Shown one piece after another: positions 1-64,000 of a DNA stretch of 64,000 nucleotides. The notes beneath the pieces were generated by a model. The model made no database searches. It was not told where the DNA came from and saw only the letters and a program-made list of their open reading frames with translations. Within the stretch, counting starts at the first letter, position 1. Every line of letters begins with the position of its first letter. The stretch lies in the NCBI GenBank assembly GCA_050010515.1, contig JBEKKX010000004.1, forward strand, positions 21,199-85,198. Reading direction: 5' to 3'. Position numbers and translations under genes: made by a program. Origin of the DNA: Candidatus Bathyarchaeia archaeon (lineage in GTDB: Archaea > Thermoproteota > Bathyarchaeia > Bathyarchaeales > Bathycorpusculaceae).

Positions 1-1204
1 GGCGGTCGATGAGTTCTTGCAGAGTTAAGCCTTTGTATGGTGCAAGTTCCTCTAAGAGTTCGGCGATGTGGAGTATGTTTTTGCCGTTTGGGTGCCCAGA
101 AGCCTCAATAAAGTTGCCTTCTGGCTTTAGCCCGTAAATGTGGACTGCCAATTCAGCGTCGGCAGGAGGCAGCGTGTCGAGCACTTCGTCTATGGTCCAG
201 AGGTAGAATTTGCCTTCTTCGCCTTCTGTGTCCGCATCCTGCGCTGAGTAAAATCCTCCTTGGGGCGCCGCTAAATCGCGCAGGGTGTAGTCCAGGGTTT
301 CTTTGGCAGCGAGTGCATAGCGTCTAGCGCCTGTTGCCTGAAAAGCTTCTGTGTAAGCTATTGCTATTAGTGCTTGGTCGTAGAGCATTTTTTCAAAGTG
401 AGGAACCAACCATTTTTTGTCGGTGCTGTATCGGTGGAAACCGAAGCCTAGCTGGTCGTATATGCCGCCTAGGCGCATTTGCGTTAGCGTTTTTTCAACC
501 ATGGCTAGAGCGTTTTTTTGGTCTGTTTTCGCATAATAGTGTAGTAGGAATAGGAGCGTGTGGGACCTTGGAAATTTGGGTGCTGTACCGAAGCCGCCGT
601 TTTCGTTGTCAAAGTCCAGTGTTAAGCGATCGTAGGCGTCTTGGAGGGCTTCTTTGCCGAGTTCTTTTTGAGGTGTTCTTTTTTCCATTGCTTCTATGCG
701 GCTCTTTATGTCTGCTCCCACAATTTCTAATTGCGAGCGCTGCATTTTCCATATTTGCATGACTTGAGGAACAAGATCCAACATGCCAACTAATCCGGCT
801 CGGCTATGTTTTGGTATGTAGCTTGCGGCGAAAAACGGGTTAAGCTTGGGCGTCATGAGTATGTTGAGTGGCCAGCCGCAGTTTCTGCCCATAGCTTGAC
901 AAACAGCCATGTATGCAGCGTCTAAGTCGGGCCTTTCTTCACGGTCAACCTTAACGCAGACAAACGATTGGTTTAGCAGGGCAGCGACTTCCTGATCGCT
1001 GAAGCATTCCTCTTCCATGACGTGGCACCAGTGGCAACTGGCGTAACCTATGCTGACGAAAATCGGTTTGTCTTCAGCTTTAGCTTTATCTATGGCTTCT
1101 TGACCCCACGGAAACCAGTCTACTGGGTTGTAAGCGTGCTGGAGAAGATAGAGGCTTTTTTCATTAATCAACCTGTTTGGCTTGTTTACTTGATTTGGCT
1201 GCAA
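1..1204 (-). CDS. Thioredoxin-domain protein, YyaL/SSP411 (DUF255) family; runs off the window edge
   Basis: Not in the ORF track. Manual minus-strand translation from TTG at 1204 gives [33 protein letters not shown]...[18 protein letters not shown]...[11 protein letters not shown], the YyaL N-terminal signature. Confidence 0.9.
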
Positions 1205-1356
1205 AAACTATACCTTCCTGTTACAGTTATTTACTGTGCGCGTTTTTATTAAAGTGTTCGAGTGAGAAAAATCCAGTCTCATGAGGTTTTGAATCTGTAC
1301 AAATGCTCTTAATTGCTGCTTCATAACAGATAAATCAATTCTAGACTGACATATTC

Positions 1357-1545
1357 ATGATTGCTATGAGCAACAATTCGGAAATTCCCTGCTCTGCCTG
1401 TCATAAGTGGGATGCAAAGGCAAAAAGTTTCTCCTGTAAACCCAACGAATGCAGAAAGCTTTCTGAATGGCTTTTTGATCACGCTCAAATGGAACCTGCG
1501 GAAAACATGCAATTTGCCATAGCCCCAATTCAATACGTAGTTTAA
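1357..1545 (+). CDS. Small Cys-containing hypothetical protein
   Basis: 62-aa ORF with CxxC...CxPxxC, a possible metal-binding motif. No family recognised. Confidence 0.45.
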   Translation: MIAMSNNSEIPCSACHKWDAKAKSFSCKPNECRKLSEWLFDHAQMEPAENMQFAIAPIQYVV

Positions 1546-1581
1546 AAATTTCCGGTAATCGCTTCTCTTTTACTATTGTTT

Positions 1582-1914
1582 TTATTTTTTTGTTAAGGTT
1601 TCTGGGTCAATTGGATTGAGTTTTCCGTTTTTGCCTATGACATATAATTGAAAGTCGTATTCTTTGCAGTAGTTTTTAAAATCTCTGTATTGTGTTCTGT
1701 TGCCTTCAAAATCTTTTTCATTCACTACTTCACAAATTCGTTTTAAGCAACCTTTATGTGCCAAAACATCCGGAATAACACCGCCGATCTCGGAAGGTTT
1801 TTCCCAGCCTTGGGTGTTCGCCTTTACCAGCCAGTTGTCTTTTTTGAGGTCTTCAGCAATAGTTCTTACGCATTCGTCATGAGTGTTTGGTTCTTCAGAT
1901 TTTTTCTTTGTCAC
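1582..1914 (-). CDS. Hypothetical protein, possible PD-(D/E)XK-like fold
   Basis: 110-aa ORF with IPDVLA...ICEV motif; an upstream TTTAAATA TATA-like box lies near 1947-1954. Confidence 0.6.
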   Translation of the reverse strand: MTKKKSEEPNTHDECVRTIAEDLKKDNWLVKANTQGWEKPSEIGGVIPDVLAHKGCLKRICEVVNEKDFEGNRTQYRDFKNYCKEYDFQLYVIGKNGKLNPIDPETLTKK

Positions 1915-2314
1915 TGTCTACACCTATTGATTGTTGTTGTAAGTGTTTATTTAAAGATTTAAACAGCCAACTTGCCTTTTTCTGAATTAAGCTGCAAAAA
2001 GGGATCTTCCTACTTCCATAATGAGCCTGCTGTTTGTTAAACTGTAATGGCAAGAAAATTCAAGGGCCGACTAAATTTTGTTCTGGTTGTTTTAGGTTAA
2101 TTTTGGGGCAGGGCTTGAATGTTTGCAGGTTGAGTTTAGATTTGTCTCTATGCGTCACTGGGCGTCACTACGCGTCAAGGGGCCTCAAAGAATCCTACAT
2201 GCCGATAAAGAGAAGCAGTCTGGAGAAAAATAATTTATCAATAAACATTATTCGGTTTCAGGATAAGTCAGTGCGCTTATTAATTTGTTTCTGGGATTAT
2301 TATGATGAGGAAAG

Positions 2315-3352
2315 TTGTCGCTTCTGGATAAAAAACTCGTGGTCGTGGGGGCGGGCGCCATTGGGTCAAGCGTGGCTGGGTGGATCGCGCCTCACTATGA
2401 AGGGTTATGGTTGTTAGCTCGAGGCGAAAGCACAGCAGCAATTAAAAGCCAAGGGTTGAAATTTTACCTTAAAGGTGAAGAGGCTAAGGCTGTTCCTATC
2501 TCAGTCAAGGTCATCGAGTCTTTAAGTGAAATCTCCCTTCCTGACATAATAATTGTCGCCGTGAAAAACTATGACCTTGACGCGACGGCGCGGATGTTGC
2601 GGGAACAGCTTGGGTCTCATCAGCCAATCATTGTGGCGCTGCAGAATGGTGTGGAAAATCAGCGGGTTCTTCCCAAATATTTTACGAAGGTCATTTATGG
2701 CGTGGTGTGTTTCAATGCGTGGCGGGATGGTCCGGGAAAGGTGGGACACCAGAAGCATGGATATATAATTCTGGGCACTCCTGCGAATGATTTACAGTCT
2801 GAGCAGCGGGAGGTTGCAGCTATTCTTCGGCTTGGATTGGATTGTTCGCTCACGGACCGTTTGGAAGATGCGGTTCACTGTAAGTTGGCGGTTAACCTTA
2901 CGAATGTTTTGACCACTCTTGTCGGTTTCCCGAACGTCCCTGACAGGTCCTTCAGTGAGATTGCACAAATGTCGGCAAGAATTATTTGGGAAGGGATTCA
3001 GGTTCTTCAGGCAGCGGGGTTCAAGGAGCATAAGCTTGGCAGTATCCCTTCTTGGAATACGATTAGAATGAGCGTTAGGCTTCCAGCATCAGTCATCAAA
3101 GTTTTTTACAGATTCACTGTGCGGGAAGAACTCGGCATGAATAGCACGGCGCAGGACATTTTCGCGGGGAAAGCCACTACTGAACTTGAATCTCTAAATG
3201 GGTACATGTTGAGTCTTGCCCAGAAAGTGGGAGTGCAAATGCCCATCAACCAGACCATTTATGAAATCGCGAAGGAACGGTTTGGTCCGGATTTCGAGCC
3301 GATGGCGGAGAAGGAGTTGTGGACTGCGATTCAAAATCTACTTAAACGGTAA
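2315..3352 (+). CDS. panE: 2-dehydropantoate 2-reductase family (ketopantoate reductase)
   Basis: GAGAIG Rossmann motif, AVKNYD, LQNG, KLAVN and TELESLNG motifs. Confidence 0.8.
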   Translation: MSLLDKKLVVVGAGAIGSSVAGWIAPHYEGLWLLARGESTAAIKSQGLKFYLKGEEAKAVPISVKVIESLSEISLPDIIIVAVKNYDLDATARMLREQLGSHQPIIVALQNGVENQRVLPKYFTKVIYGVVCFNAWRDGPGKVGHQKHGYIILGTPANDLQSEQREVAAILRLGLDCSLTDRLEDAVHCKLAVNLTNVLTTLVGFPNVPDRSFSEIAQMSARIIWEGIQVLQAAGFKEHKLGSIPSWNTIRMSVRLPASVIKVFYRFTVREELGMNSTAQDIFAGKATTELESLNGYMLSLAQKVGVQMPINQTIYEIAKERFGPDFEPMAEKELWTAIQNLLKR

Positions 3353-3553
3353 GGCAGCGTCTGATCACTTGTATTGCGAGGGCTCCGAATATTAAGTAAC
3401 TTGCTATCAAGTAGCCGAGTATGTCGCCGGTGCACAGTGATGTTAATAGCGTCTTCACTTCTTATCTATTGCAGATTACAATCATCATTGGCATAATCGA
3501 ATTCAGGCAAAGTGTTCAATTCACGCTTAACGTCTTTGGAGAACTCTTTTGAT

Positions 3554-5824
3554 CTATCGTTTCCTGGGTATGTCGAATTCGAATCTTGCGCCTTTTCCAA
3601 GGTCGCCTGTCTCTTTGACTGCCCATCCGTAGATGTCGCAGGTTCTTTTTATCAGGTATAGGCCAAAGCCGGTGCCGTGTCCGAAGCCTTTTACGAACAA
3701 GTGCGTTTTGGCTTCTTCATCTATGCCTCCGCCGTCGTCTTCGTAGATGATTCTTTCGGATCCGTCTTTTTCTTTGCGGTGGTAGACTTTTATCTGGGTT
3801 AGGTTTTTGCCGTATTTGAGCGAGTTGTCGATTAGGTTGTGGAACACGGTTGTCAGCATAGAGTCAGCAAGTATGTTGAAGCCTCTGCATTCGTTAGTTA
3901 TTTTGGCGCCTTTGAGTTCGCTGAAGAGAGAGGCTGCTTGGTCAATCGCTTTTCCCACGTCTGTCAGGGTGCGTTGCTCGCTTCCTAGTGATTCGTAGTT
4001 TTTGGCGAACTCGAGTATGCAGGTAATGTTTGTGACTGCTAGGCTAATCTGGTTTAGATATTGGTTTATTTTCGGGTCGCTGCCTGCGTGCTTCTTGACT
4101 AGGTAGGCATTTCCTTCGATGGTCATCAGTTTGTTGCGGACGTCGTGCCGGGTGAAGCTTCCGATTACGCTGAGCTTTTCGTTAAGCATTTCTGAGTGCT
4201 TGAGTGCTGCTTCAATCTTCTCCTCTGCGGCGACTTCGTTCGTCATGTCTTTGTAAACAGTCACGCTTCCGATTCTTTTGTCACCGACCGAAACGGAGGC
4301 TAAAGAGACAAACACCTGCAGCGTCGAACCGTCTTTGCGTTTTCTCTTTGATTGAAAACTCACTGCGTGGCTACCGCTTTTTTCGATGTTGTTCTGCATT
4401 TCCTGTTTTAGTTCTTCGGGAACAAGAATATCTATCAGGTTTTTGCCTCGGACCTCCTCTGGCGTGAACCCGAAGACTTCAGTGAATTTGGGGTTAATGC
4501 TGATAACGCAGAAGTTTTCGTCAGAGTATGCAACCGCTTGGGGGTTTGAATTAAACAAGGCCTTGAATTCTTCCCGACTTTCCCTGAGCTCTTTTTCTCT
4601 TTGTTTTTTCTCAGTTATGTCCACGCAGATTTCTGAGGCTGCTGTGATGTTTCCGTTTTTGTTTCTGATTGGGGAAGCGACGATTTCAACCCAGTAAGGT
4701 CGGCCTTCGAGTGTTGTGGAGAAGTATTCGTGTGAATCTACTTCAGTTTTTCCGGCGAAGATTTTTGCGACGCCGCAGTCTGAGCAGGGTGCGTTCAGAG
4801 TGTTCAGGACAGTGTAGCACAGTTTTCCAATTGAATCTCCCTTGTACTCACGGATAAAGTTGTTCGCGTATATTATGTGATAGTCTTTGCTGATGATTAC
4901 AAAGCCCGCGCCGATGCTTTGAGTCAGCGCCTCAAGCATGTCTCGGTCTTCTCGGACTTTTTCTTCCATTTTCTTGCGCTCGGTGATGTCTTCAAGTTCC
5001 ATTATGAAAAGAGAGATTTTGCCGTCTTTATCTCGTAATGCGCTTGCGTTGAGCTTTCCGTAAATTATGCTTCCGTCTTTTCTTATGTAACGTTTCTCTA
5101 AGCTGAAGGTAGGGATTCTTCCTGCTTTCAGATTTTCCACTTTGGCGACATTTTCTGAGAGGTCGTCAGGATGGGTGATTTCACTGAAAGTTAGGTTTCG
5201 TAGTTCGTCTTGCGTGTATCCGAGTATTTTGCAGAATGTGGCGTTTGCGGTCTCAAAAAGTTTGCTGGCGGAATGTGAAGCGGCAATCCCGATTGGAGCG
5301 TTCATGATTACGGCTTCTAATTGTTTCTCGCTGTAGTTGAGAGCGGACTTCGCCTGTTTCTTTTCAACGCTCTGACGGATGTAATGGGTCAGTTCGCCGT
5401 AAACCGTCTCGGGGTTTCCCTGTTTGTTTACGTACCCGTCTGCTCCGAGATTTAGCGCTTTGATGACTATTTCCTCTCTGCCTTTTCCAGTTAACAGTAT
5501 GAATGGAATTTCTGTTTTTTGTTCTCTGAGTTCCATGAGGAAATCTAGCCCGTTTTTAATGGGCATTTCGTAATCTGATACGATTGCGTCGTACGATGCG
5601 GATTCCATTTTAGTGCAGGCTTCCTCGACAGATTCGGCAGTGTCAACTTCGAAACTGCTTTCCAACGATAGGATCTGCTTAGAAACCTCTAGGAAAGAGG
5701 CATCATCGTCAACATATAGGATGTGCAGGCGTTTTTGTTTGACTTCACCTAAGTTAAGTTCTATTTGGGGTAACGGAATAACTGAGGGGGAAATCTCTTT
5801 GTGCTTCGCTGGTGCTTTTTCCAT
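3554..5824 (-). CDS. Hybrid sensor kinase: REC + multiple PAS + histidine kinase/HATPase
   Basis: LYVDDD/DYEMP receiver domain; PAS/PAC segments (HPDD, RKDGS); H-box RHDVRN; NLIDNSLKY, DDGGG and GTGFGL boxes. Confidence 0.92.
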   Translation of the reverse strand: MEKAPAKHKEISPSVIPLPQIELNLGEVKQKRLHILYVDDDASFLEVSKQILSLESSFEVDTAESVEEACTKMESASYDAIVSDYEMPIKNGLDFLMELREQKTEIPFILLTGKGREEIVIKALNLGADGYVNKQGNPETVYGELTHYIRQSVEKKQAKSALNYSEKQLEAVIMNAPIGIAASHSASKLFETANATFCKILGYTQDELRNLTFSEITHPDDLSENVAKVENLKAGRIPTFSLEKRYIRKDGSIIYGKLNASALRDKDGKISLFIMELEDITERKKMEEKVREDRDMLEALTQSIGAGFVIISKDYHIIYANNFIREYKGDSIGKLCYTVLNTLNAPCSDCGVAKIFAGKTEVDSHEYFSTTLEGRPYWVEIVASPIRNKNGNITAASEICVDITEKKQREKELRESREEFKALFNSNPQAVAYSDENFCVISINPKFTEVFGFTPEEVRGKNLIDILVPEELKQEMQNNIEKSGSHAVSFQSKRKRKDGSTLQVFVSLASVSVGDKRIGSVTVYKDMTNEVAAEEKIEAALKHSEMLNEKLSVIGSFTRHDVRNKLMTIEGNAYLVKKHAGSDPKINQYLNQISLAVTNITCILEFAKNYESLGSEQRTLTDVGKAIDQAASLFSELKGAKITNECRGFNILADSMLTTVFHNLIDNSLKYGKNLTQIKVYHRKEKDGSERIIYEDDGGGIDEEAKTHLFVKGFGHGTGFGLYLIKRTCDIYGWAVKETGDLGKGARFEFDIPRKR

Positions 5825-6150
5825 AAATCAAGAGTCACTATGAAGAGACTATAAGGATTATTAAGCCGCAATTCTGATTACTAATCATTTTCCAAACAAT
5901 CGTGCATTTTATTGATCAAGAATGACATCTGTTCTCGTTTTGACCTCTCAGACAGTGGCAAGGCATCGTCAGTTTTTGTGTCTGCGGGGCTATCCAAAGC
6001 AACCGAACCATCAACAACGCAGGCTTCTTGTCCACAGTGCTCCTTTATCTTGTGAGTTTTGCGTTATTTTCCAGAATGATAGGCCGCTAGCGCTGCTCTT
6101 TGTTTGGGGTTAAGCTAATATAGTCTGTGAGGGTTACTTGGGGGCAGTGT

Positions 6151-6188
6151 GGTAGTTTCCGTATATAACCTACCTTAAAAAACCCGGG
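6151..6188 (+). ncRNA. Candidate preQ1-I (preQ0/preQ1) riboswitch aptamer
   Basis: 5-bp stem GGTAG/CTACC, loop TTTCCGTATATAAC ending in AC, A6 tail, then CCCGGG able to pair with loop TCCG. Sits immediately 5' of queT. Confidence 0.7.
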
Positions 6189-6197
6189 TTGAATGAA

Positions 6198-6689
6198 ATG
6201 AGATTAAATACTAAAAAATTAGCAGTTGTTACTGTTTTTGCCGCTTTGTATGCGGTTGGAGTTATTTTTTTGGCGCCGATAAGTTTTGGAGTCTTTCAAG
6301 TAAGGGTAGCTGATGCGCTGTTGCCGCTGTCGATGATTTTTGGGCTCCCAAGTGCGCTGGGCCTTAGTTTGGGCTGCATAGTTTCTAACGTTTATGGCGG
6401 GCTTGGAATAATTGATATTGTTGGCGGTGCAGCTGCAAATCTTGTTGCTTGCACTTTGGCTTGGTATATTGGTCGTAAAGGAAGGGGTGCTCAGCGGTTT
6501 CTGGGAACTGTTGCAGAAACAGTAGCTGTTGCTTTGATTGTTGGAGGATACCTCTCACTGATATTTCAGGTTCCACTTGAAATCAGTCTCTTAGGAGTAC
6601 TTATTGGCGAAACGATAGCGATAAACCTTATAGGCTTCCCCATAGAAGAAGCGATAAGACGGAGCAAAATTTTTAGAAAATACAGCTAG
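6198..6689 (+). CDS. queT: QueT-family queuosine/7-deazaguanine precursor transporter
   Basis: AALYAV...APISFGVFQVRVADAL...LGCIVSN...DIVGG family signature. ATG 6198 is preferred over the in-frame TTG at 6189. Confidence 0.85.
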   Translation: MRLNTKKLAVVTVFAALYAVGVIFLAPISFGVFQVRVADALLPLSMIFGLPSALGLSLGCIVSNVYGGLGIIDIVGGAAANLVACTLAWYIGRKGRGAQRFLGTVAETVAVALIVGGYLSLIFQVPLEISLLGVLIGETIAINLIGFPIEEAIRRSKIFRKYS

Positions 6690-7019
6690 AAGCTTAATTG
6701 TTCGAGAGAGAAGGGGATTTTGTTCTGTTTGTTTTGGGTTGCTTTTTGTAAAAAGTTATTTAAACGTTTTAATAATCTGAAACATAAAAAAATAGCGCTT
6801 GCGGATTATCGTTTCATTTTATGATACCTTATTTCTTAAACAGAAATGAAGATTATCAAGCAACATACCTGCGTTAAGCAAGTAAAATTTGTCGCGCATA
6901 CATCGTGCCTGTGTTGTGTTGTGGGTTGATATGAATTTGAAATTCACAAAGATTAACTTTAGCAAAAAAGACATTTCGGTTATAAGACGTCTTTAAGCGC
7001 TGAGAAGTGTGATGTTGGT

Positions 7020-7832
7020 TTGTCTGGAGATTTAGCTCAGAGTCCGTTGATAGAGGTTTCTGGGGTTTCTAAGCGATTTGGTTCTTTTTTGGCTTTGGAC
7101 AATTTGAGTTTGCGTGTAATGCCTGGGGAGGTTTTTGGTTTGTTGGGTCCAAATGGCGCTGGGAAGACCACGACCATCAAAGTCATAATGGGATTGGTGG
7201 TGCCGTCTTCTGGTAAGATAAGTGTTTGCGGCTTTGACCCCCTTAGCGGCTCAGTTGAGGTGAAGGCGAGAATTGGTTATGTGGCTGAGAATCCCATTGT
7301 ATATGAGAGTTTGTCTCCGAGGGATTTTTTTGAGTTTGTTGTGTCAATGCGGAGAATTGATCAGGTTGCTGCTAATCGGATGGTGTCTCGGTTGGCGGAT
7401 GCTTTTGATTTGGCGCAATATTTTGATTCGCCGATAGCGACTTTGTCGATGGGGCTTAAGCAGAAGGTGGCTTTGATTGCTTCGTTTATCCATCAGCCGC
7501 CTATTTTGCTTTTGGATGAGCCTTTGAATGGATTGGACGCTAGGAGTAGTCGAATTGTGAAGGATTTGGTGTCTTTGCACGCCCAAAGGGGTGGGGCAGT
7601 TTTGTTTTCTACGCACATAATGGAGATTGCCGAGCACGTCTGTACGAGGATTGGAATTATTGATCATGGTAAGGTGATTGCTGAGGGAACGCTTGAGCAG
7701 TTGAGGAGTAAAACTGAGGGCAAGAGCTCCTCTTTGGAGGAGGTTTTTTTGAAGTTGACTAATGAGGAAGCTGCGGTTGCTGATACAGCGAGGATGCTTA
7801 GGGAGGCATTCCTTGGGAATGAAACTCACTGA
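7020..7832 (+). CDS. ABC-2-type transporter ATP-binding protein
   Basis: Walker A GPNGAGKTT, signature LSMGLKQ, Walker B LLLDEP, H-loop STH. Confidence 0.93.
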   Translation: MSGDLAQSPLIEVSGVSKRFGSFLALDNLSLRVMPGEVFGLLGPNGAGKTTTIKVIMGLVVPSSGKISVCGFDPLSGSVEVKARIGYVAENPIVYESLSPRDFFEFVVSMRRIDQVAANRMVSRLADAFDLAQYFDSPIATLSMGLKQKVALIASFIHQPPILLLDEPLNGLDARSSRIVKDLVSLHAQRGGAVLFSTHIMEIAEHVCTRIGIIDHGKVIAEGTLEQLRSKTEGKSSSLEEVFLKLTNEEAAVADTARMLREAFLGNETH

Positions 7833-9441
7833 AGCTTGGCGCTTAAGCAAACTGCCGTATAGAGAAGTGGTGTACAGGTCATTAGCGCAGGAAAGGGGTC
7901 GTATGTGGTGGGGGGCTTTTGGAAGAAATCCCTCTGACAGAGACGCATATGAAGACGTTGAGTTAAGCAAAAGAGCGTTACGGATCGCTAAGTTTGACAA
8001 ACTGGTAGTTGCGGTGTTTAATCTTATAGTTTCGGTGGTTCCTTTTGCGTCGCTTTTACTGGGTTCTACAGCGCTGGGTTTGACCAGTTCGGTTTCTCTG
8101 AGTTTAATCATTACGTTTGGGTTTATGACTTTGTACGCAATTCAGACACTTTCTTCTTTTGTTAGCGCGGAGTCCTCAGCGTTGCTTTCTACTCTGCCCA
8201 TTACCTCAAATGACTTTTCATTAGTGACGCTGTTTTCTTTTGTTAGGTCTGTAGATTACCTAGTGGTTGGTTCTGTTTTGAGTCAGGTTGTTTTAGTGGC
8301 TTACCTCACATTGTCCCCTGTAGCTACTGCGCTGATGTTTGGTGCTTCTTTGATGAATTCGGTTTTTGCTGTCGCCGTTGCACTTTGGTTTTCGAGAGTT
8401 TTCCACAAGAACTACTTGCGTGGCGGAAGATCGAAGCGTACCACCCTATTTCGGGGTTTTTTCGTCTTGGTTTGGGGATGCTTGCTTCTGGGGGTAGGTT
8501 TACTTTTGAGCATGCCTTATTATGTTCTTCCTGTTTTGGACAAGGCGTTGCTTAGCGTTAACACTTTATCTGGTATTCTGCTTAGTTTTGTCTATCCGTT
8601 CTCGGCTGGCCTAGCCATCGCAAAATTGTCTGGTTCCAGTGTGCCCCTCGTTACTGTGTTTGGGGCATCGGTTGCTATGGCAGCTTATGCATTAGCAGCT
8701 TGGTTTTCGGCTAAGTGGAGTTTAGGCACGGTGAAGCGCATTTCTATAGGTGCGGGTGTGAGAATTGACAGATTGAGAGCCGTGGATTTCCAGATTAAGG
8801 CGCGCGGTCCTTTGCGAGGCTACGTCACGAAAGATTTACGGGTCACTTCGAGGAACCCAGCCACTGCATTCTTTTTTGCGCTTCCTGTTTTTGAGACGGT
8901 GATTGTGGCGTTTCTGGCGACGAATTATGAGGTGCTTAGGGCTTCAACGGTAATTGTGGCTACTTCTATGGGTGCTATTTTTACTCTGTTAGTTCCTCTT
9001 GCTCTTGTGAGTTCTGAGGGGAAGGAGATTGAATATGCTAAGACTTTGCCGATTACTCCCCAAAGAATGGTGTCTTCTAAAGCTCTAATAACGATGGCGA
9101 CCTACGTTCCAGTACCTTTTGCCCTGGTTTGCCTTGCATTGCTCAAGCCGTTGACCTCATGGTTTACGATTTTGATACCGTTTTTCATGGTAATTTCGGT
9201 AGTTTCTGCAAGCATCTTTGAGATCATGCTTTTTCTGCGCTCTGTTGGCAGAAGTAAAATAGCGGGGATAGTTAATGATGCGGAAAAGATCTTTGCAGGG
9301 CTTCTCACGATTCTTGTGCCGGAAGCTGCTTACGTGGTGGCTTACCTCATCTTATTTAACCATGCATTTGCAGCTCTGACGATGGGTGGAGTTACACTTG
9401 CAGAACTGTGGATAGCTCTTTACGTGCTTGGGCGTAAATAA
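7819..9441 (+). CDS. ABC transporter permease (multi-TM)
   Basis: About 12-14 hydrophobic segments; overlaps the ATPase stop. ATG 7819 is in frame with ORF 7762. Confidence 0.8.
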   Translation: MKLTEAWRLSKLPYREVVYRSLAQERGRMWWGAFGRNPSDRDAYEDVELSKRALRIAKFDKLVVAVFNLIVSVVPFASLLLGSTALGLTSSVSLSLIITFGFMTLYAIQTLSSFVSAESSALLSTLPITSNDFSLVTLFSFVRSVDYLVVGSVLSQVVLVAYLTLSPVATALMFGASLMNSVFAVAVALWFSRVFHKNYLRGGRSKRTTLFRGFFVLVWGCLLLGVGLLLSMPYYVLPVLDKALLSVNTLSGILLSFVYPFSAGLAIAKLSGSSVPLVTVFGASVAMAAYALAAWFSAKWSLGTVKRISIGAGVRIDRLRAVDFQIKARGPLRGYVTKDLRVTSRNPATAFFFALPVFETVIVAFLATNYEVLRASTVIVATSMGAIFTLLVPLALVSSEGKEIEYAKTLPITPQRMVSSKALITMATYVPVPFALVCLALLKPLTSWFTILIPFFMVISVVSASIFEIMLFLRSVGRSKIAGIVNDAEKIFAGLLTILVPEAAYVVAYLILFNHAFAALTMGGVTLAELWIALYVLGRK

Positions 9442-9618
9442 GAATTTGCGGACCATGTTATTTCTATGCAGGTTTTATTGGGCTGTTTGAGTGAGAAAAT
9501 TCAGGGTTAGTTAAATTTTTGTTCAAGACAAAGATGTTGCTTGAGCTAATGCAAAGAAACGCTTCAGTAAACGTTAAATTTTGGTTAAGGGTGTCATTTT
9601 CTGTTAGGTGAAAATGTA

Positions 9619-10188
9619 ATGCCGCAAGTTGAAAAGGCGCAGGGGCCTAAAGGAGCAAAAAAAACGGACCTTAATACTGTTTTGGATGTCGCGAAAAAGC
9701 GGGCGGAGGAGCTGGGAATCAAGTCGGTCATTGTGGCTTCCACCAAAGGAGAGACCGGGGTTAAGGCGGCAGAGATGTTTAGAGGCTATAATGTTGTGGT
9801 GGTAACGCATAGCACGGGCTTTAGCGGGGTGGACGTTCAGGAATTGACACCAGAGAATCGGGAACGCATTCTAAAGGCTGGCGGCAAAATCTTGACAACC
9901 ACACACGCATTTGGGGGCTTAGGTCGGGCAGTCAGGAGAAAGTTTAGCACTTACCAATCTGACGAGATCGTTGCGAACACGCTGCGCGTTTTTGGTCAAG
10001 GAACCAAGGTGGCGATTGAAATTGCGTTGATGGCGGCTGATTCAGGACTTGTAAGTGTTAAAGAGGACGTGATTTCCATAGGCGGATCGGGCCATGGAGC
10101 TGACACAGCTCTTGTGCTTCAGCCAGCCAACGTTCAGGATTTCTTTGATGTGAAAGTACGCGAGATCATTTGTAAACCTTGGCTGTGA
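9619..10188 (+). CDS. Pyruvate kinase C-terminal-like alpha/beta domain protein (MTH1675-like)
   Basis: VVASTKGETG, VVVTH, FGQGTKVAIEIALMAADSG, GGSGHGADTA and REIICKP motifs. Confidence 0.8.
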   Translation: MPQVEKAQGPKGAKKTDLNTVLDVAKKRAEELGIKSVIVASTKGETGVKAAEMFRGYNVVVVTHSTGFSGVDVQELTPENRERILKAGGKILTTTHAFGGLGRAVRRKFSTYQSDEIVANTLRVFGQGTKVAIEIALMAADSGLVSVKEDVISIGGSGHGADTALVLQPANVQDFFDVKVREIICKPWL

Positions 10189-10572
10189 AAACCTACCGAG
10201 GCTTTTGAGCCCGCGGTTTTGAATAAAGAGCGGGTTCAGCCTTAAAGCATGCCTAGTTTTAAACAGAGAAGCGGCTGCGTTTAGATTGTTTTTACTGGAA
10301 ATATCCACACAAGTCTGTTATTCCCTGTAAAATCCCGTTGATCCTTCGGGTAAGGTCGCCCAACCAATTTAGCCTCTCCACGGTATTTATATAAGGGTTG
10401 CTTTCACGGGTTCTGTGAAGTCTTCGTTTGGTAAGTTTTATTGGGAAAATTCGTTTGGTAAGATTCTGTTAGGTTTCTACAACCCCTTTGCCCGTTGACC
10501 TTCTTTTGTGTTTAACTACGGTGTGCGCTGAGTTGACTATGTATATTTTGAATCAAGATTGGTTTTGAGAAA

Positions 10573-11301
10573 ATGAAACATAATCCTCAAGCAATCACAA
10601 GTGCCATGCAACTTTACTTCTCAGGTGAAAGCCTAAGAAACACTCAAAAGTCACTTAAGCTTTTAGGAGTTGAAGTTTCATATAGAACCGTTCTTAACTG
10701 GATAAAGAAATATGTTAGCCTCATGAAAAACTATGTTGAAACCATCACTCCAAACGTAGGTGACACTTGGAGAGCAGACGAACTATGGATAAAAGTCAAA
10801 GGTGACATGAAGTATTTGTTTGCTATGATGGATGATGAAACACGCTTTTGGATAGCTCAAGAAGTGGCAGAGACTAAATTCACTCATGATGCAAGGAAAC
10901 TTTTGCAGATGTCTAAACAGTGGATGGGAAATAAACCCATGACTTTCATAACCGATGGGCTTCCAGCTTATCATGATGCTTACAAAAGGGAGTTTTGGAC
11001 ACAGAAGAAAGAAACTCGAACCGAACATGTCAGACACATTACGATAAGAGGCGACAAGAACAATAACAAGATGGAAAGAATGAACGGCGAGATTAGAGAC
11101 CGAGAAAAGACCATGAGAGAACTAAAAACCAAAGACACCACAATCCTTCAAGGCTACCAACTATTCCACAACTACATTAGACCTCACGAAGCACTAGACG
11201 GCAAAACTCCAAGCGAAGCATGTGGCATAACGATTGAAGGGCAAAACAAATGGAAAATGCTGATACAAAACGCAAGCAAAAAAGAGATGGAAGAAAGTTA
11301 A
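10573..11301 (+). CDS. IS6-family DDE transposase
   Basis: N-terminal HTH (SLRNTQK...VSYRTVLNW), WRADE, FITDG, NNKMERMNG and HNYIRPH motifs. Confidence 0.9.
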   Translation: MKHNPQAITSAMQLYFSGESLRNTQKSLKLLGVEVSYRTVLNWIKKYVSLMKNYVETITPNVGDTWRADELWIKVKGDMKYLFAMMDDETRFWIAQEVAETKFTHDARKLLQMSKQWMGNKPMTFITDGLPAYHDAYKREFWTQKKETRTEHVRHITIRGDKNNNKMERMNGEIRDREKTMRELKTKDTTILQGYQLFHNYIRPHEALDGKTPSEACGITIEGQNKWKMLIQNASKKEMEES

Positions 11302-11308
11302 TCGAGAA

Positions 11309-11593
11309 CTATGTGAAGCAATATCCTTGTGCATTTAATTCTTTTAGGTAATCTTCAGTAGAAAAAGGGCAATTAATCAAATCTATAAATTTCTTCTTTT
11401 CTAATTTTAACTGTAAGGACATTTTGTTAATCAGATAGTCATTAATCTCATTGCTTCCATGGCTTAATTTCGTATGGATTGAAGTTTTCTTGCCTTTGAC
11501 ATAAAGAATTAGATAAGTATGATCGCCCTCGGACTGGAAAAAGCCTTTCTTTCTCAAACCATTGAGAATTTCTCTTGCCTTAAGAATGGTCAT
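11309..11593 (-). CDS. HicA-like mRNA interferase toxin
   Basis: LRKKGF...GDH...SHG...LINKM..QL pattern typical of the HicA dsRBD-like fold; 94 aa. Confidence 0.7.
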   Translation of the reverse strand: MTILKAREILNGLRKKGFFQSEGDHTYLILYVKGKKTSIHTKLSHGSNEINDYLINKMSLQLKLEKKKFIDLINCPFSTEDYLKELNAQGYCFT

Positions 11594-11606
11594 TGGTGCA
11601 AAGCAC

Positions 11607-12119
11607 CTATTGTTTTATGTGACTTAGAATCCTTTTCTTAAGTTCTTTAGCATCCTTTGTCAATTTGCTATCGGCTTCCTTGCCATACTCATTCCAAATA
11701 AACAAAATTTCTTCTTCAAAATCTTTGATACAATCTTCCAACTTAGGCGACATAGTAACTACATCTAACTCTTCGTTTCGACAAGAGTAACAATTATCAC
11801 TAAAAGAGATACTAGCGACAAAAGGCTCAGCAAACGACAATTTTTTGCCATTAATATCAATATGATCTAATGTAATAAAGTCAACAGATGGCAATTTAGA
11901 CTTTTCAGTCGGTTGCAAGGTCTTTTTAGTCCATGCCATTGAAGAATTTATGGGTGTCATTGAAAGAGCAGATGAACCTAACGAAAAATCCAAAATGTCA
12001 AATACTTCAATAATGGACTGTGTATCTTCGTGCGATACTCGCAGTTTTGGCGTGATAGCATTCTGTCTTCCACCCCAAACTTGAGTAGAAGCGTAGTCTA
12101 ATTGCGTAGCGAAATTCAT
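11607..12119 (-). CDS. Putative HicB-like antitoxin with N-terminal extension
   Basis: C-terminal YSCRNEELDVVTMSPKLEDCIKDFEEEI resembles the HicB partial RNase H fold. ATG 12119 overlaps the upstream stop (ATGA). Confidence 0.55.
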   Translation of the reverse strand: MNFATQLDYASTQVWGGRQNAITPKLRVSHEDTQSIIEVFDILDFSLGSSALSMTPINSSMAWTKKTLQPTEKSKLPSVDFITLDHIDINGKKLSFAEPFVASISFSDNCYSCRNEELDVVTMSPKLEDCIKDFEEEILFIWNEYGKEADSKLTKDAKELKKRILSHIKQ

Positions 12120-12409
12120 TTTGCTGCCACCAGACTCAAGTTTCCATTCTTGAAAATCTTTAGGTTCCATTTTGAGCCAACAGCATATAGAACTTTATCA
12201 GTCTTAAAAATCAACGATAATTCATTGAAGGCAATCTGTTTTCCAACAAAATTCTCTCTTATGGCAGAAGGAATGCGAGCAATTATTTCTGGTTTGTTTT
12301 CTACATAATAGCCAAAATTAACTTGATAAGCTAAATCGCCTGTAGCCATTTCTGATATAACATTAACACCAGTGACTGTGAGTATTTTGTTTACGACACA
12401 TTCAGGCAT
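12116..12409 (-). CDS. Hypothetical passenger protein of the IS6 element
   Basis: 97-aa ORF preceded by AGGAG and translationally coupled to the next gene. Confidence 0.6.
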   Translation of the reverse strand: MPECVVNKILTVTGVNVISEMATGDLAYQVNFGYYVENKPEIIARIPSAIRENFVGKQIAFNELSLIFKTDKVLYAVGSKWNLKIFKNGNLSLVAAK

Positions 12410-12673
12410 AGCCAGTTTCTCCTATTTCATTCAGAAACATTATGTCTTAATTGTTTTCCAACTAATTATAGTTGTTCCTTCAAAATAAATAGTTCGAATA
12501 TGTAATTTTGTTATACTCTCCACCAAACGGTTTTTCACATGAACCCAAAACCAAACGGAGACTTCACAGAACCCTTTCACGTAACCTTTGGATTGGCAGC
12601 TTGGTACTTTGCAATTAACTTTTCTATACAAAGTTGGCGTAAGTTTAATTGTTTAGAAGTTTGATTAGTCGTT

Positions 12674-14023
12674 ATGCCGCGTTTGTGGTTTGACAAGGGC
12701 ACGCTCCTGTTGAAGGGGGAGGTTGGAACTCCATATGGTAAATGGGACAGCCGAAGCGGTTGTTACCGACTTAAGGCTAGCCACTACAAGGACGCCTTGG
12801 GATATTTTAAAGAAAGCAGAATCCACTACGAAGATGATGTTCCAAATCTGCCTCCTCTCGAACAAGTAAAGAGCAACGTGGAACTGAGAACTTACCAAAA
12901 CAAGGCCTTAGACAACTGGCAACGTGCAGGCAACAGAGGAGTACTAGTTTTGCCCACAGCAGCCGGAAAAACCTTCATTGCACTCAAAGCAATTGATCTC
13001 CTCAGAACACAGACATTGATAATCGTTCCCACTTTGGATCTAATTGACCAGTGGAGAAAACGAGTGAGAGAATGCCTCGGCGTGGAAGCCGGCGTCGTAG
13101 GCGGAGGCGAAAACATCATACGGATGGTGACGGTCTCAACCTATGATTCAGCTTACTCCCAAGCGGCACAGTTAGGAAACAGATTTATGTTCTTGGTTTT
13201 TGATGAGGTGCATCATTTAGCTTCCCCGGGGTACATGCAAATCGGAGAAATGTACATTGCACCCTACCGCATGGGCTTAACCGCCACCTACGAAAGAAGC
13301 GACCAGAGACATGCACTTCTTCCACTGATTGTAGGCGACCCAGTTTACTCTATCGACATTGAAGAACTCGCAGGAAAACACCTCTCACCCTACACGTACG
13401 AGAAAGTATCAGTCGAACTGACCCCTGAAGAACAACAAACCTACGAAACAGAGATGAGCGTCTTTAAAAACTATCTTAACCAGAGACGAATCGTCCTGAA
13501 AAGCGCAGCTGACTTTCAAAGGTTCATAATGACCACTGGCAGAGACCCACATGCCCGAGAAGCACTTCTCGCTCGAAACCGCGCCCTAAGAGTTGCAGTC
13601 AACTCCGAGGCAAAACTCAACCAGTTAGCCCAAAGACTTGAAACGTACAAAGACGAGAAAATTCTGATTTTCACACTCTACAACGACTTAGTCTATACGA
13701 TTAGTAAGCGTTTTCTGATTCCAGCCGTCACGTATCAGACCCCAAGGGAGGAGCGCCGCGAAATATTGGCCAACTTCGGAAACGGCAAGTACAAAGTCAT
13801 AGTTACTTCTCAGGTTCTCGACGAGGGCATGGATGTTCCAGACGCGTCAGTCGGCTTAATACTAGGCGGAACCGGAAGCACCCGAGAGTACGTGCAACGA
13901 CTAGGGCGGCTCCTCAGAAAGAAAGAAGGCAAAACCGCCAAACTAGTAGAAATCATCTCCAAGGAAACCGTGGAAGTCGGCATCAGCCGCAGGCGACGCC
14001 TAAAAACTGGAGAGGCATCATAG
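12674..14023 (+). CDS. xpb: XPB/Rad25-like SF2 DNA repair helicase
   Basis: LRTYQ, PTAAGKT, DEVHH, GLTAT, LDEGMDVP and QRLGRLLR motifs. Confidence 0.92.
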   Translation: MPRLWFDKGTLLLKGEVGTPYGKWDSRSGCYRLKASHYKDALGYFKESRIHYEDDVPNLPPLEQVKSNVELRTYQNKALDNWQRAGNRGVLVLPTAAGKTFIALKAIDLLRTQTLIIVPTLDLIDQWRKRVRECLGVEAGVVGGGENIIRMVTVSTYDSAYSQAAQLGNRFMFLVFDEVHHLASPGYMQIGEMYIAPYRMGLTATYERSDQRHALLPLIVGDPVYSIDIEELAGKHLSPYTYEKVSVELTPEEQQTYETEMSVFKNYLNQRRIVLKSAADFQRFIMTTGRDPHAREALLARNRALRVAVNSEAKLNQLAQRLETYKDEKILIFTLYNDLVYTISKRFLIPAVTYQTPREERREILANFGNGKYKVIVTSQVLDEGMDVPDASVGLILGGTGSTREYVQRLGRLLRKKEGKTAKLVEIISKETVEVGISRRRRLKTGEAS

Positions 14024-15592
14024 TTGCTTCCAAGTAACCTGCTGGTGGTGTGGAAGAGAAAAGGCGAGATCCTGCCCCGCTACGCCAAACTCTCCAATGA
14101 CAATCTCGAAGTTGCAGGCGTCCTCATCGAAGCATACAAGAAACATATTGGAGAAAAGAAGAAAGCCCTCAAAACCGTAGTCACTGACCTTGAGAACAGA
14201 GGACACGAGTATCGCTTCGTTAGGGCGTTAGCTTTGCTGCTTGACCGAAAAGGCACATTCACCTGCAACAGCAAAATCAACCCCATTGACTTAAGAAGAA
14301 AAATCTTTCAAGCAACAGAAAAAGTTGGTTTACCCATAACTCCAGAAAAGCGACAAAGAATAATCGATGCCGTCGCTTCAGAAATGGGGCTGACAACGGA
14401 AAACTTTGAGGAGTATCTGTACGCTGACTTAGATGACGAGTTAATTCTTGAAAAGTTTGCTCCTCCCTCAGCATATGAGCTGCTTGAACAGTACAATCTT
14501 AGCCTGTCACAGACGCTTCTATTTGACTCCACAGAACTAAGCTTCACGGCATCTGGCAACTGGCAGAGCCTGTTTTATTTTGTGAAAAAACTGGGTCTTA
14601 TCTATGAGGTGTTCCGCGATAATGGTTTGTGGGTGAAAATAGACGGACCAGCCAGCCTCTTCAAGCTCACAAAAAGGTATGGAATTAGCATAGCTAAGCT
14701 TCTTCCCATAATCGTCGCCAATCCCGAATGGACCGTCAACGCAAAGATACTGTGGAAGTACACAAACGAAATCTGCAACTTCAAAATCGAAAGCCAAAAG
14801 CATGGCACGCTGTTTAAGAAGCCTAATTTGCCACCTGCAACCTACGACAGTGCCGCTGAAGAGAGCTTTGCTTTACAGTTTCAAGCTGTAAAGTCCGGTT
14901 GGACTTTGAAAAGAGAACCGGAACCTGTTCCCGCGGGAACCCAGGTGATAATACCCGATTTTTCCCTTGAAAGAGCCGGCGTCAAAATCTACCTAGAGAT
15001 TGTTGGGTTCTGGACTGAAGAATACTTACTGCGAAAAGCAGAAAAGCTAAAGCAAGTAGAAGTCAAGATGCTTCTGCTAGTTGATGAAGCTTTGGCATGT
15101 GAGAAACTCGCTGCACTGGAGAAGCGACCGCAATTGAACTTCATTTATTATCACGACAAAATCCCCCTCGCATCAATTCTGCGTTACTTAGAAGCCGCTT
15201 TCGAAGGAGTCAAAGCTAGAGAGATCAAATTCTTAGAGAACCTCCCAGTTAAATTTACAGAGCCAGTTATCTCCTACGACGAATTTGCAGCTAGAATCGG
15301 CATTTCCACAGAAGCCGCCAAAGCGGTTCTAACAGTTAATCCTCCTCCAGGCTACGTGGCAATGCCCAACATTCTAGTAAGTAAAGAAAAGCTGATTCAA
15401 ATAAACAATCAAATCGAAGAATGCCTAAAGCAATCAGGAAAGCTACCTCTTACCCAAGCAATAAGGCTAATTGAAGCTGAAGGAGTAAGTGACGCATCTT
15501 GCGCCTTAACTCAACTCGGCTATAAAATTACCTGGCATGGAATAAACAGCGAACAAGCTGAAGTCTCCAAGCCTTCAACGATGGGGGAGTAG
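14024..15592 (+). CDS. bax1: Bax1 (DUF790) endonuclease, XPB partner
   Basis: MLPSNLL start, YNLSLSQTLLF, DGPASLF..TKRYG, REPEP..IPDF, LEIVGFWTEEYL..K; directly abuts xpb. Confidence 0.9.
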   Translation: MLPSNLLVVWKRKGEILPRYAKLSNDNLEVAGVLIEAYKKHIGEKKKALKTVVTDLENRGHEYRFVRALALLLDRKGTFTCNSKINPIDLRRKIFQATEKVGLPITPEKRQRIIDAVASEMGLTTENFEEYLYADLDDELILEKFAPPSAYELLEQYNLSLSQTLLFDSTELSFTASGNWQSLFYFVKKLGLIYEVFRDNGLWVKIDGPASLFKLTKRYGISIAKLLPIIVANPEWTVNAKILWKYTNEICNFKIESQKHGTLFKKPNLPPATYDSAAEESFALQFQAVKSGWTLKREPEPVPAGTQVIIPDFSLERAGVKIYLEIVGFWTEEYLLRKAEKLKQVEVKMLLLVDEALACEKLAALEKRPQLNFIYYHDKIPLASILRYLEAAFEGVKAREIKFLENLPVKFTEPVISYDEFAARIGISTEAAKAVLTVNPPPGYVAMPNILVSKEKLIQINNQIEECLKQSGKLPLTQAIRLIEAEGVSDASCALTQLGYKITWHGINSEQAEVSKPSTMGE

Positions 15593-16040
15593 GCAGTCCA
15601 GTAGCTTACCTGTCCGCTACTGAGAACTGGAAAATTCCAACCCAAAGAAAATTCTGCTAGAAGCTCAGACGACCTTAGCAATTATGAACATAGTGGAGGC
15701 TCATAATGTTTACGTGCATGCAAATGTAGTTCTTTGGTGTTTTCAAAATTTGAGCCACACCACGGGCATTCAAAATCATCTTTCATAATACCATCAAACA
15801 TACTAAAACTATTTTGTTTTTAAACTTGTGTGGGTGGCTAGTGTATACAACAATTCTTCAAACAAAAGAATAAAACAGCAAAATTAAGAAAACAAAGCTT
15901 CCAGTGCAGTTCACACCCTTATTTGAACACGCAATCAAGAAAAACGTTCTGATTTCTCATGTAGAGCAAGACGAAAAGAAGATCAAAAATGCGCTCAAAA
16001 AATTCATGCACCGAGAAGACAAATGTAGAGTGGCAGCTCT

Positions 16041-16431
16041 TCATATTTTTCTTATTATCATGTAGACTATCCCAGAAGCCAGCAGCAGAGCCGTCCATAT
16101 CCACTGTTGCAGCGGCAAAAACACCATTAAACCTAAACAGGAGATGAGCCCCGCAATCGAAATCATTCTTGGATAGAGATTTTTCTCAGGTTGCAACTTC
16201 AAAGCGATAATGTTGGTCACGGCGTAGTAGATCAAAAATCGTCAAGCTTGTTAGCGTAGCAACCTGTACCAAGCTTCCAGTTAAAACTAGTGCAAGCACT
16301 ATTGCTGAAGTCACAATGACCGAGTTAACCGGATTCACATCCCTCATTTGAGAGGGAAACTTTGGAAAGTCATTGTTACGCGCCATCGCAAACACAGTTC
16401 GAGACGACGAAAACAAATCAATTAACAACAC
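16041..16431 (-). pseudogene. APC-family amino acid permease remnant (C-terminal, frameshifted)
   Basis: SRTVFAMARNNDFPKF...LTSLTI continues as LIYYAVTNIIALKL in another frame near 16235. The N-terminal part is missing. Confidence 0.7.
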
Positions 16432-16572
16432 CCAAACCTAACTTCCGCTTCCTTCCATGAGTTCAACTCCATCAATAGCACAGCAACTAAACAAAAATCG
16501 CATAAAAATGAAAACCTTAATAACTAAAAAAGCACTTATCAAGAAACTACTTCAAGTCGAAGGGAAGATAAT

Positions 16573-17496
16573 TTGAAAAAGATAATAACTATGGTAATTA
16601 TAGCAGCTTTAGTTTTAGCTGCGTTTAGTATGTTGTCTACGCAAAGTGTGAAAGCGGCCACATCTGAAGCCAGTGTTCTTACTTACAGCTGGTATACTGC
16701 TCCTTCAAACACTGTCCTAGCATCAGCACCTGGCGATTTTATCGTCGTCGGTGAAGTTGAGAATGTGGGTTCAAACATCATAGAAAACGTAACTCTTCAA
16801 GGCACCGCTCTCAGCTCCGCCGGAACGGCGTTGGCCACAACCACCACTCAAGCATTCGTGTACCATACGCTTCCTGGGCAGAAGGCTCCTTTCTACCTGG
16901 ACTTTACTGCTGCAAGTAGCACCACAGACAACCTAAGCTGGATCTCTTCAGTCAGCTCTGTCCAAGTTATAGTTACTTCCGTTACTGATACAACTGCCAG
17001 ACAATATTCAGGTGTGATGATTCCAGCTGAAGGTGGCAGCTCTGCTTACACCCCCGGTAATGGCAGCTACATTGTTATAGGAACCATTGTGAACAATGGA
17101 ACTCAAATGGATCAATATCCCTGGGTTGTTGCAACATTTTATAACAGTACTGGAGCAGTTATAGGTATGAATTTCACAGTTGAGCTAACTAGCTCTCTTG
17201 CCCCTACTGACGCCTTAAGGTTTTTTGCAACACCCACAGATGACACATCTCAATTGACAAGTGAAATAGCCAGCTACTCATTAATGGTTGATTCCTTAAC
17301 CATGTCGAGTTCTACTTCAACACCTACTTCTTCGCCCACCTCCTCACCTTCAAAATCAACGCCACAACTGCCAATATTGCCCATAGCAGTCGCAGTAGTC
17401 GTCATTGTAGTCGTCATCGCCGCTCTGATGTTACTTAGAAAACGCCAAAAGATACCTCCACCGCCCCCGCCGCCACCCCCACCACCAACTCCCTAA
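16573..17496 (+). CDS. Secreted FxLYD-domain membrane-anchored protein with polyproline tail
   Basis: Signal peptide, two IVVGEVEN/VIGTIVN...ATFYN Ig-like repeats, S/T/P linker, C-terminal TM helix, RKRQK and then 11 Pro. Confidence 0.75.
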   Translation: MKKIITMVIIAALVLAAFSMLSTQSVKAATSEASVLTYSWYTAPSNTVLASAPGDFIVVGEVENVGSNIIENVTLQGTALSSAGTALATTTTQAFVYHTLPGQKAPFYLDFTAASSTTDNLSWISSVSSVQVIVTSVTDTTARQYSGVMIPAEGGSSAYTPGNGSYIVIGTIVNNGTQMDQYPWVVATFYNSTGAVIGMNFTVELTSSLAPTDALRFFATPTDDTSQLTSEIASYSLMVDSLTMSSSTSTPTSSPTSSPSKSTPQLPILPIAVAVVVIVVVIAALMLLRKRQKIPPPPPPPPPPPTP

Positions 17497-17660
17497 CAGC
17501 CTCCGAACTCAATCTTTTTTCTCCTCAGTTATATTCCTGAACAAGACACCCATACCAAGCATGAGAGCATACATAGTAACATTTTCTGCAGAACTGTAGA
17601 TCCGTAAGTGGGTTAGCTTTGTGTGCTCTACTACCTACCCGGGTAGTATAGTTATATACG

Positions 17661-17686
17661 TTTTGACGGTACATTTTGACGGTACA
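17661..17686. repeat. 13-bp perfect tandem duplication
   Basis: TTTTGACGGTACA x2. Confidence 0.85.
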
Positions 17687-17878
17687 GTTGGGCTGGCAGT
17701 AAAGTTTGAGTGGTTTCTTGGCTTGGATTGCTCAGGCTTCTGCAGGTAAACATTCTTAGGTGTCGTTGAAGGCTTTCAAGCCGCCTTAAGTTGGCTTGCA
17801 AATCTACTTAGCAAGTAAAAGCGTTAGACCCAAGCAGGTGCCAGACACTTTCGGAACTACTGCAAAAAACCAACAAAT

Positions 17879-19012
17879 CTAGGTTGCCTGTTGATTTCCA
17901 TTCTTATTATTATGCAGTTCCGATAATCTGAGAAGCGTCTCCTTGTAGACCTGAATGGCGTTCAAGTACTCGCTTATGTCAATGTGCTCATCCAAAGTGT
18001 GATCAAGATGCGAATCGCCTGGACCATAAGTAACTATTGGCAAGTTCATGGCTCTGCCAAGAATGTTCATGTCGCCCGTGCCTGTTTTGCGCAGAAGCAT
18101 TGCAGGTTTGTTCAGCACTTTCCTAACCGACGAAGACAGCACATGCACTATTGGTGAAGCCTTGTCAACTTCGAAAGGCTCAACAGTGTCAAGAACGGTT
18201 GCTTTCACTGTAACCTTTGGATTAGCAGCTTGGTACTTTGCAATTATCTTCTCTATCTGCTCAAAAACCTGAGCCGTGGTAAACTGTATTGGCACTCGGA
18301 CGTCAAGATTCATCTCAGCCTCAAAGGGAACAACAGAAGTTGCTCTGCCACCCGCAACTTTAACCAAACACGCCGTAACAGCATTAAATGGGCTTTCCGA
18401 AGGATCCAACGAGGGATAAGAAGAAGCGTTTTTGATTAGTCCCCAAACCTCATACGCTTTCTCCAAGGCATTATCGTAAAGCCAAGGCGTAGACGAATGC
18501 CCCGTCTCAGTTTTGCAAACGATTTTGAGCTGGATTTGGCCTTTGTAGCCAATGGTTACGTTCTCAACGCCGCTGGGTTCACCGAAAACAGCGTAGTCAG
18601 CCTTAATTCCCTGAGTTATCAGATGCTTCACACCGCGGCTGGTAGCTTCCTCTTCCACAACGCTGGCAACCAAAATTTTACCCTTAAACCCAAGCTCCTT
18701 AGCAGCCGAGACTGCAGCCATAATCATTGCGGCAAGCGGACCCTTCGCGTCCACGGCGCCTCGAGCGTAAATTTTGCCTTCTTCAATCCGAAGCGGCAGA
18801 TGCCCGGCTACCGTATCCATATGCCCGCATAATAAGATAACTGGTTCGCCCTCGCCGACAACGCCGATTACATTTCCAATGGCGTCTTTGCCAACCTCAA
18901 AACCCATCCGCTTCATTTCATAAGCTAAGAAGTTGGCTGCGTCCTCTTCTTTTCCTGAAGGGCTGTAAATGCCCAGAAGGTTAGTTAGGAACCGTACTGC
19001 TTGCTCGCTCAT
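17879..19012 (-). CDS. lysK: [LysW]-lysine/[LysW]-ornithine hydrolase (M20)
   Basis: GHMDTV, GAVDAKG, VEEE, GEPS, TGDMN and YGPGDSHLDHT motifs; position in the lysW cluster. Confidence 0.9.
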   Translation of the reverse strand: MSEQAVRFLTNLLGIYSPSGKEEDAANFLAYEMKRMGFEVGKDAIGNVIGVVGEGEPVILLCGHMDTVAGHLPLRIEEGKIYARGAVDAKGPLAAMIMAAVSAAKELGFKGKILVASVVEEEATSRGVKHLITQGIKADYAVFGEPSGVENVTIGYKGQIQLKIVCKTETGHSSTPWLYDNALEKAYEVWGLIKNASSYPSLDPSESPFNAVTACLVKVAGGRATSVVPFEAEMNLDVRVPIQFTTAQVFEQIEKIIAKYQAANPKVTVKATVLDTVEPFEVDKASPIVHVLSSSVRKVLNKPAMLLRKTGTGDMNILGRAMNLPIVTYGPGDSHLDHTLDEHIDISEYLNAIQVYKETLLRLSELHNNKNGNQQAT

Positions 19013-20192
19013 TTTCCTCTTCCCCAAAAACCTCATCTAGAACCGAGACTGCCCGATCGATCTGTTCTTTCTCAATCACCAAAGGCGGCAACAGTCGAAC
19101 CACGGTTCTTCCAGCATCCAGCACCAAAACACCTTTTTCCGCCGCTTTGAGAATTACGTTGTGAACGTCGTAGCGCAGTTCCATACCAAGCATTAAGCCT
19201 AAGCCGCGAACTTCCTTGATGATTTTATGCTTAGCCTGCAAACCTTCCAGCTGAGCCTTCAAATACTTGCCCATAACGGCTGCTCGGTCAGTGAGTTTTT
19301 CTTCTACAAGCGCATCTATGGCGGCGCATCCTGCGGCACAAACCAGCGGGCTTCCACTGAAAGTGGTTGAGTGCTCACCGATTTTGAGCGCTGACATAAT
19401 GTTCTCCTTGGCAACGGTTATACCGATGGGTAAGCCGCCTGCAAACGGCTTCGCCAAACACATAACATCAGGCGTAACACCCCAGTTTTGGCACCCGAAC
19501 AGTTTGCCCGTGCGCCCAAAACTGGTTTGCACTTCATCAAAAATTAACAAAACATTCTTTTCATCGCAGATTTGCCGCACTGCCTGCAAGTAACCGTCAG
19601 GTGGAACGCGAACGCCGCCTTCACCGCGGATTGGCTCCATCAAGACTGCGGCTGTTTTCTCAGTTATCGTTTCACGAATTTTATCGGCGTTGTCAGGGGC
19701 TACATGCTTGAACTCGGGAACCAGCGGCATGAAAGGCTCTCTGTATTTCTTGTCCCATGTTGCTGATAATGCGCCCATAGTTTTGCCATGAAAAGCGCCC
19801 ATTAAAGCAATTATTTCTGGTTTGTCCGTGTATTTGCGGGCGAGTTTTATAGCGCACTCGACGGATTCAGCTCCACTGTTTGAAAGGAACGCTTTATCCA
19901 AGCCTTTCGGCGTTATCTGCACAAGTTTTTGTATGAATTCGGCTCGTTTGTCGTTGTAGTAGCCGCTGTGACAGGTAATAAGTTGCTCTGCCTGAGCTTG
20001 AATGGCTGCTACAACTTTTGGGTGACAATGCCCCAGCAACGCTACACCGTAGCTGCTTGAGCAATCCAAGTATTCTTTTCCGTTTATGTCCCAGACAAGC
20101 GCACCTTTGCCTCTTGTTAGTACGATTGGTTTTTTGGAGAAAACATTTGCCATGAACCGATTTTCAATATCCATTATGTCTTTGTCATTCAC
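18981..20192 (-). CDS. lysJ: [LysW]-aminoadipate semialdehyde/acetylornithine-type transaminase
   Basis: Class III PLP enzyme: NSGAES, FHGKT, EPIRGEGG, DEVQT, LAK. Confidence 0.9.
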   Translation of the reverse strand: MNDKDIMDIENRFMANVFSKKPIVLTRGKGALVWDINGKEYLDCSSSYGVALLGHCHPKVVAAIQAQAEQLITCHSGYYNDKRAEFIQKLVQITPKGLDKAFLSNSGAESVECAIKLARKYTDKPEIIALMGAFHGKTMGALSATWDKKYREPFMPLVPEFKHVAPDNADKIRETITEKTAAVLMEPIRGEGGVRVPPDGYLQAVRQICDEKNVLLIFDEVQTSFGRTGKLFGCQNWGVTPDVMCLAKPFAGGLPIGITVAKENIMSALKIGEHSTTFSGSPLVCAAGCAAIDALVEEKLTDRAAVMGKYLKAQLEGLQAKHKIIKEVRGLGLMLGMELRYDVHNVILKAAEKGVLVLDAGRTVVRLLPPLVIEKEQIDRAVSVLDEVFGEEENERASSTVPN

Positions 20193-21003
20193 TGGTTATC
20201 ACTGTACCAACCTTATGATTCAACGCCAAGCTAATCGGCTGATTTCCCGTGCCCGCGGTAACTAAGACTTCCTTGACGCCCTGGTTTAAAGCTTCCAGCG
20301 CAGCGTGGACTTTGGTGCTCATGCCTTGCCCAATGCTTGACATGACCTCTTTAACCTCAGTTGCGTTAATTTTTGGAACGCACTCGCCCTTGAGCATTAA
20401 GCCCGGCACGTCGGTGAGCAGGATTAAGCGATCTGCTTTAAGTGCGCCCGCGATGATGGCGGCTGTTCGGTCGCCGTCCACGTTGAGGGGTTCAAAATCT
20501 TGGCTAAGCGCTATAGGTGTCACAATTGGCACGTAGCCTTTTTCAAGCAGGAGATTTAGCAGTTCAGAGTTAACTTGGGTTATTTTTCCTGTATATCCGC
20601 CGTCTATAACTTTTTTTCTGCCCCGTTCGTCGATGTGGATGAGTTTGGTTTTTCGTTCAGCTTTCAAGGTTGCCGCATCTAAGCCAGTTATGCCTACAGC
20701 TTGGATGCCTTGGCTTTGCAATGCTAAAACGATTTGCTTGTTGATTTTGCCTGCCATAACCATAGTGTAAATTTCAATTGTTTCTTTGTCGGTGTAGCGG
20801 CTTCTGAACCCTTCTGGCGAAATTATGAATTTTTGTTCTTTGCCCAGTTTAGAGGCGATTTCGGTGACTTCTACGCCTCCGCCGTGCACAAGGATGACCT
20901 TGTTGTCTTTGGCTACGTCTTTTAGGTCGGCGACTAAATCTTGGGATGCGCCCTCTTTGAGTATGCTTCCGCCCATCTTTATTACAAGCAGCATAGCTAT
21001 CAC
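20185..21003 (-). CDS. lysZ: [LysW]-aminoadipate/glutamate kinase
   Basis: KMGGS, VHGGG, SRYTD, GGYTGKI and NVDGDR motifs. Confidence 0.92.
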   Translation of the reverse strand: MIAMLLVIKMGGSILKEGASQDLVADLKDVAKDNKVILVHGGGVEVTEIASKLGKEQKFIISPEGFRSRYTDKETIEIYTMVMAGKINKQIVLALQSQGIQAVGITGLDAATLKAERKTKLIHIDERGRKKVIDGGYTGKITQVNSELLNLLLEKGYVPIVTPIALSQDFEPLNVDGDRTAAIIAGALKADRLILLTDVPGLMLKGECVPKINATEVKEVMSSIGQGMSTKVHAALEALNQGVKEVLVTAGTGNQPISLALNHKVGTVITSE

Positions 21004-22055
21004 ATCGGATGGAAACCAGTACTCTTCAGCCCAGTTGTCTCATCTATGCCCAAGAGTATGTTCATGCATTGTACGCCTTGACCTGCTGCACCTTTGGTCA
21101 TGTTGTCGAGGGCTGAGAAAAGCAAAAGCCGATTTGCATGCTCATCTATCTCAAAGCCGACGTCACAGTAGTTTGTGCCCAGGGTCACTTTCGGGTCAGG
21201 CAACTGATAGGGTCCTTTCTGATATTTTACCAAACGTATGAACGGTTCACTGCCGTATTGCCCGCGGAGAGCTTTCCAAATGTCCTTGCTGGTTATGGGT
21301 TGTTTGGGGAAAGTGTAGATAGTGGCGAGGATACCGCGCACCATGTTTACAGTATGCGGAGTGAACGAGATTTTTACGGGTTCATTAGTTAACGCGTTAA
21401 GTTCCTGCTCTACCTCAGCGATGTGGCGGTGACCAACAACCTTGTAGGGTCGCACTCCGCTAAACCGCTCCGGATGATGCGAGGAGATGGAGGGTTTGCT
21501 GCCGCCGCCGGAAGAACCAACTTTTAGGTCCACTACGATTTTGTCGTTGTCAACAAGTCCAGCTTTCACTATAGGTGCCAAGCCCAAAATGGCGGATGTT
21601 GCCATGCACCCTGGACAAGCAACGAGCTTAGTGTTTTTTATTTCTTCTCGATGAAGCTCGGGCAAGCCGTATGCTGCTTCTTTGAGCATTTCTGGGTGGG
21701 CATGTTTCCAGCCATAGTAGGTTTCGTAGTCGGCTGGGTTTTTGAGGCGGAAGTCAGCGCTCATGTCGATTACTTTTAAGCCTGCCTCTAAGAGTTTAGG
21801 AACTAAATTAACTGAGCCACCGTGGGGGGTTGCCGTGAAGATCAAGTCGCAGTTTTTCTGCAACTCAGCCATATCTTGGGGCACAAATTTTAGCTGTGTC
21901 AATCCCCGCAAGTTCGGATGCACGTTGAAAACGTATTCTCCTACGCTTTGGCGTGAAGTAACCATAGTTACCTCTGCTTGCGGATGAAGAAGCAGCAGTC
22001 GCAGGAGCTCGCTGCCAACGTATCCTGAACCGCCAATTATTCCGATTCTCAACAT
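21000..22055 (-). CDS. lysY: [LysW]-aminoadipyl/glutamyl-phosphate reductase (ArgC family)
   Basis: GGSGYVG, DMSADFRL, PGCMAT, SHHPER and DNMTKGAAGQ motifs. Confidence 0.92.
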   Translation of the reverse strand: MLRIGIIGGSGYVGSELLRLLLLHPQAEVTMVTSRQSVGEYVFNVHPNLRGLTQLKFVPQDMAELQKNCDLIFTATPHGGSVNLVPKLLEAGLKVIDMSADFRLKNPADYETYYGWKHAHPEMLKEAAYGLPELHREEIKNTKLVACPGCMATSAILGLAPIVKAGLVDNDKIVVDLKVGSSGGGSKPSISSHHPERFSGVRPYKVVGHRHIAEVEQELNALTNEPVKISFTPHTVNMVRGILATIYTFPKQPITSKDIWKALRGQYGSEPFIRLVKYQKGPYQLPDPKVTLGTNYCDVGFEIDEHANRLLLFSALDNMTKGAAGQGVQCMNILLGIDETTGLKSTGFHPM

Positions 22056-22076
22056 CTTTTTTTCCTCGTTACTTGG

Positions 22077-23261
22077 TTAATGGTCTATTAGGCTTTGCGC
22101 ACTCTTCAAGAGAGGAACCGCCACATTATAGCCTGTTGCAAGCCGAGTGTTCTCCCAAAACTCTGGGCAAGAATTCGACTCATGAAACATCAATGCACTC
22201 TTATTATTTTCTACGCTTTCTTCAATTATCTTTTTAATATTTTCGTAATGCTCGCTATCTCTGTAGCCTTGGAACGCTTTTTCTAGTTTACTGTTCCATG
22301 CTTGAAAGTCAGTTAGGCGACTGTCATCCTGCTTAATCCTTTGGACAGGTGTGAACGCTTTGGCTGCCTTATCGAGTTCAGCTTTGAGGTAAGCATCATC
22401 AACCTGTTTGTTTTCTTTAACGTTTACCATGGCGTCTAAAGCGAAAATCCACGCTTCACTGCCTTTTCCAAGGGTTTTGCCGCATTTCACCGCAAGTTCC
22501 TGAATGCTTTTGGGTAGTTTGGCGCCGAAAACTAAGTTGCCCAAGAAAGTGTTTGTTCTGAAATCCTTAAAGCCGGCTCTTGCCATCGCGGTAGGATAGC
22601 AAACCGGTTGTTTACCTTTCTCTTTATGAACTATTATTCTTAAATCGTAAAACCACTTCTGAATTAGTTCCTGCGCAACTACGCCAACAGGGTTAATTAT
22701 TGAGGGCTTTGTTTCTTGGATGTTGGTTATGAGTTCTTCTTGGTTTTTTGATAGCATGATCATTTTGCCGTGAGTTCCTGCGTCGGCTTTGATGACTATG
22801 CCTTCTGTGAGGGGGATTTCTTGTTGGAATAGTTCTGCTATGTCTTTTTCGTTGTGAATTTCCTTGCCATTTTTCATAGTGTCGGTTGAGTCGCATGGAA
22901 CGTAGACCGTTTTGGGAATTGGGATACCTTCTTTCCAGAAGTTGAGCAATGTGCGTAGTTTGCTGTAGCAGAGGAATTCGATTTGAGAGCTGTTGAGAGA
23001 TTTTTTGCCAAGTTGTTCCATGATGTATGAGGCTTGGAGGCGACGATTTTTGCTTTGCGCGCGGTTAAGCACGACAACGGTGTCTTTGATTATGTTTGTG
23101 TAGTCTTTGCCTTTGGTTTTAGCGCTAAAGCCGTCTTTGGAGATTGATAAAGAGATTTTTCGGAATGGCAGAAAAGTCAAATCAATGCCTAATTGTTGGG
23201 CGGTTAGTTTTATGCCGTTTTCGTCGTTTTCTGACCGCTCATATAGGAGTGCTATGCTCAT
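22077..23261 (-). CDS. Divergent RimK/LysX-like ATP-grasp ligase (probable LysW ligase)
   Basis: GIPIPKT, IKADAGTHG, QELI..DLRI, FRTN, ALD...HESNSCPEF; lies between lysW and lysY. Confidence 0.75.
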   Translation of the reverse strand: MSIALLYERSENDENGIKLTAQQLGIDLTFLPFRKISLSISKDGFSAKTKGKDYTNIIKDTVVVLNRAQSKNRRLQASYIMEQLGKKSLNSSQIEFLCYSKLRTLLNFWKEGIPIPKTVYVPCDSTDTMKNGKEIHNEKDIAELFQQEIPLTEGIVIKADAGTHGKMIMLSKNQEELITNIQETKPSIINPVGVVAQELIQKWFYDLRIIVHKEKGKQPVCYPTAMARAGFKDFRTNTFLGNLVFGAKLPKSIQELAVKCGKTLGKGSEAWIFALDAMVNVKENKQVDDAYLKAELDKAAKAFTPVQRIKQDDSRLTDFQAWNSKLEKAFQGYRDSEHYENIKKIIEESVENNKSALMFHESNSCPEFWENTRLATGYNVAVPLLKSAQSLIDH

Positions 23262-23334
23262 CGCTTTTCTGCTTCCACCAAAAAAATTAATCAAAAAACT
23301 GATTTAAATAATGAAGGCTGGGTAGTGATACTGC

Positions 23335-23520
23335 TTATTCGCCCCAGTCTTCGCCTTCAATGGTTAATTCTTGAAGGTCTACGCATCCGCCTTTTACTTG
23401 TTTAACTTCAAGTTCAAGTCCGCAGCCTGGACAGCTCAGGATTTCTCCTTTTTCTGTGTCTGCTGGAACATCAATTTCTGCGTCGCAGTCAGGGCATTTT
23501 GCCTTATTTAGGGCCTTCAT
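23335..23520 (-). CDS. lysW: Amino-group carrier protein LysW
   Basis: CPDC...CPGC zinc ribbon and C-terminal EDWGE. Confidence 0.95.
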   Translation of the reverse strand: MKALNKAKCPDCDAEIDVPADTEKGEILSCPGCGLELEVKQVKGGCVDLQELTIEGEDWGE

Positions 23521-23808
23521 TTCTTGAGGGTTTATATTTACTGGTTTAATCATTTTATTCGTCACTTTTTTATATTCGGAAATGTCTTTTTCAATAAAGT
23601 CGGGTTTCTTTTAAACATTTTGACTTATTTGTTACAACTCAGACTGCTAATGTTCCATTTGGTGCAAATATTTAGCATGAAAAAAGAGCTTTAGGAACAG
23701 GAAAACGTACAATAAACACGTAAACACAACGAAATCCGCACTCACTCAAATGTCAAGAATAGAAATCGTTAAATTTTTCCTAAGGCAATAACCTTCAGGC
23801 GACAGGAA

Positions 23809-24219
23809 ATGGACGAGAAAAACAAAGAAATAATCAAACTCCTAAAAGATGACTCAAGAGCAGGCTACGGCGAAATAGGCGCAAAAGTAGGCTTATCTGA
23901 AGGCGCTGTAAGGAAAAGAATCAAAACACTTGGTGACGAAGGAGTCATACGCAAATTCACGGTTAAAATCGGTGTTGCAGAAGGCGCCCAAGCCATAACT
24001 TTACTCACAGCCAACCCTGCCTATCCAACACAGGAAGTTTCAAAAAAAATCCAAACAATCCCAAATGTTGAAACAATCTATGAAGTAACAGGCGAATACG
24101 ACATTGTTGCAGTTATCAGTGGTATGAACGTGACGGAAGTTAACGAGTGCATAGAAAAAATCCGCTTGGTAGAAGGCATAATGAAAACCAATACGATGAT
24201 TGTCCTACGCAGCTCCTGA
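23809..24219 (+). CDS. lysM: Lrp/AsnC regulator, LysM-type
   Basis: HTH LSEGAVRKRI and RAM domain YEVTGEYDI; divergent from lysW. Confidence 0.8.
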   Translation: MDEKNKEIIKLLKDDSRAGYGEIGAKVGLSEGAVRKRIKTLGDEGVIRKFTVKIGVAEGAQAITLLTANPAYPTQEVSKKIQTIPNVETIYEVTGEYDIVAVISGMNVTEVNECIEKIRLVEGIMKTNTMIVLRSS

Positions 24220-24464
24220 CCTTCTCCCATCCAGGTCCGCTCCAAAATGTTTGGCAGAACACAATCTAGCTAATAGAAGGACAACAGGGTTTATTCGGGT
24301 TTTTTGTTAGAGCGACTTGTTTTAAGGTCTCTATTTCGCCTTGTTAGCGTTTAGAGTCTTTAAAGTTGTTGAATTGTAGATGTGTTGAACAGACGGGCAG
24401 TAATAAGCTAAAATCAATAATATTTATTAATAGTCACGACACCGTGTTCATTGGTCAAAGAAAA

Positions 24465-25100
24465 ATGGTTGAAAAATTACAAGAAAGCGCACAGTCTTTA
24501 AAATGCTTAAACAACATAGAAATCGAAGCTTTTAGACTTTATGAAGCGTTATCCAAGAAAATCAATCCTCCTGAAAGCAGCTTTATTTTATGTTTAGCAT
24601 ATGACAGCCTAAAATGCGCAAAAATCATTCAGGGAATACTTGATTATATTGACCTGCCTGAAACAGAAAACATTAACTGCAAAAAGAACCTGTTAGAAAT
24701 AGCGAACAATATTTCCAAGTTTACCAAAAAACTATTCAAAACTAACAACCTAAATTACGAACTTTCATGCGAAATACTAAAAGAATTAACTAACCTAGAG
24801 GATCAACTCAGCGAAGTCTACACCAATTACCTGCAATCCCCTGCACTTAAAAATATAGCCGATGAATTTTCAAAGTTAGCATTAAACTTAAGCAATTTCA
24901 AGAAAATCTTTGAAACCTTCGCAGAGCAAAAACAAAAACACCGAGAAACCCTCATCGAAATCATATATTGCTTCGAAGCAAAAGAATCAGAAAGACTCAC
25001 CACCATGGCACCAACATTCAAATATAAAAACCCTGACTCATGGATCCACGAATCAACAATTCATGACTTCACAGATACACAAGCCAAAGAAAACATTTGA
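24465..25100 (+). CDS. Hypothetical helical, ferritin-like protein
   Basis: IEIEAFRLYEAL...LEDQLSEVY...EQKQKHRETL pattern. Start chosen at MVEKL. Confidence 0.55.
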   Translation: MVEKLQESAQSLKCLNNIEIEAFRLYEALSKKINPPESSFILCLAYDSLKCAKIIQGILDYIDLPETENINCKKNLLEIANNISKFTKKLFKTNNLNYELSCEILKELTNLEDQLSEVYTNYLQSPALKNIADEFSKLALNLSNFKKIFETFAEQKQKHRETLIEIIYCFEAKESERLTTMAPTFKYKNPDSWIHESTIHDFTDTQAKENI

Positions 25101-25194
25101 AATACCTTCCGATCAACCTCCTCAACCTAACTAAGGCAGTTATCAGGCATAGCAACTGCAATATTGCGGAAAAATATTGACATCTCAAGAAAAG

Positions 25195-25262
25195 TTATTT
25201 TTCAACCAATAACTCTTTGACCCCCCGCTCAATTTCATCTCTGATTTCTCGCACCTTATCTA
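25195..25262 (-). pseudogene. C-terminal remnant of an LMW-PTP/ArsC arsenate reductase
   Basis: LDKVREIRDEIERGVKELL-stop matches typical ArsC C-termini; no catalytic CxxNxxRS loop upstream. Confidence 0.45.
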
Positions 25263-25495
25263 GCGCGCATGCGTGTTCCTTAAATGGTTTAAAATGGTTA
25301 AAAGTCATATTTCTTCGTTTAAGTCTCATTTTAAAGCATGAACCCTGAACGGAACTGCCCAATGAGTAAGGTAGCAAAAAGGCGAATCATCACCATTTTT
25401 CACCAATTTCGGAACAACCATGCACGCTAAAAATTGTTCTTAAGTATGTATTTAGCTCTCGTTTTTTGTCTTAAGGGTATTTGTTTTTGCTCAAC

Positions 25496-25608
25496 CTACC
25501 TACCCGGTCTACTAGATGCTTCTAATATGCCCCAAATATGATTCAACATAGATGTGCATAGAACGAAGACCACGCATTTTACATGCAGAACAGTGCTTTT
25601 CAACATAG
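25496..25608 (+). repeat. Dispersed intergenic repeat, copy A
   Basis: CTACCTACCCGGTCTACTAGATGCTTCTAATATG...ATTCAACATAG; 59/67 identical to the reverse complement of 54952-55018. Confidence 0.85.
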
Positions 25609-25673
25609 AAAAATCTGTTTTTTGATGTAAAAAGCATTAAAAAAGAAAAAACAAGAGCTAAACATGCACTTGC

Positions 25674-26387
25674 TTAAAACTTTATTTTCTCAATTCTCTC
25701 TACAGCGCTAACTGTTCCAACATAAGCAATATCAGTTAACCCAACAAAAAAACCTGTTTCTACAACGCCGGGAATCATCTTCAACTTTACCTCCAACTCT
25801 GCCGGTTTAGCTATCTCACCAAAATAAGAATCCAAAATGACATTTCCATTATCAGTTATCACCGGACCAAGCTTTCCTTTTCCTTCGCGCAAAACAGGCT
25901 TTCCACCCGCATCAATAATTTTTCGTTTGGCCAGTGAAATTGCAAAAGGCAAAACTTCTATCGGCACAGACTGGTTATTTTCACCTAGCACTTTCACTTT
26001 TTTCTTCTCATCAGCAATGATAATGTTAAGTTTAGAGGCAGCGGCAACAATCTTTTCTCTCGCCAAAGCCGCACCCATACCCTTGATTAAAAATAATTCA
26101 GGAGTTATCTGGTCTGCCCCGTCAATGGTCACGTCTATTTGCGGATGTTCGTCCAAAGTTGTAATCGGAATACGACATTCAACCGCTAACAAGAAGGCTT
26201 GATAAGAAGTAGGAATACCCATAACACGCAGTTTTTCACGTTTTATTCTTTCGCCTATTGCTTCTATGGCAAACACGGCAGTACTTCCGCTTCCTAAACC
26301 AACAATAAAGCCGTCCTTAACATGTTTAACCGCTTCTAAGGCTGCTTTCTGTTTTGCCGCTTGAATTGGGTCAAGATTAGCTTTCAA
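25674..26387 (-). CDS. rpiA: Ribose-5-phosphate isomerase A
   Basis: GLGSGST, DGADQ, IKGMGAALAREK, TDNGN and PGVVETG motifs. Confidence 0.95.
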   Translation of the reverse strand: MKANLDPIQAAKQKAALEAVKHVKDGFIVGLGSGSTAVFAIEAIGERIKREKLRVMGIPTSYQAFLLAVECRIPITTLDEHPQIDVTIDGADQITPELFLIKGMGAALAREKIVAAASKLNIIIADEKKKVKVLGENNQSVPIEVLPFAISLAKRKIIDAGGKPVLREGKGKLGPVITDNGNVILDSYFGEIAKPAELEVKLKMIPGVVETGFFVGLTDIAYVGTVSAVERIEKIKF

Positions 26388-27114
26388 TTTCCATCTGCCC
26401 CAGTTTATCTAAAACCTTCTCAACTTCACTTCTAATCGACTCAATCCTTTTCTCAGCTTCAGTTTTAGCATCAGGCTTTTCTTCTGGAAGTTTCCGCTTC
26501 TTTTTCTGCTTTTCTTCACCTGCTTCCTCCTCTTCTTCTTCCTCACCCTCAATTTTTTCTATCTGCGAAACTGGCATTTGAGTCGGTAATTTTACAGGTA
26601 TCTCTCTTATCGGTTTAACATCAATCTTCGTTCTAAGCTCTTCAACTTTCGAGGTTAATTCTCCGAAGCGTTCACTGAAAAGCTTCATTAAATCTTCCTG
26701 CATCCCCTCAAGATCATGCAACGCAACTATTGTTTCATCTTTTGAAATGGATTCTTTAATAGAATTCATTCTAGCCTTGTAGCTTGCGGCAAGCTTTTCT
26801 CTCTCTGCCTCCGAGATTTTTCCCTCTGCTTGCGCTTCATATAAGCGGCGAATTGCATCGCTCAAAATCTCTCTTTCTAAATCGAGCATCCGCAGTTCAT
26901 CTTTTGCGTTAGAAGCTGTTGTTGTTTGGACGCTTTTGGAGATTCTGAAGGGTGAACCTGCATATTCAAGGAGTGAATCCTTATCTGTTTTTTGAGGTTT
27001 TTTCTGCCGGGGTTTATTTCCCAGTTTTCTCATGGCAAAAATCACTATTCCGCAGGCGATGATTATCACTACCGCTACCGCAGTGACTGTTACTGGGTCA
27101 TCGTACCAAGCCAT
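26377..27114 (-). CDS. Membrane-anchored coiled-coil hypothetical protein
   Basis: N-terminal TM helix, heptad-rich helices, acidic and basic tracts; overlaps the rpiA start. Confidence 0.75.
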   Translation of the reverse strand: MAWYDDPVTVTAVAVVIIIACGIVIFAMRKLGNKPRQKKPQKTDKDSLLEYAGSPFRISKSVQTTTASNAKDELRMLDLEREILSDAIRRLYEAQAEGKISEAEREKLAASYKARMNSIKESISKDETIVALHDLEGMQEDLMKLFSERFGELTSKVEELRTKIDVKPIREIPVKLPTQMPVSQIEKIEGEEEEEEEAGEEKQKKKRKLPEEKPDAKTEAEKRIESIRSEVEKVLDKLGQMEIES

Positions 27115-27253
27115 GCCAAACTGTCCTCGATATCTTGATTGCGCACCATGTATATATAAATTATATAATACAAGTGTCCCATACGGTTTTCCAACTTCAA
27201 TTTTGAAAACCTCAGTATGCCGTTTTTACTTTTTTCAAGTGCGCTCTTTAAAG

Positions 27254-27294
27254 TATTTGAAGCATATTGGAGGCATCTAGTAGATCCCGGTAGG
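27254..27294 (-). repeat. Dispersed intergenic repeat, copy C (partial, inverted relative to A)
   Basis: Reverse complement CCTACCGGGATCTACTAGATGCCTCCAATATGCTTCAAATA aligns with copies A and B. Confidence 0.75.
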
Positions 27295-27563
27295 CTTGAG
27301 CATAACAAGTTTCTATGGTTATCGAAAATTGGGAAGGCGGGGTAGGGTATCAATTTAGCTAGTGAATTTCTCAAGCAAAATTGAATCCAGTGGACAGGGT
27401 CTACTCCTCTATTTGGGATGCCTGCTGTCAATTATTCCGCGATAATGTTCAGCCCCCAAAAAGTCAATTTAATGGGCGTACATCTGCCCCCGACAGGATA
27501 ATTTATCTTTAGCAAGTTACCATTTTCTCTTCAAGTAGCACACATTCGTGAGTTTAGAGCGAA

Positions 27564-28799
27564 ATGGTTACTATAGAGAAACCTAGGCTTGTAGTTTTCG
27601 ACGTTGAAGGAGTTCTTATTCCGAAAAACCGCTTCTTTTTCGAAGTAGGAAAAAGCTTAGGCTTAATTAAGCTGATCAAGCTCCTTTTTTACGGTTTTCT
27701 CTATGAAGCAGGCATTTTAAAGTTAGAATCGGTGCTGAGGTATATTTTTAAAGAATCAAAAGGCGTTAAACTTGAAACTTTAACTTTAATTTTTGAAAAA
27801 ATTCCTTCAACACCTTTTTTGCAAAACATTTTTTCTCAAATAAAAATGAGAAACTGCAAAATTGCCTTGATTAGTTCTGGGTTGCCAACAGTTATTGTTA
27901 AAAAATTGGCTGACGCTGTAGGTGCAGACTACGCCTATGGCATTGAAGTTGAAACCAAAGATGGCAAGTTGACCGGTAAAATCTGGGGTGACGCTATTGA
28001 GCCGGAGGGGAAACTGAAAATTTTATCGCAAATTTTAACTGCTGAAGGCTTACGTTTAAGCGATTGCATCGTTGTCGCTGATGACAGAAACAACAACTGC
28101 ATCTTTTTATCTGGAATGTTGAAAATTGGTTTTAATCCCGATTTTGTTTTAAGAGTTAAAGCTGACAGGGTAGTGAATGGCACACTTTCTGCAATCTTGC
28201 CCATTATTGATGGGAAACCACATAAACGTTCTTTTCCGTCAACAAACGATTTTCTAAGAGAAGATATTCATGCTTCCGGATTTTTTATGCCAGTTATCGC
28301 CACTTTAATAGGTGTTCCCACAGTAGGCGTTTTAATTTTCACGATAGCATTGATATATTCTATATCGGAACTTTGGCGTTTAGAAGGAAGAGAATTTTCA
28401 TTCATTTCGGCGATTACACGCCATGCTGCCTCACAATCAGAATTGAATGGCTTTGCAGCAGCGCCATTGTACTTTGCTTTTGGTATTTTGTTTACTTTGC
28501 TTGTGTTTCCTCATCCTGCAAGTTATGCCGCCATCGCTATGTTTTGCTTAGGCGATAGCGTAGCCTCCCTTTTTGGCGGTTTTATTTCAACGTCTTTACC
28601 ATTTAACAAAGGGAAAACTTGGGAAGGTTCGCTAGCTGGTTTCTTTTTTGCGTTTTTAGCTGGCACGTTTTTTGTTTCGCCGTTATTAGCTTTTATTGGG
28701 GCAGCAATCGCTATGACCATTGAAGTTCTTCCTCTGCCAGTGAATGATAATGTGCTAGTGCCAGTGATTACAGGAGCAGTGTTGACCCTGCTTATCTAA
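27564..28799 (+). CDS. Fusion: HAD-IB phosphoserine-phosphatase-like domain + SEC59/VTE5-type polyprenol kinase membrane domain
   Basis: N-terminal FDVEGVL, ISSG, LTGKI; C-terminal REDIHA, GDSVASLFG, KTWEGS, DNVLVP. Confidence 0.8.
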   Translation: MVTIEKPRLVVFDVEGVLIPKNRFFFEVGKSLGLIKLIKLLFYGFLYEAGILKLESVLRYIFKESKGVKLETLTLIFEKIPSTPFLQNIFSQIKMRNCKIALISSGLPTVIVKKLADAVGADYAYGIEVETKDGKLTGKIWGDAIEPEGKLKILSQILTAEGLRLSDCIVVADDRNNNCIFLSGMLKIGFNPDFVLRVKADRVVNGTLSAILPIIDGKPHKRSFPSTNDFLREDIHASGFFMPVIATLIGVPTVGVLIFTIALIYSISELWRLEGREFSFISAITRHAASQSELNGFAAAPLYFAFGILFTLLVFPHPASYAAIAMFCLGDSVASLFGGFISTSLPFNKGKTWEGSLAGFFFAFLAGTFFVSPLLAFIGAAIAMTIEVLPLPVNDNVLVPVITGAVLTLLI

Positions 28800-29048
28800 A
28801 GGGATTACCGCCTTAAGATAATCCTTAACAAAATATTTCTTGCCTCTTTTGATTTAACTGGTCTGACTTCGATTGGATCTGGATTACTAAAGTGCCTTTG
28901 CCCCATTTTCTGGTCATTTTGCCATTAATTTGTTCAACTTTGGGGTAGCATTTGCTGTCGTTTAGTTTTTCTTGCCATGTTTTCTTTGCTGGCATAATAT
29001 AACCAAAAGTTGTTTAGTTAGATAGTTTTATGAATCTTTTCTAAAAGT

Positions 29049-29303
29049 TTATTTCTTGTTTTGAGAACTGGCAAGGTAAATTTTTTGTTGGTGGCTTAGC
29101 TTCTTTATTTCCCTTTCACGTTTAATCGCGTTGCTTCTTGAATCAAACAGTTCAACGTAAGCTAGCCTTTGGGGTTTGTGTGCTTTTGTGTATTTTGCGC
29201 CTTTGCCGTTTTGATGCAGTTTTGTTCTTGCATCTAAGTCCTTGGTGTAGCCTGTGTAGAAACTTCCATCACTGCATAGTAAAATGTAAACGTAAAATGA
29301 CAA
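29049..29303 (-). CDS. GIY-YIG nuclease family (UPF0213)
   Basis: YVYILLCSDGSFYTGYT...HQNGKGAKYT...AIKREREIK. Confidence 0.9.
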   Translation of the reverse strand: MSFYVYILLCSDGSFYTGYTKDLDARTKLHQNGKGAKYTKAHKPQRLAYVELFDSRSNAIKREREIKKLSHQQKIYLASSQNKK

Positions 29304-29309
29304 TTGGCT

Positions 29310-30008
29310 CTATTGCTCCTCAGTTTGTGGTGGCAGGTAATCGTAAACGATGCCTTTTTGCATGGCTCTTTTGAGGTAAGCTTCAGGGTCGATTTCCTGG
29401 ACTTTTGCTCGGTCAACATCGATTATGTAGATTTCATGTATGCGTGCATTTCTTATTTCTTCAATGGTGACTGGCGGTTTATGGTAGTATGCATCACAGA
29501 GCTTTTTTATCTGCATTATTTCTGGGTCTGTTCGGTTTCTTGGAGGTTTAGCCAGCGGACGGGGAAAAGGCAGAATATAGTGGGGTGGTACGCCTAACGC
29601 GAATTTTCCTGCGAAACTACTGTACCTTATTATCTTGCTTGCCAGCCTTGCAGTAGTGTAAGTTAATGGCGCCAAAGCATTTTCAGGAGGAATATAACCA
29701 GTTTCTACTTCAACGATTAGGTTTCCATAGCCTTTTATGGCGTACAAATCACAGGTTAAAATTTCGTTTAACGGATATTCAAGTTGAACTTCGTAGCCTT
29801 TTTGAATTAGGTATTTGGCGCAAACAAGCTCCATCACGGAATGGTTGATTTTTAAAATGTTTTCTTTTTGCAGTTTTACCAGCCAGTCTTTTAGCATGTT
29901 TAGTTTGTTTTCCGTTTCTTTTTCAGAATCCTTTGTCAACCTTGATACTAGGACCGTTAAATCTTGCTCGAACTTTTGCCTGTTACTCATTTGCTGTTTC
30001 CTTGCCAA
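29310..30008 (-). CDS. Conserved archaeal hypothetical protein, PD-(D/E)XK-like
   Basis: INHSVMEL, CDLYA..LIVEVETG and SKIIRYS motifs. Confidence 0.65.
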   Translation of the reverse strand: MARKQQMSNRQKFEQDLTVLVSRLTKDSEKETENKLNMLKDWLVKLQKENILKINHSVMELVCAKYLIQKGYEVQLEYPLNEILTCDLYAIKGYGNLIVEVETGYIPPENALAPLTYTTARLASKIIRYSSFAGKFALGVPPHYILPFPRPLAKPPRNRTDPEIMQIKKLCDAYYHKPPVTIEEIRNARIHEIYIIDVDRAKVQEIDPEAYLKRAMQKGIVYDYLPPQTEEQ

Positions 30009-30464
30009 TTAGTCTGGCAACCAATACCTATTGATTTTAGAATATATAAAGCCAGAAAACGTTAAGCGACCAACTAGTCTTAGAACAGTTGTCAACATTA
30101 ACTAATCGGCTTAGTGAGTCTCTCGCGATGTATCAACATTGGTATTCTTTGCGGTTTAATTAACGGCTGGCTGTACTTTGCTGGTTGCTTTAGGCTTAGA
30201 CTCAACTTGGCACCTTTTTACCTGTAGAAGTAGTCAGTAAATAGTAGTCCCCTCCCCTCCCACGGTTTGTCGCGTTTGTTTTGGGTTAATTTTTTGGTTT
30301 AGGGTTTGTAAAGGTATTCGTTTTGATTTCAGTTTAAATTTTTTCAGGAATTCAATGAAAAATAAATTGGAAAGCTGGGTTGATTTGAACCCGCCCCACG
30401 TGGAGACATCACCCGAAGAGTCGAGTTTTTCTCGCTCGCGCGCACTCTTGATTGGTCAGTTTTT

Positions 30465-31409
30465 TCACTTTTCTATTATGCATACGCCTTTGCCTGGCTT
30501 TGTGGCGAAAGCTGTTGCCTCGCAACCAGCAGACTTGAATCCTTCCTTCATGGCTACTGCAACCTTAGCTGCAACATTCTGTTTCTTGTTAACTACCGCT
30601 ATCATCGCAGGTCCTGCGCCACTTATAGTTACTCCGCATGCACCAGCGTTTAACGCGTTTTCTTTGACCTTCAGGTATCCTGGGATTAGGAAAGCTCTGG
30701 CTGGCTCAATTATGGAGTCATGCATTGACTTTCCAATAAGTTCTACGTCGCCTGTAGCGAAGCCGCTTGCCATGGCGGCAGCTTGTCCGATGTTATAAAT
30801 GAGTTTTTCTAAGGGAACCGTTCGGGGCACGACTAAACGGGCTTTCTCAGTCTTGTTGGTTGGTGTATTAATATGCGGGAAAGCCACGCAGCATTCCATG
30901 TCTGAGGGCGCTTTTAAGCAAATGATTTCCATTGGATTGTACGATTTTACTATGACGAAGTCTCCGAAGACGGCGGCTGAAACGTTGTCCGCGTGTTCAT
31001 ATCCAGCGGAGGCAACTTCGCCCTTGGCGGCAAACTGAACTAACTGTTCGTTGCTCAGGTTGAGGTTAAACATGTGATTCAAGCCATACGCCACGGCTGC
31101 GGCTGAAGCTGCGCTGCTGCCTAAGCCTTTGCTCGGCCAAATGCCCTTTTCAATCGTTATACTGAGACCTGTTTTCAGCGAGAACTCCTGTAACATTAGG
31201 TTTGCGACAACGCCTGCTGTATTCTTCTCAGGCACTGCAGAGATGGTTTCTGCTGAGAAGCCGAAAACTTGGATTTTCACACCCGCTGTTGTCTGAACCA
31301 TTGTGACTTTATCGCTTGGCTTTTCCAAGGCTAATCCGAAGACGTCGAAGCCTGACCCAATATTAGCGCTTGTGGCAGGCGCTTTCACGATGATCTCGTT
31401 AAGCGGCAT
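30465..31409 (-). CDS. thrB: Homoserine kinase
   Basis: PATSANIGSGFD, GLGSSAAS, HADNV and ISGAGP motifs. Confidence 0.95.
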   Translation of the reverse strand: MPLNEIIVKAPATSANIGSGFDVFGLALEKPSDKVTMVQTTAGVKIQVFGFSAETISAVPEKNTAGVVANLMLQEFSLKTGLSITIEKGIWPSKGLGSSAASAAAVAYGLNHMFNLNLSNEQLVQFAAKGEVASAGYEHADNVSAAVFGDFVIVKSYNPMEIICLKAPSDMECCVAFPHINTPTNKTEKARLVVPRTVPLEKLIYNIGQAAAMASGFATGDVELIGKSMHDSIIEPARAFLIPGYLKVKENALNAGACGVTISGAGPAMIAVVNKKQNVAAKVAVAMKEGFKSAGCEATAFATKPGKGVCIIEK

Positions 31410-31764
31410 TATTTCATCTCAGCCTGGAAGCCTTTTCTTGAAAAAACGTTCATATGCATTGGTTGATTTACCTCCCGATTAGTTTGCTCGAAACAATAAT
31501 TTCAATATTCCCGCGAGGAATTGACAGAAGCCAGTATTTAGTCATGATTTTAGATAGTCGATTTAGCTTAAAAAGACTACTAGCAAAACTGATATCCTAA
31601 CAGAAACAAGACGGCTTAGAAGGTAAACAAATGAAGCTTATATCACCTGAAAGACAACGCATAGAGAAAATTTTCAAAACGCATATGGAACTCTGATATG
31701 TCACCCTTCAACATCTGAATAACTAACCATTTAAACGCTTAACAGTTACCTAGAGTGCGGATGA

Positions 31765-31950
31765 TTAAGGTTTTAAGGTAGATAAAACAAGCCTTGTAGA
31801 GTTAACATCAACCTCAACAATCTTGCAATTTTTAAACTCTTTACCTTCACCCAAAATATTCTTAACTGTAACGTTATCGCCTTCAACTTTAACGTAAATT
31901 ACATCCTTGAATTGCACTTTTCCATTGAGGATTACGTTAAATTCACACAT
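31765..31950 (-). CDS. CooT-family nickel-binding protein
   Basis: Starts MCE; DV.....GD.V...NILGE pattern; 61 aa. Confidence 0.75.
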   Translation of the reverse strand: MCEFNVILNGKVQFKDVIYVKVEGDNVTVKNILGEGKEFKNCKIVEVDVNSTRLVLSTLKP

Positions 31951-32194
31951 ACTTCTTCACAGATATGGAAAAAGAGACGGCGGGTTATAAGTGCTTTTAT
32001 CAACACACCTAATTATTCAGGGAAAATCTGCTCTGTAGCCGTCTTTATCCTCCCTTCTTGGAAAGAAGGTTGTAGGTTGGCTTCGACAAGTTAATTATTA
32101 ACAAAAAGTTGTAAACAAATGAGACTGACACCGTAAACTTTTTATTTGTACAATGGTTACTTTTAAGGAACATGGAATTTCAAGAGGAATTAAG

Positions 32195-32245
32195 ATGAGG
32201 GATCGTCACCTCAATAGCTGGAATCGTCGGGTACTTATTCTTTGA
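32195..32245 (+). promoter_or_regulatory. Candidate ilv-leu leader peptide MRDRHLNSWNRRVLIL
   Basis: ATG 32195 to TGA 32245; the last four codons are Val-Leu-Ile-Leu. Lies 96 nt upstream of ilvB, with TATA-like TTTTAAG at 32161-32167. Confidence 0.6.
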
Positions 32246-32341
32246 TTTTTCCAGGGAACCCTCTGAAACATCCATTGGAAAATTTTCAAATCAATCTTTC
32301 TTTGGACGAGAGTATAGTTATCAAAAAGGAGAAGCAATGAA

Positions 32342-34054
32342 ATGACCAAAATGTCTGGGGCAAAAGTGCTCTTAGAATCCCTTGAACAACAAAACGTGGA
32401 CGTTATATTCGGCATCTTAGGTGGAGCAATACTGCCTGTCTACGATGCATTATGCGGCAACACGAAAATCAGGCACATACTCAGCAGACACGAGCAAGGA
32501 GCAGCTCACGCAGCCGAAGGCTATGCCAGAGCCAGCGGGCGAGTAGGAGTATGCATGGCAACATCAGGGCCAGGAGCTACAAACCTAGTCACAGGAATAG
32601 CAAACGCATACATGGATTCCTCACCAATAATAGCTATAACAGGTCAGGTTCCAACAACAGGCGTTAACACTTCCTACATGATTGGCAAAGACGCCTTCCA
32701 AGAAGCAGACATCATCGGCATCACAACGCCAATTACTAAACACAATTATCAGCCACGAACAATCGCTGAAATCCAACCAATGGTTAACGCAGCATTCTAC
32801 ATAGCTTCCTCAGGCAGACCAGGACCAGTCCTAATCGACTTACCGAAAAACGTGCAAGCTGAAACCGCCGATGTAGAGACAGGAATCATAGACAAAATTG
32901 AAGCCCGAGGCTACAACCCCACGATCAATCCAGATTTAGCAAAAATCAGCGAAGCAGCTAATCTACTTGCAAAAGCTGAGAAACCAATTATACTGGCGGG
33001 AGGCGGAGTCATAATCTCCAACGCTTCAGATGAACTCATGGAAATGTCAGATTTGCTAATAGCACCAGTAGCCACAACTTTGATGGGCAAAGGCGCATTC
33101 CCTGAATGCCATCCCTTATCAGTTGGAAGCATCGGAATGCATGGAAACCCAGCAGCAAACAAGCTGATGGGTGAAGCTGACGTGCTGTTGGCTGTTGGAA
33201 CAAGATTCTCTGACCGCGCCACAGCAAACTTGGACACTTTCTGCTCCAACGCCAAAAAGATTCACATAGACATTGACGCTGCAGAAATTGGAAAAAACAT
33301 CGAAGTCAACGTGCCCATAGTTGGCGACGCCAAAACCTCTATGAAACTATTGCATGCTGCCTTAACGAAGAAACTGCGCAAAAACGAAAGTAGCACTTGG
33401 ACAAAACGAGTTAAAGAAGCCAAAGAACAACTAAGCCCACTGCTGAAAGAGATGCCCAAAGACTTGTTACCAAAAGCGTTATTGACGGAGCTTAGAAGAT
33501 TACTGCCTGAAAATACCATAGTCACCACAGAAGTCGGTCAAAACCAAATGTGGTCAGTTCTATACTTTAAAGCATTAAAGCCGAGAACGTTCATTAGCTC
33601 AGGGGGGTTGGGAACAATGGGTTTCGGTTTTCCAGCAGCGCTAGGAGCGAAAGTTGCCTGTCCAGACAGGCCTGTAGTGGACATAGCGGGCGACGGCAGT
33701 TTCTTAATGACCGAACAAGAACTCGCGTGCTCTATAACGGAGAACATCCCTGTCACAGTCATAGTGCTGAACAATTCGGTGTTAGGGATGGTTGCGCAGT
33801 GGCAAAGAATGCTCTACAAACGCCGCTATATGGCAGTTAACTTGGGAAATACACCTGACTTTGTGAAGCTGGCAGAGGCTTACGGAGCACAAGGCTTCCG
33901 AGTAAGATCAATGGAAGAATTCCAAAAAGCCGTAAAAACCGCGCTAAACAGTAAAGTTACAACTGTAATCGACGTGCCTATCAGCTCAGAGCAGGACGTT
34001 GTGCCATTTGTGCCTCCAGGCTGCGGTTTACCACAACAGAGGGGTGACTACTAA
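32342..34054 (+). CDS. ilvB: Acetolactate synthase large subunit
   Basis: RHEQGAAH, TSGPGATN, FQEAD, GRPGPV and GDGSF..N motifs. Confidence 0.96.
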   Translation: MTKMSGAKVLLESLEQQNVDVIFGILGGAILPVYDALCGNTKIRHILSRHEQGAAHAAEGYARASGRVGVCMATSGPGATNLVTGIANAYMDSSPIIAITGQVPTTGVNTSYMIGKDAFQEADIIGITTPITKHNYQPRTIAEIQPMVNAAFYIASSGRPGPVLIDLPKNVQAETADVETGIIDKIEARGYNPTINPDLAKISEAANLLAKAEKPIILAGGGVIISNASDELMEMSDLLIAPVATTLMGKGAFPECHPLSVGSIGMHGNPAANKLMGEADVLLAVGTRFSDRATANLDTFCSNAKKIHIDIDAAEIGKNIEVNVPIVGDAKTSMKLLHAALTKKLRKNESSTWTKRVKEAKEQLSPLLKEMPKDLLPKALLTELRRLLPENTIVTTEVGQNQMWSVLYFKALKPRTFISSGGLGTMGFGFPAALGAKVACPDRPVVDIAGDGSFLMTEQELACSITENIPVTVIVLNNSVLGMVAQWQRMLYKRRYMAVNLGNTPDFVKLAEAYGAQGFRVRSMEEFQKAVKTALNSKVTTVIDVPISSEQDVVPFVPPGCGLPQQRGDY

Positions 34055-34567
34055 ATGGAAGATGAAAAAACAAAAATAATCTCCGTACTTGTCGAAAATA
34101 AGCCAGGTGTACTTCACAGTGTAGCTAACCTGTTTCGACGGAGAAACTTTAACATTGAAAGCATCACCGTCGGCCCCACTGAAAAGAAAGACTTAGCACG
34201 CATGACAATAACAGTCAACGAAGATGAAAAAACAATCGACCAAGTCATCAAGCAACTGGCAAAGCTCATTGATATACTTAAAGTCGAGGAGCTAGAGCAT
34301 GGAAACTTTGTCATGCGGGAACTGGCTTTGATAAAAGTTAGTGTGTCAAGCCCCAAAGAACGCTCCGACATCATAAACTGCGTAGAAGTCTTCAGAGGCC
34401 GAATCATAGACGTTTCAACCGACAGCTTAACCGTAGAAATCACAGGAACACCAGACAAAATTGACGCGTTCCTAAATCTGATGAAAACAAATGGCGTCAT
34501 TGAACTTGCAAGAACAGGTATAACCGCACTGGCACGAGGAGCAAAATCAATAAGAATCGACGAATAA
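34055..34567 (+). CDS. ilvN: Acetolactate synthase small subunit
   Basis: VENKPGVL..RRNFNIESI, RELALIK and ELARTG motifs. Confidence 0.95.
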   Translation: MEDEKTKIISVLVENKPGVLHSVANLFRRRNFNIESITVGPTEKKDLARMTITVNEDEKTIDQVIKQLAKLIDILKVEELEHGNFVMRELALIKVSVSSPKERSDIINCVEVFRGRIIDVSTDSLTVEITGTPDKIDAFLNLMKTNGVIELARTGITALARGAKSIRIDE

Positions 34568-34579
34568 ATCGTCTCTCCG

Positions 34580-34606
34580 AACGGAAACCCTTAACTTTCC
34601 GTTTTT
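34580..34606 (+). terminator. Hairpin plus T-tract after ilvN
   Basis: AACGGAAA-8 nt-TTTCCGTT followed by TTT. Confidence 0.45.
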
Positions 34607-34675
34607 CAAAAATCAGAAACCTCCACGGTAAATTAATCAAAAATAAATAGTTAATTGTGACAGAAGAGAACAGGT

Positions 34676-35947
34676 ATGAACATTACAGAAAAAATATTGG
34701 CTAAAGCCTCAGGAAAACAAGTCGTGCACTCAGGAGAAATTGTGGACGCAAACGTAGACATGATAATGGTGCATGATTTAACTGGACCTTTAGCCGTTGA
34801 AGCCTTCAAAAAAATAGGAGTAGAAAAAGTTTGGGATAACCAAAAAGTAGTGGTGATTCTGGACCACCAGGTGCCGGCTGAGTCTGTTAAAGCGGCAGAA
34901 CTGCACAAGACCATGCGCCAATTCGCCAAAGACCAAAAACTACGCATATACGACATAGGCAGAGGCGGAATCTGCCACCAAGTCATGCCTGAGAAAGGGC
35001 ATGTGGTTCCTGGAACAGTAATCGTAGGTGCTGATTCCCACACTTGCACCTACGGAGCCTTCGGCGCTTTCGCAACAGGAATAGGCTCAACTGAGGCAGC
35101 AGCAGTCTTTGCTACTGGAAAGATTTGGCTGAAAGTGCCAGAAGCGATTAAAGTAAACGTAACTGGGCAATTTCAAAAGTACGTTACACCAAAAGACTTA
35201 ATCCTATCAATAATTGGACGCGTGAGAGTTGATGGTGCCATATATAAAAGCGTTGAATTCACTGGTCCAACAATAAAAAGCATGAGTATAGCGGGGAGAA
35301 TGACGCTGTGCAATATGGCTGTGGAAATGGGCGCCAAAAACGGCATCATCGAACCTGACGAAACAACTCGCAAGTTCCTAGAAGGCAGAACCAGCAAAGT
35401 ATTGCCCAACTTTGAATCATTGAAAAGTGATAAAGACGCAGTTTACGAGCGGACAGTGGAATTTGATGTCTCAAAGATGGAGCCACAAGTTGCTTGTCCA
35501 TCATCGGTTGATAACGTTAAGCCAGTTTCAGAAGTAGGCAACGTTCCAATTGAGCAGGCGTTTATTGGTTCATGCACCAACGGCAGAATTGAAGATTTAC
35601 GCTTAGCCGCTCAAGTCCTAAAGGGCAAACGTGTAAAAGACAATGTTAGGGCAATTGTGATTCCAGCTTCACAAGAAGTTTACAAGCAAGCGTTAAACGA
35701 AGGCTTACTGGAAATCTTCACTGATGCAGGTGCAATAGTTTGTGGTTCGGCGTGCGGTCCATGCTTAGGCGGTCACATTGGATTATTAGCGGCAGATGAA
35801 GTTTGCGTAAGCACTTCAAATAGGAACTTTATCGGAAGAATGGGCAGCACTCAAGCCAGTGTATACTTGGCTTCGCCAGCAACGGTAGCTGCTTCAGCCG
35901 TCACAGGCAAAATCACTGACCCGAGAAAACTGGAGGCAAAAGCATGA
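34676..35947 (+). CDS. leuC: 3-isopropylmalate dehydratase/homoaconitase large subunit
   Basis: DSHTCT, GSCTNGR, CGPCLG and NRNF motifs. Confidence 0.92.
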   Translation: MNITEKILAKASGKQVVHSGEIVDANVDMIMVHDLTGPLAVEAFKKIGVEKVWDNQKVVVILDHQVPAESVKAAELHKTMRQFAKDQKLRIYDIGRGGICHQVMPEKGHVVPGTVIVGADSHTCTYGAFGAFATGIGSTEAAAVFATGKIWLKVPEAIKVNVTGQFQKYVTPKDLILSIIGRVRVDGAIYKSVEFTGPTIKSMSIAGRMTLCNMAVEMGAKNGIIEPDETTRKFLEGRTSKVLPNFESLKSDKDAVYERTVEFDVSKMEPQVACPSSVDNVKPVSEVGNVPIEQAFIGSCTNGRIEDLRLAAQVLKGKRVKDNVRAIVIPASQEVYKQALNEGLLEIFTDAGAIVCGSACGPCLGGHIGLLAADEVCVSTSNRNFIGRMGSTQASVYLASPATVAASAVTGKITDPRKLEAKA

Positions 35948-36447
35948 ATATGAAAATCAAAGGTCCAGCGATAAAATTCGGAAACAACATTGACACAGAC
36001 GTTATTCTGCCAGGGCAATACTTGGTATTGGTTGACCCTTACGAGTTAGCAAAACATGCCCTAGAAAGCTTAGACCCAAAGTTTCCTGAAAAGGCAAAAA
36101 AAGGCGTCATTGTAGTAGGCGGCAAAAACTTCGGATGCGGCTCAAGCCGAGAACAAGCGCCATTAGCTCTAAAGTACGCAGGCGTAAAATGCGTGTTAGC
36201 AGAATCTTTCGCGCGGATTTTCTTCCGAAACGCCATTAACATCGGCTTACCAGTAATCGAATGCGAAGGCATATCGGCTGTTGTTGAAACAGGTGACGAA
36301 ATAGCCGTGGACATTGAAGCTGGCAAGATAGAAAACATTTCAAAAGGCAAAAGCTTTCAAGTAGACAAGCTGCCACCATTCATAATTGAAATATTAGCAG
36401 ATGGTGGATTAATCGAAAACCTGAGAAGGAGAATTAACAAAAAATGA
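35944..36447 (+). CDS. leuD: 3-isopropylmalate dehydratase small subunit
   Basis: IDTDVI, NFGCGSSREQA and FARIFFRN motifs. Confidence 0.92.
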   Translation: MNMKIKGPAIKFGNNIDTDVILPGQYLVLVDPYELAKHALESLDPKFPEKAKKGVIVVGGKNFGCGSSREQAPLALKYAGVKCVLAESFARIFFRNAINIGLPVIECEGISAVVETGDEIAVDIEAGKIENISKGKSFQVDKLPPFIIEILADGGLIENLRRRINKK

Positions 36448-37481
36448 CAGAATACAAAATATCCCTAATCCCAGGCGACGGCATAGGACCAGAATTAACC
36501 GAAGCTACTCTAAAAGTCCTAGACTCAGCACAGAAAAAATTCGGATTAAATCTCCAAATTATTGAGGCTGAAGCGGGCGACGCAACCTTAGCCAAAAGAG
36601 GCGCCGCACTACCCGAAGACACAGTGCAAAAAATCAAAGAATCCCACGCTTGCCTAAAGGGACCTGTAGGCGAAAGCGCAGCCGACGTCATAGTTAAACT
36701 CAGGTTAATGTTTGATTTGTACGCCAATTTGCGTCCATTGAAGGCTTATCCTAACGTGCCTGTCGCTCGACCCGACATTGATATGATGTTTGTTAGGGAG
36801 AACACTGAGGATGTTTACAAAGGCTTAGAATTCACCATAGGCAACGACACAACTCTGTGCCTAAGAGTAATTACCCGAAAGAATTGCGAGCGCATAGCCA
36901 AAAAAGCCTTCGAAATTGCGCGTTTGCGAAATGGCAAAAAGAAAGTAACTGCCATACACAAAGCCAACGTTATGCGTGTAACCGACGGATTATTCGCCAG
37001 CATATGCCGCGAAACAGCAAAACAATACCCAGACATCGCCTTCAACGAGCTATATGTTGATGCAGCATCGATGCGTCTGATAAAAGAGCCTCAAGAATTC
37101 GATGTATTTTGCACCTGCAACATGTTTGGCGATATCTTATCAGACGAAGCAGCCCAACTTATCGGCGGGTTAGGTATGGCTCCAGGCGCAAACATAGGCG
37201 ACAACTTTGCACTCTTCGAACCCATACACGGTTCAGCACCAAACAGAGCAGGAAAACATACTGCTAACCCAATCTCAATGATACTAGCTGCAAAAATGAT
37301 GCTGGACTGGCTTGGCGAAAAATACAATGATAAAAAATGCATCAAGGCAGGCATGGCAATAGAGAATGGGGTAATATACGCGTTACGTAACGGTCAAACT
37401 GTTCCAGACTGCGGCGGCAACACCACGACCGTGGGAATGGCAGAAGCCATTGCTGCAGCCCTAACAGTGAAAACTGGTTGA
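36444..37481 (+). CDS. leuB: 3-isopropylmalate/isocitrate-family dehydrogenase
   Basis: GDGIGPE, RENTE, HKANV, NMFGDILSD and EPIHGSAP motifs. Confidence 0.88.
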   Translation: MTEYKISLIPGDGIGPELTEATLKVLDSAQKKFGLNLQIIEAEAGDATLAKRGAALPEDTVQKIKESHACLKGPVGESAADVIVKLRLMFDLYANLRPLKAYPNVPVARPDIDMMFVRENTEDVYKGLEFTIGNDTTLCLRVITRKNCERIAKKAFEIARLRNGKKKVTAIHKANVMRVTDGLFASICRETAKQYPDIAFNELYVDAASMRLIKEPQEFDVFCTCNMFGDILSDEAAQLIGGLGMAPGANIGDNFALFEPIHGSAPNRAGKHTANPISMILAAKMMLDWLGEKYNDKKCIKAGMAIENGVIYALRNGQTVPDCGGNTTTVGMAEAIAAALTVKTG

Positions 37482-37485
37482 AAAA

Positions 37486-39009
37486 ATGAACAATAAAACC
37501 TCAAAAAGTATCCGTATTTTTGACACTACCCTAAGAGATGGTGAACAAACACCCGGCGTATCTTTAACCGCCGACGACAAGATTGAGATTGCACGCCAAC
37601 TGAGCAAGCTAGGCGTCGACGTTATCGAAGCAGGTTTTCCAAGCTCCTCAGAAGGCGAAAAAAAAGTTGTCAAAGAGATTGCAAAAGCTGGGTTAGAACC
37701 AGAAATCTGCGCTTTGTCCAGAGCAACAAAAGGCGATATTGATGCAGCAATCGATTGTGACGTTGACCTAATTCATGTTTTTATTCCTACGTCGCCTGTG
37801 CAAATGAAGTACGCCGTGAACTTAACACCTGAACAAGTGCTGTCTTCAACCGTGGAATCTATTGAGTACGTTAAGAAGCATGGTTTCAAATGCGAGTTTT
37901 CGCCAATGGATGCCACGCGCTCAGAAATGCCCTTCTTAAAACACGTTTGCCAAGCAGCAGAGAAAGCAGGAATGGACACTCTAAACGTTCCTGATACCGT
38001 GGGCATAATGATTCCTAAAACAACCATCAAACTCATTGAGAAACTAAAAAATGTAGTTAACGTTCCCATTAGCACGCATTGCCATGATGATTTTGGCTTG
38101 GCAGTTGCAAACTCCTTAGCCGCTGTTGAAGCTGGGGCTGCTCAGGTGCACGTTGCTGTCAACGGGTTAGGTGAGCGTGCGGGCAACGCTTCGCTTGAAG
38201 AAGTGGTTATGGCTTTGCATCTGATTTACAAGTACAAGACAGGCGTAAACACACGGTTATTATACGGCACATCCAGACTGGTTTCGTCGTTAACCGGCAT
38301 AACTGTGCAAGCTAACAAAGCAATTGTGGGCGAAAACGCTTTTGCACATGAGTCAGGCATTCATACTCGTGGCGTAACAGAGAAGCCATTAACTTTTGAG
38401 CCCATAGACCCAGAGTTGGTCGGGCGCACAAGAAAATTAGTTGCAGGAAAACTAGCTGGAACACGCGGCATCAAAGCTGAACTGGAAGAGATAGGGATCC
38501 ACCCAAGCGAAGAGCAAATAAAAGAAATTGTCCAACGCGTCAAAGAACTAGGCGACAAGGGCAAGATGGTGACGGACGCTGATTTATTTGCGTTAACCTC
38601 TGCAGTCATGGGCGAAGTGATAGGTGAAGAAAAAATCGTTGACTTATGCGACCTAGCCGTCGTAACAGGCATCAAAGTAATTCCAACCGCTTCAGTACGG
38701 CTAACTTTGGACGGAAAAGAGTACATTGCAGCAGAAACAGGCGTAGGCCCAGTTGACGCTGTTTTAAAAGCCATCCAAAAACTAACTAATAACCTGGAAA
38801 ATATACGGCTCAGCGAATACCGACTTGAAGCAATCACAGGTGGCTCAAACGCCGTAGCAGAAGTAGTCATAAAAGTCGAGGACGAAAAAGGCAACATTGT
38901 TTCAGCACGTGCAGCAAGAGAAGACATCGTAATGGCTAGTGTTGAAGCAATGATAAACGGTATAAACAAGTGCTTGCTTAAGAGTCGTAAGCAGGGAAAC
39001 AAAAAGTGA
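37486..39009 (+). CDS. leuA: 2-isopropylmalate synthase (LeuA/CimA family)
   Basis: DTTLRDGEQ, HCHDD, GERAGN, HESGIH and a C-terminal regulatory domain (GPVDA). Confidence 0.88.
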   Translation: MNNKTSKSIRIFDTTLRDGEQTPGVSLTADDKIEIARQLSKLGVDVIEAGFPSSSEGEKKVVKEIAKAGLEPEICALSRATKGDIDAAIDCDVDLIHVFIPTSPVQMKYAVNLTPEQVLSSTVESIEYVKKHGFKCEFSPMDATRSEMPFLKHVCQAAEKAGMDTLNVPDTVGIMIPKTTIKLIEKLKNVVNVPISTHCHDDFGLAVANSLAAVEAGAAQVHVAVNGLGERAGNASLEEVVMALHLIYKYKTGVNTRLLYGTSRLVSSLTGITVQANKAIVGENAFAHESGIHTRGVTEKPLTFEPIDPELVGRTRKLVAGKLAGTRGIKAELEEIGIHPSEEQIKEIVQRVKELGDKGKMVTDADLFALTSAVMGEVIGEEKIVDLCDLAVVTGIKVIPTASVRLTLDGKEYIAAETGVGPVDAVLKAIQKLTNNLENIRLSEYRLEAITGGSNAVAEVVIKVEDEKGNIVSARAAREDIVMASVEAMINGINKCLLKSRKQGNKK

Positions 39010-39827
39010 AAGTAGCCTTCCAAGGCGAACGAGGCGCTTACAGCGAAAATGCAGTCTTCCAGTTCTTCGGAGCCGACGCACAGGTTAAACCCTGCAAGGA
39101 CTTCAAGGACGTTTTTGACAGCGTATGCGCTCAGGAAACCCAGCACGGCGTCGTCCCCGTTGAAAACAGCTTGGAGGGCAGTGTGACTCAGAACTATGAC
39201 CTTTTCCTGAAGTATGATTTGAAAGTGTGCGGCGAAGTCATCGTCAAAGTCGAACACTGTCTCATCGCAAACCCCAATACTGCTTTGGCGGACATCAAAG
39301 TTGTTTACTCACATCCGCAAGCGCTGGCACAGTGCCGAATTTTCTTAGAGGAGTTTGGACGCGAACTCATACCGACATATGACACAGCTGGCAGCGTCAA
39401 GATGCTCAAGGAAAAAGGCTTAAACAACGCTGCGGCGATTGCAAGCGAAAGAGCAGCCAACATCTACGGTATGCACATCCTCGCCAAAGACATCGCGGAC
39501 AACCCTGAGAACTACACACGGTTCTTCGTCCTGTCCACAGAGGATTCGCCTGCAACGGGTAAAGACAAAACCAGCATAATCTTCTCAGCCGCCCACAAGC
39601 CAGGCTCACTCTACCATGCACTAGGCGAGTTCGCCAAAAGAGACATTAACCTCACCAAAATTGAATCCCGACCCACCAAAGAAACACCGTGGGAATACAA
39701 CTTCTACTTGGATTTTGAAGGGCACCGCATTGAGAAGCGATGTGCTGAAGCCTTGAACGCGCTGGAGAAGTATGCAGTGTTCATCAAGATTTTAGGCTCA
39801 TATCCTAAAGCTAAATCGTCACAATAA
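39006..39827 (+). CDS. pheA: Prephenate dehydratase
   Basis: GAYSE, PVENS, SHPQALAQC, NYTRF and an ACT domain (LTKIESRP). Confidence 0.95.
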   Translation: MKVAFQGERGAYSENAVFQFFGADAQVKPCKDFKDVFDSVCAQETQHGVVPVENSLEGSVTQNYDLFLKYDLKVCGEVIVKVEHCLIANPNTALADIKVVYSHPQALAQCRIFLEEFGRELIPTYDTAGSVKMLKEKGLNNAAAIASERAANIYGMHILAKDIADNPENYTRFFVLSTEDSPATGKDKTSIIFSAAHKPGSLYHALGEFAKRDINLTKIESRPTKETPWEYNFYLDFEGHRIEKRCAEALNALEKYAVFIKILGSYPKAKSSQ

Positions 39828-39842
39828 GCTTAAATGGATGAT

Positions 39843-39860
39843 TGTAACATACTTGTTACA
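39843..39860. promoter_or_regulatory. Palindromic operator candidate for the MNT-HEPN module
   Basis: TGTAACA-TACT-TGTTACA between a TATA-like TTAAA (39830-39834) and ATG 39862. Confidence 0.55.
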
Positions 39861-39861
39861 T

Positions 39862-40410
39862 ATGGAACAAAAAGATTACAAACTTGAGGTAATAAATTTT
39901 CTTGTACAAGAGCGAGGGCATGTGCGAGGAATAGCAAGTAAACTTGGTACAAATCACATGCTTATTGCAAGAAAAATAAATGAGCTGTCAAACGAAAACG
40001 TCGTTGATTTTGTTCAGGAAGGAAAAAACAAGACTTACTTTCTTAAAAAAACGGCAGAGGCAAGAGCATCCATTTTTATGGCAGAAAATTACAAATTGCT
40101 TCAAACCTTAGAGAAGTATCCACGTTTGCGGAACGTAATCGAAAAAATCCAAAGAGACCGAAAAATGTGTTTAGTGCTCCTTTTCGGGTCGTATGCGAAA
40201 GGCACTGCGTTAAAAGACAGTGACATTGACATTTATGTAGAAAGTAGAGACCCGAATCTCAGAAAAAACTTGAAACTGCTCGACTCAAAATTAAGCGTGA
40301 AAATAGGGGACTATGATAGAGCATCACCACTGATAAAGGAAATTGAAAAGAACCATGTAGCATTAAAAGGGGTTGAGTATTTCTATGAAAAAAATCAGTT
40401 TTTTGAGTAA
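39862..40410 (+). CDS. HTH-fused minimal nucleotidyltransferase (MNT/MntA-like antitoxin)
   Basis: N-terminal wHTH and LFGSYAKG...SDIDIYV motif. Confidence 0.85.
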   Translation: MEQKDYKLEVINFLVQERGHVRGIASKLGTNHMLIARKINELSNENVVDFVQEGKNKTYFLKKTAEARASIFMAENYKLLQTLEKYPRLRNVIEKIQRDRKMCLVLLFGSYAKGTALKDSDIDIYVESRDPNLRKNLKLLDSKLSVKIGDYDRASPLIKEIEKNHVALKGVEYFYEKNQFFE

Positions 40411-40855
40411 ACTCAAAAGAGAAGGTAAACTACAGCTAGTTCCACCAAGCGAAACGATAAAAGATTCCTACTTGAAAAAATCTGAAAGCAATCTTGCCTC
40501 CGCGAAAATCCTTCTAGAAAATGAGCGGCTTGAGGAATCCGTTTCTCTAGCATACTACAGCATGTACAATATGCTAACTGCGATTCTCTTTCAGGTCGGG
40601 ATAAAATGCGAGAACCATACAGCAAGTATAATTTTGCTTAATGCTCTTTTCGGTATAGACAACAACAGCATATCTTCCGCAAAGGAAGAGAGAATTGACA
40701 AGCAATATTACGTAGATTTTAACGTAACGAGGAAAGACACTGTCGAATTGATAGAGACCGCAGAAGAGTTCAACAAGAACCTTTTCGATTTCTCATCAAA
40801 AATGAATAGTCAGAAAATAAAGGATTACAGAGAGCGGTTTCTGCAGTTAGTTTGA
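40385..40855 (+). CDS. HEPN-domain protein (toxin partner)
   Basis: AYYSMYN, ENH and ERIDKQYY (Rx4Y-type HEPN) motifs; overlaps the MNT gene. Confidence 0.85.
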   Translation: MKKISFLSKLKREGKLQLVPPSETIKDSYLKKSESNLASAKILLENERLEESVSLAYYSMYNMLTAILFQVGIKCENHTASIILLNALFGIDNNSISSAKEERIDKQYYVDFNVTRKDTVELIETAEEFNKNLFDFSSKMNSQKIKDYRERFLQLV

Positions 40856-41060
40856 AATTAAGCACCGTTCATTTCTGATAATGAACATCACGCCTTATTG
40901 TGCTGCCCTCTTAAAGGGTTTTCTTCTTCATTAAGTTAAGTCCAACCACTTGTTGAGCAAGCACGCGGTGTTCATCAAGATTTTAGGCTCATAGTCTTAA
41001 GCCAAAACGTCACAATAAGCTTGAACCGAAGCATTTAGTCATCTTTGCAAGCGAATCGAA

Positions 41061-41684
41061 TTATCGTTGGACCACGTTCCTAAAGAAATTCTCGATAACT
41101 TTGTGCCCTTCAGGGCGTGATTCACTTTTTACGTTTATTCGCTCGGGATGAAATTGAACGCCGTAAAATGGTTTACTTTTGTGTTTAACGGCTTCTACTT
41201 CGCATGAAGCAGAATCTGCAAGTAACACCATGCCAGCCTGGTCAAGACTTTCTTTTAAGACATAATCGTAGTGTGACTCAGATAGCGGTATCGTGTCCTG
41301 TTTGGCAAAGCCTGCAAATATTTCGTCAACGTCAACTACCCGAACTTTTTCAAACTGGTCAAAAACTGGTTGAGGAAGTGACCCTACTTTAGCGTCAAAT
41401 GCCCAACAAAGCAGTTGATGACCATAGCAAATACCCAGTATGGGTAAGTTACAGGTTTTTATCAAATTAACAACTCCTTCGAACATATGTCTGTCTGAAG
41501 GATTGACTATTCTAGCTGCAGACCCACTTATGACAACACAGTCTACGTCCTTCTCAACGTGGTAGCCCTCATCGATACCTCTGAATTGGATAACGGTGTA
41601 ATCACTAAATTTTCTAACGGCTTCAAGTAAAGCCTCGTTTGTCGTGGCTTTCAGAGAACAGTTCACAAGCAACGATTTAGTCAT
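41061..41684 (-). CDS. Class I glutamine amidotransferase (GMP synthase subunit A-like)
   Basis: ISGS, GICYGHQ and QFHPE catalytic-triad motifs. Confidence 0.85.
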   Translation of the reverse strand: MTKSLLVNCSLKATTNEALLEAVRKFSDYTVIQFRGIDEGYHVEKDVDCVVISGSAARIVNPSDRHMFEGVVNLIKTCNLPILGICYGHQLLCWAFDAKVGSLPQPVFDQFEKVRVVDVDEIFAGFAKQDTIPLSESHYDYVLKESLDQAGMVLLADSASCEVEAVKHKSKPFYGVQFHPERINVKSESRPEGHKVIENFFRNVVQR

Positions 41685-41693
41685 CTGAAGTCC

Positions 41694-42569
41694 TTATTCC
41701 TCTGTTGCTTCAAGCATTCGGTACATGGCTTCATAGGATTTGGCGAAGTCGGGATCAACCTTAAGGAGTTTCGCTTTGAGCTGCGCCATCCTGTCGACTA
41801 TTGCCTGCGGGTTTTTCTGCTTGATTAAATCAAGCCACTCCTGTGCTTTGGCGATGTAGAGGTCTTCGATTTTTCCCATTTCTGGCAGGTTCATCTGCAG
41901 GTTAGCGTACAGGTCGGGAGTTTCAAGCGCGGTCGCTTCCGCCAAGGTGAACAGCATACGGTAAGTCGTACCTGCAACTTGCTTCGTTTCTGAGAAATCC
42001 TTTTGTCCCAAGAGAGTTTCACAGGCGACGAGACCCAAGAAGTGGGGCAGTCCAAGAACTATGGACATGAGTTCGTCATGTTTTTTAGGGGTCATAATGA
42101 AGACGCGGGCTTCTTCTTCTTCCAGCCAACTCTTGAAATCCTCAGCAAATTTCTCCTCGGCTGCGTTCGTCGGAGTTAGCACATAGGCTTTGTGTTTGAC
42201 GCCCTTGCTGCCTGGCCCGAAAACTGGATGCGTGCCCAAGACCAAGCCGTGTTTGATGTTCTCATGCATAACTTTGACGGGGAACTCCTTGATGGAGCAG
42301 ATGTCCATAACAGCCTGCCCATCATGTACGCTGGAACCTATTTTTTTGACAACCTCTTCGAAGCTGCTAATGGAAACGCATATCATAATTCTGTCTGCCG
42401 CTTTGACAGCTTCTGTGAAATCAGCGGTGGTTTTAACGCCAAACTCCTTGCCCAGTCGTGATAGCTTTTCCTTTTTCCTGTCCGCTAAGATTACGTTATC
42501 ACCTTTCTCCTTGCAGAACTTCGCGAACCAGACACCCATTTTTCCCGCGCCGAGAATCGCGGTTTTCAT
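41694..42569 (-). CDS. tyrA: Prephenate dehydrogenase
   Basis: GAGKMG, DICSIK, HPVFGP and HDELMS..LGLPH motifs. Confidence 0.92.
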   Translation of the reverse strand: MKTAILGAGKMGVWFAKFCKEKGDNVILADRKKEKLSRLGKEFGVKTTADFTEAVKAADRIMICVSISSFEEVVKKIGSSVHDGQAVMDICSIKEFPVKVMHENIKHGLVLGTHPVFGPGSKGVKHKAYVLTPTNAAEEKFAEDFKSWLEEEEARVFIMTPKKHDELMSIVLGLPHFLGLVACETLLGQKDFSETKQVAGTTYRMLFTLAEATALETPDLYANLQMNLPEMGKIEDLYIAKAQEWLDLIKQKNPQAIVDRMAQLKAKLLKVDPDFAKSYEAMYRMLEATEE

Positions 42570-43645
42570 TCCAAAGCCTCATATATTATATCGAGACCAG
42601 TTTTGATTTCGTCTCTGGGCGCCGTTAAGGAAATGCGGAAGTGTTCTTTGTAATCGCCGAACGAGGTGCCTGGAGCCACTGCCACACCCTTGTCAAGCAA
42701 GTCTAAGGTGAATTTTTCGGAGTTTAAGCCTGGATGCTTGGGGAAAACGTAGAATGGCGCTTCGGGTTTTGTGAATGAGAGCCCTGCTTTGGCTAAGGTT
42801 TTGGTTGCCATTTTTGCTCGTTCTTGGTATTCTTCTTTTATTTTTGTGGAGAGTTGCTTTTGCATTTCCAGCGCTTTTAATGCGGCTTCCTGTATGAATA
42901 CTGGGACGTTGTTTATGGTGATTTGGTTGAGTTTAGTTATGTTGTCGACGAGCTGTTTGTTCGCTATGATGTAGCCGATTCGCCAGCCTGTCATGGTGAA
43001 TGTTTTGGAGAAGCCGTTGGATAGAATATGGTTGTGGTTGCCGTTATACTCTAGAATGCTTTTTGCTTTAACGAAACTGATTGTGCCATAAACCTCATCG
43101 GACAGTATTGTAACGCCCTTCCTGTTGGCTATTTCCACTATGCCGTCAAGTGTTTCAGCATCCATGACTTTGCTTGTTGGATTATTAGGATTGTTGAGGA
43201 TTATCATGCGTGTGTTCTTGTCAATCATCGCTTCAAGCTTGCCTAAATCTACTTTCCAGCCGTCTTCCATCTCTGTCCTTAACAGTTTAGTTTGAGCACC
43301 AAGGCTCTTAGCGATTAAATCGTAAGCTGTCCAGTAAGGCGTCGGGATAATTACGTTTCCTCCAGCCTTCATCATGAGATACATGGTGGCGAATATGCCC
43401 CATTTTGAACCAAGCGTAATAACCACATTTTCAGCTTTAACTCCATGGAGTTCAGCGAGCCTTTCTCTAAGGTTGGTCTCGCCGTAAGAGGAAGAATATT
43501 TTGTTTTACCCGCCTTCATCGCTGCGTATGCCGCTTCAATTATCTCGTTGGGCGTAGCTAAGTCTGGGTCGCCTAGGTTTAAGCGTATTATCTTTTTTCC
43601 TTCACTTTCGAGCCTTATGGCTTTCTCGTTTATTTCATAGAGCAC
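42566..43645 (-). CDS. Class I/II (aspartate/aromatic) aminotransferase
   Basis: NNPNNPT, SDEVY and FSKTFTMTGWRIG motifs. Confidence 0.92.
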   Translation of the reverse strand: MLYEINEKAIRLESEGKKIIRLNLGDPDLATPNEIIEAAYAAMKAGKTKYSSSYGETNLRERLAELHGVKAENVVITLGSKWGIFATMYLMMKAGGNVIIPTPYWTAYDLIAKSLGAQTKLLRTEMEDGWKVDLGKLEAMIDKNTRMIILNNPNNPTSKVMDAETLDGIVEIANRKGVTILSDEVYGTISFVKAKSILEYNGNHNHILSNGFSKTFTMTGWRIGYIIANKQLVDNITKLNQITINNVPVFIQEAALKALEMQKQLSTKIKEEYQERAKMATKTLAKAGLSFTKPEAPFYVFPKHPGLNSEKFTLDLLDKGVAVAPGTSFGDYKEHFRISLTAPRDEIKTGLDIIYEALE

Positions 43646-43673
43646 AGGATTAACTCTCCGTTAAGAGATCTTT

Positions 43674-43934
43674 CTACTCTTGAACAGCACTGCACATATT
43701 AACTATTTCGCGGTAAACTGCTTCAACTTGAAAGGGATCAAGATGAAATTCAACCGCTTTTTCTTTAACACGTTTGTAGATTTCATTTTCTCTGAAAGTA
43801 TCCCTTATTTGCATCCCTTTCTTTTTCTTAGCTAAGCCGATAGCCTTGCATATTTTGGCTCTTTCATTTAGGGCATTTAGAATTTGTTCGTCAACTTTAT
43901 CTACTTTTTTTCTGAGCTGTTGGATTTCATCCAT
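43674..43934 (-). CDS. Chorismate mutase (AroQ type II)
   Basis: LRKKVDKVDEQI..LNER..IG..K...D..RE. Confidence 0.9.
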   Translation of the reverse strand: MDEIQQLRKKVDKVDEQILNALNERAKICKAIGLAKKKKGMQIRDTFRENEIYKRVKEKAVEFHLDPFQVEAVYREIVNMCSAVQE

Positions 43935-45043
43935 TATTTCTGTCTCTCCAAGACTTTCGGTATAAAGCCCGCGCGAATCATGTGGTCAGCTAAGGTTATG
44001 GCGACCGCAGATTCTACGGCTGGCACGGCTTTTGGGACAACACAGGGGTCATGCCTACCCTTAATGCTAATACGCGCGTCTTCCATCGTAGACAGATTAA
44101 CGGTCTTCTGTTCTTTGCCAATGGAAGGTGTTGGTTTTATTGCTACCTGCATCATGATCGGCATGCCAGTGGATATTCCGCCCAAGATTCCGCCTGCATT
44201 ATCCGTTGCGGTTGCAACTTTTCCGTTCTGCATAATGTAGGGGTCGTTGCTTTCTGAGCCCTTTAACTCTGCAACTCTAAACCCCAAGCCGAACTCTACG
44301 CCTTTTACAGCGGGAACATTAAACAACGCTTTTGCTAAATCAGCATCAAGTGAATCAAACAGTGGCTCGCCAACGCCTACTGGAACGTTTAGGGCAATGC
44401 ATTCAACTATTCCGCCAAGACTATCGCCTTCTTTTCTAGCGTCAACTATGGCTTTCTCCATGCGTTCTGCACAGGCTAAGTCTGGACACCGGGTAGCCGC
44501 TGTGTACCTGTTCTTGCGGATTTCCTGGGCACTAAACTTTTTATCACTTTTAACTTTGCCAACTGCTCTGGTATAAGCTAAAACGTCAACGTCGAATCTG
44601 CTTAGCAATTTTTTAGCTATTGCTCCAGCCATGATGAGTGCGACTGTGAGTCTGCCTGAGAAGCGTCCGCCGCCTCGGTAATCGTTAAAGCCACCATACT
44701 TTACACGTGCAGGGTAATCGGCGTGTCCTGGTCTTGGCAGGTCCTTGATTGCTTCGTAATCGCTTGAGTCAACCTCCTTATTCTCAACCATCAAAGCGAT
44801 TGGAGCACCAGTTGTAAAACCGTTAAAAACCCCTGAAAGAATTTGGGCAATGTCTTTTTCGAGTCTTCCAGAAACGATTTTCGGCTCTGCTGGAATGCGC
44901 CTATCCAGTTCCACTTGGATGTCTGCTTCAGAAAGAGGTAATCCAGCTGGACAACCGTCCACGACTGCGCCGACGTGTTTGCCGTGGCTTTCGCCGAAAG
45001 TGGTTACTGTGAATTCTTTACCTATCGAATTTCCCGCCAACAA
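43934..45043 (-). CDS. aroC: Chorismate synthase
   Basis: GESHG, PRPGHAD, GGGRFSGR and GRHDPC motifs. Confidence 0.96.
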   Translation of the reverse strand: MLAGNSIGKEFTVTTFGESHGKHVGAVVDGCPAGLPLSEADIQVELDRRIPAEPKIVSGRLEKDIAQILSGVFNGFTTGAPIALMVENKEVDSSDYEAIKDLPRPGHADYPARVKYGGFNDYRGGGRFSGRLTVALIMAGAIAKKLLSRFDVDVLAYTRAVGKVKSDKKFSAQEIRKNRYTAATRCPDLACAERMEKAIVDARKEGDSLGGIVECIALNVPVGVGEPLFDSLDADLAKALFNVPAVKGVEFGLGFRVAELKGSESNDPYIMQNGKVATATDNAGGILGGISTGMPIMMQVAIKPTPSIGKEQKTVNLSTMEDARISIKGRHDPCVVPKAVPAVESAVAITLADHMIRAGFIPKVLERQK

Positions 45044-46346
45044 TTTCAGCTCCTATTTGTCTTAAATGAGTGAAGAACTGCGGATAAGACTTTCTAACGC
45101 ACTCAGCGTTTTGAACAGTGGTTTGCCCTTCCGCGCCTAGGGCTGCAACCGCGCAAGCCATCGCAATACGGTGGTCATTATGAGGGTCAATTACTGCACC
45201 ATGCAAGGTACATGGGCCTGTTACGGTTAGGCTGCTGGAATTTGCTTCTAATTGTGCACCCATTTTCCCCAATTCGGCACTAATTGATGATAATCTATCT
45301 GATTCTTTAAGCCTGAGTCTTTGAGCGCCGGTTATTTTTGAAGAGTCCTTCGCATAACATGCAAGAACAGCACAGACTGGGAATAGGTCAGGGATGTTCT
45401 TTGCATCAACAGTCAAAGCCTCAAGCGGACTGCCGGTTCCATCTATTTCGACACTGTTCTCGCACACTTTTCCGGCGACACCCATCTGCTTGAGTATACC
45501 CAGAATCGCTTTGTCGCCTTGAGCGCTCTCATTATCAAGATCATTTACTTGCACTTTTGAGTTTGTTATGGCTGCGGCTGCAAGAAGAAATGCGGCTGAA
45601 GAGAAGTCGCCCGGTACCCTGCGGTCACAGGGCTTGTATGTTTGATTGGCTGGAATAACAATGCGCTTGAAGTTATCATAAATTTCTACCCTAACGCCAT
45701 GCGTCTCAAGAACATCGGTGGTCATTTTAACGTAATCAGCCGACTCCAAAGGCGTTGTAAGAAGGATTTCTGTGTCGACTTTTGCCATTGGACAGGCAAA
45801 CATTAAACCTGAGATAAACTGGGAACTGACGTTGCCGGCAATAGAGGTTTTGCCTCCAAGAATGCCGCCTCCTTCAACAAATACGGCATCTTTCGTTTTT
45901 TCTTTTCCGTTTTCTTGGATGTGGATTTTTTTGGTGCGAGCTTTGGCACCGAGTTCATCAAGGCTTTTAAGCAAAGGCTCGATAGGTCTGCGTTCAAGAG
46001 AACCTTTGAAAACCAAGATTGACGGGTCAGGCGCCAAGGCAGCTATGGGTATCATGAAACGCAGTGTAGCTCCAGATTCACCGCAGTCAATCGGCGCTTT
46101 AGCATTTTGAAGAGGTGTTGAACCCTTAATGTTCCAGCAATGTTCCTCAAATTTCGTTTCTGCGCCCAACGCTGTGATAGCACGTAAAGTTGCTTCTGTA
46201 TCATCGGACAGCAGAGGGTTTGACACTTTTCCCTCGCCATTTGAGAGAGCCGCGGCTATGAGCATTCGCTGAGTATAAGACTTTGATGGAGGAGCACAAA
46301 CTTCGCCGCTTAGTCGCTCGGTTTTTTTGACGATTACATCTACCAT
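45018..46346 (-). CDS. aroA: EPSP synthase
   Basis: PPSKS, ESGATLR, SSQFISGL, KESDR and DHRIAMA motifs. Confidence 0.96.
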   Translation of the reverse strand: MVDVIVKKTERLSGEVCAPPSKSYTQRMLIAAALSNGEGKVSNPLLSDDTEATLRAITALGAETKFEEHCWNIKGSTPLQNAKAPIDCGESGATLRFMIPIAALAPDPSILVFKGSLERRPIEPLLKSLDELGAKARTKKIHIQENGKEKTKDAVFVEGGGILGGKTSIAGNVSSQFISGLMFACPMAKVDTEILLTTPLESADYVKMTTDVLETHGVRVEIYDNFKRIVIPANQTYKPCDRRVPGDFSSAAFLLAAAAITNSKVQVNDLDNESAQGDKAILGILKQMGVAGKVCENSVEIDGTGSPLEALTVDAKNIPDLFPVCAVLACYAKDSSKITGAQRLRLKESDRLSSISAELGKMGAQLEANSSSLTVTGPCTLHGAVIDPHNDHRIAMACAVAALGAEGQTTVQNAECVRKSYPQFFTHLRQIGAEIVGGKFDR

Positions 46347-46349
46347 CGG

Positions 46350-47219
46350 CTAGAGCACCTTAGCTTTCTCGCGGTTCAAGCGCGCCTCTAAGACTTTGCC
46401 ATCATACTTCTGTAAAGCGGCTTTCACTGAATCAATTTTGTCCTTAGACGTGACTGCTGTTACCGCTGGTCCTTTGCCGCATAATCCAGCTGCTACTGCT
46501 CCAGCAGCTAGCGCATCAATCGCAATTGAAGTGTTGTATCCTGAGGCTGAGGAGTAAATCAAGCCGTTAAGCGTCAATGCCTCCCAAACCTTTCCCTCCA
46601 AAGCTTCCTTGTACGCAACTTCGACAAGTGGTTTCACCGTTTGCAGCCTGCGCACGTTAGAGTCGGCTGTGTACGCTTTTTCAGGCGGTACATGGAACAG
46701 CACCGTTAAGTCTTCAGCCAACGGGAACTGCTTAACTATTTCTCGGCTCAAGTTGTCAGTAATTACGATGCCGCCGAAGTATGAAGCGCAAGCGTCATCG
46801 AAAGCGCCTGTTACAGTCACTTTTGCGTCGAAAGCAGCATCTACGCCCAAATTGACGAGTTCCAAGTCGTCAAGCGTTTTGTCTAACGCCGCTGTGGCTG
46901 CTAGGGCTACTGCGTTTGCGGCTGCACTGCTGCTTTTTAATCCTTTGGCGATGGGAATGTTTGACCAAGTTTTTACTTTGGCTCCAAAACTATTATCCAA
47001 ACTGAACAGCTTGAGAACCCTCATCACGGTTTTTTCCATTAAGGCGGTATTTTCTTTGGGATCAGAAGTTATTTCTGCTTTGATAACATGAGGTTCATCT
47101 GTTAATTTTACTTCTGCTTTAGTCCACAAATCAACTCCGAATGCCGCACCTTTGCCGAATGCCATTGCGTTAACGATTGTTGCCGCGCCATGAGCTATAG
47201 CCGTAGCTTTTCCAGTCAA
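46350..47219 (-). CDS. aroK: Archaeal (GHMP) shikimate kinase
   Basis: GLKSSSA, VTGAFDDA and GKGPA motifs. Confidence 0.93.
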   Translation of the reverse strand: MTGKATAIAHGAATIVNAMAFGKGAAFGVDLWTKAEVKLTDEPHVIKAEITSDPKENTALMEKTVMRVLKLFSLDNSFGAKVKTWSNIPIAKGLKSSSAAANAVALAATAALDKTLDDLELVNLGVDAAFDAKVTVTGAFDDACASYFGGIVITDNLSREIVKQFPLAEDLTVLFHVPPEKAYTADSNVRRLQTVKPLVEVAYKEALEGKVWEALTLNGLIYSSASGYNTSIAIDALAAGAVAAGLCGKGPAVTAVTSKDKIDSVKAALQKYDGKVLEARLNREKAKVL

Positions 47220-47223
47220 CCTT

Positions 47224-48081
47224 CTACACCGTCCGCATGTGATTAAGCGCTGCCTTCCTCATAACTTCAACCGGCGCCTTGCAACCGGTCCAGATTTCAA
47301 AGGATGCAGTGCCTTGATAAATTAACATTTCAACCCCACTTACTACTTTGGCTCCTGCAGCTTTAGCGTCCTTCGCTAACTTGGTTTCAATTGGATTGTA
47401 CACTATGTCCATTACTGCCAAGTCAGGTTTGAGCCATTCGGGTGCTACAGGGGTTTGGTTGGCGTTTGGTTTCATTCCGACTGAAGTGGCGTTAATGAGC
47501 ACATCGGCATCAGCAAGGTTATCTTTGACTGCATTTGGCGAAAACTCGCCTGCGCTGATTTTTTTCTTGAACTTTTGTTTTAAGAGGTCAGCTAACTCGG
47601 CGGCTGGTTTAGGTGTACGATTCAAAATTACCAGTTCATCAGCTTCCTGCGCAAGAATGTATGCTATGGCTCTTGCGGCGCCGCCTGCTCCAAGCAACAG
47701 CACCTTTTTGCCTCTTGGCTCAACGCCGTTCTCTCTTAGAGCTTTTAGGGCTCCGATGCCGTCAGTGTTAAAGCCAAAGAGTCTTCCATCCTTGTTAAGG
47801 ATAGTATTTACTGAGCCTATGGTTTTAGAAGCTTGGTCAATTTCATCTAAGCAGTTGATGACTGTGCTTTTGTGTGGCATGGTTACGTTTAACCCGTGAA
47901 TGGTCAAGGCTCGCATTCCGCTTATGGCGTTTCCGACTTCAGCCGGTTTTACTTTGAACGCTAAAAATACGTAGTCCAGTTTCAAAGCTTCAAACGCTGC
48001 ATTATGCATGATTGGGCTTAGCGTGTGCTCTATTGGGTCACCGATTACTCCGCAAACTCGTGTTTTTCCTGAAATAACCAT
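47224..48081 (-). CDS. aroE: Shikimate dehydrogenase
   Basis: LSPIMHN, NVTMPHK, NTDG and GAGGAA motifs. Confidence 0.95.
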   Translation of the reverse strand: MVISGKTRVCGVIGDPIEHTLSPIMHNAAFEALKLDYVFLAFKVKPAEVGNAISGMRALTIHGLNVTMPHKSTVINCLDEIDQASKTIGSVNTILNKDGRLFGFNTDGIGALKALRENGVEPRGKKVLLLGAGGAARAIAYILAQEADELVILNRTPKPAAELADLLKQKFKKKISAGEFSPNAVKDNLADADVLINATSVGMKPNANQTPVAPEWLKPDLAVMDIVYNPIETKLAKDAKAAGAKVVSGVEMLIYQGTASFEIWTGCKAPVEVMRKAALNHMRTV

Positions 48082-48086
48082 CTTAT

Positions 48087-48767
48087 TTATGCCCCCAGGA
48101 GGTCGTAAGTAGCCTTCATTTCTTGAACAGTCATTTGCCCTGCCGCGGTTTCGCTACCCTGCTCAAGCGAAGCGAATGTGAAGAATGCACCAAACATTGG
48201 TGAGAGAAGCCTGGAAATCTTGCCTTGCTCACCCATGCAGAAACAGACAAGTTTAGCCTTGCTTGACATGGAAGAAACAAAATTCAGCACTGACAGGTTA
48301 TCTTCGATTTTCTTTGCAGTTGTCACTATTTTGCAGACGATGGCTCCACTGGCAATTTCTTGCTTCAGAACCGTTTCCATTTCATAAACGCTTAATGCGC
48401 CGTCGAATTTGTGGTAGGAAACGATTGGTTTAGCGCCCAATAGCTTGAGTTTGCCGATTGTTTCTTTATGTTTTGGGCTTGACAGGTCAACGTCAACATA
48501 TCCGAAGCCGTTCTTGGCAGCGTTCAGTAATGTTTGTTGCCGTTCCGTTTCTGTTCCAGCAAAAAAGCCTTTTTCACTCGAGAGCTTGTTTGTTGCGATC
48601 AACGGAATTTTTGTGCTTTTAACAAGTTCTGATAGGTTTCTGGACGCTTCAAGGCAGTCTAGCCTAACTTCTATGAGGTTTGCTTGGGCTTTTTCTGCCC
48701 TCTCGATGAGACTTAACGCTTCAAGATTATTTTTTGGGAGAATCGAGACGCAGATTCTCGCTGTCAC
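48087..48767 (-). CDS. aroD: Type I 3-dehydroquinate dehydratase
   Basis: EVRLD, SYH, CKIV, MGEQGKISR and AAGQ motifs. Confidence 0.92.
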   Translation of the reverse strand: MTARICVSILPKNNLEALSLIERAEKAQANLIEVRLDCLEASRNLSELVKSTKIPLIATNKLSSEKGFFAGTETERQQTLLNAAKNGFGYVDVDLSSPKHKETIGKLKLLGAKPIVSYHKFDGALSVYEMETVLKQEIASGAIVCKIVTTAKKIEDNLSVLNFVSSMSSKAKLVCFCMGEQGKISRLLSPMFGAFFTFASLEQGSETAAGQMTVQEMKATYDLLGA

Positions 48768-49804
48768 TTTTCTATCACCGTTTCTTCAGGCACGGATACG
48801 CCGAAGTGTCGGCCTCCTTTCGCGGCTATGTGCACTAGAACTTCATCGTTTGGTTTTAGTTCTGTTACTGGTTTTGAAGCTTTCGGCGTTACTAGTCGTA
48901 TGGTTTCCGCGTTTTGAAGTATAATCTTGATTTTTGTGTCGCCAACTTGGGCTTCGATTAGGATTAGGGGGCGAAACTCGATTTTTGACCGCCCCACGTT
49001 TGTTATTCGGGCTTTTCCTTCCCTATTAATGATTAAAACTTCGTCGCCCGCTTTCAACTCGGACAGATACCGAGTACCCTGCAGAGAAGTTAACGTGTAG
49101 TTTGACGCTGCCCCAGCGTTTACCCGAAAAGGCCTAGAATTTACGTAGGGGTTTTCATTTACTTCAGCCTCTACAAGAAAGAAGCCTGCAGATTGGCATC
49201 CAACCAGCATTCCTTCGCCCAGAACCATTAAGTCAACAGTGTCCACGCAGACTCTGGCTCCACTGCTAATAGGCTTTGTAGATACAATTTTAGCCGTTGT
49301 TAACGTTAATTTTGGGGTTTGCTCTTTAACCATTTTGGCTGTTTTTTTAAGCTCGTTGGGGTTTGAGGTTTTGAGCAGCACACCATCGGTTCCCAGTTCT
49401 AAGGCTTCAAGAACCAGTTTTGCGTCTTCAGCAGTGCCTACCTCAGCGATTAGTTTGCTTTTGCCTCTTGCCTTTGCAATTAGATTTTCAAGCGGAATTA
49501 CCCGCCAATCAAGGCAATTAATGATAACGTAGTCAACCCCGAGTTCTGCCGCTTTAACGGCTGTGTTTTCATCTTCTTTTCCCTTTATATTGATTTTGAT
49601 GGCGGTTTTTTTGCCCTCACTTTTGTCTTGGAAGATTTTTTTCTCGTTTAGTTCGGTTAGGAAGATTATGTTTAATTTGTCAGGGAAGGTACTGATTTCA
49701 GTATTTTGGATAATACCATCAGCGAATTCCTCAGATAGGCGAAGTAAAGTTTCTTTTTCTTTCGGTGAAGCAGCTTGGTCTATTTCTACCCATAGTTCTT
49801 TCAA
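48764..49804 (-). CDS. 3-dehydroquinate synthase II (AroB')
   Basis: WRVIPLENLIA, RVCVDT, RPFRVNAG and ILQNAETI motifs. Confidence 0.93.
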   Translation of the reverse strand: MKELWVEIDQAASPKEKETLLRLSEEFADGIIQNTEISTFPDKLNIIFLTELNEKKIFQDKSEGKKTAIKINIKGKEDENTAVKAAELGVDYVIINCLDWRVIPLENLIAKARGKSKLIAEVGTAEDAKLVLEALELGTDGVLLKTSNPNELKKTAKMVKEQTPKLTLTTAKIVSTKPISSGARVCVDTVDLMVLGEGMLVGCQSAGFFLVEAEVNENPYVNSRPFRVNAGAASNYTLTSLQGTRYLSELKAGDEVLIINREGKARITNVGRSKIEFRPLILIEAQVGDTKIKIILQNAETIRLVTPKASKPVTELKPNDEVLVHIAAKGGRHFGVSVPEETVIEK

Positions 49805-50592
49805 GCTTTTTCACCGAGAATTTTAAGCGCTTGCTCCACGCTAGCGCCGTCATGAACGATTGCTGAGAGCGCTTTAACTATTAAGGTTGGGTTCTCGTTT
49901 TGGAACACGTTTCGTCCAATGGAGAGTCCTGCGGCGCCAGCTTTTATTGAGTCATGGGTGGTTTGGAGGATTTCTTGGGATGTTTTGCATTTTGGTCCTC
50001 CTGCTATTATGACTGGAACGGGGCAGCTTTCGACGACTGTTTTGAAGGTGTCTATGTTGCCTGTGAAGTTTGCTTTAATTATGTCTGCGCCTAGTTCAGC
50101 GCCGATTCTTGCAGCGTGGGCTACCACGTCAGGTGCATGTTCGTTTTGTATTTTTGGTCCACGAGGGTACATCATTGCGAGTAGTGGCATGCCGTATATG
50201 TCGCATTCGTCGGCTACTTTGCCCAAGTTGCTTAGCATTTTGTCCTCGTCTTGTGCACCAACGTTCACGTGCACAGAGACCGCGTCTGCACCTAAGCGTA
50301 TAGCTTCTTGGACGGAGCATACTTGGACTTTACTGTTTATGTTTGGGCTTAGGTCTGACATGCCTGATAACTGTACTATTAAACCTACGTTTCCAGTATC
50401 AACATGCTTAGCTATGCCCTTGTGGACTAGTACGGCGTCAACTCCCCCCTTGAGGAGTTGGTTGATAATTTGTTGCATGTTAACTATTCCTTGGATTGGT
50501 CCGATTGTTACGCCGTGGTCCATGGGTACGATTACTGTGCGGTTGTCTTTTTGCATGATTCTTTTTATTCGTCGTGTTTTTCCTTCGTTCAT
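49801..50592 (-). CDS. 2-amino-3,7-dideoxy-D-threo-hept-6-ulosonate synthase (AroA', DhnA aldolase family)
   Basis: PMDHG, MMYPRG, ELGADIIK, AGG and GRNVFQ motifs; adjacent to DHQ synthase II. Confidence 0.92.
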   Translation of the reverse strand: MNEGKTRRIKRIMQKDNRTVIVPMDHGVTIGPIQGIVNMQQIINQLLKGGVDAVLVHKGIAKHVDTGNVGLIVQLSGMSDLSPNINSKVQVCSVQEAIRLGADAVSVHVNVGAQDEDKMLSNLGKVADECDIYGMPLLAMMYPRGPKIQNEHAPDVVAHAARIGAELGADIIKANFTGNIDTFKTVVESCPVPVIIAGGPKCKTSQEILQTTHDSIKAGAAGLSIGRNVFQNENPTLIVKALSAIVHDGASVEQALKILGEKA

Positions 50593-50609
50593 GTTCTATC
50601 ACCTTTTGC

Positions 50610-51848
50610 TTATTTGGGACTCCTTAATGAGTTTTTAATTAACTTCAAGGCTTTTTCACGTTCATTCCAATCTACAAAGAGCAGAATGCTTGATGTTATG
50701 GTTAGAATGCCTGAAATGTTTATGCCATTCAATCTGAGGTCTTCGCTGATTTTTCCTATTATGCCGTGGGTCTCTTCTAAGCCGACACCGCTTGTTTTTA
50801 TGAAGACTAGGTCTTTTTTGACTGCCATCGCTATGGTTTCTTTGTTGCTCTTTGTTATTTCATGGATATCGTTGAAGAGCGCGTCTAAGTTTTTTTCTTG
50901 AGAAGCGTATAGTATGATTGAGTTTGTGTTCATTGACATGCCGAGAAGCAGGGAGTGCTGTTTGGTTTTTTCCACCATTTCTTGGATGATTTGGGGATTT
51001 GCAGAGATGCCGTTTCCGATTACTGTTATCTCGGCGACTGGAAAGGGATGTGCCATTTCCGCGTCCAGTTCACTTGCTAATGCACCTGTGATTACTGTGC
51101 CCTCTTTAGTCAAGTTGCTGTGCGCGTGGTTGATTACTCGGACGTTGATGTTTTTTGGTTTGTACTTTAAGGCTTTGCTGTGAATAAATTTGGCGCCTGA
51201 ATCAGCTAAGCCTACTAAAGTGTTAACGTCGATTTCTCTTAGGCGTTCTGGGTTGGAGACAGTCTTGGGATCACCTGACATTATGCCGTCTGCATCGGTG
51301 ACTAAGACGATTTCATCAGCGTTTAATGCTTCAGCTAGAATAAACGCGGTTGTGTCGCTGCCGCCTCTTCCGAGAGTGGTGATTTTGCCATCTTTAGTTT
51401 TTCCGAGGAAGCCAGCGACTACTGGTATTATGCCCTTTTCCATAATCGGCAGTATACATTCACGAATATTTTTTTCGCTATCTTTCAGGATTGGATTCGC
51501 ATTTTGGAATGCTGAGTCGGTTATTATTGGCCAGTTGTTGTCTATTGGGTCGAAGTAGCAGGATTCTGCGCCGTTAGTTTTTAGCGCAGCGGCGAATATT
51601 CTTATGCTGGTTCTTTCGCCCATTGAGAGGATGTCGTCTAAGTCTTTTTTTTCCAGTTTTCCGTTGGAAGCGTTTTTCGCTGTTGCCATGAGGACATCAG
51701 TTGTTTTGCCCATAGCGGAAACTACAACGGCGATACGCGTGCCTTTTTTTGCTTCGTTTACGACGGCAACAACCGCTTTTAACAGTCTTTCGTGATCCGA
51801 TAGGCTGGAGCCACCGAATTTAACCACAATTTTTTTGTTATTTTCCAT
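50610..51848 (-). CDS. Aspartate kinase
   Basis: KFGGSS, VVSAMG.TTD, TLGRGGSDTTA, DPK and C-terminal ACT domains. Confidence 0.93.
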   Translation of the reverse strand: MENNKKIVVKFGGSSLSDHERLLKAVVAVVNEAKKGTRIAVVVSAMGKTTDVLMATAKNASNGKLEKKDLDDILSMGERTSIRIFAAALKTNGAESCYFDPIDNNWPIITDSAFQNANPILKDSEKNIRECILPIMEKGIIPVVAGFLGKTKDGKITTLGRGGSDTTAFILAEALNADEIVLVTDADGIMSGDPKTVSNPERLREIDVNTLVGLADSGAKFIHSKALKYKPKNINVRVINHAHSNLTKEGTVITGALASELDAEMAHPFPVAEITVIGNGISANPQIIQEMVEKTKQHSLLLGMSMNTNSIILYASQEKNLDALFNDIHEITKSNKETIAMAVKKDLVFIKTSGVGLEETHGIIGKISEDLRLNGINISGILTITSSILLFVDWNEREKALKLIKNSLRSPK

Positions 51849-51866
51849 TTGTTACACCCATTTTGC

Positions 51867-51901
51867 GCCCAGAACTTTTTTTAAAATTTTCAGTTCTGAG
51901 C
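51867..51901 (-). promoter_or_regulatory. 10-bp hairpin between the aromatic leader ORF and aspartate kinase
   Basis: mRNA GCUCAGAACU-15 nt-AGUUCUGGGC (9 Watson-Crick pairs + 1 GU), beginning at the first nucleotide after the leader stop. Confidence 0.7.
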
Positions 51902-51985
51902 TTAGTAAAAATAATAATAAAAGTAGTAGCCGAAGCTAAGGAACTGTGATGTACTGTTTTCTTTCTTGCTTTTGCAATTAGACAT
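51902..51985 (-). promoter_or_regulatory. Candidate Phe/Tyr leader peptide MSNCKSKKENSTSQFLSFGYYFYYYFY
   Basis: ATG 51985 to TAA 51902 with 8 consecutive Tyr/Phe codons before the stop. BRE/TATA-like CGAAA..CTTATATT near 52026-52039; 53 nt upstream of the aro operon. Confidence 0.8.
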
Positions 51986-52150
51986 TGTAGCTTCGAACCT
52001 TGCTGAATGAAACATTATCCAGAAAATATAAGCATTTCGGCGTTTCAGAAATTTACTACAGTTTAACCGATAACTCCTAATCTTGCCCGATGGATAAAGT
52101 ATAGTCTTTATCAAGTCGACCGTGCATAAGAACCTGAAGAAGGTATCCCA

Positions 52151-52987
52151 GTGAAAGCGCAAACACAAAACGACTGGCAAGAAATCCTCAGCCAATGCAA
52201 AAACAAAGTACACACCAGCATTAAACCATTCCTAGCAACCATCAGGGAACCACAACCTAACTTAGGCACGGGCGCTGGCGGAGACGCTATAAAACCAGTG
52301 GATTTGGCTGCAGAAACAGTAATCATTGAAACTCTAAAGCAGCATGACGTTTCTTTCACTTTGATTAGTGAGGAGTCAGGGGTGAAAAAATTCGGTGCAA
52401 CGCCTGATGAGTGTTATGTTACGGTTGACCCGATTGACGGAACCACAAATTTGATGCATGGTTTACCCTTTTATGCATGTTCTATCGCTGTTTCGAGACA
52501 GCCTATGCTCACCGATGTTTATGCTGGGCTGGTTGCTGACCTTGTCCATGATGTAACTTATACTGCTTTTGAGGGCAAAGGCGCATATCGAGAAGGCAAA
52601 AAAATAGAAACATCAAAAACTGCTTCTTTGGATGAGGCAGTTGTAGGCTTAGACCTAAACACCTACAAAGTCAAAGAAGTCGCGCCCAAATTAACCGCTC
52701 TGATTGAGAAAACAAAGCATATCCGCCACTTTGGCGCTAACGCACTTGAACTCTGCTATGTAGCAAATGGTTTAACAGACGCTTTTGTTGACCTTCGCGG
52801 GAAACTCCGCACGACAGACGTAGCCGCCGGCTTCCTCATAGTCAAAGAAGCGGGTGGAACAGTGACATCGCCAGATAATCAAGCGTTAAACGTTGAATTG
52901 GATCCTAAACAAACCTTGAGCTTCATAGCTTCGGGTAACACGCAAATTCACAAGAAAATCGTGAGCTTGGTTAAATCTGCATGTTAA
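52151..52987 (+). CDS. Inositol monophosphatase/FBPase family
   Basis: SEE, VDPIDGT, GANALELC and DVAAG motifs. Confidence 0.9.
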   Translation: MKAQTQNDWQEILSQCKNKVHTSIKPFLATIREPQPNLGTGAGGDAIKPVDLAAETVIIETLKQHDVSFTLISEESGVKKFGATPDECYVTVDPIDGTTNLMHGLPFYACSIAVSRQPMLTDVYAGLVADLVHDVTYTAFEGKGAYREGKKIETSKTASLDEAVVGLDLNTYKVKEVAPKLTALIEKTKHIRHFGANALELCYVANGLTDAFVDLRGKLRTTDVAAGFLIVKEAGGTVTSPDNQALNVELDPKQTLSFIASGNTQIHKKIVSLVKSAC

Positions 52988-53823
52988 ATTTGCTTTGGCC
53001 CCACCCTGCAGCCCTCATAAAAAACGGAAAAACTAAAACTCTTCTTATCGCTGACCCGCACCTCGGCTGGGAAATGGCGCTTCAAGAAAAAGGCATCCAT
53101 ATTCCAAGCCAAACGCCGAAGATTCTTAACAAGTTAACGGCGATAATTACAAAATACAAGCCAGAACAGCTGGTTATCCTTGGCGACGTAAAATACACAG
53201 TGGTTTCCAGCGAACTGGGTGAATGGCATGATATCCCAGATTTTTTCGCCAAATTACTGGGCTACGTTGGCGACATTGCTATTGTACGTGGTAACCATGA
53301 CGCTAACATTGAACCACTCTTGCCGGAAAACGTCCAGCTTCTGCCTGCAACAGGAGAAGTAATCGGTGATGTGGGTGTTTTTCATGGTCACAAGTGGCCT
53401 TCTCCAGCCTTGTTAGGGTGCAAAACGTTGGTTATGGGGCATTTGCATCCAGTTGTGGTCTTCCGCGACCCAATAGGCTTTAAAATTACAAGGCAAGTGT
53501 GGATGAAAGCAAACTGTGACGCTGAAGCTTTAGCGAAGATTCTGTTGCAAAAACACAACGTAAAAATCGAAGGTACCGTTGCTGAAACACTCAAGAAGCA
53601 CTATAATATCAGGCTGAAGGCGAAGGAAATTTTCATAATGCCAAGCTTCAACGATTTCCTAGGCGGCAGACCAGTAAACGAAACAAGACCCAGAAAAGAA
53701 ATTGGTAGTGGAGCATTGATTGGGCCAGTTTTGCGCTCGGAAGCCGTGGATGTGGATAATTCTGAGCTTTACCTTTTGGACGGAACCTACTTAGGAACAT
53801 TAAATCAGCTGAGAAGCCTATGA
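52981..53823 (+). CDS. Calcineurin-like metallophosphoesterase
   Basis: ADPHLG, LGD, RGNHD, HGH and GHLHP motifs. Confidence 0.88.
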   Translation: MLNLLWPHPAALIKNGKTKTLLIADPHLGWEMALQEKGIHIPSQTPKILNKLTAIITKYKPEQLVILGDVKYTVVSSELGEWHDIPDFFAKLLGYVGDIAIVRGNHDANIEPLLPENVQLLPATGEVIGDVGVFHGHKWPSPALLGCKTLVMGHLHPVVVFRDPIGFKITRQVWMKANCDAEALAKILLQKHNVKIEGTVAETLKKHYNIRLKAKEIFIMPSFNDFLGGRPVNETRPRKEIGSGALIGPVLRSEAVDVDNSELYLLDGTYLGTLNQLRSL

Positions 53824-53911
53824 TTTAGTTAGGGGTTGCTAGTTAACTCTTATATTTACGGCATGTTATAAGCATAACATAGTCTGACATAGTTTGAGGG
53901 AGGAAAAAAAA

Positions 53912-54067
53912 ATGAAACTTGTAACAGTCCTGTTACCAGAAGCTTATCTGGAAGGTTTAGATGAATTAGTTCGAGCTAACATGTATCCAAGCAGAAGCAG
54001 TGTAATTAGGTCTTCAGTACGCGACCTACTAAAGAAAGAGCTCTGGGAAAACAAACGTCAAAGATAA
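53912..54067 (+). CDS. Small ribbon-helix-helix regulator (CdrS/aCcr1-like CopG family)
   Basis: Below the ORF-track cutoff. MKLVTVLLPEAYLEGLDELVRANMYPSRSSVIRSSVRDLLKKELWENKRQR, preceded by SD GGAGG. Confidence 0.85.
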   Translation: MKLVTVLLPEAYLEGLDELVRANMYPSRSSVIRSSVRDLLKKELWENKRQR

Positions 54068-54076
54068 AAAAACCGC

Positions 54077-54844
54077 CTAAGCACGCTTTAATAAAGCATA
54101 AAGTTTGCTTGCTGCCTTGGCTGGGTCCTCTGCCTGAGTGATTTCTCGCCCAACGATGAGGTAGTTGGCACCTGCTTTAAGCGCTGTTTCTGCGGTTCCG
54201 CCTTGTGCGCCTACGCCGGGCGAGTAGATGGGGACTTTTTCCCCAAGAATCTGCTTTATTTCCGCTATTTTTTGCGGGTAAGTTGCTCCGACCACCACTC
54301 CGTCAGCGCCCCACTTCAAGGCTTTTTTAGCAAAAGAAACATACTGCAGCGTTTTTCCTCCTGTTTCAGCGTCGATTATTGTTTGGCCGTAGCCTTCACT
54401 GGCTCCTTTATGGCTCATATAACAGAGAAGTATGACGCCCCGCCCAAGCCGCTGGGAAACTTCAAAGAGCGGTTTTAAGCCTTCGTCCCAGCCTACAAAC
54501 GGGTTAGCGATTAGTGCGTCAAAACCAGCCGCATAATAATAATCAGCTATCACCTGATTAGTGGCGCCTATGTCGTTTACTTTAGCATCCATAATCGCCA
54601 GCAAACCTTGCCCACGAATTTGCTCCACAAGCTGATTCACACCATCAAACATTCCCAATGGAAGCACAAGATGATGGTTTATCTTAACCGCACAAATATA
54701 CGGATGAACAGCTCGGAGAATTTTTTGAGCTTTACCTATCAGTCTGTCGCGGTTTTCTGGAGTTTCAAAAGGCAAATCCAAAGCTAACACTATTGGTGAA
54801 TTTTTGCTCTTGGCTGCTTCTTGCATTTTTTCTTTGAACGACAA
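54077..54844 (-). CDS. pyrF: Orotidine-5'-phosphate decarboxylase
   Basis: LALD, DAKVNDIGAT, VVGAT, SPGVGAQGG and IVGR motifs. Confidence 0.93.
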   Translation of the reverse strand: MSFKEKMQEAAKSKNSPIVLALDLPFETPENRDRLIGKAQKILRAVHPYICAVKINHHLVLPLGMFDGVNQLVEQIRGQGLLAIMDAKVNDIGATNQVIADYYYAAGFDALIANPFVGWDEGLKPLFEVSQRLGRGVILLCYMSHKGASEGYGQTIIDAETGGKTLQYVSFAKKALKWGADGVVVGATYPQKIAEIKQILGEKVPIYSPGVGAQGGTAETALKAGANYLIVGREITQAEDPAKAASKLYALLKRA

Positions 54845-54925
54845 GATTATGCCTCTTGCTCTATAGTGTTGACTGCTGGGCTATTTCATTTTTTCGTATA
54901 CTTTCAACATACAAAAGACACAAAA

Positions 54926-55018
54926 CTATGTTGAAAAGTGCAGACGTTGGGTCTATGCAGTTCTATGTTGAATCATATTTGAAGCATAGTAGAAGCATAT
55001 AGTAGACCGGGAGGGTAG
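54926..55018 (-). repeat. Dispersed intergenic repeat, copy B
   Basis: Reverse complement CTACCCTCCCGGTCTACTATATGCTTCTACTATG...TTCAACATAG matches copy A. Confidence 0.85.
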
Positions 55019-55166
55019 TCTGTGCGCACACACATCCCCAAAGCAAAAAGCTACATTAAAGCTGAAATTTTTAAGATAAGCTTAATTTTCAGCTTCAAAT
55101 AGGCATATAACGATAAGTGCAAGCTTACTCCAATAAACTGCACTGCTCGCAAGGAGAAGAAAACAA

Positions 55167-57092
55167 ATGCAAAAAACCGTTACAGAAAAAATAATTAGCC
55201 AACACTTAGCTGAAGAACGAATGGAGCCCGGCGAAGAAACCGCATTAAAAATAGACCACACCCTCACTCAAGATTCCACAGGCACCTTAACTTACCTTGA
55301 GTTTGAAGCCATTGGAGTCGCCCATGTTAAAACGCAGCTGAGCCTAAGCTTTGTTGACCACAACATGCTCCAAAACGACTTCAGAAACGCAGATGACCAC
55401 CGCTACTTGCAAGGAGTCGCAGCCAAATACGGCATCGTTTTTTCTCGTCCAGGCAACGGCATCTGCCACCAGCTCTACCTTGAACGTTTTGCTCAGCCAG
55501 GCCTGACGCTTCTGGGAAGTGACAGCCACACTCCAACCGCTGGTGGCATGGGAATGATTGCCATTGGCGCTGGAGGACTCGATGTTGCGGCAGCCATGGC
55601 TGGAGAGCCCTTCTATTTGGAAATGCCCAGCATCTTAGGAGTAAAATTATCTGGGACGCTTTTGCCTTTTGTTTCAGCCAAAGACGTTATTCTGCAAGTA
55701 CTAAAAGAGTTAACAGTGAAGGGCGGAGTAAACAAGGTTCTGGAATATTTTGGCTCAGGAGTTAAAACGTTGAGCGTTCCTGAACGAGGAACCATAGCGA
55801 ATATGGGCACGGAAACAGGAGCCACGACATCAATTTTCCCATCTGACGAAGCCACAAGAGCTTTCTTGCGTGGACAGGGTAGAGAAAACCAGTGGACAGA
55901 GCTTAAAGCAGATGAGGACGCAGAATATAATGAGAATCTTAACGTTGACCTTGGCGGGGTTGAACCGTTAATAGCGTTGCCTCACAGTCCAGACAACGTT
56001 AAACCAGTAAGTGAAGTCGAGGGAACCCCAGTAGACCAGGTATGTATAGGAAGCTGCACAAACTCGTCACTCAGAGACTTAAAAATTGTCTCCGCCATGT
56101 TAAAGGGTAAAAAAATCAGCGAAAACGTCAGCCTCACCATTTCAGCTGGTTCCAGGCAAGCTTTAGAGAACCTAGCAGTTACAGGTGAGCTTGAGCCCTT
56201 GATTCAGTCAGGCGCCAGAATACTTGAAAACGCCTGCGGTCCATGTATTGGAATTGGGCAGGCTCCGACAAGTGAGGGCGTGTCACTTAGAACGTTTAAC
56301 CGCAACTTTAAAGGCCGCTCTGGAACACAGGATGCAAAGGTTTACTTGGTTAGTCCAGAAACAGCAGTCGCATCAGCCATTACTGGTAAAATAACTGACC
56401 CGCGGAAACTCGGCAAATATCCTGAGATTAATTTACCTGAAAAGTTTGTGTTAAGCGATAACATGTTCATTTACCCCCAAATGAAGGCAACATCCTGCGT
56501 CGTTATGGGTCCCAACATTAAACCCTTACCATCATTCAAGCCGATACCCGACCGATTAAGCGGTGAAGTGTTGCTAAAGCTCGGCGATAACGTTTCAACC
56601 GACGACATTTTGCCAGGCGGCACAGAAATCATGTCATTGAGAAGCAACATTCCCGAAATAAGCAAATACACTTTTTGCCGTGTTGACAAAACTTTTGCGT
56701 CCCGTGCCATCGAGAAAAACGGCGGGTTCATTGTCGGCGGCGAAAATTATGGTCAAGGCTCCTCACGTGAACATGCTGCGTTGGCGCCTAAATACCTGGG
56801 CGTAAAAGTGGTTGTAGCCAAATCTTTCGCTAGGATACATATGGCTAACTTGGTTAATTTCGGAATTCTGCCCGTAACCTTCAAAGATAAAAAGGATTAT
56901 TCAGGTTTCTCGCAGGGTGACGCGTTGGATTTGGATGTTAAAGACTTTAACGAGTGCCTACTTGTGAAGAACCTGACTAAGGGCACAAAAGTAGATGTTG
57001 CCTTAAGCCTCAGCGAATTGGAATGGAGCATTGTTAAAGCAGGCGGAAAACTAGCCGCTATAAAGGCAAAACAAAACATAAAACAGCTTTAA
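55167..57092 (+). CDS. Single-chain aconitate hydratase (aconitase family)
   Basis: TQDSTGT, GSDSHT, GSCTN, CGPCIG, FNRNF, STDDI and GSSREHA motifs. Confidence 0.9.
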   Translation: MQKTVTEKIISQHLAEERMEPGEETALKIDHTLTQDSTGTLTYLEFEAIGVAHVKTQLSLSFVDHNMLQNDFRNADDHRYLQGVAAKYGIVFSRPGNGICHQLYLERFAQPGLTLLGSDSHTPTAGGMGMIAIGAGGLDVAAAMAGEPFYLEMPSILGVKLSGTLLPFVSAKDVILQVLKELTVKGGVNKVLEYFGSGVKTLSVPERGTIANMGTETGATTSIFPSDEATRAFLRGQGRENQWTELKADEDAEYNENLNVDLGGVEPLIALPHSPDNVKPVSEVEGTPVDQVCIGSCTNSSLRDLKIVSAMLKGKKISENVSLTISAGSRQALENLAVTGELEPLIQSGARILENACGPCIGIGQAPTSEGVSLRTFNRNFKGRSGTQDAKVYLVSPETAVASAITGKITDPRKLGKYPEINLPEKFVLSDNMFIYPQMKATSCVVMGPNIKPLPSFKPIPDRLSGEVLLKLGDNVSTDDILPGGTEIMSLRSNIPEISKYTFCRVDKTFASRAIEKNGGFIVGGENYGQGSSREHAALAPKYLGVKVVVAKSFARIHMANLVNFGILPVTFKDKKDYSGFSQGDALDLDVKDFNECLLVKNLTKGTKVDVALSLSELEWSIVKAGGKLAAIKAKQNIKQL

Positions 57093-57208
57093 TTTAAAAT
57101 TAGTTTTTACTTAAGGCTGAATTATTTCGCGAACTTAATCTTAATACATGCCATTAAGCTTAGCTTAGAAGCCTCTCTTATCTCGCACCATCATTAAAAA
57201 GAAAGCGG

Positions 57209-57898
57209 TTAAACACCCCAAACCGTTGAACTAGTAAGTTGCCAAGTGATAAGTATGTTATATTGCGGGTTGTTGTATTCTTGAACGTTGTCTAAGTAAT
57301 CAAGCATGCCTGTTTGTTTATCGAAATAGACTTCGATTAAGTTAACTTGCGTTGTACTACCTGTTGGGTCGTTAGTATTGGTAAATTCGTTTTCTAAGTG
57401 CCAGTAATTTGTTGTTCTATCACCAGTAGAAAATGATTGACTGCCGGTGCTGTTAACGATGAGTGCAGTATCCTTTTCCTTGGGGTAAAGCAGGTTAGTT
57501 ACCTTAAGGTTTGAAGGATAAATAGCCCAGAAGTCGCCACTATAGTTACCTGTCACCAAATTGATCCAGTCTGAGTTCTTAATTGCTGTTCCATTTGTGA
57601 ATTGCCATATTGTATTAAACGAGACTACGGAGCCGTTGACTCCTGTTATGATGACTTCGTAGTAGTTTGTTTCGTTATATTCCGAGAGATAGGCTGGAGT
57701 TGCTGCGTCTGAACTAAATAAAATTGAGTCGCCCGTTAGTTTGTAAGTGAACGTGTCACCAACATTGACACCAACCTTGATGTTTGCTCCGGACTTAGAA
57801 ATCTGTGTTGCATAGACTATTGCAGCGGTTGCAGCACATAGTATAACCACGAGAAAGATGGCAATATACATTTTCTTATGTGCGGGCTTCTTACTCAT
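57209..57898 (-). CDS. Membrane-anchored/secreted hypothetical protein
   Basis: N-terminal TM helix; GVNVGDTFTY...YFDKQTGML beta-rich domain. Confidence 0.7.
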   Translation of the reverse strand: MSKKPAHKKMYIAIFLVVILCAATAAIVYATQISKSGANIKVGVNVGDTFTYKLTGDSILFSSDAATPAYLSEYNETNYYEVIITGVNGSVVSFNTIWQFTNGTAIKNSDWINLVTGNYSGDFWAIYPSNLKVTNLLYPKEKDTALIVNSTGSQSFSTGDRTTNYWHLENEFTNTNDPTGSTTQVNLIEVYFDKQTGMLDYLDNVQEYNNPQYNILITWQLTSSTVWGV

Positions 57899-58070
57899 AA
57901 GTTTATTATTGCAGTATTCGGGTATTTAGTTGTTTTCCATAAAGGGCGTTACAAAAAAGGCATGGACTTAATTGCAGAAAAATGAATTATTTATTTATCA
58001 TGAAAGAATTTAGCTTAGTTATTAGGAAAATTTAAGAGAAAGCAAGAGCACTGTTTTATAAAAAAATTCG

Positions 58071-59147
58071 GTGAAAAATTTGATTTGTCACAATTGTGGT
58101 GCTCAAATTCCAGATGATGCAGCGTTCTGTGAAAAATGTGGAACAAGCACAACATTAACTACACCTAAAGCAGCTGTGGCTTCGGCTTCGCCTGTTATTG
58201 CGCCTTCTGGAGTAGCATCCTTGAAATGCCCAAGTTGCGGTGCGCCTCTCGCGCCCAAGTTTGGAGAGATGGTTATAACCTGCGAGTACTGCGGCAGCGC
58301 AGTTACTCTGGGAACCCAAGGTTGGACCAATATACAGAAGCAGACCATGCTTCTTTTGAAGGTCGCCACCGTTGACCAGGTGAATTCAATAATTACGCCT
58401 ATGATGGACAAGGGTCTTCTGCACAGACACCTTCACGAAGACTCCACGCAGGAGGAAATGAGCCTCACGTACGTGCCTTACTGGATTGTGAGCGTCTCTG
58501 CCCGCACAAGCATCACCGCTACAGATGAAACGGCCCAAATTGCACAGACTGCTACAACTGCCGCGTTGATGGGCGTAATATTCGGCGGCATGGGTGGAGG
58601 TTTTGGAGGAGGTGGAGGAAGACGGGGCGGTTTTGGAGGCAGACGCGCTTTTGAAGGAGAATTTGGAGTAAGCAACCCGTTTGCAGGTATTCTCGGGTTG
58701 AAACGGATAAGAATAATGGCTTTCGGAATGGGAATGGGAATGGGGGGCGGAATGAAAAAGACCGAGCAAATGGACGCGAACTACAACTTCCCCGTAATTG
58801 CGCTAAAGGCTCTCACGGACTATCAGCCGCGGGATTATCAATTCAATCTCGAGGGTAGAGCGCTGTTTGACATTTCCAAGTTACCCAAGGACGTTAAGAT
58901 CCTTAACGGAGACATTAGTGAAGACGTTGCCAAATCCCAGGCAAAGACCCTGGTTGATCAGCTTCAATCACAAAAGGCACACGCGAAATATCACATGATC
59001 CAGTCGATAAACACCGAGTCGGACGTTGGGGACGTGGAGCTGCTTCACGCTCCGGTGTGGTTCGCGAAGTACGACCACAAGGGGAACAAAATCGTGTTGG
59101 TCATTGATGCCAACTCTGGCAGAGTGATCAACAGCTTCGGCCTCTGA
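58071..59147 (+). CDS. Multi zinc-ribbon protein with a Gly-rich insert
   Basis: CHNCG..FCEKCG, CPSCG..CEYCG, YVPYW and PVWFAKY..IDANSG motifs. Confidence 0.75.
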   Translation: MKNLICHNCGAQIPDDAAFCEKCGTSTTLTTPKAAVASASPVIAPSGVASLKCPSCGAPLAPKFGEMVITCEYCGSAVTLGTQGWTNIQKQTMLLLKVATVDQVNSIITPMMDKGLLHRHLHEDSTQEEMSLTYVPYWIVSVSARTSITATDETAQIAQTATTAALMGVIFGGMGGGFGGGGGRRGGFGGRRAFEGEFGVSNPFAGILGLKRIRIMAFGMGMGMGGGMKKTEQMDANYNFPVIALKALTDYQPRDYQFNLEGRALFDISKLPKDVKILNGDISEDVAKSQAKTLVDQLQSQKAHAKYHMIQSINTESDVGDVELLHAPVWFAKYDHKGNKIVLVIDANSGRVINSFGL

Positions 59148-59484
59148 GAGCGGCAACACGCTTCTAGGCTTACGCGCTCGTCTCTTTTTTCCTGTGAATA
59201 CACACGTGATACCCAAAATCCCAAAAAAGCAATAATGATTCCTGACGTTGTGGTTAACCTTGTGACTGAATTTGGAACATAAGTGGCTCTGGTAAAGGAT
59301 TAGCGATTATGCCTAAACCACACAACAACGATTGCAGTTACTAGTATATCCAGAGCCTTCAGCCATTCAAACCGTATTTCGACCATGTGTTTTTGAGGCT
59401 GCCTTAGTGGAGTTACAGACGGCGAAGCGCTAAGGGACTAGCCAACCGAACTATAAGCAAAGAAGAAAGAGCAGCAGAGCCTAA

Positions 59485-60075
59485 TCAAGCTTTTTTGGTG
59501 AAGAAGAAAACGCCGTAACGCTTGTACGGCTGCATCTGCTTAAGTTTGAAATTGCCCGCTTCAATTTCTGCCTTTAACGCTTCGGGATTTTGAACTGGTG
59601 CGCCGGGAAAGATGCCTTTCTTTATGACCTCCACAATTATCAGCTTACTTTCGGGCTTGAGTATCCTGTTGAACTCTTTTAAAACGGCTTCACTTTCACC
59701 GACTTCATGGTAAACTGTTACGAGAAGAATAATGTCAACTGAGCTGTCCTCTAGTTGAATGTTTGTGCCGTTACTTTGCAAAAACTGAATGTTCATAACT
59801 CCTGCTTTCTCGGCTTTGTTTTGGGCTTTCTTAAGCATCTCGGATGAAAGGTCAACCGCCACCGCCCTTTTGGCTTTTTTTGCGAGTTCTATGGTGTAAT
59901 AGCCTGGTCCACACCCGAAATCTACCGCTACGTCGTTTGGGTTTATGGCAAGTTTTTCTATGAGTTCGGAAGGCGGCTGAATCAACCGTCTTATCGGATT
60001 ATCTAAAAAGAAGGCGCCTGACGCTGAATACGGGTGTCCTTTATGTGACATGTTTACGATTCTCCGGTAAAGCAT
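59485..60075 (-). CDS. Class I SAM-dependent methyltransferase
   Basis: VDFGCGPG, AVDLS and RILKP motifs. Confidence 0.88.
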   Translation of the reverse strand: MLYRRIVNMSHKGHPYSASGAFFLDNPIRRLIQPPSELIEKLAINPNDVAVDFGCGPGYYTIELAKKAKRAVAVDLSSEMLKKAQNKAEKAGVMNIQFLQSNGTNIQLEDSSVDIILLVTVYHEVGESEAVLKEFNRILKPESKLIIVEVIKKGIFPGAPVQNPEALKAEIEAGNFKLKQMQPYKRYGVFFFTKKA

Positions 60076-60292
60076 TTTTTCTTTGGAATTGCTTGTTTCT
60101 TCAAGAATATATGCTTTAAATTAGGCAACGAGAAGTATGAATTATTAGCTCATGCGTTTTGCAATTATTCGTATATGCAACCTCAAGCTAATCTTTGACG
60201 CCTGATAGGATGCATAACCAAAAGAAATTAATGCATAAAAGTATTATTACCCAAACTTGATAATTGCATAGTAAAACACGGCGTGAAGCTTT

Positions 60293-60979
60293 GTGAAAAC
60301 AAATAGAGGTAAAGTCTCAACTGGAATTGCCATAATTTTCATTATCTTTATTCTTTCTTTGACTTGCCCTAATACACAAGCGCAAACTAACATATCCTTT
60401 ACGCCTGCAGACAAATTCTGTACTCCAGAAAATAATGGCAGTATCGGTTTTGCAGTAAATGGCACCTATTCCAACGCAACAGTTGAAAATGACACCTGGA
60501 CTTTTACAAATCTATATCTAACCGGATCGCAGCCTCTTGAAAACTTTGAGATTTCAACTCAAGACTCTAATGTAACAATTTTCTCTTACCGAACATTCAA
60601 CAATACCGCGTTTCAGGACGTACAATTGAGATATGTCGTTGAAGGTAAGGGTAAACAGGTTTTAAACCTTGGTCTTGGCTCCGAAGAAGAGGGATGGGAA
60701 TGGAGTGTTGCTTTCAATGGCATTTTCATTGGTGAAGGTAATTGTTGGAATATTTTGCGTGATGGAACATTAATCGTGACTGGCGCAACTGGCAACGTAA
60801 GCATAATAAACTTGGACTACGGAAATAGTGCGCCTAGTTCAAACTTGCCTTTCTACCAGCAGCATTCAGTAGCCATCATAATAGCAGTAGCGGTTGCTGC
60901 CGCAGTCATTGTCGCCGTCGTGATTAAAGTAAATAGCAGAAAGAATTCGAGTGAAAGTGAGTTGGTGAAAAATGCTTAA
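60293..60979 (+). CDS. Secreted protein with C-terminal TM anchor
   Basis: Signal peptide, N/T-rich beta region and C-terminal hydrophobic helix. Confidence 0.7.
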   Translation: MKTNRGKVSTGIAIIFIIFILSLTCPNTQAQTNISFTPADKFCTPENNGSIGFAVNGTYSNATVENDTWTFTNLYLTGSQPLENFEISTQDSNVTIFSYRTFNNTAFQDVQLRYVVEGKGKQVLNLGLGSEEEGWEWSVAFNGIFIGEGNCWNILRDGTLIVTGATGNVSIINLDYGNSAPSSNLPFYQQHSVAIIIAVAVAAAVIVAVVIKVNSRKNSSESELVKNA

Positions 60980-61030
60980 GCTAATCAGCAAAAGCTTGCA
61001 TTAAGTAAATAAACAATAGGAAGCACAAAG

Positions 61031-62248
61031 ATGCCGTGGGAGAACCCCAGTAACATCGTACTACCAATATACGCCGTAATAGTACTGGTTGGAATCTACC
61101 TTATCTTTAAATTGGCTAAAGATAAAACTAGTAAAGTCAGTTCACTAAGAATATTTATTCAAATAGCCGCCGTCTTTGCCGTTTTTATGGGGCTTATATT
61201 AGGTCCCTTCGATATACCATTATTTCAACCCTTGGGGCCTTCGCCACGCAGCCTGTTATTAGGGGGTAATCTTTTGGGGAACCAGTTTCCAGACGGTCTC
61301 TCTGTTCCTATTTTAGCATGTTACTACCCTAATGGGCGAACAGTTACTTGCCCTATTTGGCAACTTCAAGCTTACATTTTCCCATTTTGGAACTATACAA
61401 GAGGCTATCAGGTTTTATACTCTACCTCAGGTTTGGAAAAGATAGGCATAGTTATAGGCTTAATGGCTTTGGCATCGATTATTTTGGGAAGGTTTTTCTG
61501 CGGTTGGCTATGTCCCTTCGGACTTTACATGGACGTGTTAACACGAATTCGCAAAGCTTCACGGTTGCGGCATTTGCACTTTTCCGAAAAAACAAATACT
61601 GCACTTGCACAATCACGGTATATCATTATTGCGGTTTTTTTGATTCTTAGCGTTATCTTTGCTTCATACGCCATTTTTGGCCATCAACTTATTCCGGGCA
61701 CTACCCCCGGAGGCCCTGAAGGAACCGAAGCTGGAAACGTGGGCTTCCTAAACGAGCCTTTTTGCCAAGTTTGTCCAATGAGACCGCTTTGTGTGTTCAT
61801 AGAGTGCGCTTTAGGCTCAATGAAGTGGTCATACGTCTCCAAAATCGCCTATGGACCACTGTGGACATTAGGCAGTTATGTTACATCCGTAGACTTAGCC
61901 GTCTTAATTGCGATGACGGTTTTAGCTTTAGCTTATAGACGGTTCTGGTGCAGAATCTGCCCGCTAGGCGGGTTAACTGCGTTATTCAGCACTTTCACCC
62001 CTTTCAAACAAATCGCCATGACGCGTTTGCATAAGAACGAGCAAAAATGCACTAAGTGCGGAGTTTGCAAACGTGTTTGCCCAACTCAAGCAACAGATGT
62101 GTACGAGAAGAAAGGGGGCGATGTAACTGAATCCAGATGTATACTTTGCGCACGATGCGTTGAAGCATGCCCCTATGAAGACGCATTGGAATTAAAGTTT
62201 GCAGAAAAAACAATGATGAAATCAAGAAACTGGTTGGAACAACAATAA
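61031..62248 (+). CDS. NapH/MauN-type membrane polyferredoxin (4Fe-4S binding)
   Basis: GRFFCGWLCPFG, RRFWCRICPLG and two CxxCxxCxxxCP motifs. Confidence 0.88.
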   Translation: MPWENPSNIVLPIYAVIVLVGIYLIFKLAKDKTSKVSSLRIFIQIAAVFAVFMGLILGPFDIPLFQPLGPSPRSLLLGGNLLGNQFPDGLSVPILACYYPNGRTVTCPIWQLQAYIFPFWNYTRGYQVLYSTSGLEKIGIVIGLMALASIILGRFFCGWLCPFGLYMDVLTRIRKASRLRHLHFSEKTNTALAQSRYIIIAVFLILSVIFASYAIFGHQLIPGTTPGGPEGTEAGNVGFLNEPFCQVCPMRPLCVFIECALGSMKWSYVSKIAYGPLWTLGSYVTSVDLAVLIAMTVLALAYRRFWCRICPLGGLTALFSTFTPFKQIAMTRLHKNEQKCTKCGVCKRVCPTQATDVYEKKGGDVTESRCILCARCVEACPYEDALELKFAEKTMMKSRNWLEQQ

Positions 62249-62311
62249 ATTAGTAGAATTAGTAGCGTCTTGCTTGATTTCCAAGCCGTTTCTTTCTTGT
62301 CATTTTGATTA

Positions 62312-63061
62312 TTATAGTTTGATTATTGCATTTATTAATTCGGCAATTCCAAGCACTATTAGTATTCCTGCGCCTCCTATTGAAATCCATTTCCGCAATA
62401 AGGGTGCCTTGTTAAGAAGCCAACCGGTAGCTCCTCCCAGCAGTAGCATCGGAGACAAGGCGGTTCCTAAACCAAACAAGACAGCTAAACCCACACTGCC
62501 GATTGGAGTTGAGAAAGGTAACGAATAAATTAAAAGCGCCACCAACGGTGGACAAAGGATTAGTCCTCTGCTTAAACCAAGCGAAAAAGCGCCAAAATCA
62601 AACCCAAACCTGCCTGTCTTTCCCTGTGCAACCGAGGTTTTGCTATTTGGTAAATTGCACTCGCACGGTGACCTTAACTTTAGAAGAACGCTAACGCCAA
62701 TAATCATAGTCACAATGCTGAAGGTAATTGAAGAATAAATTTGAAACGGCGAAATTGCGGTATTAGACAAAGCCAACCTGAACAAACCGCTAAATAAACC
62801 GACTAAACATCCAATTAAGGCGTAAGCTGCTATCCGTCCAGAATTAAAAATCAAAGTGACAACAGTGCCTCTGCGGAAACCCGCACCGATACCTGCAATG
62901 TAACTTGCGATGTAAGGTACACACGCTGCGGTGCAAACAGCTAATCCATATAATAAGCCGCCAGCAAACGCTCCGAGAAACGGATTAGAAACTTCAGGTA
63001 TCAACGACATGAAGAGCCCCCATGGAATATTTAATGAAAGCAAGTAATACGGAGATGTCAT
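62312..63061 (-). CDS. DsbD_2/TauE-like (cytochrome c biogenesis-type) membrane protein
   Basis: CTAACVP, FNSGRIAAY, GLILCPP and FGLGT motifs. Confidence 0.75.
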   Translation of the reverse strand: MTSPYYLLSLNIPWGLFMSLIPEVSNPFLGAFAGGLLYGLAVCTAACVPYIASYIAGIGAGFRRGTVVTLIFNSGRIAAYALIGCLVGLFSGLFRLALSNTAISPFQIYSSITFSIVTMIIGVSVLLKLRSPCECNLPNSKTSVAQGKTGRFGFDFGAFSLGLSRGLILCPPLVALLIYSLPFSTPIGSVGLAVLFGLGTALSPMLLLGGATGWLLNKAPLLRKWISIGGAGILIVLGIAELINAIIKL

Positions 63062-63358
63062 TTAAATCTTACATAATTTGATACTGGCGCCTAATATTTT
63101 TTGAAGAAGACCAGAGGATTTGAACCTCTAGCAAGAGATGTCATCACCAATTGAGCAGTTTTTTCCCCAGCGAGTTTCCCTCTTTTTCTGTCTACATTTT
63201 GGAAAAAAAACGTGCGTGCCCTTTTCCGTATTCGATGTTTTTTTGGCAAGTGAATGGGCGCTCTGCTGACTTCTCGAAAAAGGCTTGCTTTTCAATAAGA
63301 GAAAAAAGGTGTTGTGAAGGTTATTGGAGTCTGTTTCTTGGCTTTGGCTTGTGCGAGT

Positions 63359-64000
63359 TTACTTAGAGAGGAATCTCCATGACAGAACTATTCCGATTGC
63401 AGATAATATTACCGCGAATCCTATCACAACCGCGAAGTCAAGCCATAGACCATTCATGCCTGCCGCTCCAATCAACACCTGTCTTATTCCGTCGACTGCG
63501 TAGCTTACGGGGTTAACTTTTACGACGTCTTGAAGCCAAGCTGGCATTATTTTTACCGGAAACAATGCGTTACTTGCGAATAGCAGTGGGAGGTTGAGCA
63601 GGTTTATGATTGCCATTTGTGTTTGCCAATCACCTGATCTTAGCGCGAGCACCGTGAACAACGCAGATAACCCGACGGCCATAAGGAAGATGATGAGGAA
63701 TGCAGCAGCGATTCCTTGAGGGGTGAAATGTGCCGTATCCATCCCGAGAGCTACTGCAACCACTAGAACTATGGCTGCTTGTATCAGAGATCTACCGACA
63801 CTATTTAGGATTTTGCCCATCACAATTGATCCGCGTGCAACTGGTGTACTCAGAGCTTTGTTTAGGAAACCGAATCTACGGTCGAAGACTACTGACATTC
63901 CGCTGAACGCGGAAGTGAAGAGGACGATGAAAGCAAGCATTCCGCATGACAAGAATGAGAAGTAGCTTGTTGTTCCGAAAAAGCTCTTCAAAATTATGTC
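63359..64000 (-). CDS. ABC-2 type permease (5' end outside the window)
   Basis: DRRFGFL, GKIL, LLFASNALFP and NPVSYAVDGIR motifs. Confidence 0.88.
   Translation of the reverse strand, partial: DIILKSFFGTTSYFSFLSCGMLAFIVLFTSAFSGMSVVFDRRFGFLNKALSTPVARGSIVMGKILNSVGRSLIQAAIVLVVAVALGMDTAHFTPQGIAAAFLIIFLMAVGLSALFTVLALRSGDWQTQMAIINLLNLPLLFASNALFPVKIMPAWLQDVVKVNPVSYAVDGIRQVLIGAAGMNGLWLDFAVVIGFAVILSAIGIVLSWRFLSK

Follow-up and report, generated by a model that had tools for sequence, protein, structure and literature searches.

Riboswitches for preQ1 are grouped into classes I, II and III (Rfam RF00522, RF01054 and RF02680). In class I, which is bacterial (types 1-3), the U that follows the 5′ arm of helix P1 and the C that precedes its 3′ arm take part in ligand contact. 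For the Thermoanaerobacter aptamer, the residues reported to contact preQ1 are this C at the end of the loop and the G-C pair at the top of P1. Class II and III riboswitches stand before queT-type genes (COG4708) and hide the Shine-Dalgarno (SD) sequence in a pseudoknot, as a large archaeal leader described below would. They have been reported in narrow bacterial groups only, a restriction given for class III in a survey (PMC5473149). The list of riboswitch classes known from archaea is short: the same survey, published by the Breaker laboratory in 2017, names only TPP and fluoride, with occasional FMN, Mg2+-I and guanidine-II (PMC5473149). Our literature search returned no archaeal preQ1 or preQ0 riboswitch, although such cases may be named in McCown 2014 or in the supplementary lists that accompany McCown 2014 and 2017.

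Here we describe an element at positions 6151-6188 of a 64,000-nucleotide stretch of DNA from a Candidatus Bathyarchaeia archaeon, referred to below as the window. It lies on the forward strand in the leader of queT, is a strong candidate for a riboswitch type so far unreported in archaea and, with a probability of roughly 0.6, would be the aptamer of a translational OFF riboswitch for preQ0 or preQ1 in the queT leader of Bathyarchaeota. It reads GGTAG (6151-6155), TTTCCGTATATAAC (6156-6169), CTACC (6170-6174), TTAAAAAACC (6175-6184) and CGGG (6185-6188). A preliminary description, made from the letters of the sequence, had placed the stem, loop, tail, TATA-like box and ATG 6198 at coordinates that all proved right on re-reading.

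The 5′ arm of P1, GGUAG, faces its exact complement CUACC, and the hairpin by itself has a folding energy of -3.0 kcal/mol. Directly 3′ of the first arm comes L1, UU (6156-6157), followed by the putative 5′ strand of P2, UCCG (6158-6161). Both UU and the CCG core (C6159 C6160 G6161) are invariant in 19 relatives from the genus, which were retrieved by their QueT protein alone, and CCG is also fixed in all 21 distinct variants of the short element; the position before it, 6158, is U in 19 of these variants, C in one and A in one. L2, UAUAUAAC (6162-6169), varies in base and length at its middle (7 nt in 3 variants, 8 nt in 17, 9 nt in one), while its terminal AAC is the same in 19/19 relatives. 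Its last residue, C6169, adjoins the 3′ arm of P1; it would correspond to C15 of the Thermoanaerobacter aptamer, which makes it the candidate ligand-pairing C. L3 (6175-6184) consists of the A-rich tail UUAAAAAA, invariant in 19/19, and a linker, CC in the window, that reads C in 11 variants, CC in 4, AC in 4, GC in one and TC in one. The 3′ strand of P2, CGGG (6185-6188), closes the element with an invariant CGG core (C6185 G6186 G6187).

In this way the class I-like traits noticed at the outset (a 5-bp P1, U after its 5′ arm, a loop ending in AAC and an A-rich tail) are conserved beyond the window. The UCCG/CGGG pseudoknot proposed at the same time is retained in its complementary and invariant CCG/CGG core, but the fourth pair, U6158 with G6188, can form in 11 of the 21 variants and not in the other 10, and P2 is devoid of covariation. 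The "two extra C's" that were thought to shift the register of P2 relative to the Bacillus subtilis aptamer turned out to belong to the variable linker. An alternative pairing seen in a 70-nt fold, UAACC with GGGUU, was dropped, as it is impossible in relatives that carry CCGGUGA at that place.

We compared the element by eye with class I aptamers as represented by the Rfam consensus and the queC aptamer of B. subtilis, whose sequence is given in PMC4521916, and by these two only. The element and class I share a 5-bp P1 with a G-C top pair, a loop that starts with UU and ends in a C next to the 3′ arm, the 5′ strand of P2 at loop positions 3-6, and a tail of the form (A/U)UAAAAAAC; the consensus tail is AUAAAAAAC, against UUAAAAAA in the window. 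The 3′ strand of the putative P2 overlaps the SD-like sequence, as P2 does in class I, and the gene downstream, queT, is one that class I controls (PMC5372724). The variable sites of the element, the middle of L2 and the linker of L3, are those where the class I fold tolerates change, and UU, AAC, UUAAAAAA, CCG and CGG are fixed. The element differs in its loop of 14 nt (13-15 nt in the 21 variants) against 12 nt in the consensus, in an L3 of 9-10 nt, in a P2 reduced to CCG/CGG, and in its archaeal host, where the expected base is preQ0 rather than preQ1. It also descends from a larger archaeal leader, and the likeness may be convergent.

The covariance-model search that had been proposed as a check went against membership. 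No Rfam family reached its gathering score in the window, and at E≤10 neither 6050-6260 (211 nt) nor 6144-6197 (54 nt) was matched by the PreQ1 (gathering score 39 bits), preQ1-II or PreQ1-III model; classes II and III are in addition much larger than the element. A PreQ1 search of the whole genome of this archaeon returned 15 weak matches, none of them at 6151-6188. By this test, the element is not a member of RF00522. The best of the weak matches, at 22.3 bits (L001 1501-1543, minus strand), was taken as a chance match: it is devoid of a downstream gene and ARAGORN detected no tRNA there. The same model found nothing at E≤0.001 in five bacterial genomes.

The failure of the PreQ1 model, together with an L2 and L3 that exceed the consensus length, would also suit a riboswitch for another ligand (guanine or another purine, 7-carboxy-7-deazaguanine, the archaeosine base or queuine) that resembles class I in architecture only. 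The larger leader of related genomes is devoid of the loop-terminal C, so that the pocket may differ, and the substrate of archaeal QueT is only putative; QueT transport is called unverified even in bacteria (PMC5372724). We nevertheless consider such a ligand improbable: the loop-terminal C and the top G-C pair of P1 match the preQ1 contacts reported for the Thermoanaerobacter aptamer, and the regulon consists of queT, joined in sister lineages by queC, whose product is preQ0.

The gene content of these archaea bears on the same question. The preliminary description had linked the regulon to preQ0 and its salvage; the queT-queC operons headed by the sister leader agree with the first, and the genome itself with the second. 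It encodes an archaeal tRNA-guanine transglycosylase (arcTGT, 279 bits) and the T component of an ECF transporter, and no QueC over the cut-off was found in it; the presence of arcTGT and absence of QueC over the cut-off fit the salvage of preQ0. QueC is absent at E≤1e-20 from 16 of the 19 genomes with the short form, and one of the 19 has a QueC over the cut-off, compared with 80 of the 101 other genomes of the genus. The short-form QueT clade has mostly lost queC.

Conservation of the element was assessed in genomes and in metagenomes. It occurs in all 19 genomes that carry this type of QueT, out of 120 genus genomes searched, and once in the genome of this archaeon. Over the 19 genomes, the block from P1 to CCGG has a mean pairwise identity of 95%, with 8 of 38 columns variable, against 41% and 28 variable columns out of 28 in the spacer that separates it from the TATA box; the first 30 coding bases of queT stand at 76%. 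The start of the loop and its terminal AAC (U46-U48 and A57, A58 and C59 of alignment A1) are invariant in 19/19. Across 61 distinct rows, the window's element included, P1 is paired in 100% and both sides have changed in four of its five pairs. In the 21 distinct short motifs, the outer pair is G-C in 14, A-U in two, U-A in one and mismatched in four. Related queT leaders had been named beforehand as the place to look for conservation and covariation: the former is plain, and the latter was found in P1 but not in the P2 of the short form.

A metagenome scan added 79 stretches with the element, and QueT is encoded by 63 of the 69 readable open reading frames downstream; the QueT proteins of these 63 contigs go down to 67% identity. 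With a looser pattern, a contig scan gave at least 120 stretches, and among the matches listed the true copies are L089, L110 and L112. At least two Candidatus Bathyarchaeota records contain the element as well. The same P1 and tail recur in the metagenome elements L244, L246, L247, L260, L263, L269 and L283, none of which reaches any Rfam riboswitch cut-off; no Pfam family was found in the open reading frame of L269, and no frame of at least 50 amino acids near L244.

Shape alone is weak evidence here, because a relaxed class I-like descriptor that matches twice in the 2.38-Mb genome, once at 6151-6188, also matches shuffled genomes (0, 1, 0, 1 and 0 times in five mononucleotide shuffles). 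Judged by its conservation at the level of sequence, which is decisive, the element is not a chance occurrence.

The gene behind the leader, at 6198-6689 on the forward strand, was rightly called queT: its product matches Pfam QueT (PF06177) with 100.6 bits for a cut-off of 33.7 (1.2e-28), and is predicted to be the S component of an ECF-type transporter for precursors of queuosine or archaeosine. Its start codon, ATG 6198, is invariant in the 19 relatives, and an in-frame TTG at 6189 is not conserved. The host had likewise been taken for an archaeon, in agreement with the archaeal LSU and SSU rRNA matches in relatives. Upstream, the TATA-like box of the preliminary description, TAATATAG at 6116-6123 within CTAATATAG (6115-6123), is conserved 28 nt upstream of P1: in the 19 relatives it has 86% mean pairwise identity, with three of eight columns variable, and always lies about 28 nt before the helix. 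If it acts as a promoter, the usual archaeal distance would put the transcription start at 6146-6147, some 26-27 nt after the centre of the box.

Two metatranscriptome contigs of one study, each a small share and from libraries that may hold DNA, cover 6162-6289 and 6162-6355, running from the leader into the first part of queT. The segment 5950-6161 is without such cover, and the contig ends near 6155-6158 are not readable as a transcription start. We found no terminator-like site in 5825-6300, and control at the level of translation fits this absence.

The SD-like GGGUUGA (6186-6192) does overlap the 3′ strand of P2, as previously remarked, but it is weak. No 16S rRNA was found in the assembly itself; the 3′ end of 16S rRNA in a genus relative reads GGATCACCTCCT, and with it the longest exact anti-SD match within 6186-6192 is GGU. 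Among 39 distinct tails of relatives, the match is GGUGA, GGUGAU, GGUG or GGAG in 11 and 3 nt long in 23; it begins 1-2 nt into CGG in 34.

Most relatives have instead a larger queT leader with the same P1, an A-rich linker, CCG/CGG and a covarying anti-SD:SD helix. Within the order, 118 of 151 genomes have it, as do 28 of 151 in a sample of the phylum; it precedes QueT at 29/29 loci with an open reading frame and at 5/5 second copies, and heads queT-queC on one strand at 35 of 67 loci. No Rfam family matches it, class II and III preQ1 riboswitches at E≤10 included. Its anti-SD:SD helix, P3, is 96.5% paired and covaries in four of six pairs, a covariation score reached by none of 500 shuffles and far above that of slid controls. 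CCG/CGG is invariant here too, followed by a fourth pair that is C-G in 28 cases, U-A in 4 and other in 27.

The two forms share the position of a covarying P1, an A-rich linker followed by CCCGG, the invariant CCG/CGG, the distance to the TATA box, and queT downstream with related QueT proteins. A covariance model of the large form, R1, aligns its P1 and AAAAAACCCGGG with those of the short one, GGUAG at 6151-6155 falling on the 5′ arm. The score of the window's element is nevertheless not significant, with 12.5 bits (E 1.43 in its own genome, 0.14 over 226 kb of loci) against 42.7-89.4 bits for true members. The large form differs by an insert of 20-30 nt after P1 that carries the anti-SD, by a strong SD, GGGAGG or GGAGGUG, as its pairing partner, both strands being absent from the window's leader, and by its frequent place at the head of queT-queC. 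Between P2 and the 3′ arm of P1 it has only UU, where the window has an 8-nt L2 ending in AAC; with UU rather than C before this arm, the two forms cannot share the class I pocket if they sense the same base.

In a quick, midpoint-rooted tree, the QueT proteins of the short form fall into a single clade (SH-aLRT 98), and this clade lies within the large-form proteins. From sequence comparison, the short element derives from the larger, covarying queT/queC leader.

Part of the evidence could be accommodated if a regulatory protein bound the element, either in the RNA leader or as a DNA operator just downstream of the TATA box, the RNA sensing no small molecule. GGTAG and CTACC form an inverted repeat directly after the promoter, a common site of repressor binding in archaea, and the sequence itself is nearly invariant, beyond what pairing demands. 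To this can be added the lack of covariation in P2 and an unremarkable folding energy: the minimum free energy of 6125-6215 has a z-score of 0.73 and is equalled or bettered by 154 of 200 shuffles. The spacing of the arms, however, varies with the 13-15-nt loops of the short form and more so in the large form, which is awkward for a dimeric DNA binder. In the sister leader, P1 and the helix of anti-SD and SD show the covariation of RNA helices. Class I preQ1 aptamers classically have such an A-rich tail and such an overlap with the SD, and RNA-library contigs connect queT with its leader, on whose sense strand the element lies. Protein binding thus seems an unlikely account.

That the element regulates nothing, being a decayed remnant of the large leader or a look-alike that arose by chance, as the missing anti-SD:SD helix and a descriptor that hits random sequence about 0.4 times per genome might suggest, is very improbable given the 95% identity next to a spacer at 41% and its retention in 19/19 genus genomes and 63 QueT-linked contigs down to 67% QueT identity.

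We return to a riboswitch for preQ0 or preQ1, in which the P2 helix, the nature of the ligand, and the sense of the control and the level at which it acts are what we infer. The small cis-acting leader RNA of the queT messenger would fold like a class I preQ1 aptamer, as an H-type pseudoknot: GGUAG and CUACC would form P1, closing a loop that starts with UU and ends with AAC, and C6159-G6161 would pair with C6185-G6187 as P2, with the A-rich tail lying along P1. A 7-deazaguanine base would bind at the junction of P1 and P2. Its likeliest identity is preQ0, the base inserted by the archaeal tRNA-guanine transglycosylase, and preQ1 is also possible. Once bound, the ligand would lock P2 and hide the sole SD-like purines (6186-6189), 9 nt before AUG. 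A plentiful base would then lower the translation of its importer, as expected of an OFF switch.

A broader and more tentative reading, which we hold to be possible but would not yet favour, is that the short element and the large leader belong to one archaeal family of SD-hiding preQ0 riboswitches, widespread in Bathyarchaeia and in other classes of the phylum and independent of the bacterial preQ1 riboswitches. In that case, the large form would have been reduced to the short one, which would have come to resemble the class I fold by convergence once its lineage had lost queC and depended on salvage. If the short element binds preQ0 or preQ1, the two leaders would make a natural pair of a large and a minimal aptamer within the same regulon, and a model for how a riboswitch shrinks. 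With its length of about 40 nt, the element is small enough for biochemical and structural work.

If the element binds preQ0 or preQ1, it would add a nucleobase-sensing class to the few riboswitches of archaea. It would also mean that translational control by sequestration of the SD operates in an uncultured but abundant lineage of sediment and peat, and would offer a direct handle on its salvage of archaeosine precursors.

The 38-base element before queT is letter for letter that of the preliminary description. It consists of the 5' arm of a P1 helix (GGTAG, 6151-6155), a loop (TTTCCGTATATAAC, 6156-6169), the P1 3' arm (CTACC, 6170-6174), an A-rich tail with linker (TTAAAAAACC, 6175-6184) and the 3' strand of a putative P2 pseudoknot pairing (CGGG, 6185-6188). 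All lie on the forward strand, as do a TATA box (TAATATAG, 6116-6123) and the ATG of queT at 6198. The assignment of the downstream gene is borne out: the ORF at 6198-6689 matches Pfam PF06177 (QueT transporter) at 1.2e-28. It diverges from a hybrid PAS/receiver/HATPase histidine kinase gene (3554-5824, reverse strand), and the 373-nt region between the two is free of terminator-like and sigma-70-like sites. Genes for ECF T or A components do not adjoin queT; a CbiQ-type ECF T component is encoded elsewhere in the genome (contig C50). Near queT, an ABC ATPase and a 12TM_1 membrane protein occupy 7020-9441 (+), their frames overlapping by about 70 nt.

The assembly measures 2.38 Mb, with 42.6% G+C and 98.5% completeness. 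LSU and SSU rRNAs of relatives are archaeal, and the same element occurs in at least two public records titled Candidatus Bathyarchaeota archaeon (L089, L112). A record titled uncultured Chloroflexia bacterium MAG (L110, 1275-1300) carries the element and the queT start letter-identical to the window; this contig may be mis-binned.

By its architecture the element is close to the class I preQ1 riboswitch, yet against the Rfam PreQ1 covariance model, the check proposed earlier, it is not a member. The Rfam consensus has a 5-bp P1, a 12-nt loop starting with UUC and ending in C, and the tail AUAAAAAACUAAGG. In the B. subtilis queC aptamer, the loop is UU-CUAG-CUACAC and the tail AUAAAAAA-CUAA (PMC4521916); their counterparts in the window are UU-UCCG-UAUAUAAC and UUAAAAAA-CC-CGGG. 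The two share the L1 loop, the P2 offset, the AC end of the L2 loop and the tail, whereas in the window L2 is longer by two bases and L3, the tail with its linker, by one or two. P1 has a G-C top pair, and C6169 is placed as C15 of the Thermoanaerobacter aptamer. In that aptamer both C15 and the G5-C16 pair are reported to matter, the latter as partner of the ligand's 7-aminomethyl group, and preQ0 has an affinity 17-fold below that of preQ1 (PMC8222354).

Taken by itself, the shape of the element is weak evidence against chance. A relaxed class-I-like descriptor matches twice in the genome, once at this site, and 0, 1, 0, 1 and 0 times in five shuffles; the minimum free energy fold of the leader is ordinary (z 0.73). 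The other match (contig C7 near 18600, reverse strand; GGTCC..GGGTC, then ATAAAAAA) is probably fortuitous. What lifts the element above chance is its conservation in genus relatives. Using the QueT protein as sole query, and thus blind to the leader, we found this QueT type in 19 of 120 genus genomes, at 67-100% protein identity; the element precedes it in all 19. Across these copies, mean pairwise identity is 95% from P1 to CCGG (8 of 38 columns variable), 41% in the 28 nt that separate P1 from the TATA box (28 of 28), 86% in the TATA box (3 of 8) and 76% in the first 30 coding bases of queT (19 of 30).

A metagenome scan with a pattern fixing GTAG, the UU after it, CTAC, AAC and the A-tail UUAAAAAA returned 79 stretches, with QueT as the downstream ORF in 63 of the 69 readable ones. 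Pooling 82 QueT-linked copies, under a count pattern that required CCG and CGG, gave 21 distinct elements. UU, CCG, AAC, UUAAAAAA and CGG are constant in all of them, but since the patterns preset these motifs in the metagenome copies, the unbiased evidence of invariance comes from the 19 protein-found copies only. Mid-L2 differs among them in both sequence and length (7-9 nt), and the linker after the A-tail is C, CC, AC, GC or TC. The P2 pseudoknot had been proposed with four pairs: the three CCG/CGG pairs are constant, while the fourth is unpaired in 10 of the 21 variants.

Several look-alikes occur elsewhere. A metagenome locus (L269, 5721-5750, +) has P1 and tail as in the window, a 12-nt loop (TTTCCGGCGAAC) and a 5-bp CCGGA pairing; a bacterial-looking AGGAG follows before an ORF of no Pfam family, truncated by the contig end. 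GGTAG..CTAC(C/T) with TTAAAAAA recurs at L244 (3366-3395), L246 (1389-1418), L247/L283 and L260/L263, with candidate P2 pairings of TTAG with CTAA and of GGTAAGG with CCTTCC or CCTACC. None of the latter elements has queT beside it or reaches an Rfam cut-off, and near that of L244 there is no ORF of at least 50 aa. Among the loose-pattern matches listed, two Streptococcus mitis records (L131, L147) contain ...TTCCGTAATTAACACATATTTTAAAAAAGGAGAAAACATG, conceivably the 3' portion of a preQ1-II-type leader in streptococci.

Other QueT genes of the genus and order have a different, larger leader of about 70 nt (loci L011-L038 and L176-L214, e.g. L017 1426-1506), with the consensus GGCGGGUGAGUGG..CUCCCACCCGUUCCGCC, an A-rich linker, CCCGG, a few bases, GGGAGG and the start codon. 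Rfam at gathering found one rRNA and nothing else in twenty such loci, and at E<=10 no relevant match in one large leader. A covariance model built from 28 copies (R1) has matches in 118 of 151 sampled genomes of the order, mostly one per genome, and in 28 of 151 sampled phylum genomes, including families outside the class (f21, 9/15; f33, 3/3; f37, 2/2). Among 61 distinct rows, P1 is 100% paired with both-side changes in four of five pairs, the helix between Shine-Dalgarno (SD) and anti-SD sequences (P3) is 96.5% paired with four of six pairs covarying, and CCG/CGG is constant. The covariation score was reached by 0 of 500 shuffles, and every slid control was far lower; neither P2 nor P3 had been part of R1, so they did not shape the alignment.

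Where an ORF follows the large leader, it is QueT: in all 29 such loci (one more ends at a contig edge) and after all 5 second copies. Of 67 large-leader loci, 35 have QueC behind queT in the same orientation, some of these loci being the same place twice; the gap is usually 16-74 nt (Pfam QueC, 214 bits in L017 and 213 in L023); the large leader thus heads queT-queC operons, the classic regulon type for a preQ1-type riboswitch. L018 and L199 (genome G040) and L203 (G145) show the order leader-queT-queC followed by another queT paralogue, with everything on one strand. The large leader is a separate, apparently undescribed candidate riboswitch class. R1 aligns P1 and AAAAAACCCGGG of the window with it, at 12.5 bits only; it has UU before the P1 3' arm whereas the window has C, so that both forms cannot share the class I pocket.

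For the window element we favour a candidate class-I-like preQ riboswitch in archaea, judging from sequence; its P2 and its ligand we infer. That a riboswitch of this architecture serves a ligand other than preQ0 or preQ1 is less likely. A protein operator is disfavoured both by the variable spacing of the arms and by the sister leader, which covaries like RNA. Conservation contradicts a functionless relic. A 2017 survey names no preQ1 class among the archaeal riboswitch classes that it lists (PMC5473149), and in the papers covered by a full-text literature search no archaeal preQ1, preQ0 or queT riboswitch came up.

With the usual archaeal TATA-to-start spacing, the TATA box centred near 6119 would place the start of transcription near 6146, 5 nt upstream of P1. 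Two metatranscriptome contigs of one study join the sequence from 6162 onward to the queT start, which speaks weakly against a leaderless queT mRNA. In a relative from the genus, the 16S rRNA has the 3' end GGATCACCTCCT. The large form has a strong SD that pairs with an anti-SD; in the short form, the sole SD-like purines start inside CGG. Of 39 distinct tails, 11, all from relatives, have the match GGUGA, GGUGAU, GGUG or GGAG, and 23, including that of the window, have just GGU or GGA. Stabilised by ligand, P2 would hide these purines, 9 nt before the AUG. Since the leader is without a terminator, a translational OFF switch would be the most likely mode.

A quick maximum-likelihood tree built from 115 QueT proteins places all 60 of the short form in one clade (SH-aLRT 98), nested among large-form proteins with L189, L204 and L210 as sisters. 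With midpoint rooting only, and groups defined by leader type, the short form seems to be derived and minimised: neither strand of the anti-SD:SD helix has been kept, and L2 has lengthened and ends in AAC. A short-leader variant with TTCCCCG (L239, L264, L289; e.g. L239 886-918) precedes a short QueT ORF (77 aa), beyond which L239 has a distant QueC-like frame at 30% identity and also a second QueT of the large type; this locus may be decaying or rearranged.

The short leader mostly goes with queC loss. QueC at E<=1e-20 is missing from 16 of the 19 short-form genomes, sub-threshold in two and over the cut-off in one (G060); in the remaining 101 genus genomes it is over the cut-off in 80, directly after queT, these counts coming from kin genomes rather than independent samples. 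The genome of the window has no QueC over the cut-off (best TIGR00364 match 23.8 bits against 150.3), and it encodes an archaeal-type TGT (279 bits), a PTPS/QueD-like protein and the ECF T component. Its predicted gene set is that of a preQ0 salvager.

Follow-up and report, generated by a model that had tools for sequence, protein, structure and literature searches.

Putative ribosome-mediated amino-acid sensors of two kinds upstream of biosynthetic operons in a Bathyarchaeia archaeon

Two biosynthetic operons in a 64,000-nucleotide stretch of a Candidatus Bathyarchaeia archaeon genome (contig JBEKKX010000004.1, hereafter the window) are each preceded by a conserved, apparently translated 5′ ORF with codons cognate to its own pathway, as an earlier note on this DNA had claimed. 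We think it probable, at roughly 60%, that both are ribosome-mediated amino-acid sensors: a stall-type leader at the aro operon and, at the ilv-leu operon and related elements at trp, a LeuA/CimA paralogue and possibly his, a switch in which a hungry codon would cause a +1 frameshift. The same layout had been proposed for both operons, and this does not hold, as aro has a codon run and a stop abutting a hairpin, whereas ilv has single fixed sensor codons and an overlapping +1 frame that runs to the ilvB start. The genomes compared are those of related species, and the locus counts below are not independent events.

The aro leader and its helices

The aro operon lies on the minus strand, as do all the aro features described here. 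It begins with an aspartate kinase (50610..51859; NF005159, 380.6 bits against a cut-off of 379) with a GGGTG Shine-Dalgarno sequence at 51859-51855, and continues with shikimate genes of the archaeal ADH-synthase/DHQ-synthase-II type, annotated as ADH synthase, DHQ synthase II, aroD, aroE, archaeal shikimate kinase, aroA, aroC, chorismate mutase, an aminotransferase and tyrA (41694..50592). Upstream we read a BRE/TATA element (ccgaaatgcTTATATttt, 52023..52040), whose motif ccgaaacgcTTATATttt recurs ahead of the leader in those same-genus loci that were inspected, and a leader ORF of 27 codons plus TAA (MSNCKSKKENSTSQFLSFGYYFYYYFY, 51902..51985), identified by ORF reading, a genome scan for short ORFs and its homologues. 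Eight Tyr/Phe codons in a row (UAC UAC UUU UAU UAU UAU UUU UAC, 51905..51928), the sensor run, close the leader and abut the stop, and F/Y make up nine of the last ten residues, immediately before TAA and in a U-rich tract. The scan covered 33,736 intergenic short ORFs, and when those with a long ORF within 400 nt after them were ranked by residue bias the aro leader came second (FY 9/10, binomial p 1.8e-8). The layout claimed for aro, namely a TATA box, F/Y codons packed on the stop within a U-rich stretch, a stem starting at the stop (1 nt beyond it) and then the first gene, is as described, with a bias beyond chance.

Of 30 same-genus loci, 29 have a homologous ORF, 17-29 codons long. The N-termini of these ORFs vary, SF[DEG]Y.FYY is kept and the frame is preserved: insertions and deletions within the ORF are of 3 or 6 nt, always multiples of three, compared to 1-6 nt in the hairpin loop. 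The sensor codons differ among these loci by synonymous UAC/UAU swaps and F/Y exchanges, and across the 29 loci at most three sense codons lie between the last F/Y codon and the stop. A second family has a homologue of diverged sequence (MNSQSMTTLTYSSMFYSFSYYFYN, then a stop). When the frames behind the leader were examined, no other was consistently open through to the aspartate kinase start, and we therefore consider aro to be a stop-terminated leader.

RNAalifold gave two separate helices at aro and no overlapping terminator/antiterminator pairings. The first, which encloses the leader start codon, pairs box A as its 5′ arm (AGGUUCGAAGC, 51990..52000; probably at or near the transcript 5′ end, judging from the TATA distance) with box B as its 3′ arm (AGCUUCGGC, codons S-F-G, 51929..51937). 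This A:B helix also appears in the centroid fold of the window sequence, and has one double change, in locus L026 (AAGU with AACUUC). The second, D:E (51867..51901, from RNAalifold and the window fold), has a 10-bp stem, GCUCAGAACU/AGUUCUGGGC, and an A/U-rich loop, and its 5′ arm begins 1 nt past the leader stop in 29/29 loci. Five of its ten RNAalifold pairs are invariant, four have a one-sided G-U change only, and the tenth, which closes the loop, is broken in 5/29 loci; there are no double changes. The aro helices are near-invariant in sequence and their covariation support is thin, and the fold of the whole leader is not unusually stable (z -1.14). The reported absence of a GC hairpin with poly-U applies to this genus, where the same-genus loci have no U-run 3′ of D:E, but not to the sister family with the diverged homologue, in which the same GCCCA...UGGGC hairpin is followed by UUUUU.

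Cognate-codon modules and +1 frames

The ilv-leu operon (ilvB, ilvN, leuC, leuD, leuB, leuA and pheA; 32342..39827) and its upstream features are on the plus strand. A TATA-like box (cTTTTTATTTg, about 32138..32147) kept in 30 loci precedes a zero-frame leader ORF (MRDRHLNSWNRRVLIL and a stop, 32195..32245), which has an AGAGG Shine-Dalgarno sequence at 32183-32187 and UUUUU 3′ of its stop. The leader is present in 30/30 same-genus loci with its first 13 codons nearly invariant, and its 22-nt head was found in 76 species-level Bathyarchaeia genomes. The ORF and TATA box of the earlier note are there, but the tail of V/L/I codons against the stop is not conserved. The tail reads VLIL in just 12 of the 30 loci, and LIL follows V13 in 19 of 62 further genomes; this feature is lineage-specific. 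Four consecutive ILV residues at the leader end are also not unusual, the I+L+V frequency of 0.243 in intergenic short ORFs giving, by our arithmetic, about 0.0035 per ORF end. Nor does a stem start at the ilv stop, as the conserved helix CUGGR/YCCAG has the stop codon in its loop. In the window this predicted helix (32218..32254) pairs CUGGA (32218-32222) with UCCAG (32250-32254) and encloses the second module described below, the VLIL codons and the stop; 21 genomes have the arms CUGGG/CCCAG and 7 have CUGGA/UCCAG, a both-sided change, with several mismatched combinations as well. The leader fold is no more stable than shuffles of it (z +0.30).

Comparison of the loci delineated two five-codon modules in the leader, of the form NGG-RAU-YGY-NNN-[cognate codon]. 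Module 1 (AGG GAU CGU CAC CUC, 32198..32212) ends with a Leu codon, CUC, as codon 6, and has CAC at codon 5 and CTC at codon 6 in 30/30 loci. Module 2 (UGG AAU CGU CGG GUA, 32219..32233) ends with a Val codon, GUA, as codon 13, which is GTA in 30/30 loci and in 62/62 further genomes, where GTA was outside the search pattern. Overlapping the leader, open-frame comparison found a +1 frame that lacks a canonical start and spans about 48 codons (GIVTSIAGIVGYLFFDFSREPSE...GEAMK and a stop, 32199..32345); it opens just past a UGA overlapping the leader AUG, and its stop overlaps the ilvB ATG (ATGA). In 29/30 same-genus loci the frame stays open until -5 to +8 nt from that ATG, and in 57/62 further genomes it ends at -5 to +9 nt; the one remaining locus and the five remaining genomes have a +1 frame that ends early or late. 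The other two frames have 117 and 85 stops summed over the 30 loci. Variation in the head has the codon periodicity of the +1 frame, with mean column entropies of 0.035, 0.156 and 0.304 at positions 1, 2 and 3, while the same column comparison found none in the +1-frame tail, where only openness is thus conserved. Re-pairing in the P site in +1 is impossible for CAC in module 1 and only partial, CGG to GGG, in module 2. The same layout occurs with diverged sequences in two other families (G039 and G050), where codon 6 is CUU and GUA, respectively, and G050 has a second module ending in AUC.

The module recurs at trpE (UGG), at the LeuA/CimA paralogue (AUU/AUC) and, twice, upstream of hisG (CAU), and the genome-wide occurrence suggested previously is thus supported in modified form. 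At trpE, 28/30 loci have their sole conserved start (AUG GGG AAU CGC CUU UGG) in frame -1 with respect to TrpE, and in 18 of these the TrpE frame lacks a canonical start. The two genomes where it is in frame are so via a change exactly at CUU UGG (CUU UGC in L074, CUU GAC in L083). The sister family has a TrpE with its own AUG close to the leader stop. A similar picture is seen at the LeuA/CimA paralogue, where the enzyme frame is +1 to AUG GGG UAU UGC UUU AUU in 29/30 loci, 22 of them lacking a canonical start. Here the sensor codon varies only from AUU to AUC, which is synonymous in frame 0 and Phe to Ser in the enzyme frame, and in L145 a zero-frame stop directly follows codon 6. At his no frameshift is needed, as the frame reaching hisG comes with a conserved GUG and AGGUG of its own; column comparison of the his tail gave no codon periodicity. 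One idea is that the module could be a Shine-Dalgarno-like stimulator; the 16S rRNA 3′ end is missing from the assembly.

Proposed switches and competing explanations

From the aro ORF and its helices we infer ribosome stalling and a role for the D:E hairpin, with regulation running as follows. Under a shortage of Phe/Tyr-tRNA, a ribosome held up at the final codons would cover the 5′ arm, no hairpin would form and the operon would be expressed; when supply is good, the ribosome would terminate and depart, the hairpin would form and expression would drop, whether because transcription terminates at the U-tract close by or through hindrance of the Shine-Dalgarno sequence 6 nt downstream. This negative role is assumed in this genus, as no U-run follows the hairpin there. 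The A:B helix may shut the leader's own start region when box B is free of the ribosome. At ilv, the open +1 frame and the modules with their cognate codons suggest a frameshift. Ribosomes would initiate at the conserved AUG, with Leu codon 6 and Val codon 13, each ending a module, as sensors. Slow decoding of a sensor codon would cause a +1 slip into the frame of about 48 codons, which would take the ribosome through the spacer to a stop on the ilvB start codon and turn on ilvB translation, by mRNA unfolding or by termination-reinitiation. With the sensor codons decoded normally the ribosome would stop after 16 codons.

The mechanism put forward in the earlier note for aro, which we consider unlikely, is that the U-rich Phe/Tyr tract and the downstream U-run form an oligo-U/aCPSF1 (FttA) terminator, masked by a stalled ribosome and exposed by a departed one, by analogy with ribosome masking of the Rho site at tnaC. 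Archaeal termination is indeed oligo-U dependent, with a role for aCPSF1/FttA, and the aro sensor run, itself rich in U, is predicted to lie unpaired between the two helices. In most relatives a loop run of U5-U7 lies no more than about 20 nt from the stop, and in the sister family UUUUU directly follows the hairpin. However, the loop run is only U4 in the window, L004 and L019 and is absent in L026 and L030, and this mechanism leaves the invariant sequence of the hairpin arms unexplained and gives no account of the ilv, trp and cimA-like elements, where the +1 frame must be read.

There is still less to be said for the conserved heads being protein- or RNA-binding sites (operators or structured RNA), with the short ORFs and open frames as by-products. 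The heads hardly vary in nucleotide sequence, and their direct repeats, with two copies each of GGGAUCGUC at ilv and GAUUGCGUUCAU at his, could, for example, bind an Lrp/TrpY-type regulator or an RNA-binding protein; TGTACA-like palindromes adjoin the trp TATA box; and the ilv and his tails are those without codon periodicity. A LysM regulator is also predicted to control the neighbouring lys cluster; as previously claimed, this LysW-type lys/arg cluster (17879-23294, minus strand) has a divergent LysM (23809-24219; 164.7 bits, cut-off 180). Binding sites cannot, however, account for the absence of stops, over three families, from a start-less frame some 48 codons long when other frames have 3-4 stops per locus, for the missing start codons of the TrpE and LeuA/CimA-paralogue frames, or for the pathway-cognate codon at the end of every module, and the elements sit downstream of TATA boxes and beside Shine-Dalgarno sequences. 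We give an equally small chance to the +1 frames being read either without a frameshift, by non-canonical initiation (e.g. at AUC or AUA just past the AUG), or through slippage that is constitutive and unregulated; any effect of the cognate codons would then come from simple stalling. Translation of the +1 frame from its beginning would fit the periodicity of the ilv head, and re-pairing at the ilv sites is poor. Against this, reading in the two natural trpE variants is in frame from the AUG over the first five codons, CUU UGG is precisely where they changed, and in both genomes the +1 frame from the start is closed by stops; the Shine-Dalgarno spacing suits the AUG and not a codon 4-7 nt further on; and the +1 frames have no canonical start.

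Relation to known systems

No archaeal precedent for such leaders was found in the literature searched. The aro element is most readily compared with the enterobacterial pheL-pheA, trpL, hisL and ilvL attenuators, which likewise have a short upstream ORF, a run of cognate codons near its end and a hairpin after it, and in which the ribosome senses charged tRNA; the E. coli pheL peptide ends Phe-Pro-stop, as do 14/29 aro leaders. It differs in being archaeal with a TATA/BRE promoter, in matching no Rfam leader family, in having neither overlapping terminator/antiterminator pairings nor, in this genus, a U-run after the stem, and in a hairpin so close to the stop (1 nt) that the ribosome itself would be the anti-hairpin. 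In the excerpts of Atkins et al. (2016, PMC5009743) used here, the last pheL codon and stop are CCC_UGA, preceded by Phe. Polycysteine leaderless short ORFs of mycobacteria are Cys-responsive attenuators according to extracts of a preprint (bioRxiv 10.1101/834739), and as presented there they too are upstream short ORFs with cognate codons that control operonic genes without a classical terminator/antiterminator, though they are bacterial and leaderless, with codon runs and no frameshift.

For the frameshift elements, the same excerpts of Atkins et al. (2016, PMC5009743) offer three comparisons. The autoregulatory +1 design of prfB (release factor 2), CUU UGA C with an upstream Shine-Dalgarno-like stimulator, resembles trpE and the LeuA/CimA paralogue in a short zero frame before a start-less +1 main product, and further in the trp shift site CUU U, a slow A-site codon as sensor and a G-rich element a few bases upstream. 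Here, however, the host is archaeal and the sensor is a pathway-cognate sense codon (UGG, AUU/AUC, CUC, GUA, CAU) rather than a stop codon, and the ilv +1 frame yields no enzyme, just carrying ribosomes to the next start codon. At Ty1 (CUU AGG C) and in "hungry codon" frameshifting, peptidyl-tRNA slips +1 on NUU when the next codon is decoded slowly, but at Ty1 the tRNA sensed is a rare one and the shift sets a product ratio, and hungry-codon shifts under starvation are described as errors, not as a control device of a biosynthetic operon. The third, the ketolide-induced ermC leader ORF, where frameshifted ribosomes enter the spacer, unfold the mRNA and permit ermC initiation, matches the model proposed for ilv in its leader-ORF shift, spacer reading, mRNA unfolding and downstream initiation. 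The trigger there is an antibiotic on a bacterial ribosome, compared to a proposed shortage of cognate aminoacyl-tRNA here, and the new ilv frame ends exactly on the downstream start codon. The aro and ilv elements would both be cis-acting and translated, with the ribosome reading the supply of charged tRNA by two different devices.

A Phe/Tyr-rich leader ahead of the aromatic operon

The window covers C4:21199-85198 of the genome G000, an archaeal assembly of 2.38 Mb in 66 contigs with 42.6% G+C, and profile matches place an aromatic amino-acid operon at window 51848-41694 on the minus strand, comprising aspartate kinase, ADH synthase, DHQ synthase II, aroD, aroE, archaeal shikimate kinase, aroA, aroC, chorismate mutase, aminotransferase and tyrA. 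A short ORF 5′ of the aspartate kinase gene (window 51985-51902, minus strand; the aro leader) encodes MSNCKSKKENSTSQFLSFGYYFYYYFY*, in which nine of the last 10 residues are Phe or Tyr. When residue bias was scored in windows of 6-10 residues across the 33,736 intergenic short ORFs of the genome, this ORF (p = 1.8e-8) ranked second among those preceding a long ORF; the first was a Gly run in an ORF of 46 residues, some 32 residues short of its end and not at the stop. For comparison we took the best 30 loci around ADH synthase from 61 genomes (36 of the same genus) and oriented them. A homologous leader of 17-29 codons lies 41-65 nt 5′ of aspartate kinase in 29 of these, the thirtieth (locus L005) being broken off at a contig end. 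The N-terminal half is free to vary, and what is kept is the frame and the motif SF[DEG]Y.FYY, with the last Phe or Tyr codon being anywhere from the last to the fourth-last sense codon. Indels inside the ORF are all 3 or 6 nt, those in the hairpin loop that follows are 1-6 nt, Tyr codons swap between UAC and UAU, and Phe and Tyr are exchanged for each other. The indels in threes, the synonymous swaps and the exchanges are together the signature of a translated frame, and the alignment argues that it is the aromatic codons, not the peptide, that matter.

The flanks are also conserved. They contain BRE/TATA elements and, just 5′ of the AUG, a box A (GGUUCGAAGC) that pairs with a box B (AGCUUCGA) formed by the S-F-D/E codons of the leader; a 10-bp hairpin, GCCCAGAACU-loop-AGUUCUGGGC, begins 1 nt 3′ of the stop, and a GGGUG Shine-Dalgarno sequence lies about 6 nt 3′ of it. 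In another family of the order (genomes G052 and G060), a sister to that of the window, an operon running aspartate kinase, aspartate-semialdehyde dehydrogenase and then ADH synthase has MNSQSMTTLTYSSMFYSFSYYFYN* 5′ of it, together with a GCCCA...UGGGC hairpin behind which come UUUUU and a GGAGUG Shine-Dalgarno sequence. An earlier note, made from the sequence of the window alone, had proposed that this leader packs its cognate codons against the stop, and conservation in the 29 loci and in a second family bears this out. In seven of the order's smaller genomes (loci L127-L133), no such ORF was seen within about 3 kb 5′ of ADH synthase.

A ribosome stalled on the last Phe/Tyr codons, as we infer for this leader, would cover the 5′ arm of the hairpin starting 1 nt past the stop, and the hairpin would lower expression either via termination, with the U-run in or after it, or by hindering the nearby Shine-Dalgarno sequence. 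The element would work like the pheL-type attenuators, with which it shares a short upstream ORF rich in end-product codons; 14 of the 29 leaders (loci L002-L029) end in Phe-Pro-stop as does E. coli pheL, where, according to the available part of a recoding review (Atkins et al. 2016, PMC5009743), termination at the Pro-stop context is slow and +1 frameshifting occurs incidentally. It differs from them in having no overlapping alternative hairpins and, in the window's genus, no terminator with a U-run. RNAalifold on the 29 leaders gave two separate helices, one around the start codon and one after the stop, with no segment in common, and inspection found no alternative partner for either arm of the hairpin. 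The earlier note's own model, masking of a U-tract from aCPSF1-dependent termination, is a possible alternative at this leader. In the window's genus the U-run lies in the hairpin loop and not 3′ of the stem, and in the sister family UUUUU does follow the hairpin; the accompanying statement that a GC hairpin with poly-U is absent therefore applies to the genus and not to the sister family. A frameshift reading of the aro leader was rejected, as the stretch up to the aspartate kinase start is not consistently open in either +1 or +2. No Rfam family corresponds to the element: cmscan (E up to 10) over the aro and ilv leader regions returned only chance-level matches to unrelated families.

Several further observations concern this operon and the bias scan. 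The aromatic operon has its own aspartate kinase as first gene (window 50610-51848, minus strand), and in the sister family (loci L125 and L126) aspartate-semialdehyde dehydrogenase comes next after it, an arrangement that looks as if it supplies aspartate semialdehyde specifically to the archaeal ADH-synthase route, under Phe/Tyr control. The prephenate dehydratase gene pheA (window 39006-39827, plus strand) closes the ilv-leu operon and not this one, yet the aro leader mixes Phe and Tyr codons. Short ORFs rich in W, R or H in the bias scan were dropped as lying in coding or unrelated contexts, judged without family annotation. A Thr-rich one (MKITTITTTATGTIHSNPCSI; contig C27:111-176, minus strand) was rejected as a thr leader because it abuts a repeat of about 120 nt and has no counterpart in 40 same-genus genomes. 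That repeat closes seven contigs of the genome in identical form (C27:1-122, C47:1-122, C63:1-121, C60:1-120, C12:64869-64989, C7:72947-73067 and C2:101056-101175), recurs in relatives, and probably marks the end of a multi-copy insertion element at which the assembly breaks. Another, dispersed repeat some 50 nt long has 17 matches in the genome.

An ilv leader with an open overlapping frame

The ilv-leu operon (ilvB, ilvN, leuC, leuD, leuB, leuA, pheA; window 32342-39827, plus strand) is preceded by a different kind of leader, MRDRHLNSWNRRVLIL* (window 32195-32245, plus strand), which is found in all 30 same-genus loci and whose exact head occurs in 76 further public species-level genomes, nearly all Bathyarchaeia/Bathyarchaeota. 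Its conserved portion is the first 13 codons, nearly invariant in nucleotides. Past Val13 the tail reads LIL in 12 of the 30 loci and in 19 of 62 further genomes, and otherwise, in the same-genus loci, QLF, QIL, QLL, HIL, YFF, HFY, LFC and others; the VLIL at the stop described in the earlier note is lineage-bound, and four Ile, Leu or Val residues ahead of a stop are not unusual for a short ORF of this genome. Nor does the stem begin at the stop, as had been suggested: the conserved helix CUGGR/YCCAG holds the stop codon inside its loop. The two leaders therefore do not share one architecture. The aro leader has a run of cognate codons and no other frame open to its first gene, whereas the ilv leader has only single Leu and Val codons at fixed positions and an open +1 frame.

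This +1 frame, which has no canonical start and is closed at its 5′ end by the UGA overlapping the leader AUG (AUGA), is open for 46-51 codons, and its stop falls between -5 and +8 nt from the ilvB ATG in 29 of the 30 loci (in L050 it stops earlier); the other two frames contain 117 and 85 stops across the same 30 stretches. Of the 76 further genomes 62 were analysed, the ilvB anchor having failed in 13 and one match being too close to the end of its locus, and here the median length is 48 codons and the end falls between -5 and +9 nt from the ilvB start in 57. Two other families keep the layout despite quite different sequence. In G039 the sequence is AUG AGG GAU CGU UUC CUU... and the +1 frame, 47 codons long, ends 9 nt 5′ of ilvB; in G050 it is GUG AGG GAU AGC CGG GUA CGG AGG AAU CGU UUC AUC... 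and the +1 frame, 55 codons long, ends 2 nt 5′ of ilvB. The tail of the +1 frame lacks codon periodicity; it is a spacer ORF and not an enzyme, and its openness, not its product, is selected. A slip at Leu6 or Val13 of the leader would take the ribosome across this spacer to the ilvB start. The weak point of such a slip is the poor +1 re-pairing at CAC_C and CGG_G.

Other features of the window were seen near this operon and beyond it. A LysW-type lysine/arginine cluster (LysK-like hydrolase, LysJ, LysZ, LysY/ArgC and LysX-like) lies on the minus strand within window 17879-24219, with a LysM regulator (window 23809-24219) divergent from it. An ORF of about 60 codons (MCEFNVILNGKVQFKDVIYVKVEGDN...; window 31760-31950, minus strand) was read by eye between the ilv promoter region and thrB. 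Directly 3′ of pheA (window 39838-40855, plus strand) comes a 190-aa protein that weakly matches MntA-type nucleotidyltransferase and HTH families, and then a 160-aa ORF without a family match; the two could be a toxin-antitoxin-like pair.

Enzyme frames out of phase with their starts and a shared module

The earlier note had pointed to trp and his operons as places to look for similar leaders, and both do carry a cognate codon near a conserved start, in a modified form: at trpE the enzyme itself is in the +1 frame relative to that start. The TrpE frame of the genome (contig C8, ~7880-8340, minus strand, outside the window; loci L064-L093) runs for 154 codons before a canonical start appears, a gap larger than any other of its kind in the genome. 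Of 30 same-genus loci, 28 have a conserved start, AUG GGG AAU C(G/A)C CUU UGG, that is in the -1 frame relative to TrpE, and the zero frame from it ends 9-23 codons on. The TrpE frame lacks a canonical start altogether in 18 of these 28 loci, and the in-frame starts of the other 10 are not conserved in position. The two remaining genomes, in which the AUG is in frame with TrpE, both differ exactly at the Trp codon (CUU UGC in L074, CUU GAC in L083). This pattern makes the head of trpE a candidate for +1 frameshifting that senses Trp. The sister family has an AUG for TrpE itself, 8 nt 5′ of the trp leader's stop, and the frameshift form may therefore derive from an overlapping-leader form. Directly 5′ of the trp TATA box (CCTTAAATAA), about 40-60 nt 5′ of the leader AUG (L064-L093), is a palindrome GTACA-N5-GTAC, similar to the TGTACA boxes bound by TrpY in methanogens, so that the trp operon may be under both a repressor and a translational sensor.

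A similar picture emerges for a second LeuA/CimA-family gene (contig C15, ~10290-11817, minus strand; loci L134-L163; LEU1_arch, 541 bits). In 29 of 30 loci it begins with the invariant (A/G)UG GGG UAU UGC UUU AU(U/C) CAA CCG CUU CCC UAA, the enzyme being in the +1 frame, which lacks a canonical start in 22 of the 29. Codon 6 is only ever AUU (25 loci) or AUC (4 loci), a change that is synonymous in frame 0 but swaps Phe and Ser in the frame of the enzyme; directly after this codon, L145 has a stop in frame 0. This head is a candidate Ile-sensing frameshift, and the gene is possibly a citramalate synthase, which an Ile sensor codon would fit. In several genomes the gene lies 2-3 kb from the ilv leader. 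At both enzymes we infer that scarcity of the cognate tRNA would leave the A site empty and let the peptidyl-tRNA slip +1 (CUU_U, UUU_A), so that the enzyme is made; with ample tRNA a peptide of 10-16 residues would be made and released.

The his element is more equivocal. The near-invariant head AUG AGG GAU UGC GUU CAU ... GGC GAU UGC SUU CAU U(G/A)A lies 5′ of hisG (contig C2, ~82990-83160, minus strand; loci L094-L123), and the frame reaching hisG, 60-65 codons long and overlapping the hisG start, is open in 29 of 30 loci. The two CAU modules, with the +1-frame stop 0-3 codons past the second, are no more than suggestive of a frameshift switch. Since the frame reaching hisG has its own conserved GUG with AGGUG, a plain upstream ORF would suffice, and the head may be either this or a double His-codon switch.

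These heads share a module of five codons, NGG-RAU-YGY-NNN followed by a codon cognate to the operon, the last being the proposed sensor in the A site and the one before it the P-site codon. It reads GGG AAU CGC CUU UGG at trp, GGG UAU UGC UUU AUU at the LeuA/CimA paralogue, AGG GAU CGU CAC CUC and UGG GAU CGU CGG GUA at ilv (modules 1 and 2), AGG GAU UGC GUU CAU at his in frame 0 and GGC GAU UGC SUU CAU in a second copy in the +1 register. In other families it reads AGG GAU AGC CGG GUA and AGG AAU CGU UUC AUC at ilv of G050, AGG GAU CGU UUC CUU at ilv of G039 and AGG GAU AAU GUU/UUU UGG in sister-family trp leaders. The last codon is always cognate (UGG, AUU/AUC, CUC, GUA, CAU/CAC); a rough, post hoc calculation puts the probability that position 6 holds a cognate codon in the four elements of the genome at the order of 1e-5. 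By general pairing rules, the P-site codon would re-pair well in +1 at trp (CUU_U in 25 of the 28 out-of-frame loci, AUU_U in three) and his (GUU_C/AUU_C), partly at the paralogue (UUU_A) and ilv module 2 (CGG_G), and poorly at ilv module 1 (CAC_C). The GGGAUC or GGGAAUC of the module, 2 nt 5′ of the P-site codon, resembles the GGUGAU Shine-Dalgarno sequences used in the window and is placed much like the stimulator of the RF2 frameshift, though its role as a Shine-Dalgarno-like stimulator is only an analogy; the 16S rRNA 3′ end, with which such a stimulator would pair, is missing from the assembly.

The motif ATG[AG]GG[AG]A[TC][CT]G has 12 matches in the genome against about 14.5 expected, among which ilv and his alone sit 5′ of same-strand genes; two other intergenic matches were rejected. 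Searching more generally for short ORFs in which a second frame stays open and ends close to the start of a gene yielded 296 matches and was uninformative.

Proposed sense-codon frameshift switches and their implications

Taken together, the elements suggest a Bathyarchaeia regulon of sense-codon "+1 frameshift switches", in which a portable module after the start codon would permit a slip only if the cognate aminoacyl-tRNA is scarce. Only after the slip would TrpE and the citramalate/isopropylmalate-synthase paralogue be made; at ilvB, and perhaps at hisG through two successive slips at its two His codons, a spacer ORF would lead to the next start. Judging from sequence comparison, we put this reading at about even odds. 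The ORFs with their conservation, the relations between frames, the modules and the helices are direct observations. The compared genomes are kin and the counts overstate their independence; the strongest independent points are the recurrences across families, the two natural in-frame trpE variants and the Ile sensor codon that changes only synonymously. The arrangement at trpE and the paralogue is like RF2-type +1 frameshifting in having a short zero frame from the only usable start and a start-less product in +1, with the difference that the proposed sensor in the module-bearing elements is a sense codon. The proposed ilv slip parallels the ketolide-induced frameshifting in the ermC leader, as treated in the available part of Atkins et al. 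(2016, PMC5009743).

In the accessible text of a 2021 review of archaeal recoding (PMC8211752), the cases listed are a single reported cellular -1 shift, a few viral ones and one presumed at magnesium chelatase, and neither "tryptophan" nor "amino acid biosynthesis" occurs there. As far as the available parts of this review and of Atkins et al. (2016, PMC5009743) go, neither type of control is described for Archaea. Our literature search, covering main texts outside subscription journals, likewise found no archaeal description of aro-type or module-type control.

Leader-peptide attenuation is textbook biology in bacteria, and transcription and translation are coupled in Archaea too; to our knowledge, attenuation of this kind has not been shown there. 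If our reading is correct, trpE and the LeuA/CimA paralogue will be systematically truncated or given wrong starts by gene callers in a lineage widespread in soil, peat and gut, and compact sequences of 18-160 nt would be available for testing ribosome-mediated amino-acid sensing in Archaea; the short modules could double as portable amino-acid-responsive switches. A biosynthetic enzyme translated only after a +1 slip at the codon of its own end product would be a design undescribed in any domain. Attenuation-like, ribosome-mediated control would then exist in Archaea, and amino-acid feedback by programmed frameshifting would operate beside a stall-type leader peptide, that of the aro operon, in the same genomes.

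Follow-up and report, generated by a model that had tools for sequence, protein, structure and literature searches.

In Enterobacteria, several operons for amino-acid biosynthesis are controlled by attenuators, among them pheL-pheA, trpL, hisL, thrL, leuL and ilvL. In these systems a short open reading frame (ORF) precedes the biosynthetic operon, and the 3' half of that ORF is rich in codons for the end products. Its stop codon is followed by an RNA structure and, soon after, by the first structural gene. Other leaders act through a termination factor. In tnaC, a stalled ribosome blocks the access of Rho, and mgtL/mgtA is a further case of factor-dependent leader control.

Archaea couple transcription to translation, have eukaryote-like polymerases, and terminate transcription at U-tracts with a CPSF73-like nuclease. 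To our knowledge, ribosome-mediated attenuation in archaea has been an open question since the trp, his and phe attenuators of bacteria. Bathyarchaeia are uncultured archaea that are abundant in peat and sediments.

A leader with this layout of the Enterobacterial attenuators is found in a stretch of 64,000 nucleotides from a Candidatus Bathyarchaeia archaeon (the window; all positions refer to it). E. coli pheL ends in ..FFFTFP*, which resembles the ..FYYYHFP* seen in the window's genus. The archaeal leader is probably translated and, acting in cis, would signal to the ask-aro-tyrA operon how much charged tRNA-Phe and tRNA-Tyr is available. How this signal might be turned into an output is a separate matter, for which several explanations are weighed below.

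The leader and its operon

The features of the locus are collected in Table 1. An initial annotation, made from the letters of the window, had described a leader ORF, a promoter and a hairpin at these coordinates, and all three are present.

Table 1. Features of the leader and of the operon that it precedes.
Feature	Position	Strand	Remarks
BRE/TATA-like promoter block, CCGAAATGCTTATATTTT	52040-52023	minus	TTATAT at 52031-52026; genus alignment A1
Near-palindrome GGTTCGAAGC, predicted short 5' UTR	51999-51990	minus	Contains the leader's SD-like AGGT; MFE and centroid fold
Leader ORF, peptide MSNCKSKKENSTSQFLSFGYYFYYYFY*	51985-51902	minus	ATG 51985-51983; 27 sense codons; TAA 51904-51902
AGCTTCGGC (codons S-F-G)	51937-51929	minus	Pairing partner of 51999-51990
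Sensor tract, 8 consecutive Tyr/Phe codons	51928-51905	minus	Holds a U4 run and a U5 run
Stop-abutting hairpin	51901-51867	minus	Arms 51901-51892 and 51876-51867; 15-nt A/U loop with TTTT at 51886-51883
GGGTG, SD-like motif of ask	51859-51855	minus	7 nt 3' of the hairpin
ask, aspartate kinase (AA_kinase and ACT), first structural gene	51848-50610	minus	Pfam; ATG at 51848
Remaining operon genes	50592-41694	minus	Pfam scan and ORF list
DeoC-family aldolase (AroA'-like), DHQ synthase II, aroD, aroE, GHMP-type kinase, EPSP synthase	within 50592-41694	minus
Chorismate synthase, aminotransferase, prephenate dehydrogenase	within 50592-41694	minus
86-aa ORF, putatively chorismate-mutase-like in the initial annotation	43674-43934	minus

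The operon has the order ask-aroA'-aroB'-aroDEKAC-CM-aminotransferase-tyrA, and its short or overlapping gene junctions suggest that the genes share one transcript. Its products are chorismate and Tyr. This gene content agrees with the earlier description of an aromatic-pathway operon that is free of trp genes. Orthologues of ask occur in all 24 other genomes of the genus and, at E<=1e-90, in 162 of 301 genomes of the order.

The leader ORF is flanked upstream by the conserved BRE/TATA block and downstream by ask, which opens the operon. Its sensor tract reads TAC TAC TTT TAT TAT TAT TTT TAC, that is 6 Tyr and 2 Phe, with Tyr spelled both TAC and TAT. Such an ending is rare: among the 18,902 short ORFs (ATG-started, 15-45 codons) of the window's own genome, no other has 8 or more aromatic residues among its final 12 codons. 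The leader ORF has 9 and the runners-up have 7. Readings of the leader of 27, 37 and 103 aa had no match in an exact look-up against a collection of 15 billion proteins.

The block CCGAAATGCTTATATTTT is nearly invariant in alignment A1, in which 23 genus loci extend that far, and the geometry of archaeal promoters predicts that it is a promoter; it covers the promoter-like stretch reported earlier ahead of the leader and contains TTATAT. More widely, a TATA-like hexamer stands 39-50 nt 5' of the leader ATG at 84 of 120 unique loci. An SD-like 4-mer is found 4-18 nt 5' of that ATG at 89/120 loci, compared with 8/120 in a control window.

The near-palindrome GGTTCGAAGC can pair with codons S-F-G of the leader. 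Of the 24 genus loci, 21-23 retain five pairs of this helix (51999-51990/51937-51929), and covariation is slight. A second copy of TTCGA lies 62 nt downstream of GGTTCGAAGC.

Apart from the ask leader, scans of the same genome for single-residue runs, stop-abutting hairpins and aromatic tails gave noise. Two look-alikes, at C6 and C22, have no gene downstream and were rejected. The regions upstream of trpE and hisG in this genome contain no W or H run, and its trp and his operons have no leader of this kind.

Conservation among relatives

Within the Bathyarchaeia, 138 of 143 orthologous ask loci are preceded by a short in-frame ORF whose last 12 codons include at least 6 aromatic residues, and the five exceptions are weaker or masked copies. 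In a first draw, the ORF was present at 27/27 orthologous loci and at 0/3 loci of a paralogous aspartate kinase. Since the loci come from related genomes and were partly hand-picked, counts of this kind overstate the independent support.

The aromatic frame is open for at least 20 codons at all 124 unique loci, of which 121 have an in-frame ATG and 124 some start codon. The possibility raised earlier, that orthologous leaders might lack an in-frame ATG or the F/Y run, is thus not borne out. At codon positions -2 to -8 and -10, the share of aromatic residues over 119 unique leaders is 65-89%, compared with 8.8% in the long ORFs of the genome. All four F/Y codons are used (TAT 341, TTT 232, TTC 157, TAC 139), and the tract is therefore not a TAT microsatellite.

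The N-terminal half of the leader is free to vary, with indels in multiples of three, and the C-terminal half keeps only its aromatic content. Aromatic coding is maintained despite complete nucleotide turnover between families. Of the signs of conservation that had been proposed for related genomes, short ORFs with F/Y-rich ends are found; the stems examined, the genus helix and the hairpin of 69 loci, show little covariation. The statement that the leader has no Trp codons holds in the window but not elsewhere, TGG occurring 21 times in the last 12 codons of the 119 unique leaders.

The leader ORF is also found in other orders (families f14, f16, f19, f27, f30, f32, f34 and f37). In other classes of the phylum it is present at 7 of 20 loci sampled, the other 13 having no run. 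Families f17, f26, f31 and f35 have the same ask operon without an aromatic run.

The hairpin and its surroundings

The hairpin has a 10-bp stem, formed by GCUCAGAACU (51901-51892) and AGUUCUGGGC (51876-51867) with one G-U pair, and its first base lies directly 3' of the stop codon. At 118 of 122 unique loci a hairpin of -12 kcal/mol or better starts -3 to +5 nt from the stop codon; shuffled spacers gave one by the same criterion in 374 of 2440 cases (15%). Counted by spacing, the hairpin starts within this range at 121/122 loci, and an SD-like motif follows 0-8 nt 3' of it at 108/122. The distances between stop codon, hairpin and SD are the most tightly conserved spacing of the leader.

The arms GCCCAG/CUGGGC are near-invariant across 69 loci from three families. 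In an alignment of these loci (A2), 87% of cells are paired and 11 cells are changed on both sides, so that covariation is slight; the counts use a structure supplied by hand and are biased towards it. Consensus folding of A2 gave no structure, MAFFT having shifted some rows. The conservation of the arm sequences exceeds what pairing requires. In lineages with a purine-rich 5' arm, the 3' arm is pyrimidine-rich (..UUUCUCC) and adjoins GGGGG/GGAGG.

Folded as a whole, the 166-nt leader is not unusually stable (z -1.04), and its structural signal resides in the spacer between stop codon and SD. Consensus folding within the genus gave only two helices, which do not compete, and most genus loops contain T runs of 5-8. 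Among 52 loose pattern matches to the hairpin across the genome, only the leader itself has one like it. A search of Rfam 15 over 51700-52200 (E<=10) returned five matches, all to unrelated eukaryotic families, with E 0.49-7.9 and 14-18 bits against gathering scores of 34-91. No tRNA genes were found in the window.

Bacterial attenuators commonly switch between two structures, and the initial annotation had suggested such a switch here, in which the codon tract would bind the hairpin's loop and 3' arm. In the window this duplex is present (-11.7 kcal/mol, z -3.47 against shuffled tracts), but it is not conserved: over 122 unique loci the median z is -0.135, with z below -2 at 8/122. Pairing of the tract with the 5' arm gives a median z of 0.09.

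The hairpin was also described as having no U-tail. This is true of the window, where a scan for the bacterial terminator pattern found 0 sites, and the window's genus has no U run 3' of the hairpin. A run of at least four U between hairpin and SD occurs at only 25 of 120 loci, and a terminator is thus not universal.

Control by masking of the SD, another output suggested earlier, is not supported as a general feature. In thermodynamic modelling, 120 unique leaders were folded with the ribosome footprint masked at the stop codon or at the aromatic codons. The mean unpaired probability of the SD was 0.34 with the ribosome at the stop codon, 0.35-0.39 with it stalled and 0.35 with no ribosome, with no systematic shift; accessibility rose at 38 loci and fell at 29, of 120.

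Because conserved antiterminator pairing, systematic SD masking and a general U-tail were not found, the leader is probably not an attenuator of the bacterial type. The earlier view that its output probably differs from that of bacteria is shared here.

How the leader may act

The footprint of a ribosome reaches from about 12 nt 5' of the P site to about 15 nt 3' of it. From this geometry, a stall anywhere in aromatic codons -2 to -10 would place the ribosome over the U-rich tract and would leave the hairpin closed, because the hairpin begins at the stop codon. The base of the hairpin would be melted only by a ribosome arriving at the stop codon.

The output favoured here, and proposed tentatively with more doubt than assurance for the chain as a whole, is that a stalled ribosome shields U-tracts from termination of the aCPSF1/FttA type. 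When Phe and Tyr are ample, the ribosome would finish the leader and depart, exposing two or three tracts of at least four U, in the codon run, in the loop or in the tail of the hairpin. Termination by aCPSF1/FttA, or intrinsic termination at oligo-U, would then stop or cut the transcript ahead of ask. In a shortage of Phe or Tyr, the stalled ribosome would hide the U-tracts, RNA polymerase would continue, and ask would be translated from its own SD. The shielding must be specific to the U-tracts, because a stalled and a released ribosome both leave the polymerase uncoupled.

Several observations are consistent with this proposal. In the last 12 codons, leaders contain 1.52 U4+ tracts each, compared with 1.04 (sd 0.07) after synonymous randomisation; for the genus the values are 1.87 observed and 0.91 (sd 0.155) expected. 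No simulation of synonymous randomisation matched the observed values. An orthologue of aCPSF1/FttA is encoded in the genome, scoring 904.8 bits with TIGR03675, for which the cut-off is 580.2. Thus both things that factor-dependent control predicts are found, a candidate U-tract recognition sequence at the end of the leader ORF and a gene for the factor in the genome. According to PMC8716108, aCPSF1 contacts U-tracts through its KH domains and a hairpin is not required.

Against this output, the hairpin is the best-conserved RNA feature of the leader yet is assigned no part in the chain. Alternatively, the U4 excess could arise from mutation bias, or from selection in favour of codons that end in U and are read slowly. 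Two peat metatranscriptome runs with 6-7% of sampled words gave 7 contig pieces from relatives over aroA' and ask at 90% likeness; none falls within 51390-52300, and contigs cannot show levels or ends, so these pieces argue neither for nor against the leader.

Alternative explanations

The same sensor may have a post-transcriptional output, a possible though rather doubtful alternative. The closed hairpin of starved cells would then be the ON state, and its frequent opening by terminating ribosomes in replete cells would lower the translation of ask or the stability of its mRNA. The freed 3' arm could interfere with the SD, a cleavage site could be exposed, or a protective 5' structure could be removed. 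The tight spacing of stop codon, hairpin and SD and the scarcity of U runs before the SD agree with this, as do the pyrimidine-rich 3' arms that stand beside GGGGG/GGAGG; the mycobacterial Cys leaders provide a proven bacterial precedent (bioRxiv 10.1101/834739). However, modelled SD accessibility shows no systematic change between ribosome states, with loci opposed in direction, and in the window's genus the SD (GGGUG) has no complement in the 3' arm (GUUCUGGGC). An intrinsic attenuator in the bacterial style, in which hairpin and U run form a terminator whose formation is blocked by the stalled ribosome, is improbable. Several lineages do have U4-U6 directly 3' of the hairpin and before the SD (L153/L154, L069-L077, L025/L057/L082/L086/L087), and L153/L154 combine a perfect 15-bp stem with UUUUU. 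Footprint geometry opposes it: a stall at the aromatic codons would spare the hairpin and only termination would open it, and starvation would therefore turn the operon OFF. Antiterminator pairing is not conserved, the window and its genus have no U run after the hairpin, runs of at least four U are lacking there at 95 of 120 loci, and the archaeal terminators mapped by Term-seq have no hairpins according to PMC8716108.

In a third alternative, a non-coding regulator, with the ORF incidental, would bind a protein or ligand through the hairpin or the TTCGAA helix, or would use GGTTCGAAGC as a DNA operator at the start of transcription. This would suit the near-invariant arms with their slight covariation, as well as the near-palindrome at the predicted start site and its second TTCGA. 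It is nonetheless unlikely by a wide measure, as it leaves unexplained the in-frame start, the open frame, the persistence of aromatic coding through nucleotide turnover and the abutment of stop codon and hairpin; the best Rfam match (E 0.49) is far below gathering scores. An operator at GGTTCGAAGC may well coexist with the leader. Least probable is that the leader is not a sensor but encodes a functional peptide, such as one with an aromatic tail that partners or regulates the ACT-domain aspartate kinase. Its ask neighbour is constant and a loose motif, S-F-x-Y-x-F-Y, recurs in many lineages, but length, N-terminus and residue order vary widely (SFDYYFYYYHFP, FYSFSYFFYN, FFTYFSGYYTTF, RYFFKYYYY and NPYYYYYYYCFF are examples); composition is the common property, and the look-up in the protein collection speaks against it too. 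Four other ideas were set aside, none being supported by the sequences: a bulge-helix-bulge processing site, a tRNA contact of the UGGG arm in the manner of a T-box, programmed frameshifting at the U-rich run, and shunt-like reinitiation across the hairpin, which would also invert the logic.

Significance

The leader could be the first amino-acid-sensing, ribosome-mediated attenuator of Archaea, old and widespread, with an archaeal way of working that has no counterpart in bacteria, in which the F/Y codons (UUY/UAY) are at the same time the landing site of aCPSF1/FttA; taken whole, this is possible but somewhat unlikely. Widespread here means that the predicted leader is present in most Bathyarchaeia orders sampled and in several other classes of the same phylum. 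A hungry ribosome would hide the terminator signal by occupying it, because, in this proposal, the UUY/UAY codons double as the U-tract site of the factor. The stop-abutting hairpin would report whether the ribosome has finished.

About 190 nt long and validated by phylogeny, the leader offers a concrete object for testing. It yields clear predictions for mutations in the start codon, in codon identity, in the distance from stop codon to hairpin and in the U4 tracts. It would also reveal how Bathyarchaeia control the synthesis of aromatic amino acids. Finally, it is a warning for annotation, as short upstream ORFs that are conserved in the 5' leaders of archaea are overlooked; this one is missing from the collection of 15 billion proteins.

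Comparison with known systems

No report of an archaeal amino-acid attenuator of this kind was found in the literature searched, subscription journals and supplements being outside its scope. Nor was any description found there of a ribosome-gated use of aCPSF1/FttA in a 5' leader. In PMC8116511, the terms 'attenuation', 'leader peptide' and 'polarity' occur zero times.

Enterobacterial attenuators. The archaeal leader differs from these in having a TATA/BRE promoter and, in the window, no U-tail; no pair of mutually exclusive terminator and antiterminator was found. Its hairpin begins at the stop codon, and Phe and Tyr codons (sometimes also Trp) are mixed in one run.

Leaders that act on translation. 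The ermC and cat leaders are likewise short upstream ORFs that end in a run of cognate codons, and their regulation needs no intrinsic terminator. The same holds for the leaderless polycysteine sORFs of mycobacteria (bioRxiv 10.1101/834739). In both groups the codon tract base-pairs with the next gene's SD, whereas for the archaeal leader neither conserved pairing between tract and SD nor a systematic change in SD accessibility was found.

Factor-dependent leaders. The favoured output is like that of tnaC and mgtL/mgtA, in that a ribosome parked at the end of the leader would conceal the entry site of a termination factor. In contrast to these, the archaeal factor would not be Rho but aCPSF1/FttA, which is a beta-CASP nuclease that carries KH domains, and its site would be the sensor codons themselves.

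Archaeal terminators. The leader resembles the U-tract terminators of aCPSF1/FttA described in PMC8716108, in that a short transcription unit ends with several U4+ tracts spread over about 60 nt. Known terminators of this kind lie at the 3' ends of genes, whereas the archaeal leader would use one conditionally, gated by a ribosome, in a 5' leader.

The leader locus

The initial annotation proposed that a short open reading frame (ORF) upstream of ask, the aspartate kinase gene heading an aromatic operon, is the leader of a Phe/Tyr-sensing, ribosome-mediated attenuator. Its coordinates and residues for the leader, promoter, hairpin and ask all agree with a second reading of the sequence.

Features of the leader locus in the window
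Feature	Position	Strand	Basis
Promoter-like conserved block CCGAAATGCTTATATTTT, with TTATAT at 52031-52026	52040-52023	minus	sequence reading
GGTTCGAAGC	51999-51990	minus	sequence reading
Leader ORF, ATG at 51985, 27 codons encoding MSNCKSKKENSTSQFLSFGYYFYYYFY, TAA at 51904-51902	51985-51902	minus	sequence
10-bp hairpin with 15-nt A/U loop	arms 51901-51892 and 51876-51867	minus	sequence, folding
GGGTG before ask	51859-51855	minus	sequence reading
ask, 412-aa aspartate kinase	ATG at 51848	minus	sequence reading

Nine of the last 12 leader codons are aromatic. The window's genome (2.38 Mb in 66 contigs) contains 18,902 ORFs that start with ATG and span 15-45 codons; no other of these reaches 8, and the next best, eight ORFs, have 7. 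Genome-wide scans found no other leader of the aromatic kind in this genome. Exact matches to the 27-, 37- and 103-aa forms of the leader were absent from a large protein collection.

Read back to a GTG, the leader frame has 103 open codons (51902-52213, minus) and overlaps the start of a divergent Inositol_P-family gene (52151-52987). Gene callers could report a spurious 103-aa protein there. Separately, GGTTCGAAGC, at the predicted 5' end of the transcript, is able to pair with AGCTTCGGC (51937-51929, minus), which spans leader codons S-F-G; both contain the palindrome TTCGA(A). The pair may form a stem at the 5' terminus, mask the Shine-Dalgarno (SD) sequence of the leader itself, or act as a DNA operator. 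The same helix, as GCTTCGAA/TTCGAAGC, is the post-stop hairpin at two loci of other orders (L153 and L154).

Conservation of the leader

All 24 other genomes of the genus have an ask orthologue (72-96% identity). A first draw took 27 orthologous loci, three from other families (51-59% identity) and the rest from the genus. Each has a short ORF that ends 51-86 nt upstream of ask and whose last 12 codons include 6-9 aromatic ones; three loci of a paralogous kinase (~38% identity) have only 2-3. An alignment of the genus shows an invariant leader ATG and an almost invariant promoter block; the first ~14 codons differ freely among loci, and gaps there are 3 or 6 columns long. The conserved stretch runs from AGCTTCGAC through the aromatic codons, and the stop codon always adjoins GCCCAGAAC...GTTCTGGGC.

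Sampling of 301 genomes across the order found an ask orthologue at E<=1e-90 in 162. Upstream regions were taken from 60 of these, picked to spread over genera: 56 have at least 6 aromatic codons in the last 12, and the other four have 4-5. After 57 further loci from named records were pooled, 138 of 143 loci reach this threshold. The five below it are L064 and L077 (5 each), L075 and L078 (4 each) and L126 (3), at which masked bases directly follow the hairpin but a complete leader can be made out by eye.

The attenuator reading implied that orthologues keep the in-frame start and the F/Y run, and nearly all do. The aromatic frame is open for at least 20 codons in all 124 unique leader regions (21 and 81 for the other two frames), and an in-frame ATG lies 11-45 codons upstream of the stop in 121. 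As for leaders with no ATG, three loci have a conserved TTG, and L078 has GTG where its relatives' ATG sits.

Counted from the stop, positions -2 to -8 and -10 are 65-89% aromatic and position -1 is 28% aromatic (119 unique loci), against 8.8% of residues in the genome's long ORFs. All four F/Y codons and all three stop codons are used; the last 12 codons contain TAT 341 times, TTT 232, TTC 157, TAC 139 and TGG 21. The peptides themselves differ greatly between lineages (..SFDYYFYYYHFP, ..FYSFSYFFYN, ..FFTYFSGYYTTF, ..FFGSFGYFGYRG, ..RYFFKYYYY); conservation is of composition and position rather than of a sequence. Tyr codons are TAT in 71% of cases (341/480), compared with 41% (5804/14309) in the long ORFs of the window's genome; possible reasons are slow reading of these codons by wobble, selection for U-rich sequence and genome-to-genome differences.

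Start signals accompany the ORF. Of 120 unique loci, 89 have an SD-like 4-mer 4-18 nt upstream of the leader ATG (8 do in a control window), and 84 have a TATA-like hexamer 39-50 nt upstream of it. Archaeal promoter geometry places the predicted transcription start ~10-20 nt upstream of the ATG.

Beyond the order, sampling across the class gave 251 genomes, 128 of them with the DeoC-family aldolase gene. For the class survey, 40 loci and 20 extended stretches were selected so that the families were represented. Families f14, f16 (by eye), f19, f27, f30, f32, f34 and f37 have, upstream of ask, a short ORF with an aromatic tail and a hairpin abutting its stop; f15 has a weaker aromatic-tailed ORF. 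Tails in other orders include ..NPYYYYYYYCFF, ..RFFGYFYFYYFK, ..FFDFFYYYFYFE and ..FFDSYYYFYFS, each before the stop codon. No aromatic-tailed ORF was seen at the class loci examined from f17, f31 and f35. In f26 (L200-L204), a different conserved small ORF, ..GD[RH]LFGDGVY.., stands upstream of ask in place of the F/Y run and may be another kind of leader. In other classes of the phylum, 7 of 20 loci have an aromatic-tailed ORF (L214 and L215, ending ..MFGYFYFYYFGP before the stop; L216 and L217; L225; and, weaker, L222 and L224) and 13 fall below threshold; genomes at class and phylum level are interrelated and partly hand-picked, and their counts measure breadth, not independent events. To the extent that comparative genomics can tell, the interpretation as a putative Phe/Tyr-sensing leader is supported.

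RNA structure between leader and ask

Minimum-energy folding placed the start of the first helix between -3 and +5 nt relative to the stop codon's end in 121 of 122 unique stop-to-ask spacers, at a median of -17.3 kcal/mol for that helix. A hairpin of -12 kcal/mol or better at this position forms in 118 of the 122, compared with 374 of 2440 shuffled spacers (15.3%). Against dinucleotide shuffles, the median z of folding energy is -2.97, with 88 of 122 below -2. At 108 of 122 unique loci an SD-like motif begins within 0-8 nt of the hairpin's end.

Two stem types are found. GCCCAG...CUGGGC, in the window's genus and families f1 (part), f6 and f7, is nearly invariant over 69 loci, with slight covariation; 87% of cells are paired, against ~50% with partners slid by one column. 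Elsewhere a purine-rich 5' arm faces a pyrimidine-rich 3' arm (GGAGAA...UUCUCC). Between groups, the hairpin stays in place as its sequence turns over.

A U run of at least 4 separates hairpin and SD at only 25 of 120 loci. The window's genus has a T run in the hairpin loop instead (5-8 in most loci, 4 in the window). A scan of the window for bacterial-type terminators found no site, and the leader region has no Rfam match.

The operon and its neighbours

By Pfam assignment, the genes from ask onward encode AA_kinase plus ACT, the DeoC-family aldolase, 3-dehydroquinate synthase II, type I dehydroquinase, shikimate dehydrogenase, GHMP kinase, EPSP synthase, chorismate synthase, an aminotransferase and prephenate dehydrogenase. 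Chorismate synthase and the aminotransferase are separated by an 86-aa ORF, and a class-I glutamine amidotransferase gene follows the operon's last gene. We take the aldolase and synthase II to be the archaeal route to dehydroquinate from aspartate semialdehyde, which would explain why an aspartate kinase heads an aromatic operon. Most other orders begin the operon ask-asd-aroA' (L157 and 23 similar class-level loci), with aspartate-semialdehyde dehydrogenase (asd) between kinase and aldolase (aroA'); in the window's order the aldolase directly follows ask.

Prephenate dehydratase is encoded outside the operon, as the last gene of a leuCDBA-like operon (39006-39827, plus strand). A second aspartate kinase, ~38% identical, occurs in the genomes of L028-L030 and in the window's own genome (contig C3, 96299-97456) and has no aromatic leader; the two kinases appear to be dedicated to different pathways. 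Also in the window's genome, no Trp-codon leader was found upstream of trpE (contig C8, ~8300-8450), nor a His-codon leader upstream of hisG (contig C2, 82981-83239).

Predicted ribosome position and possible output

Given the dimensions of the ribosome footprint, a ribosome whose A site is on an aromatic codon, at -2 or farther from the stop, would fall short of the stem, and one whose A site is on the stop codon would open six or more base pairs. Stalls would keep the hairpin closed and completed rounds would open it. Read as a bacterial terminator, such a hairpin gives inverted logic, with starvation turning the operon off. The alternative pairing of codon tract and hairpin described in the initial annotation is real in the window (z -3.47) but not conserved across loci (median z -0.135), so there is no classical antiterminator. 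Simple unmasking of the SD was also considered. When 120 leaders were folded with the footprint masked in five positions, SD accessibility showed no systematic change (0.34-0.39), and this output is therefore unsupported.

One positive lead comes from the aromatic run, which has more U4+ tracts than the peptide demands: 1.52 per leader (114 unique leaders), against 1.04 (sd 0.07) after synonymous randomisation with genome codon usage and 1.25 (sd 0.07) with the leaders' own. Within the genus the values are 1.87 observed and 0.91 (sd 0.155) randomised. Every simulation fell short of the observed counts; relatedness of the loci inflates the contrast. According to PMC8716108, archaeal termination uses U-tracts without hairpins, and the KH domains of the factor aCPSF1/FttA bind U-tracts, with cleavage downstream. 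The window's genome encodes this factor.

On these three grounds, shielding of U-tracts, originally suggested in the initial annotation, is favoured with modest confidence. A hungry ribosome would shield the tracts in the aromatic run; a finished one would expose them, and the transcript would be ended or cut before ask. The main weakness of this model is that it leaves the role of the hairpin unexplained. Nearly as likely is a post-transcriptional output set by whether the hairpin is open or closed.

Comparison with known systems

The observation in the initial annotation is real. The system would be of a known kind, but one not known to have been demonstrated in archaea. No ribosome-mediated amino-acid attenuator in archaea is described among the papers listed by full-text searches of a largely open-access library. 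At the level of the sensor, the leader would be like bacterial pheL, trpL and hisL. Unlike them, it has neither alternative structures nor a hairpin with U-tail terminator; since both are among the defining features of that family, the leader is not filed in it. Mycobacterial Cys leaders likewise need no terminator, but their pairing of codon tract with SD is absent here. The favoured output, shielding of U-tracts, would resemble the tnaC-type hiding of a factor entry site.
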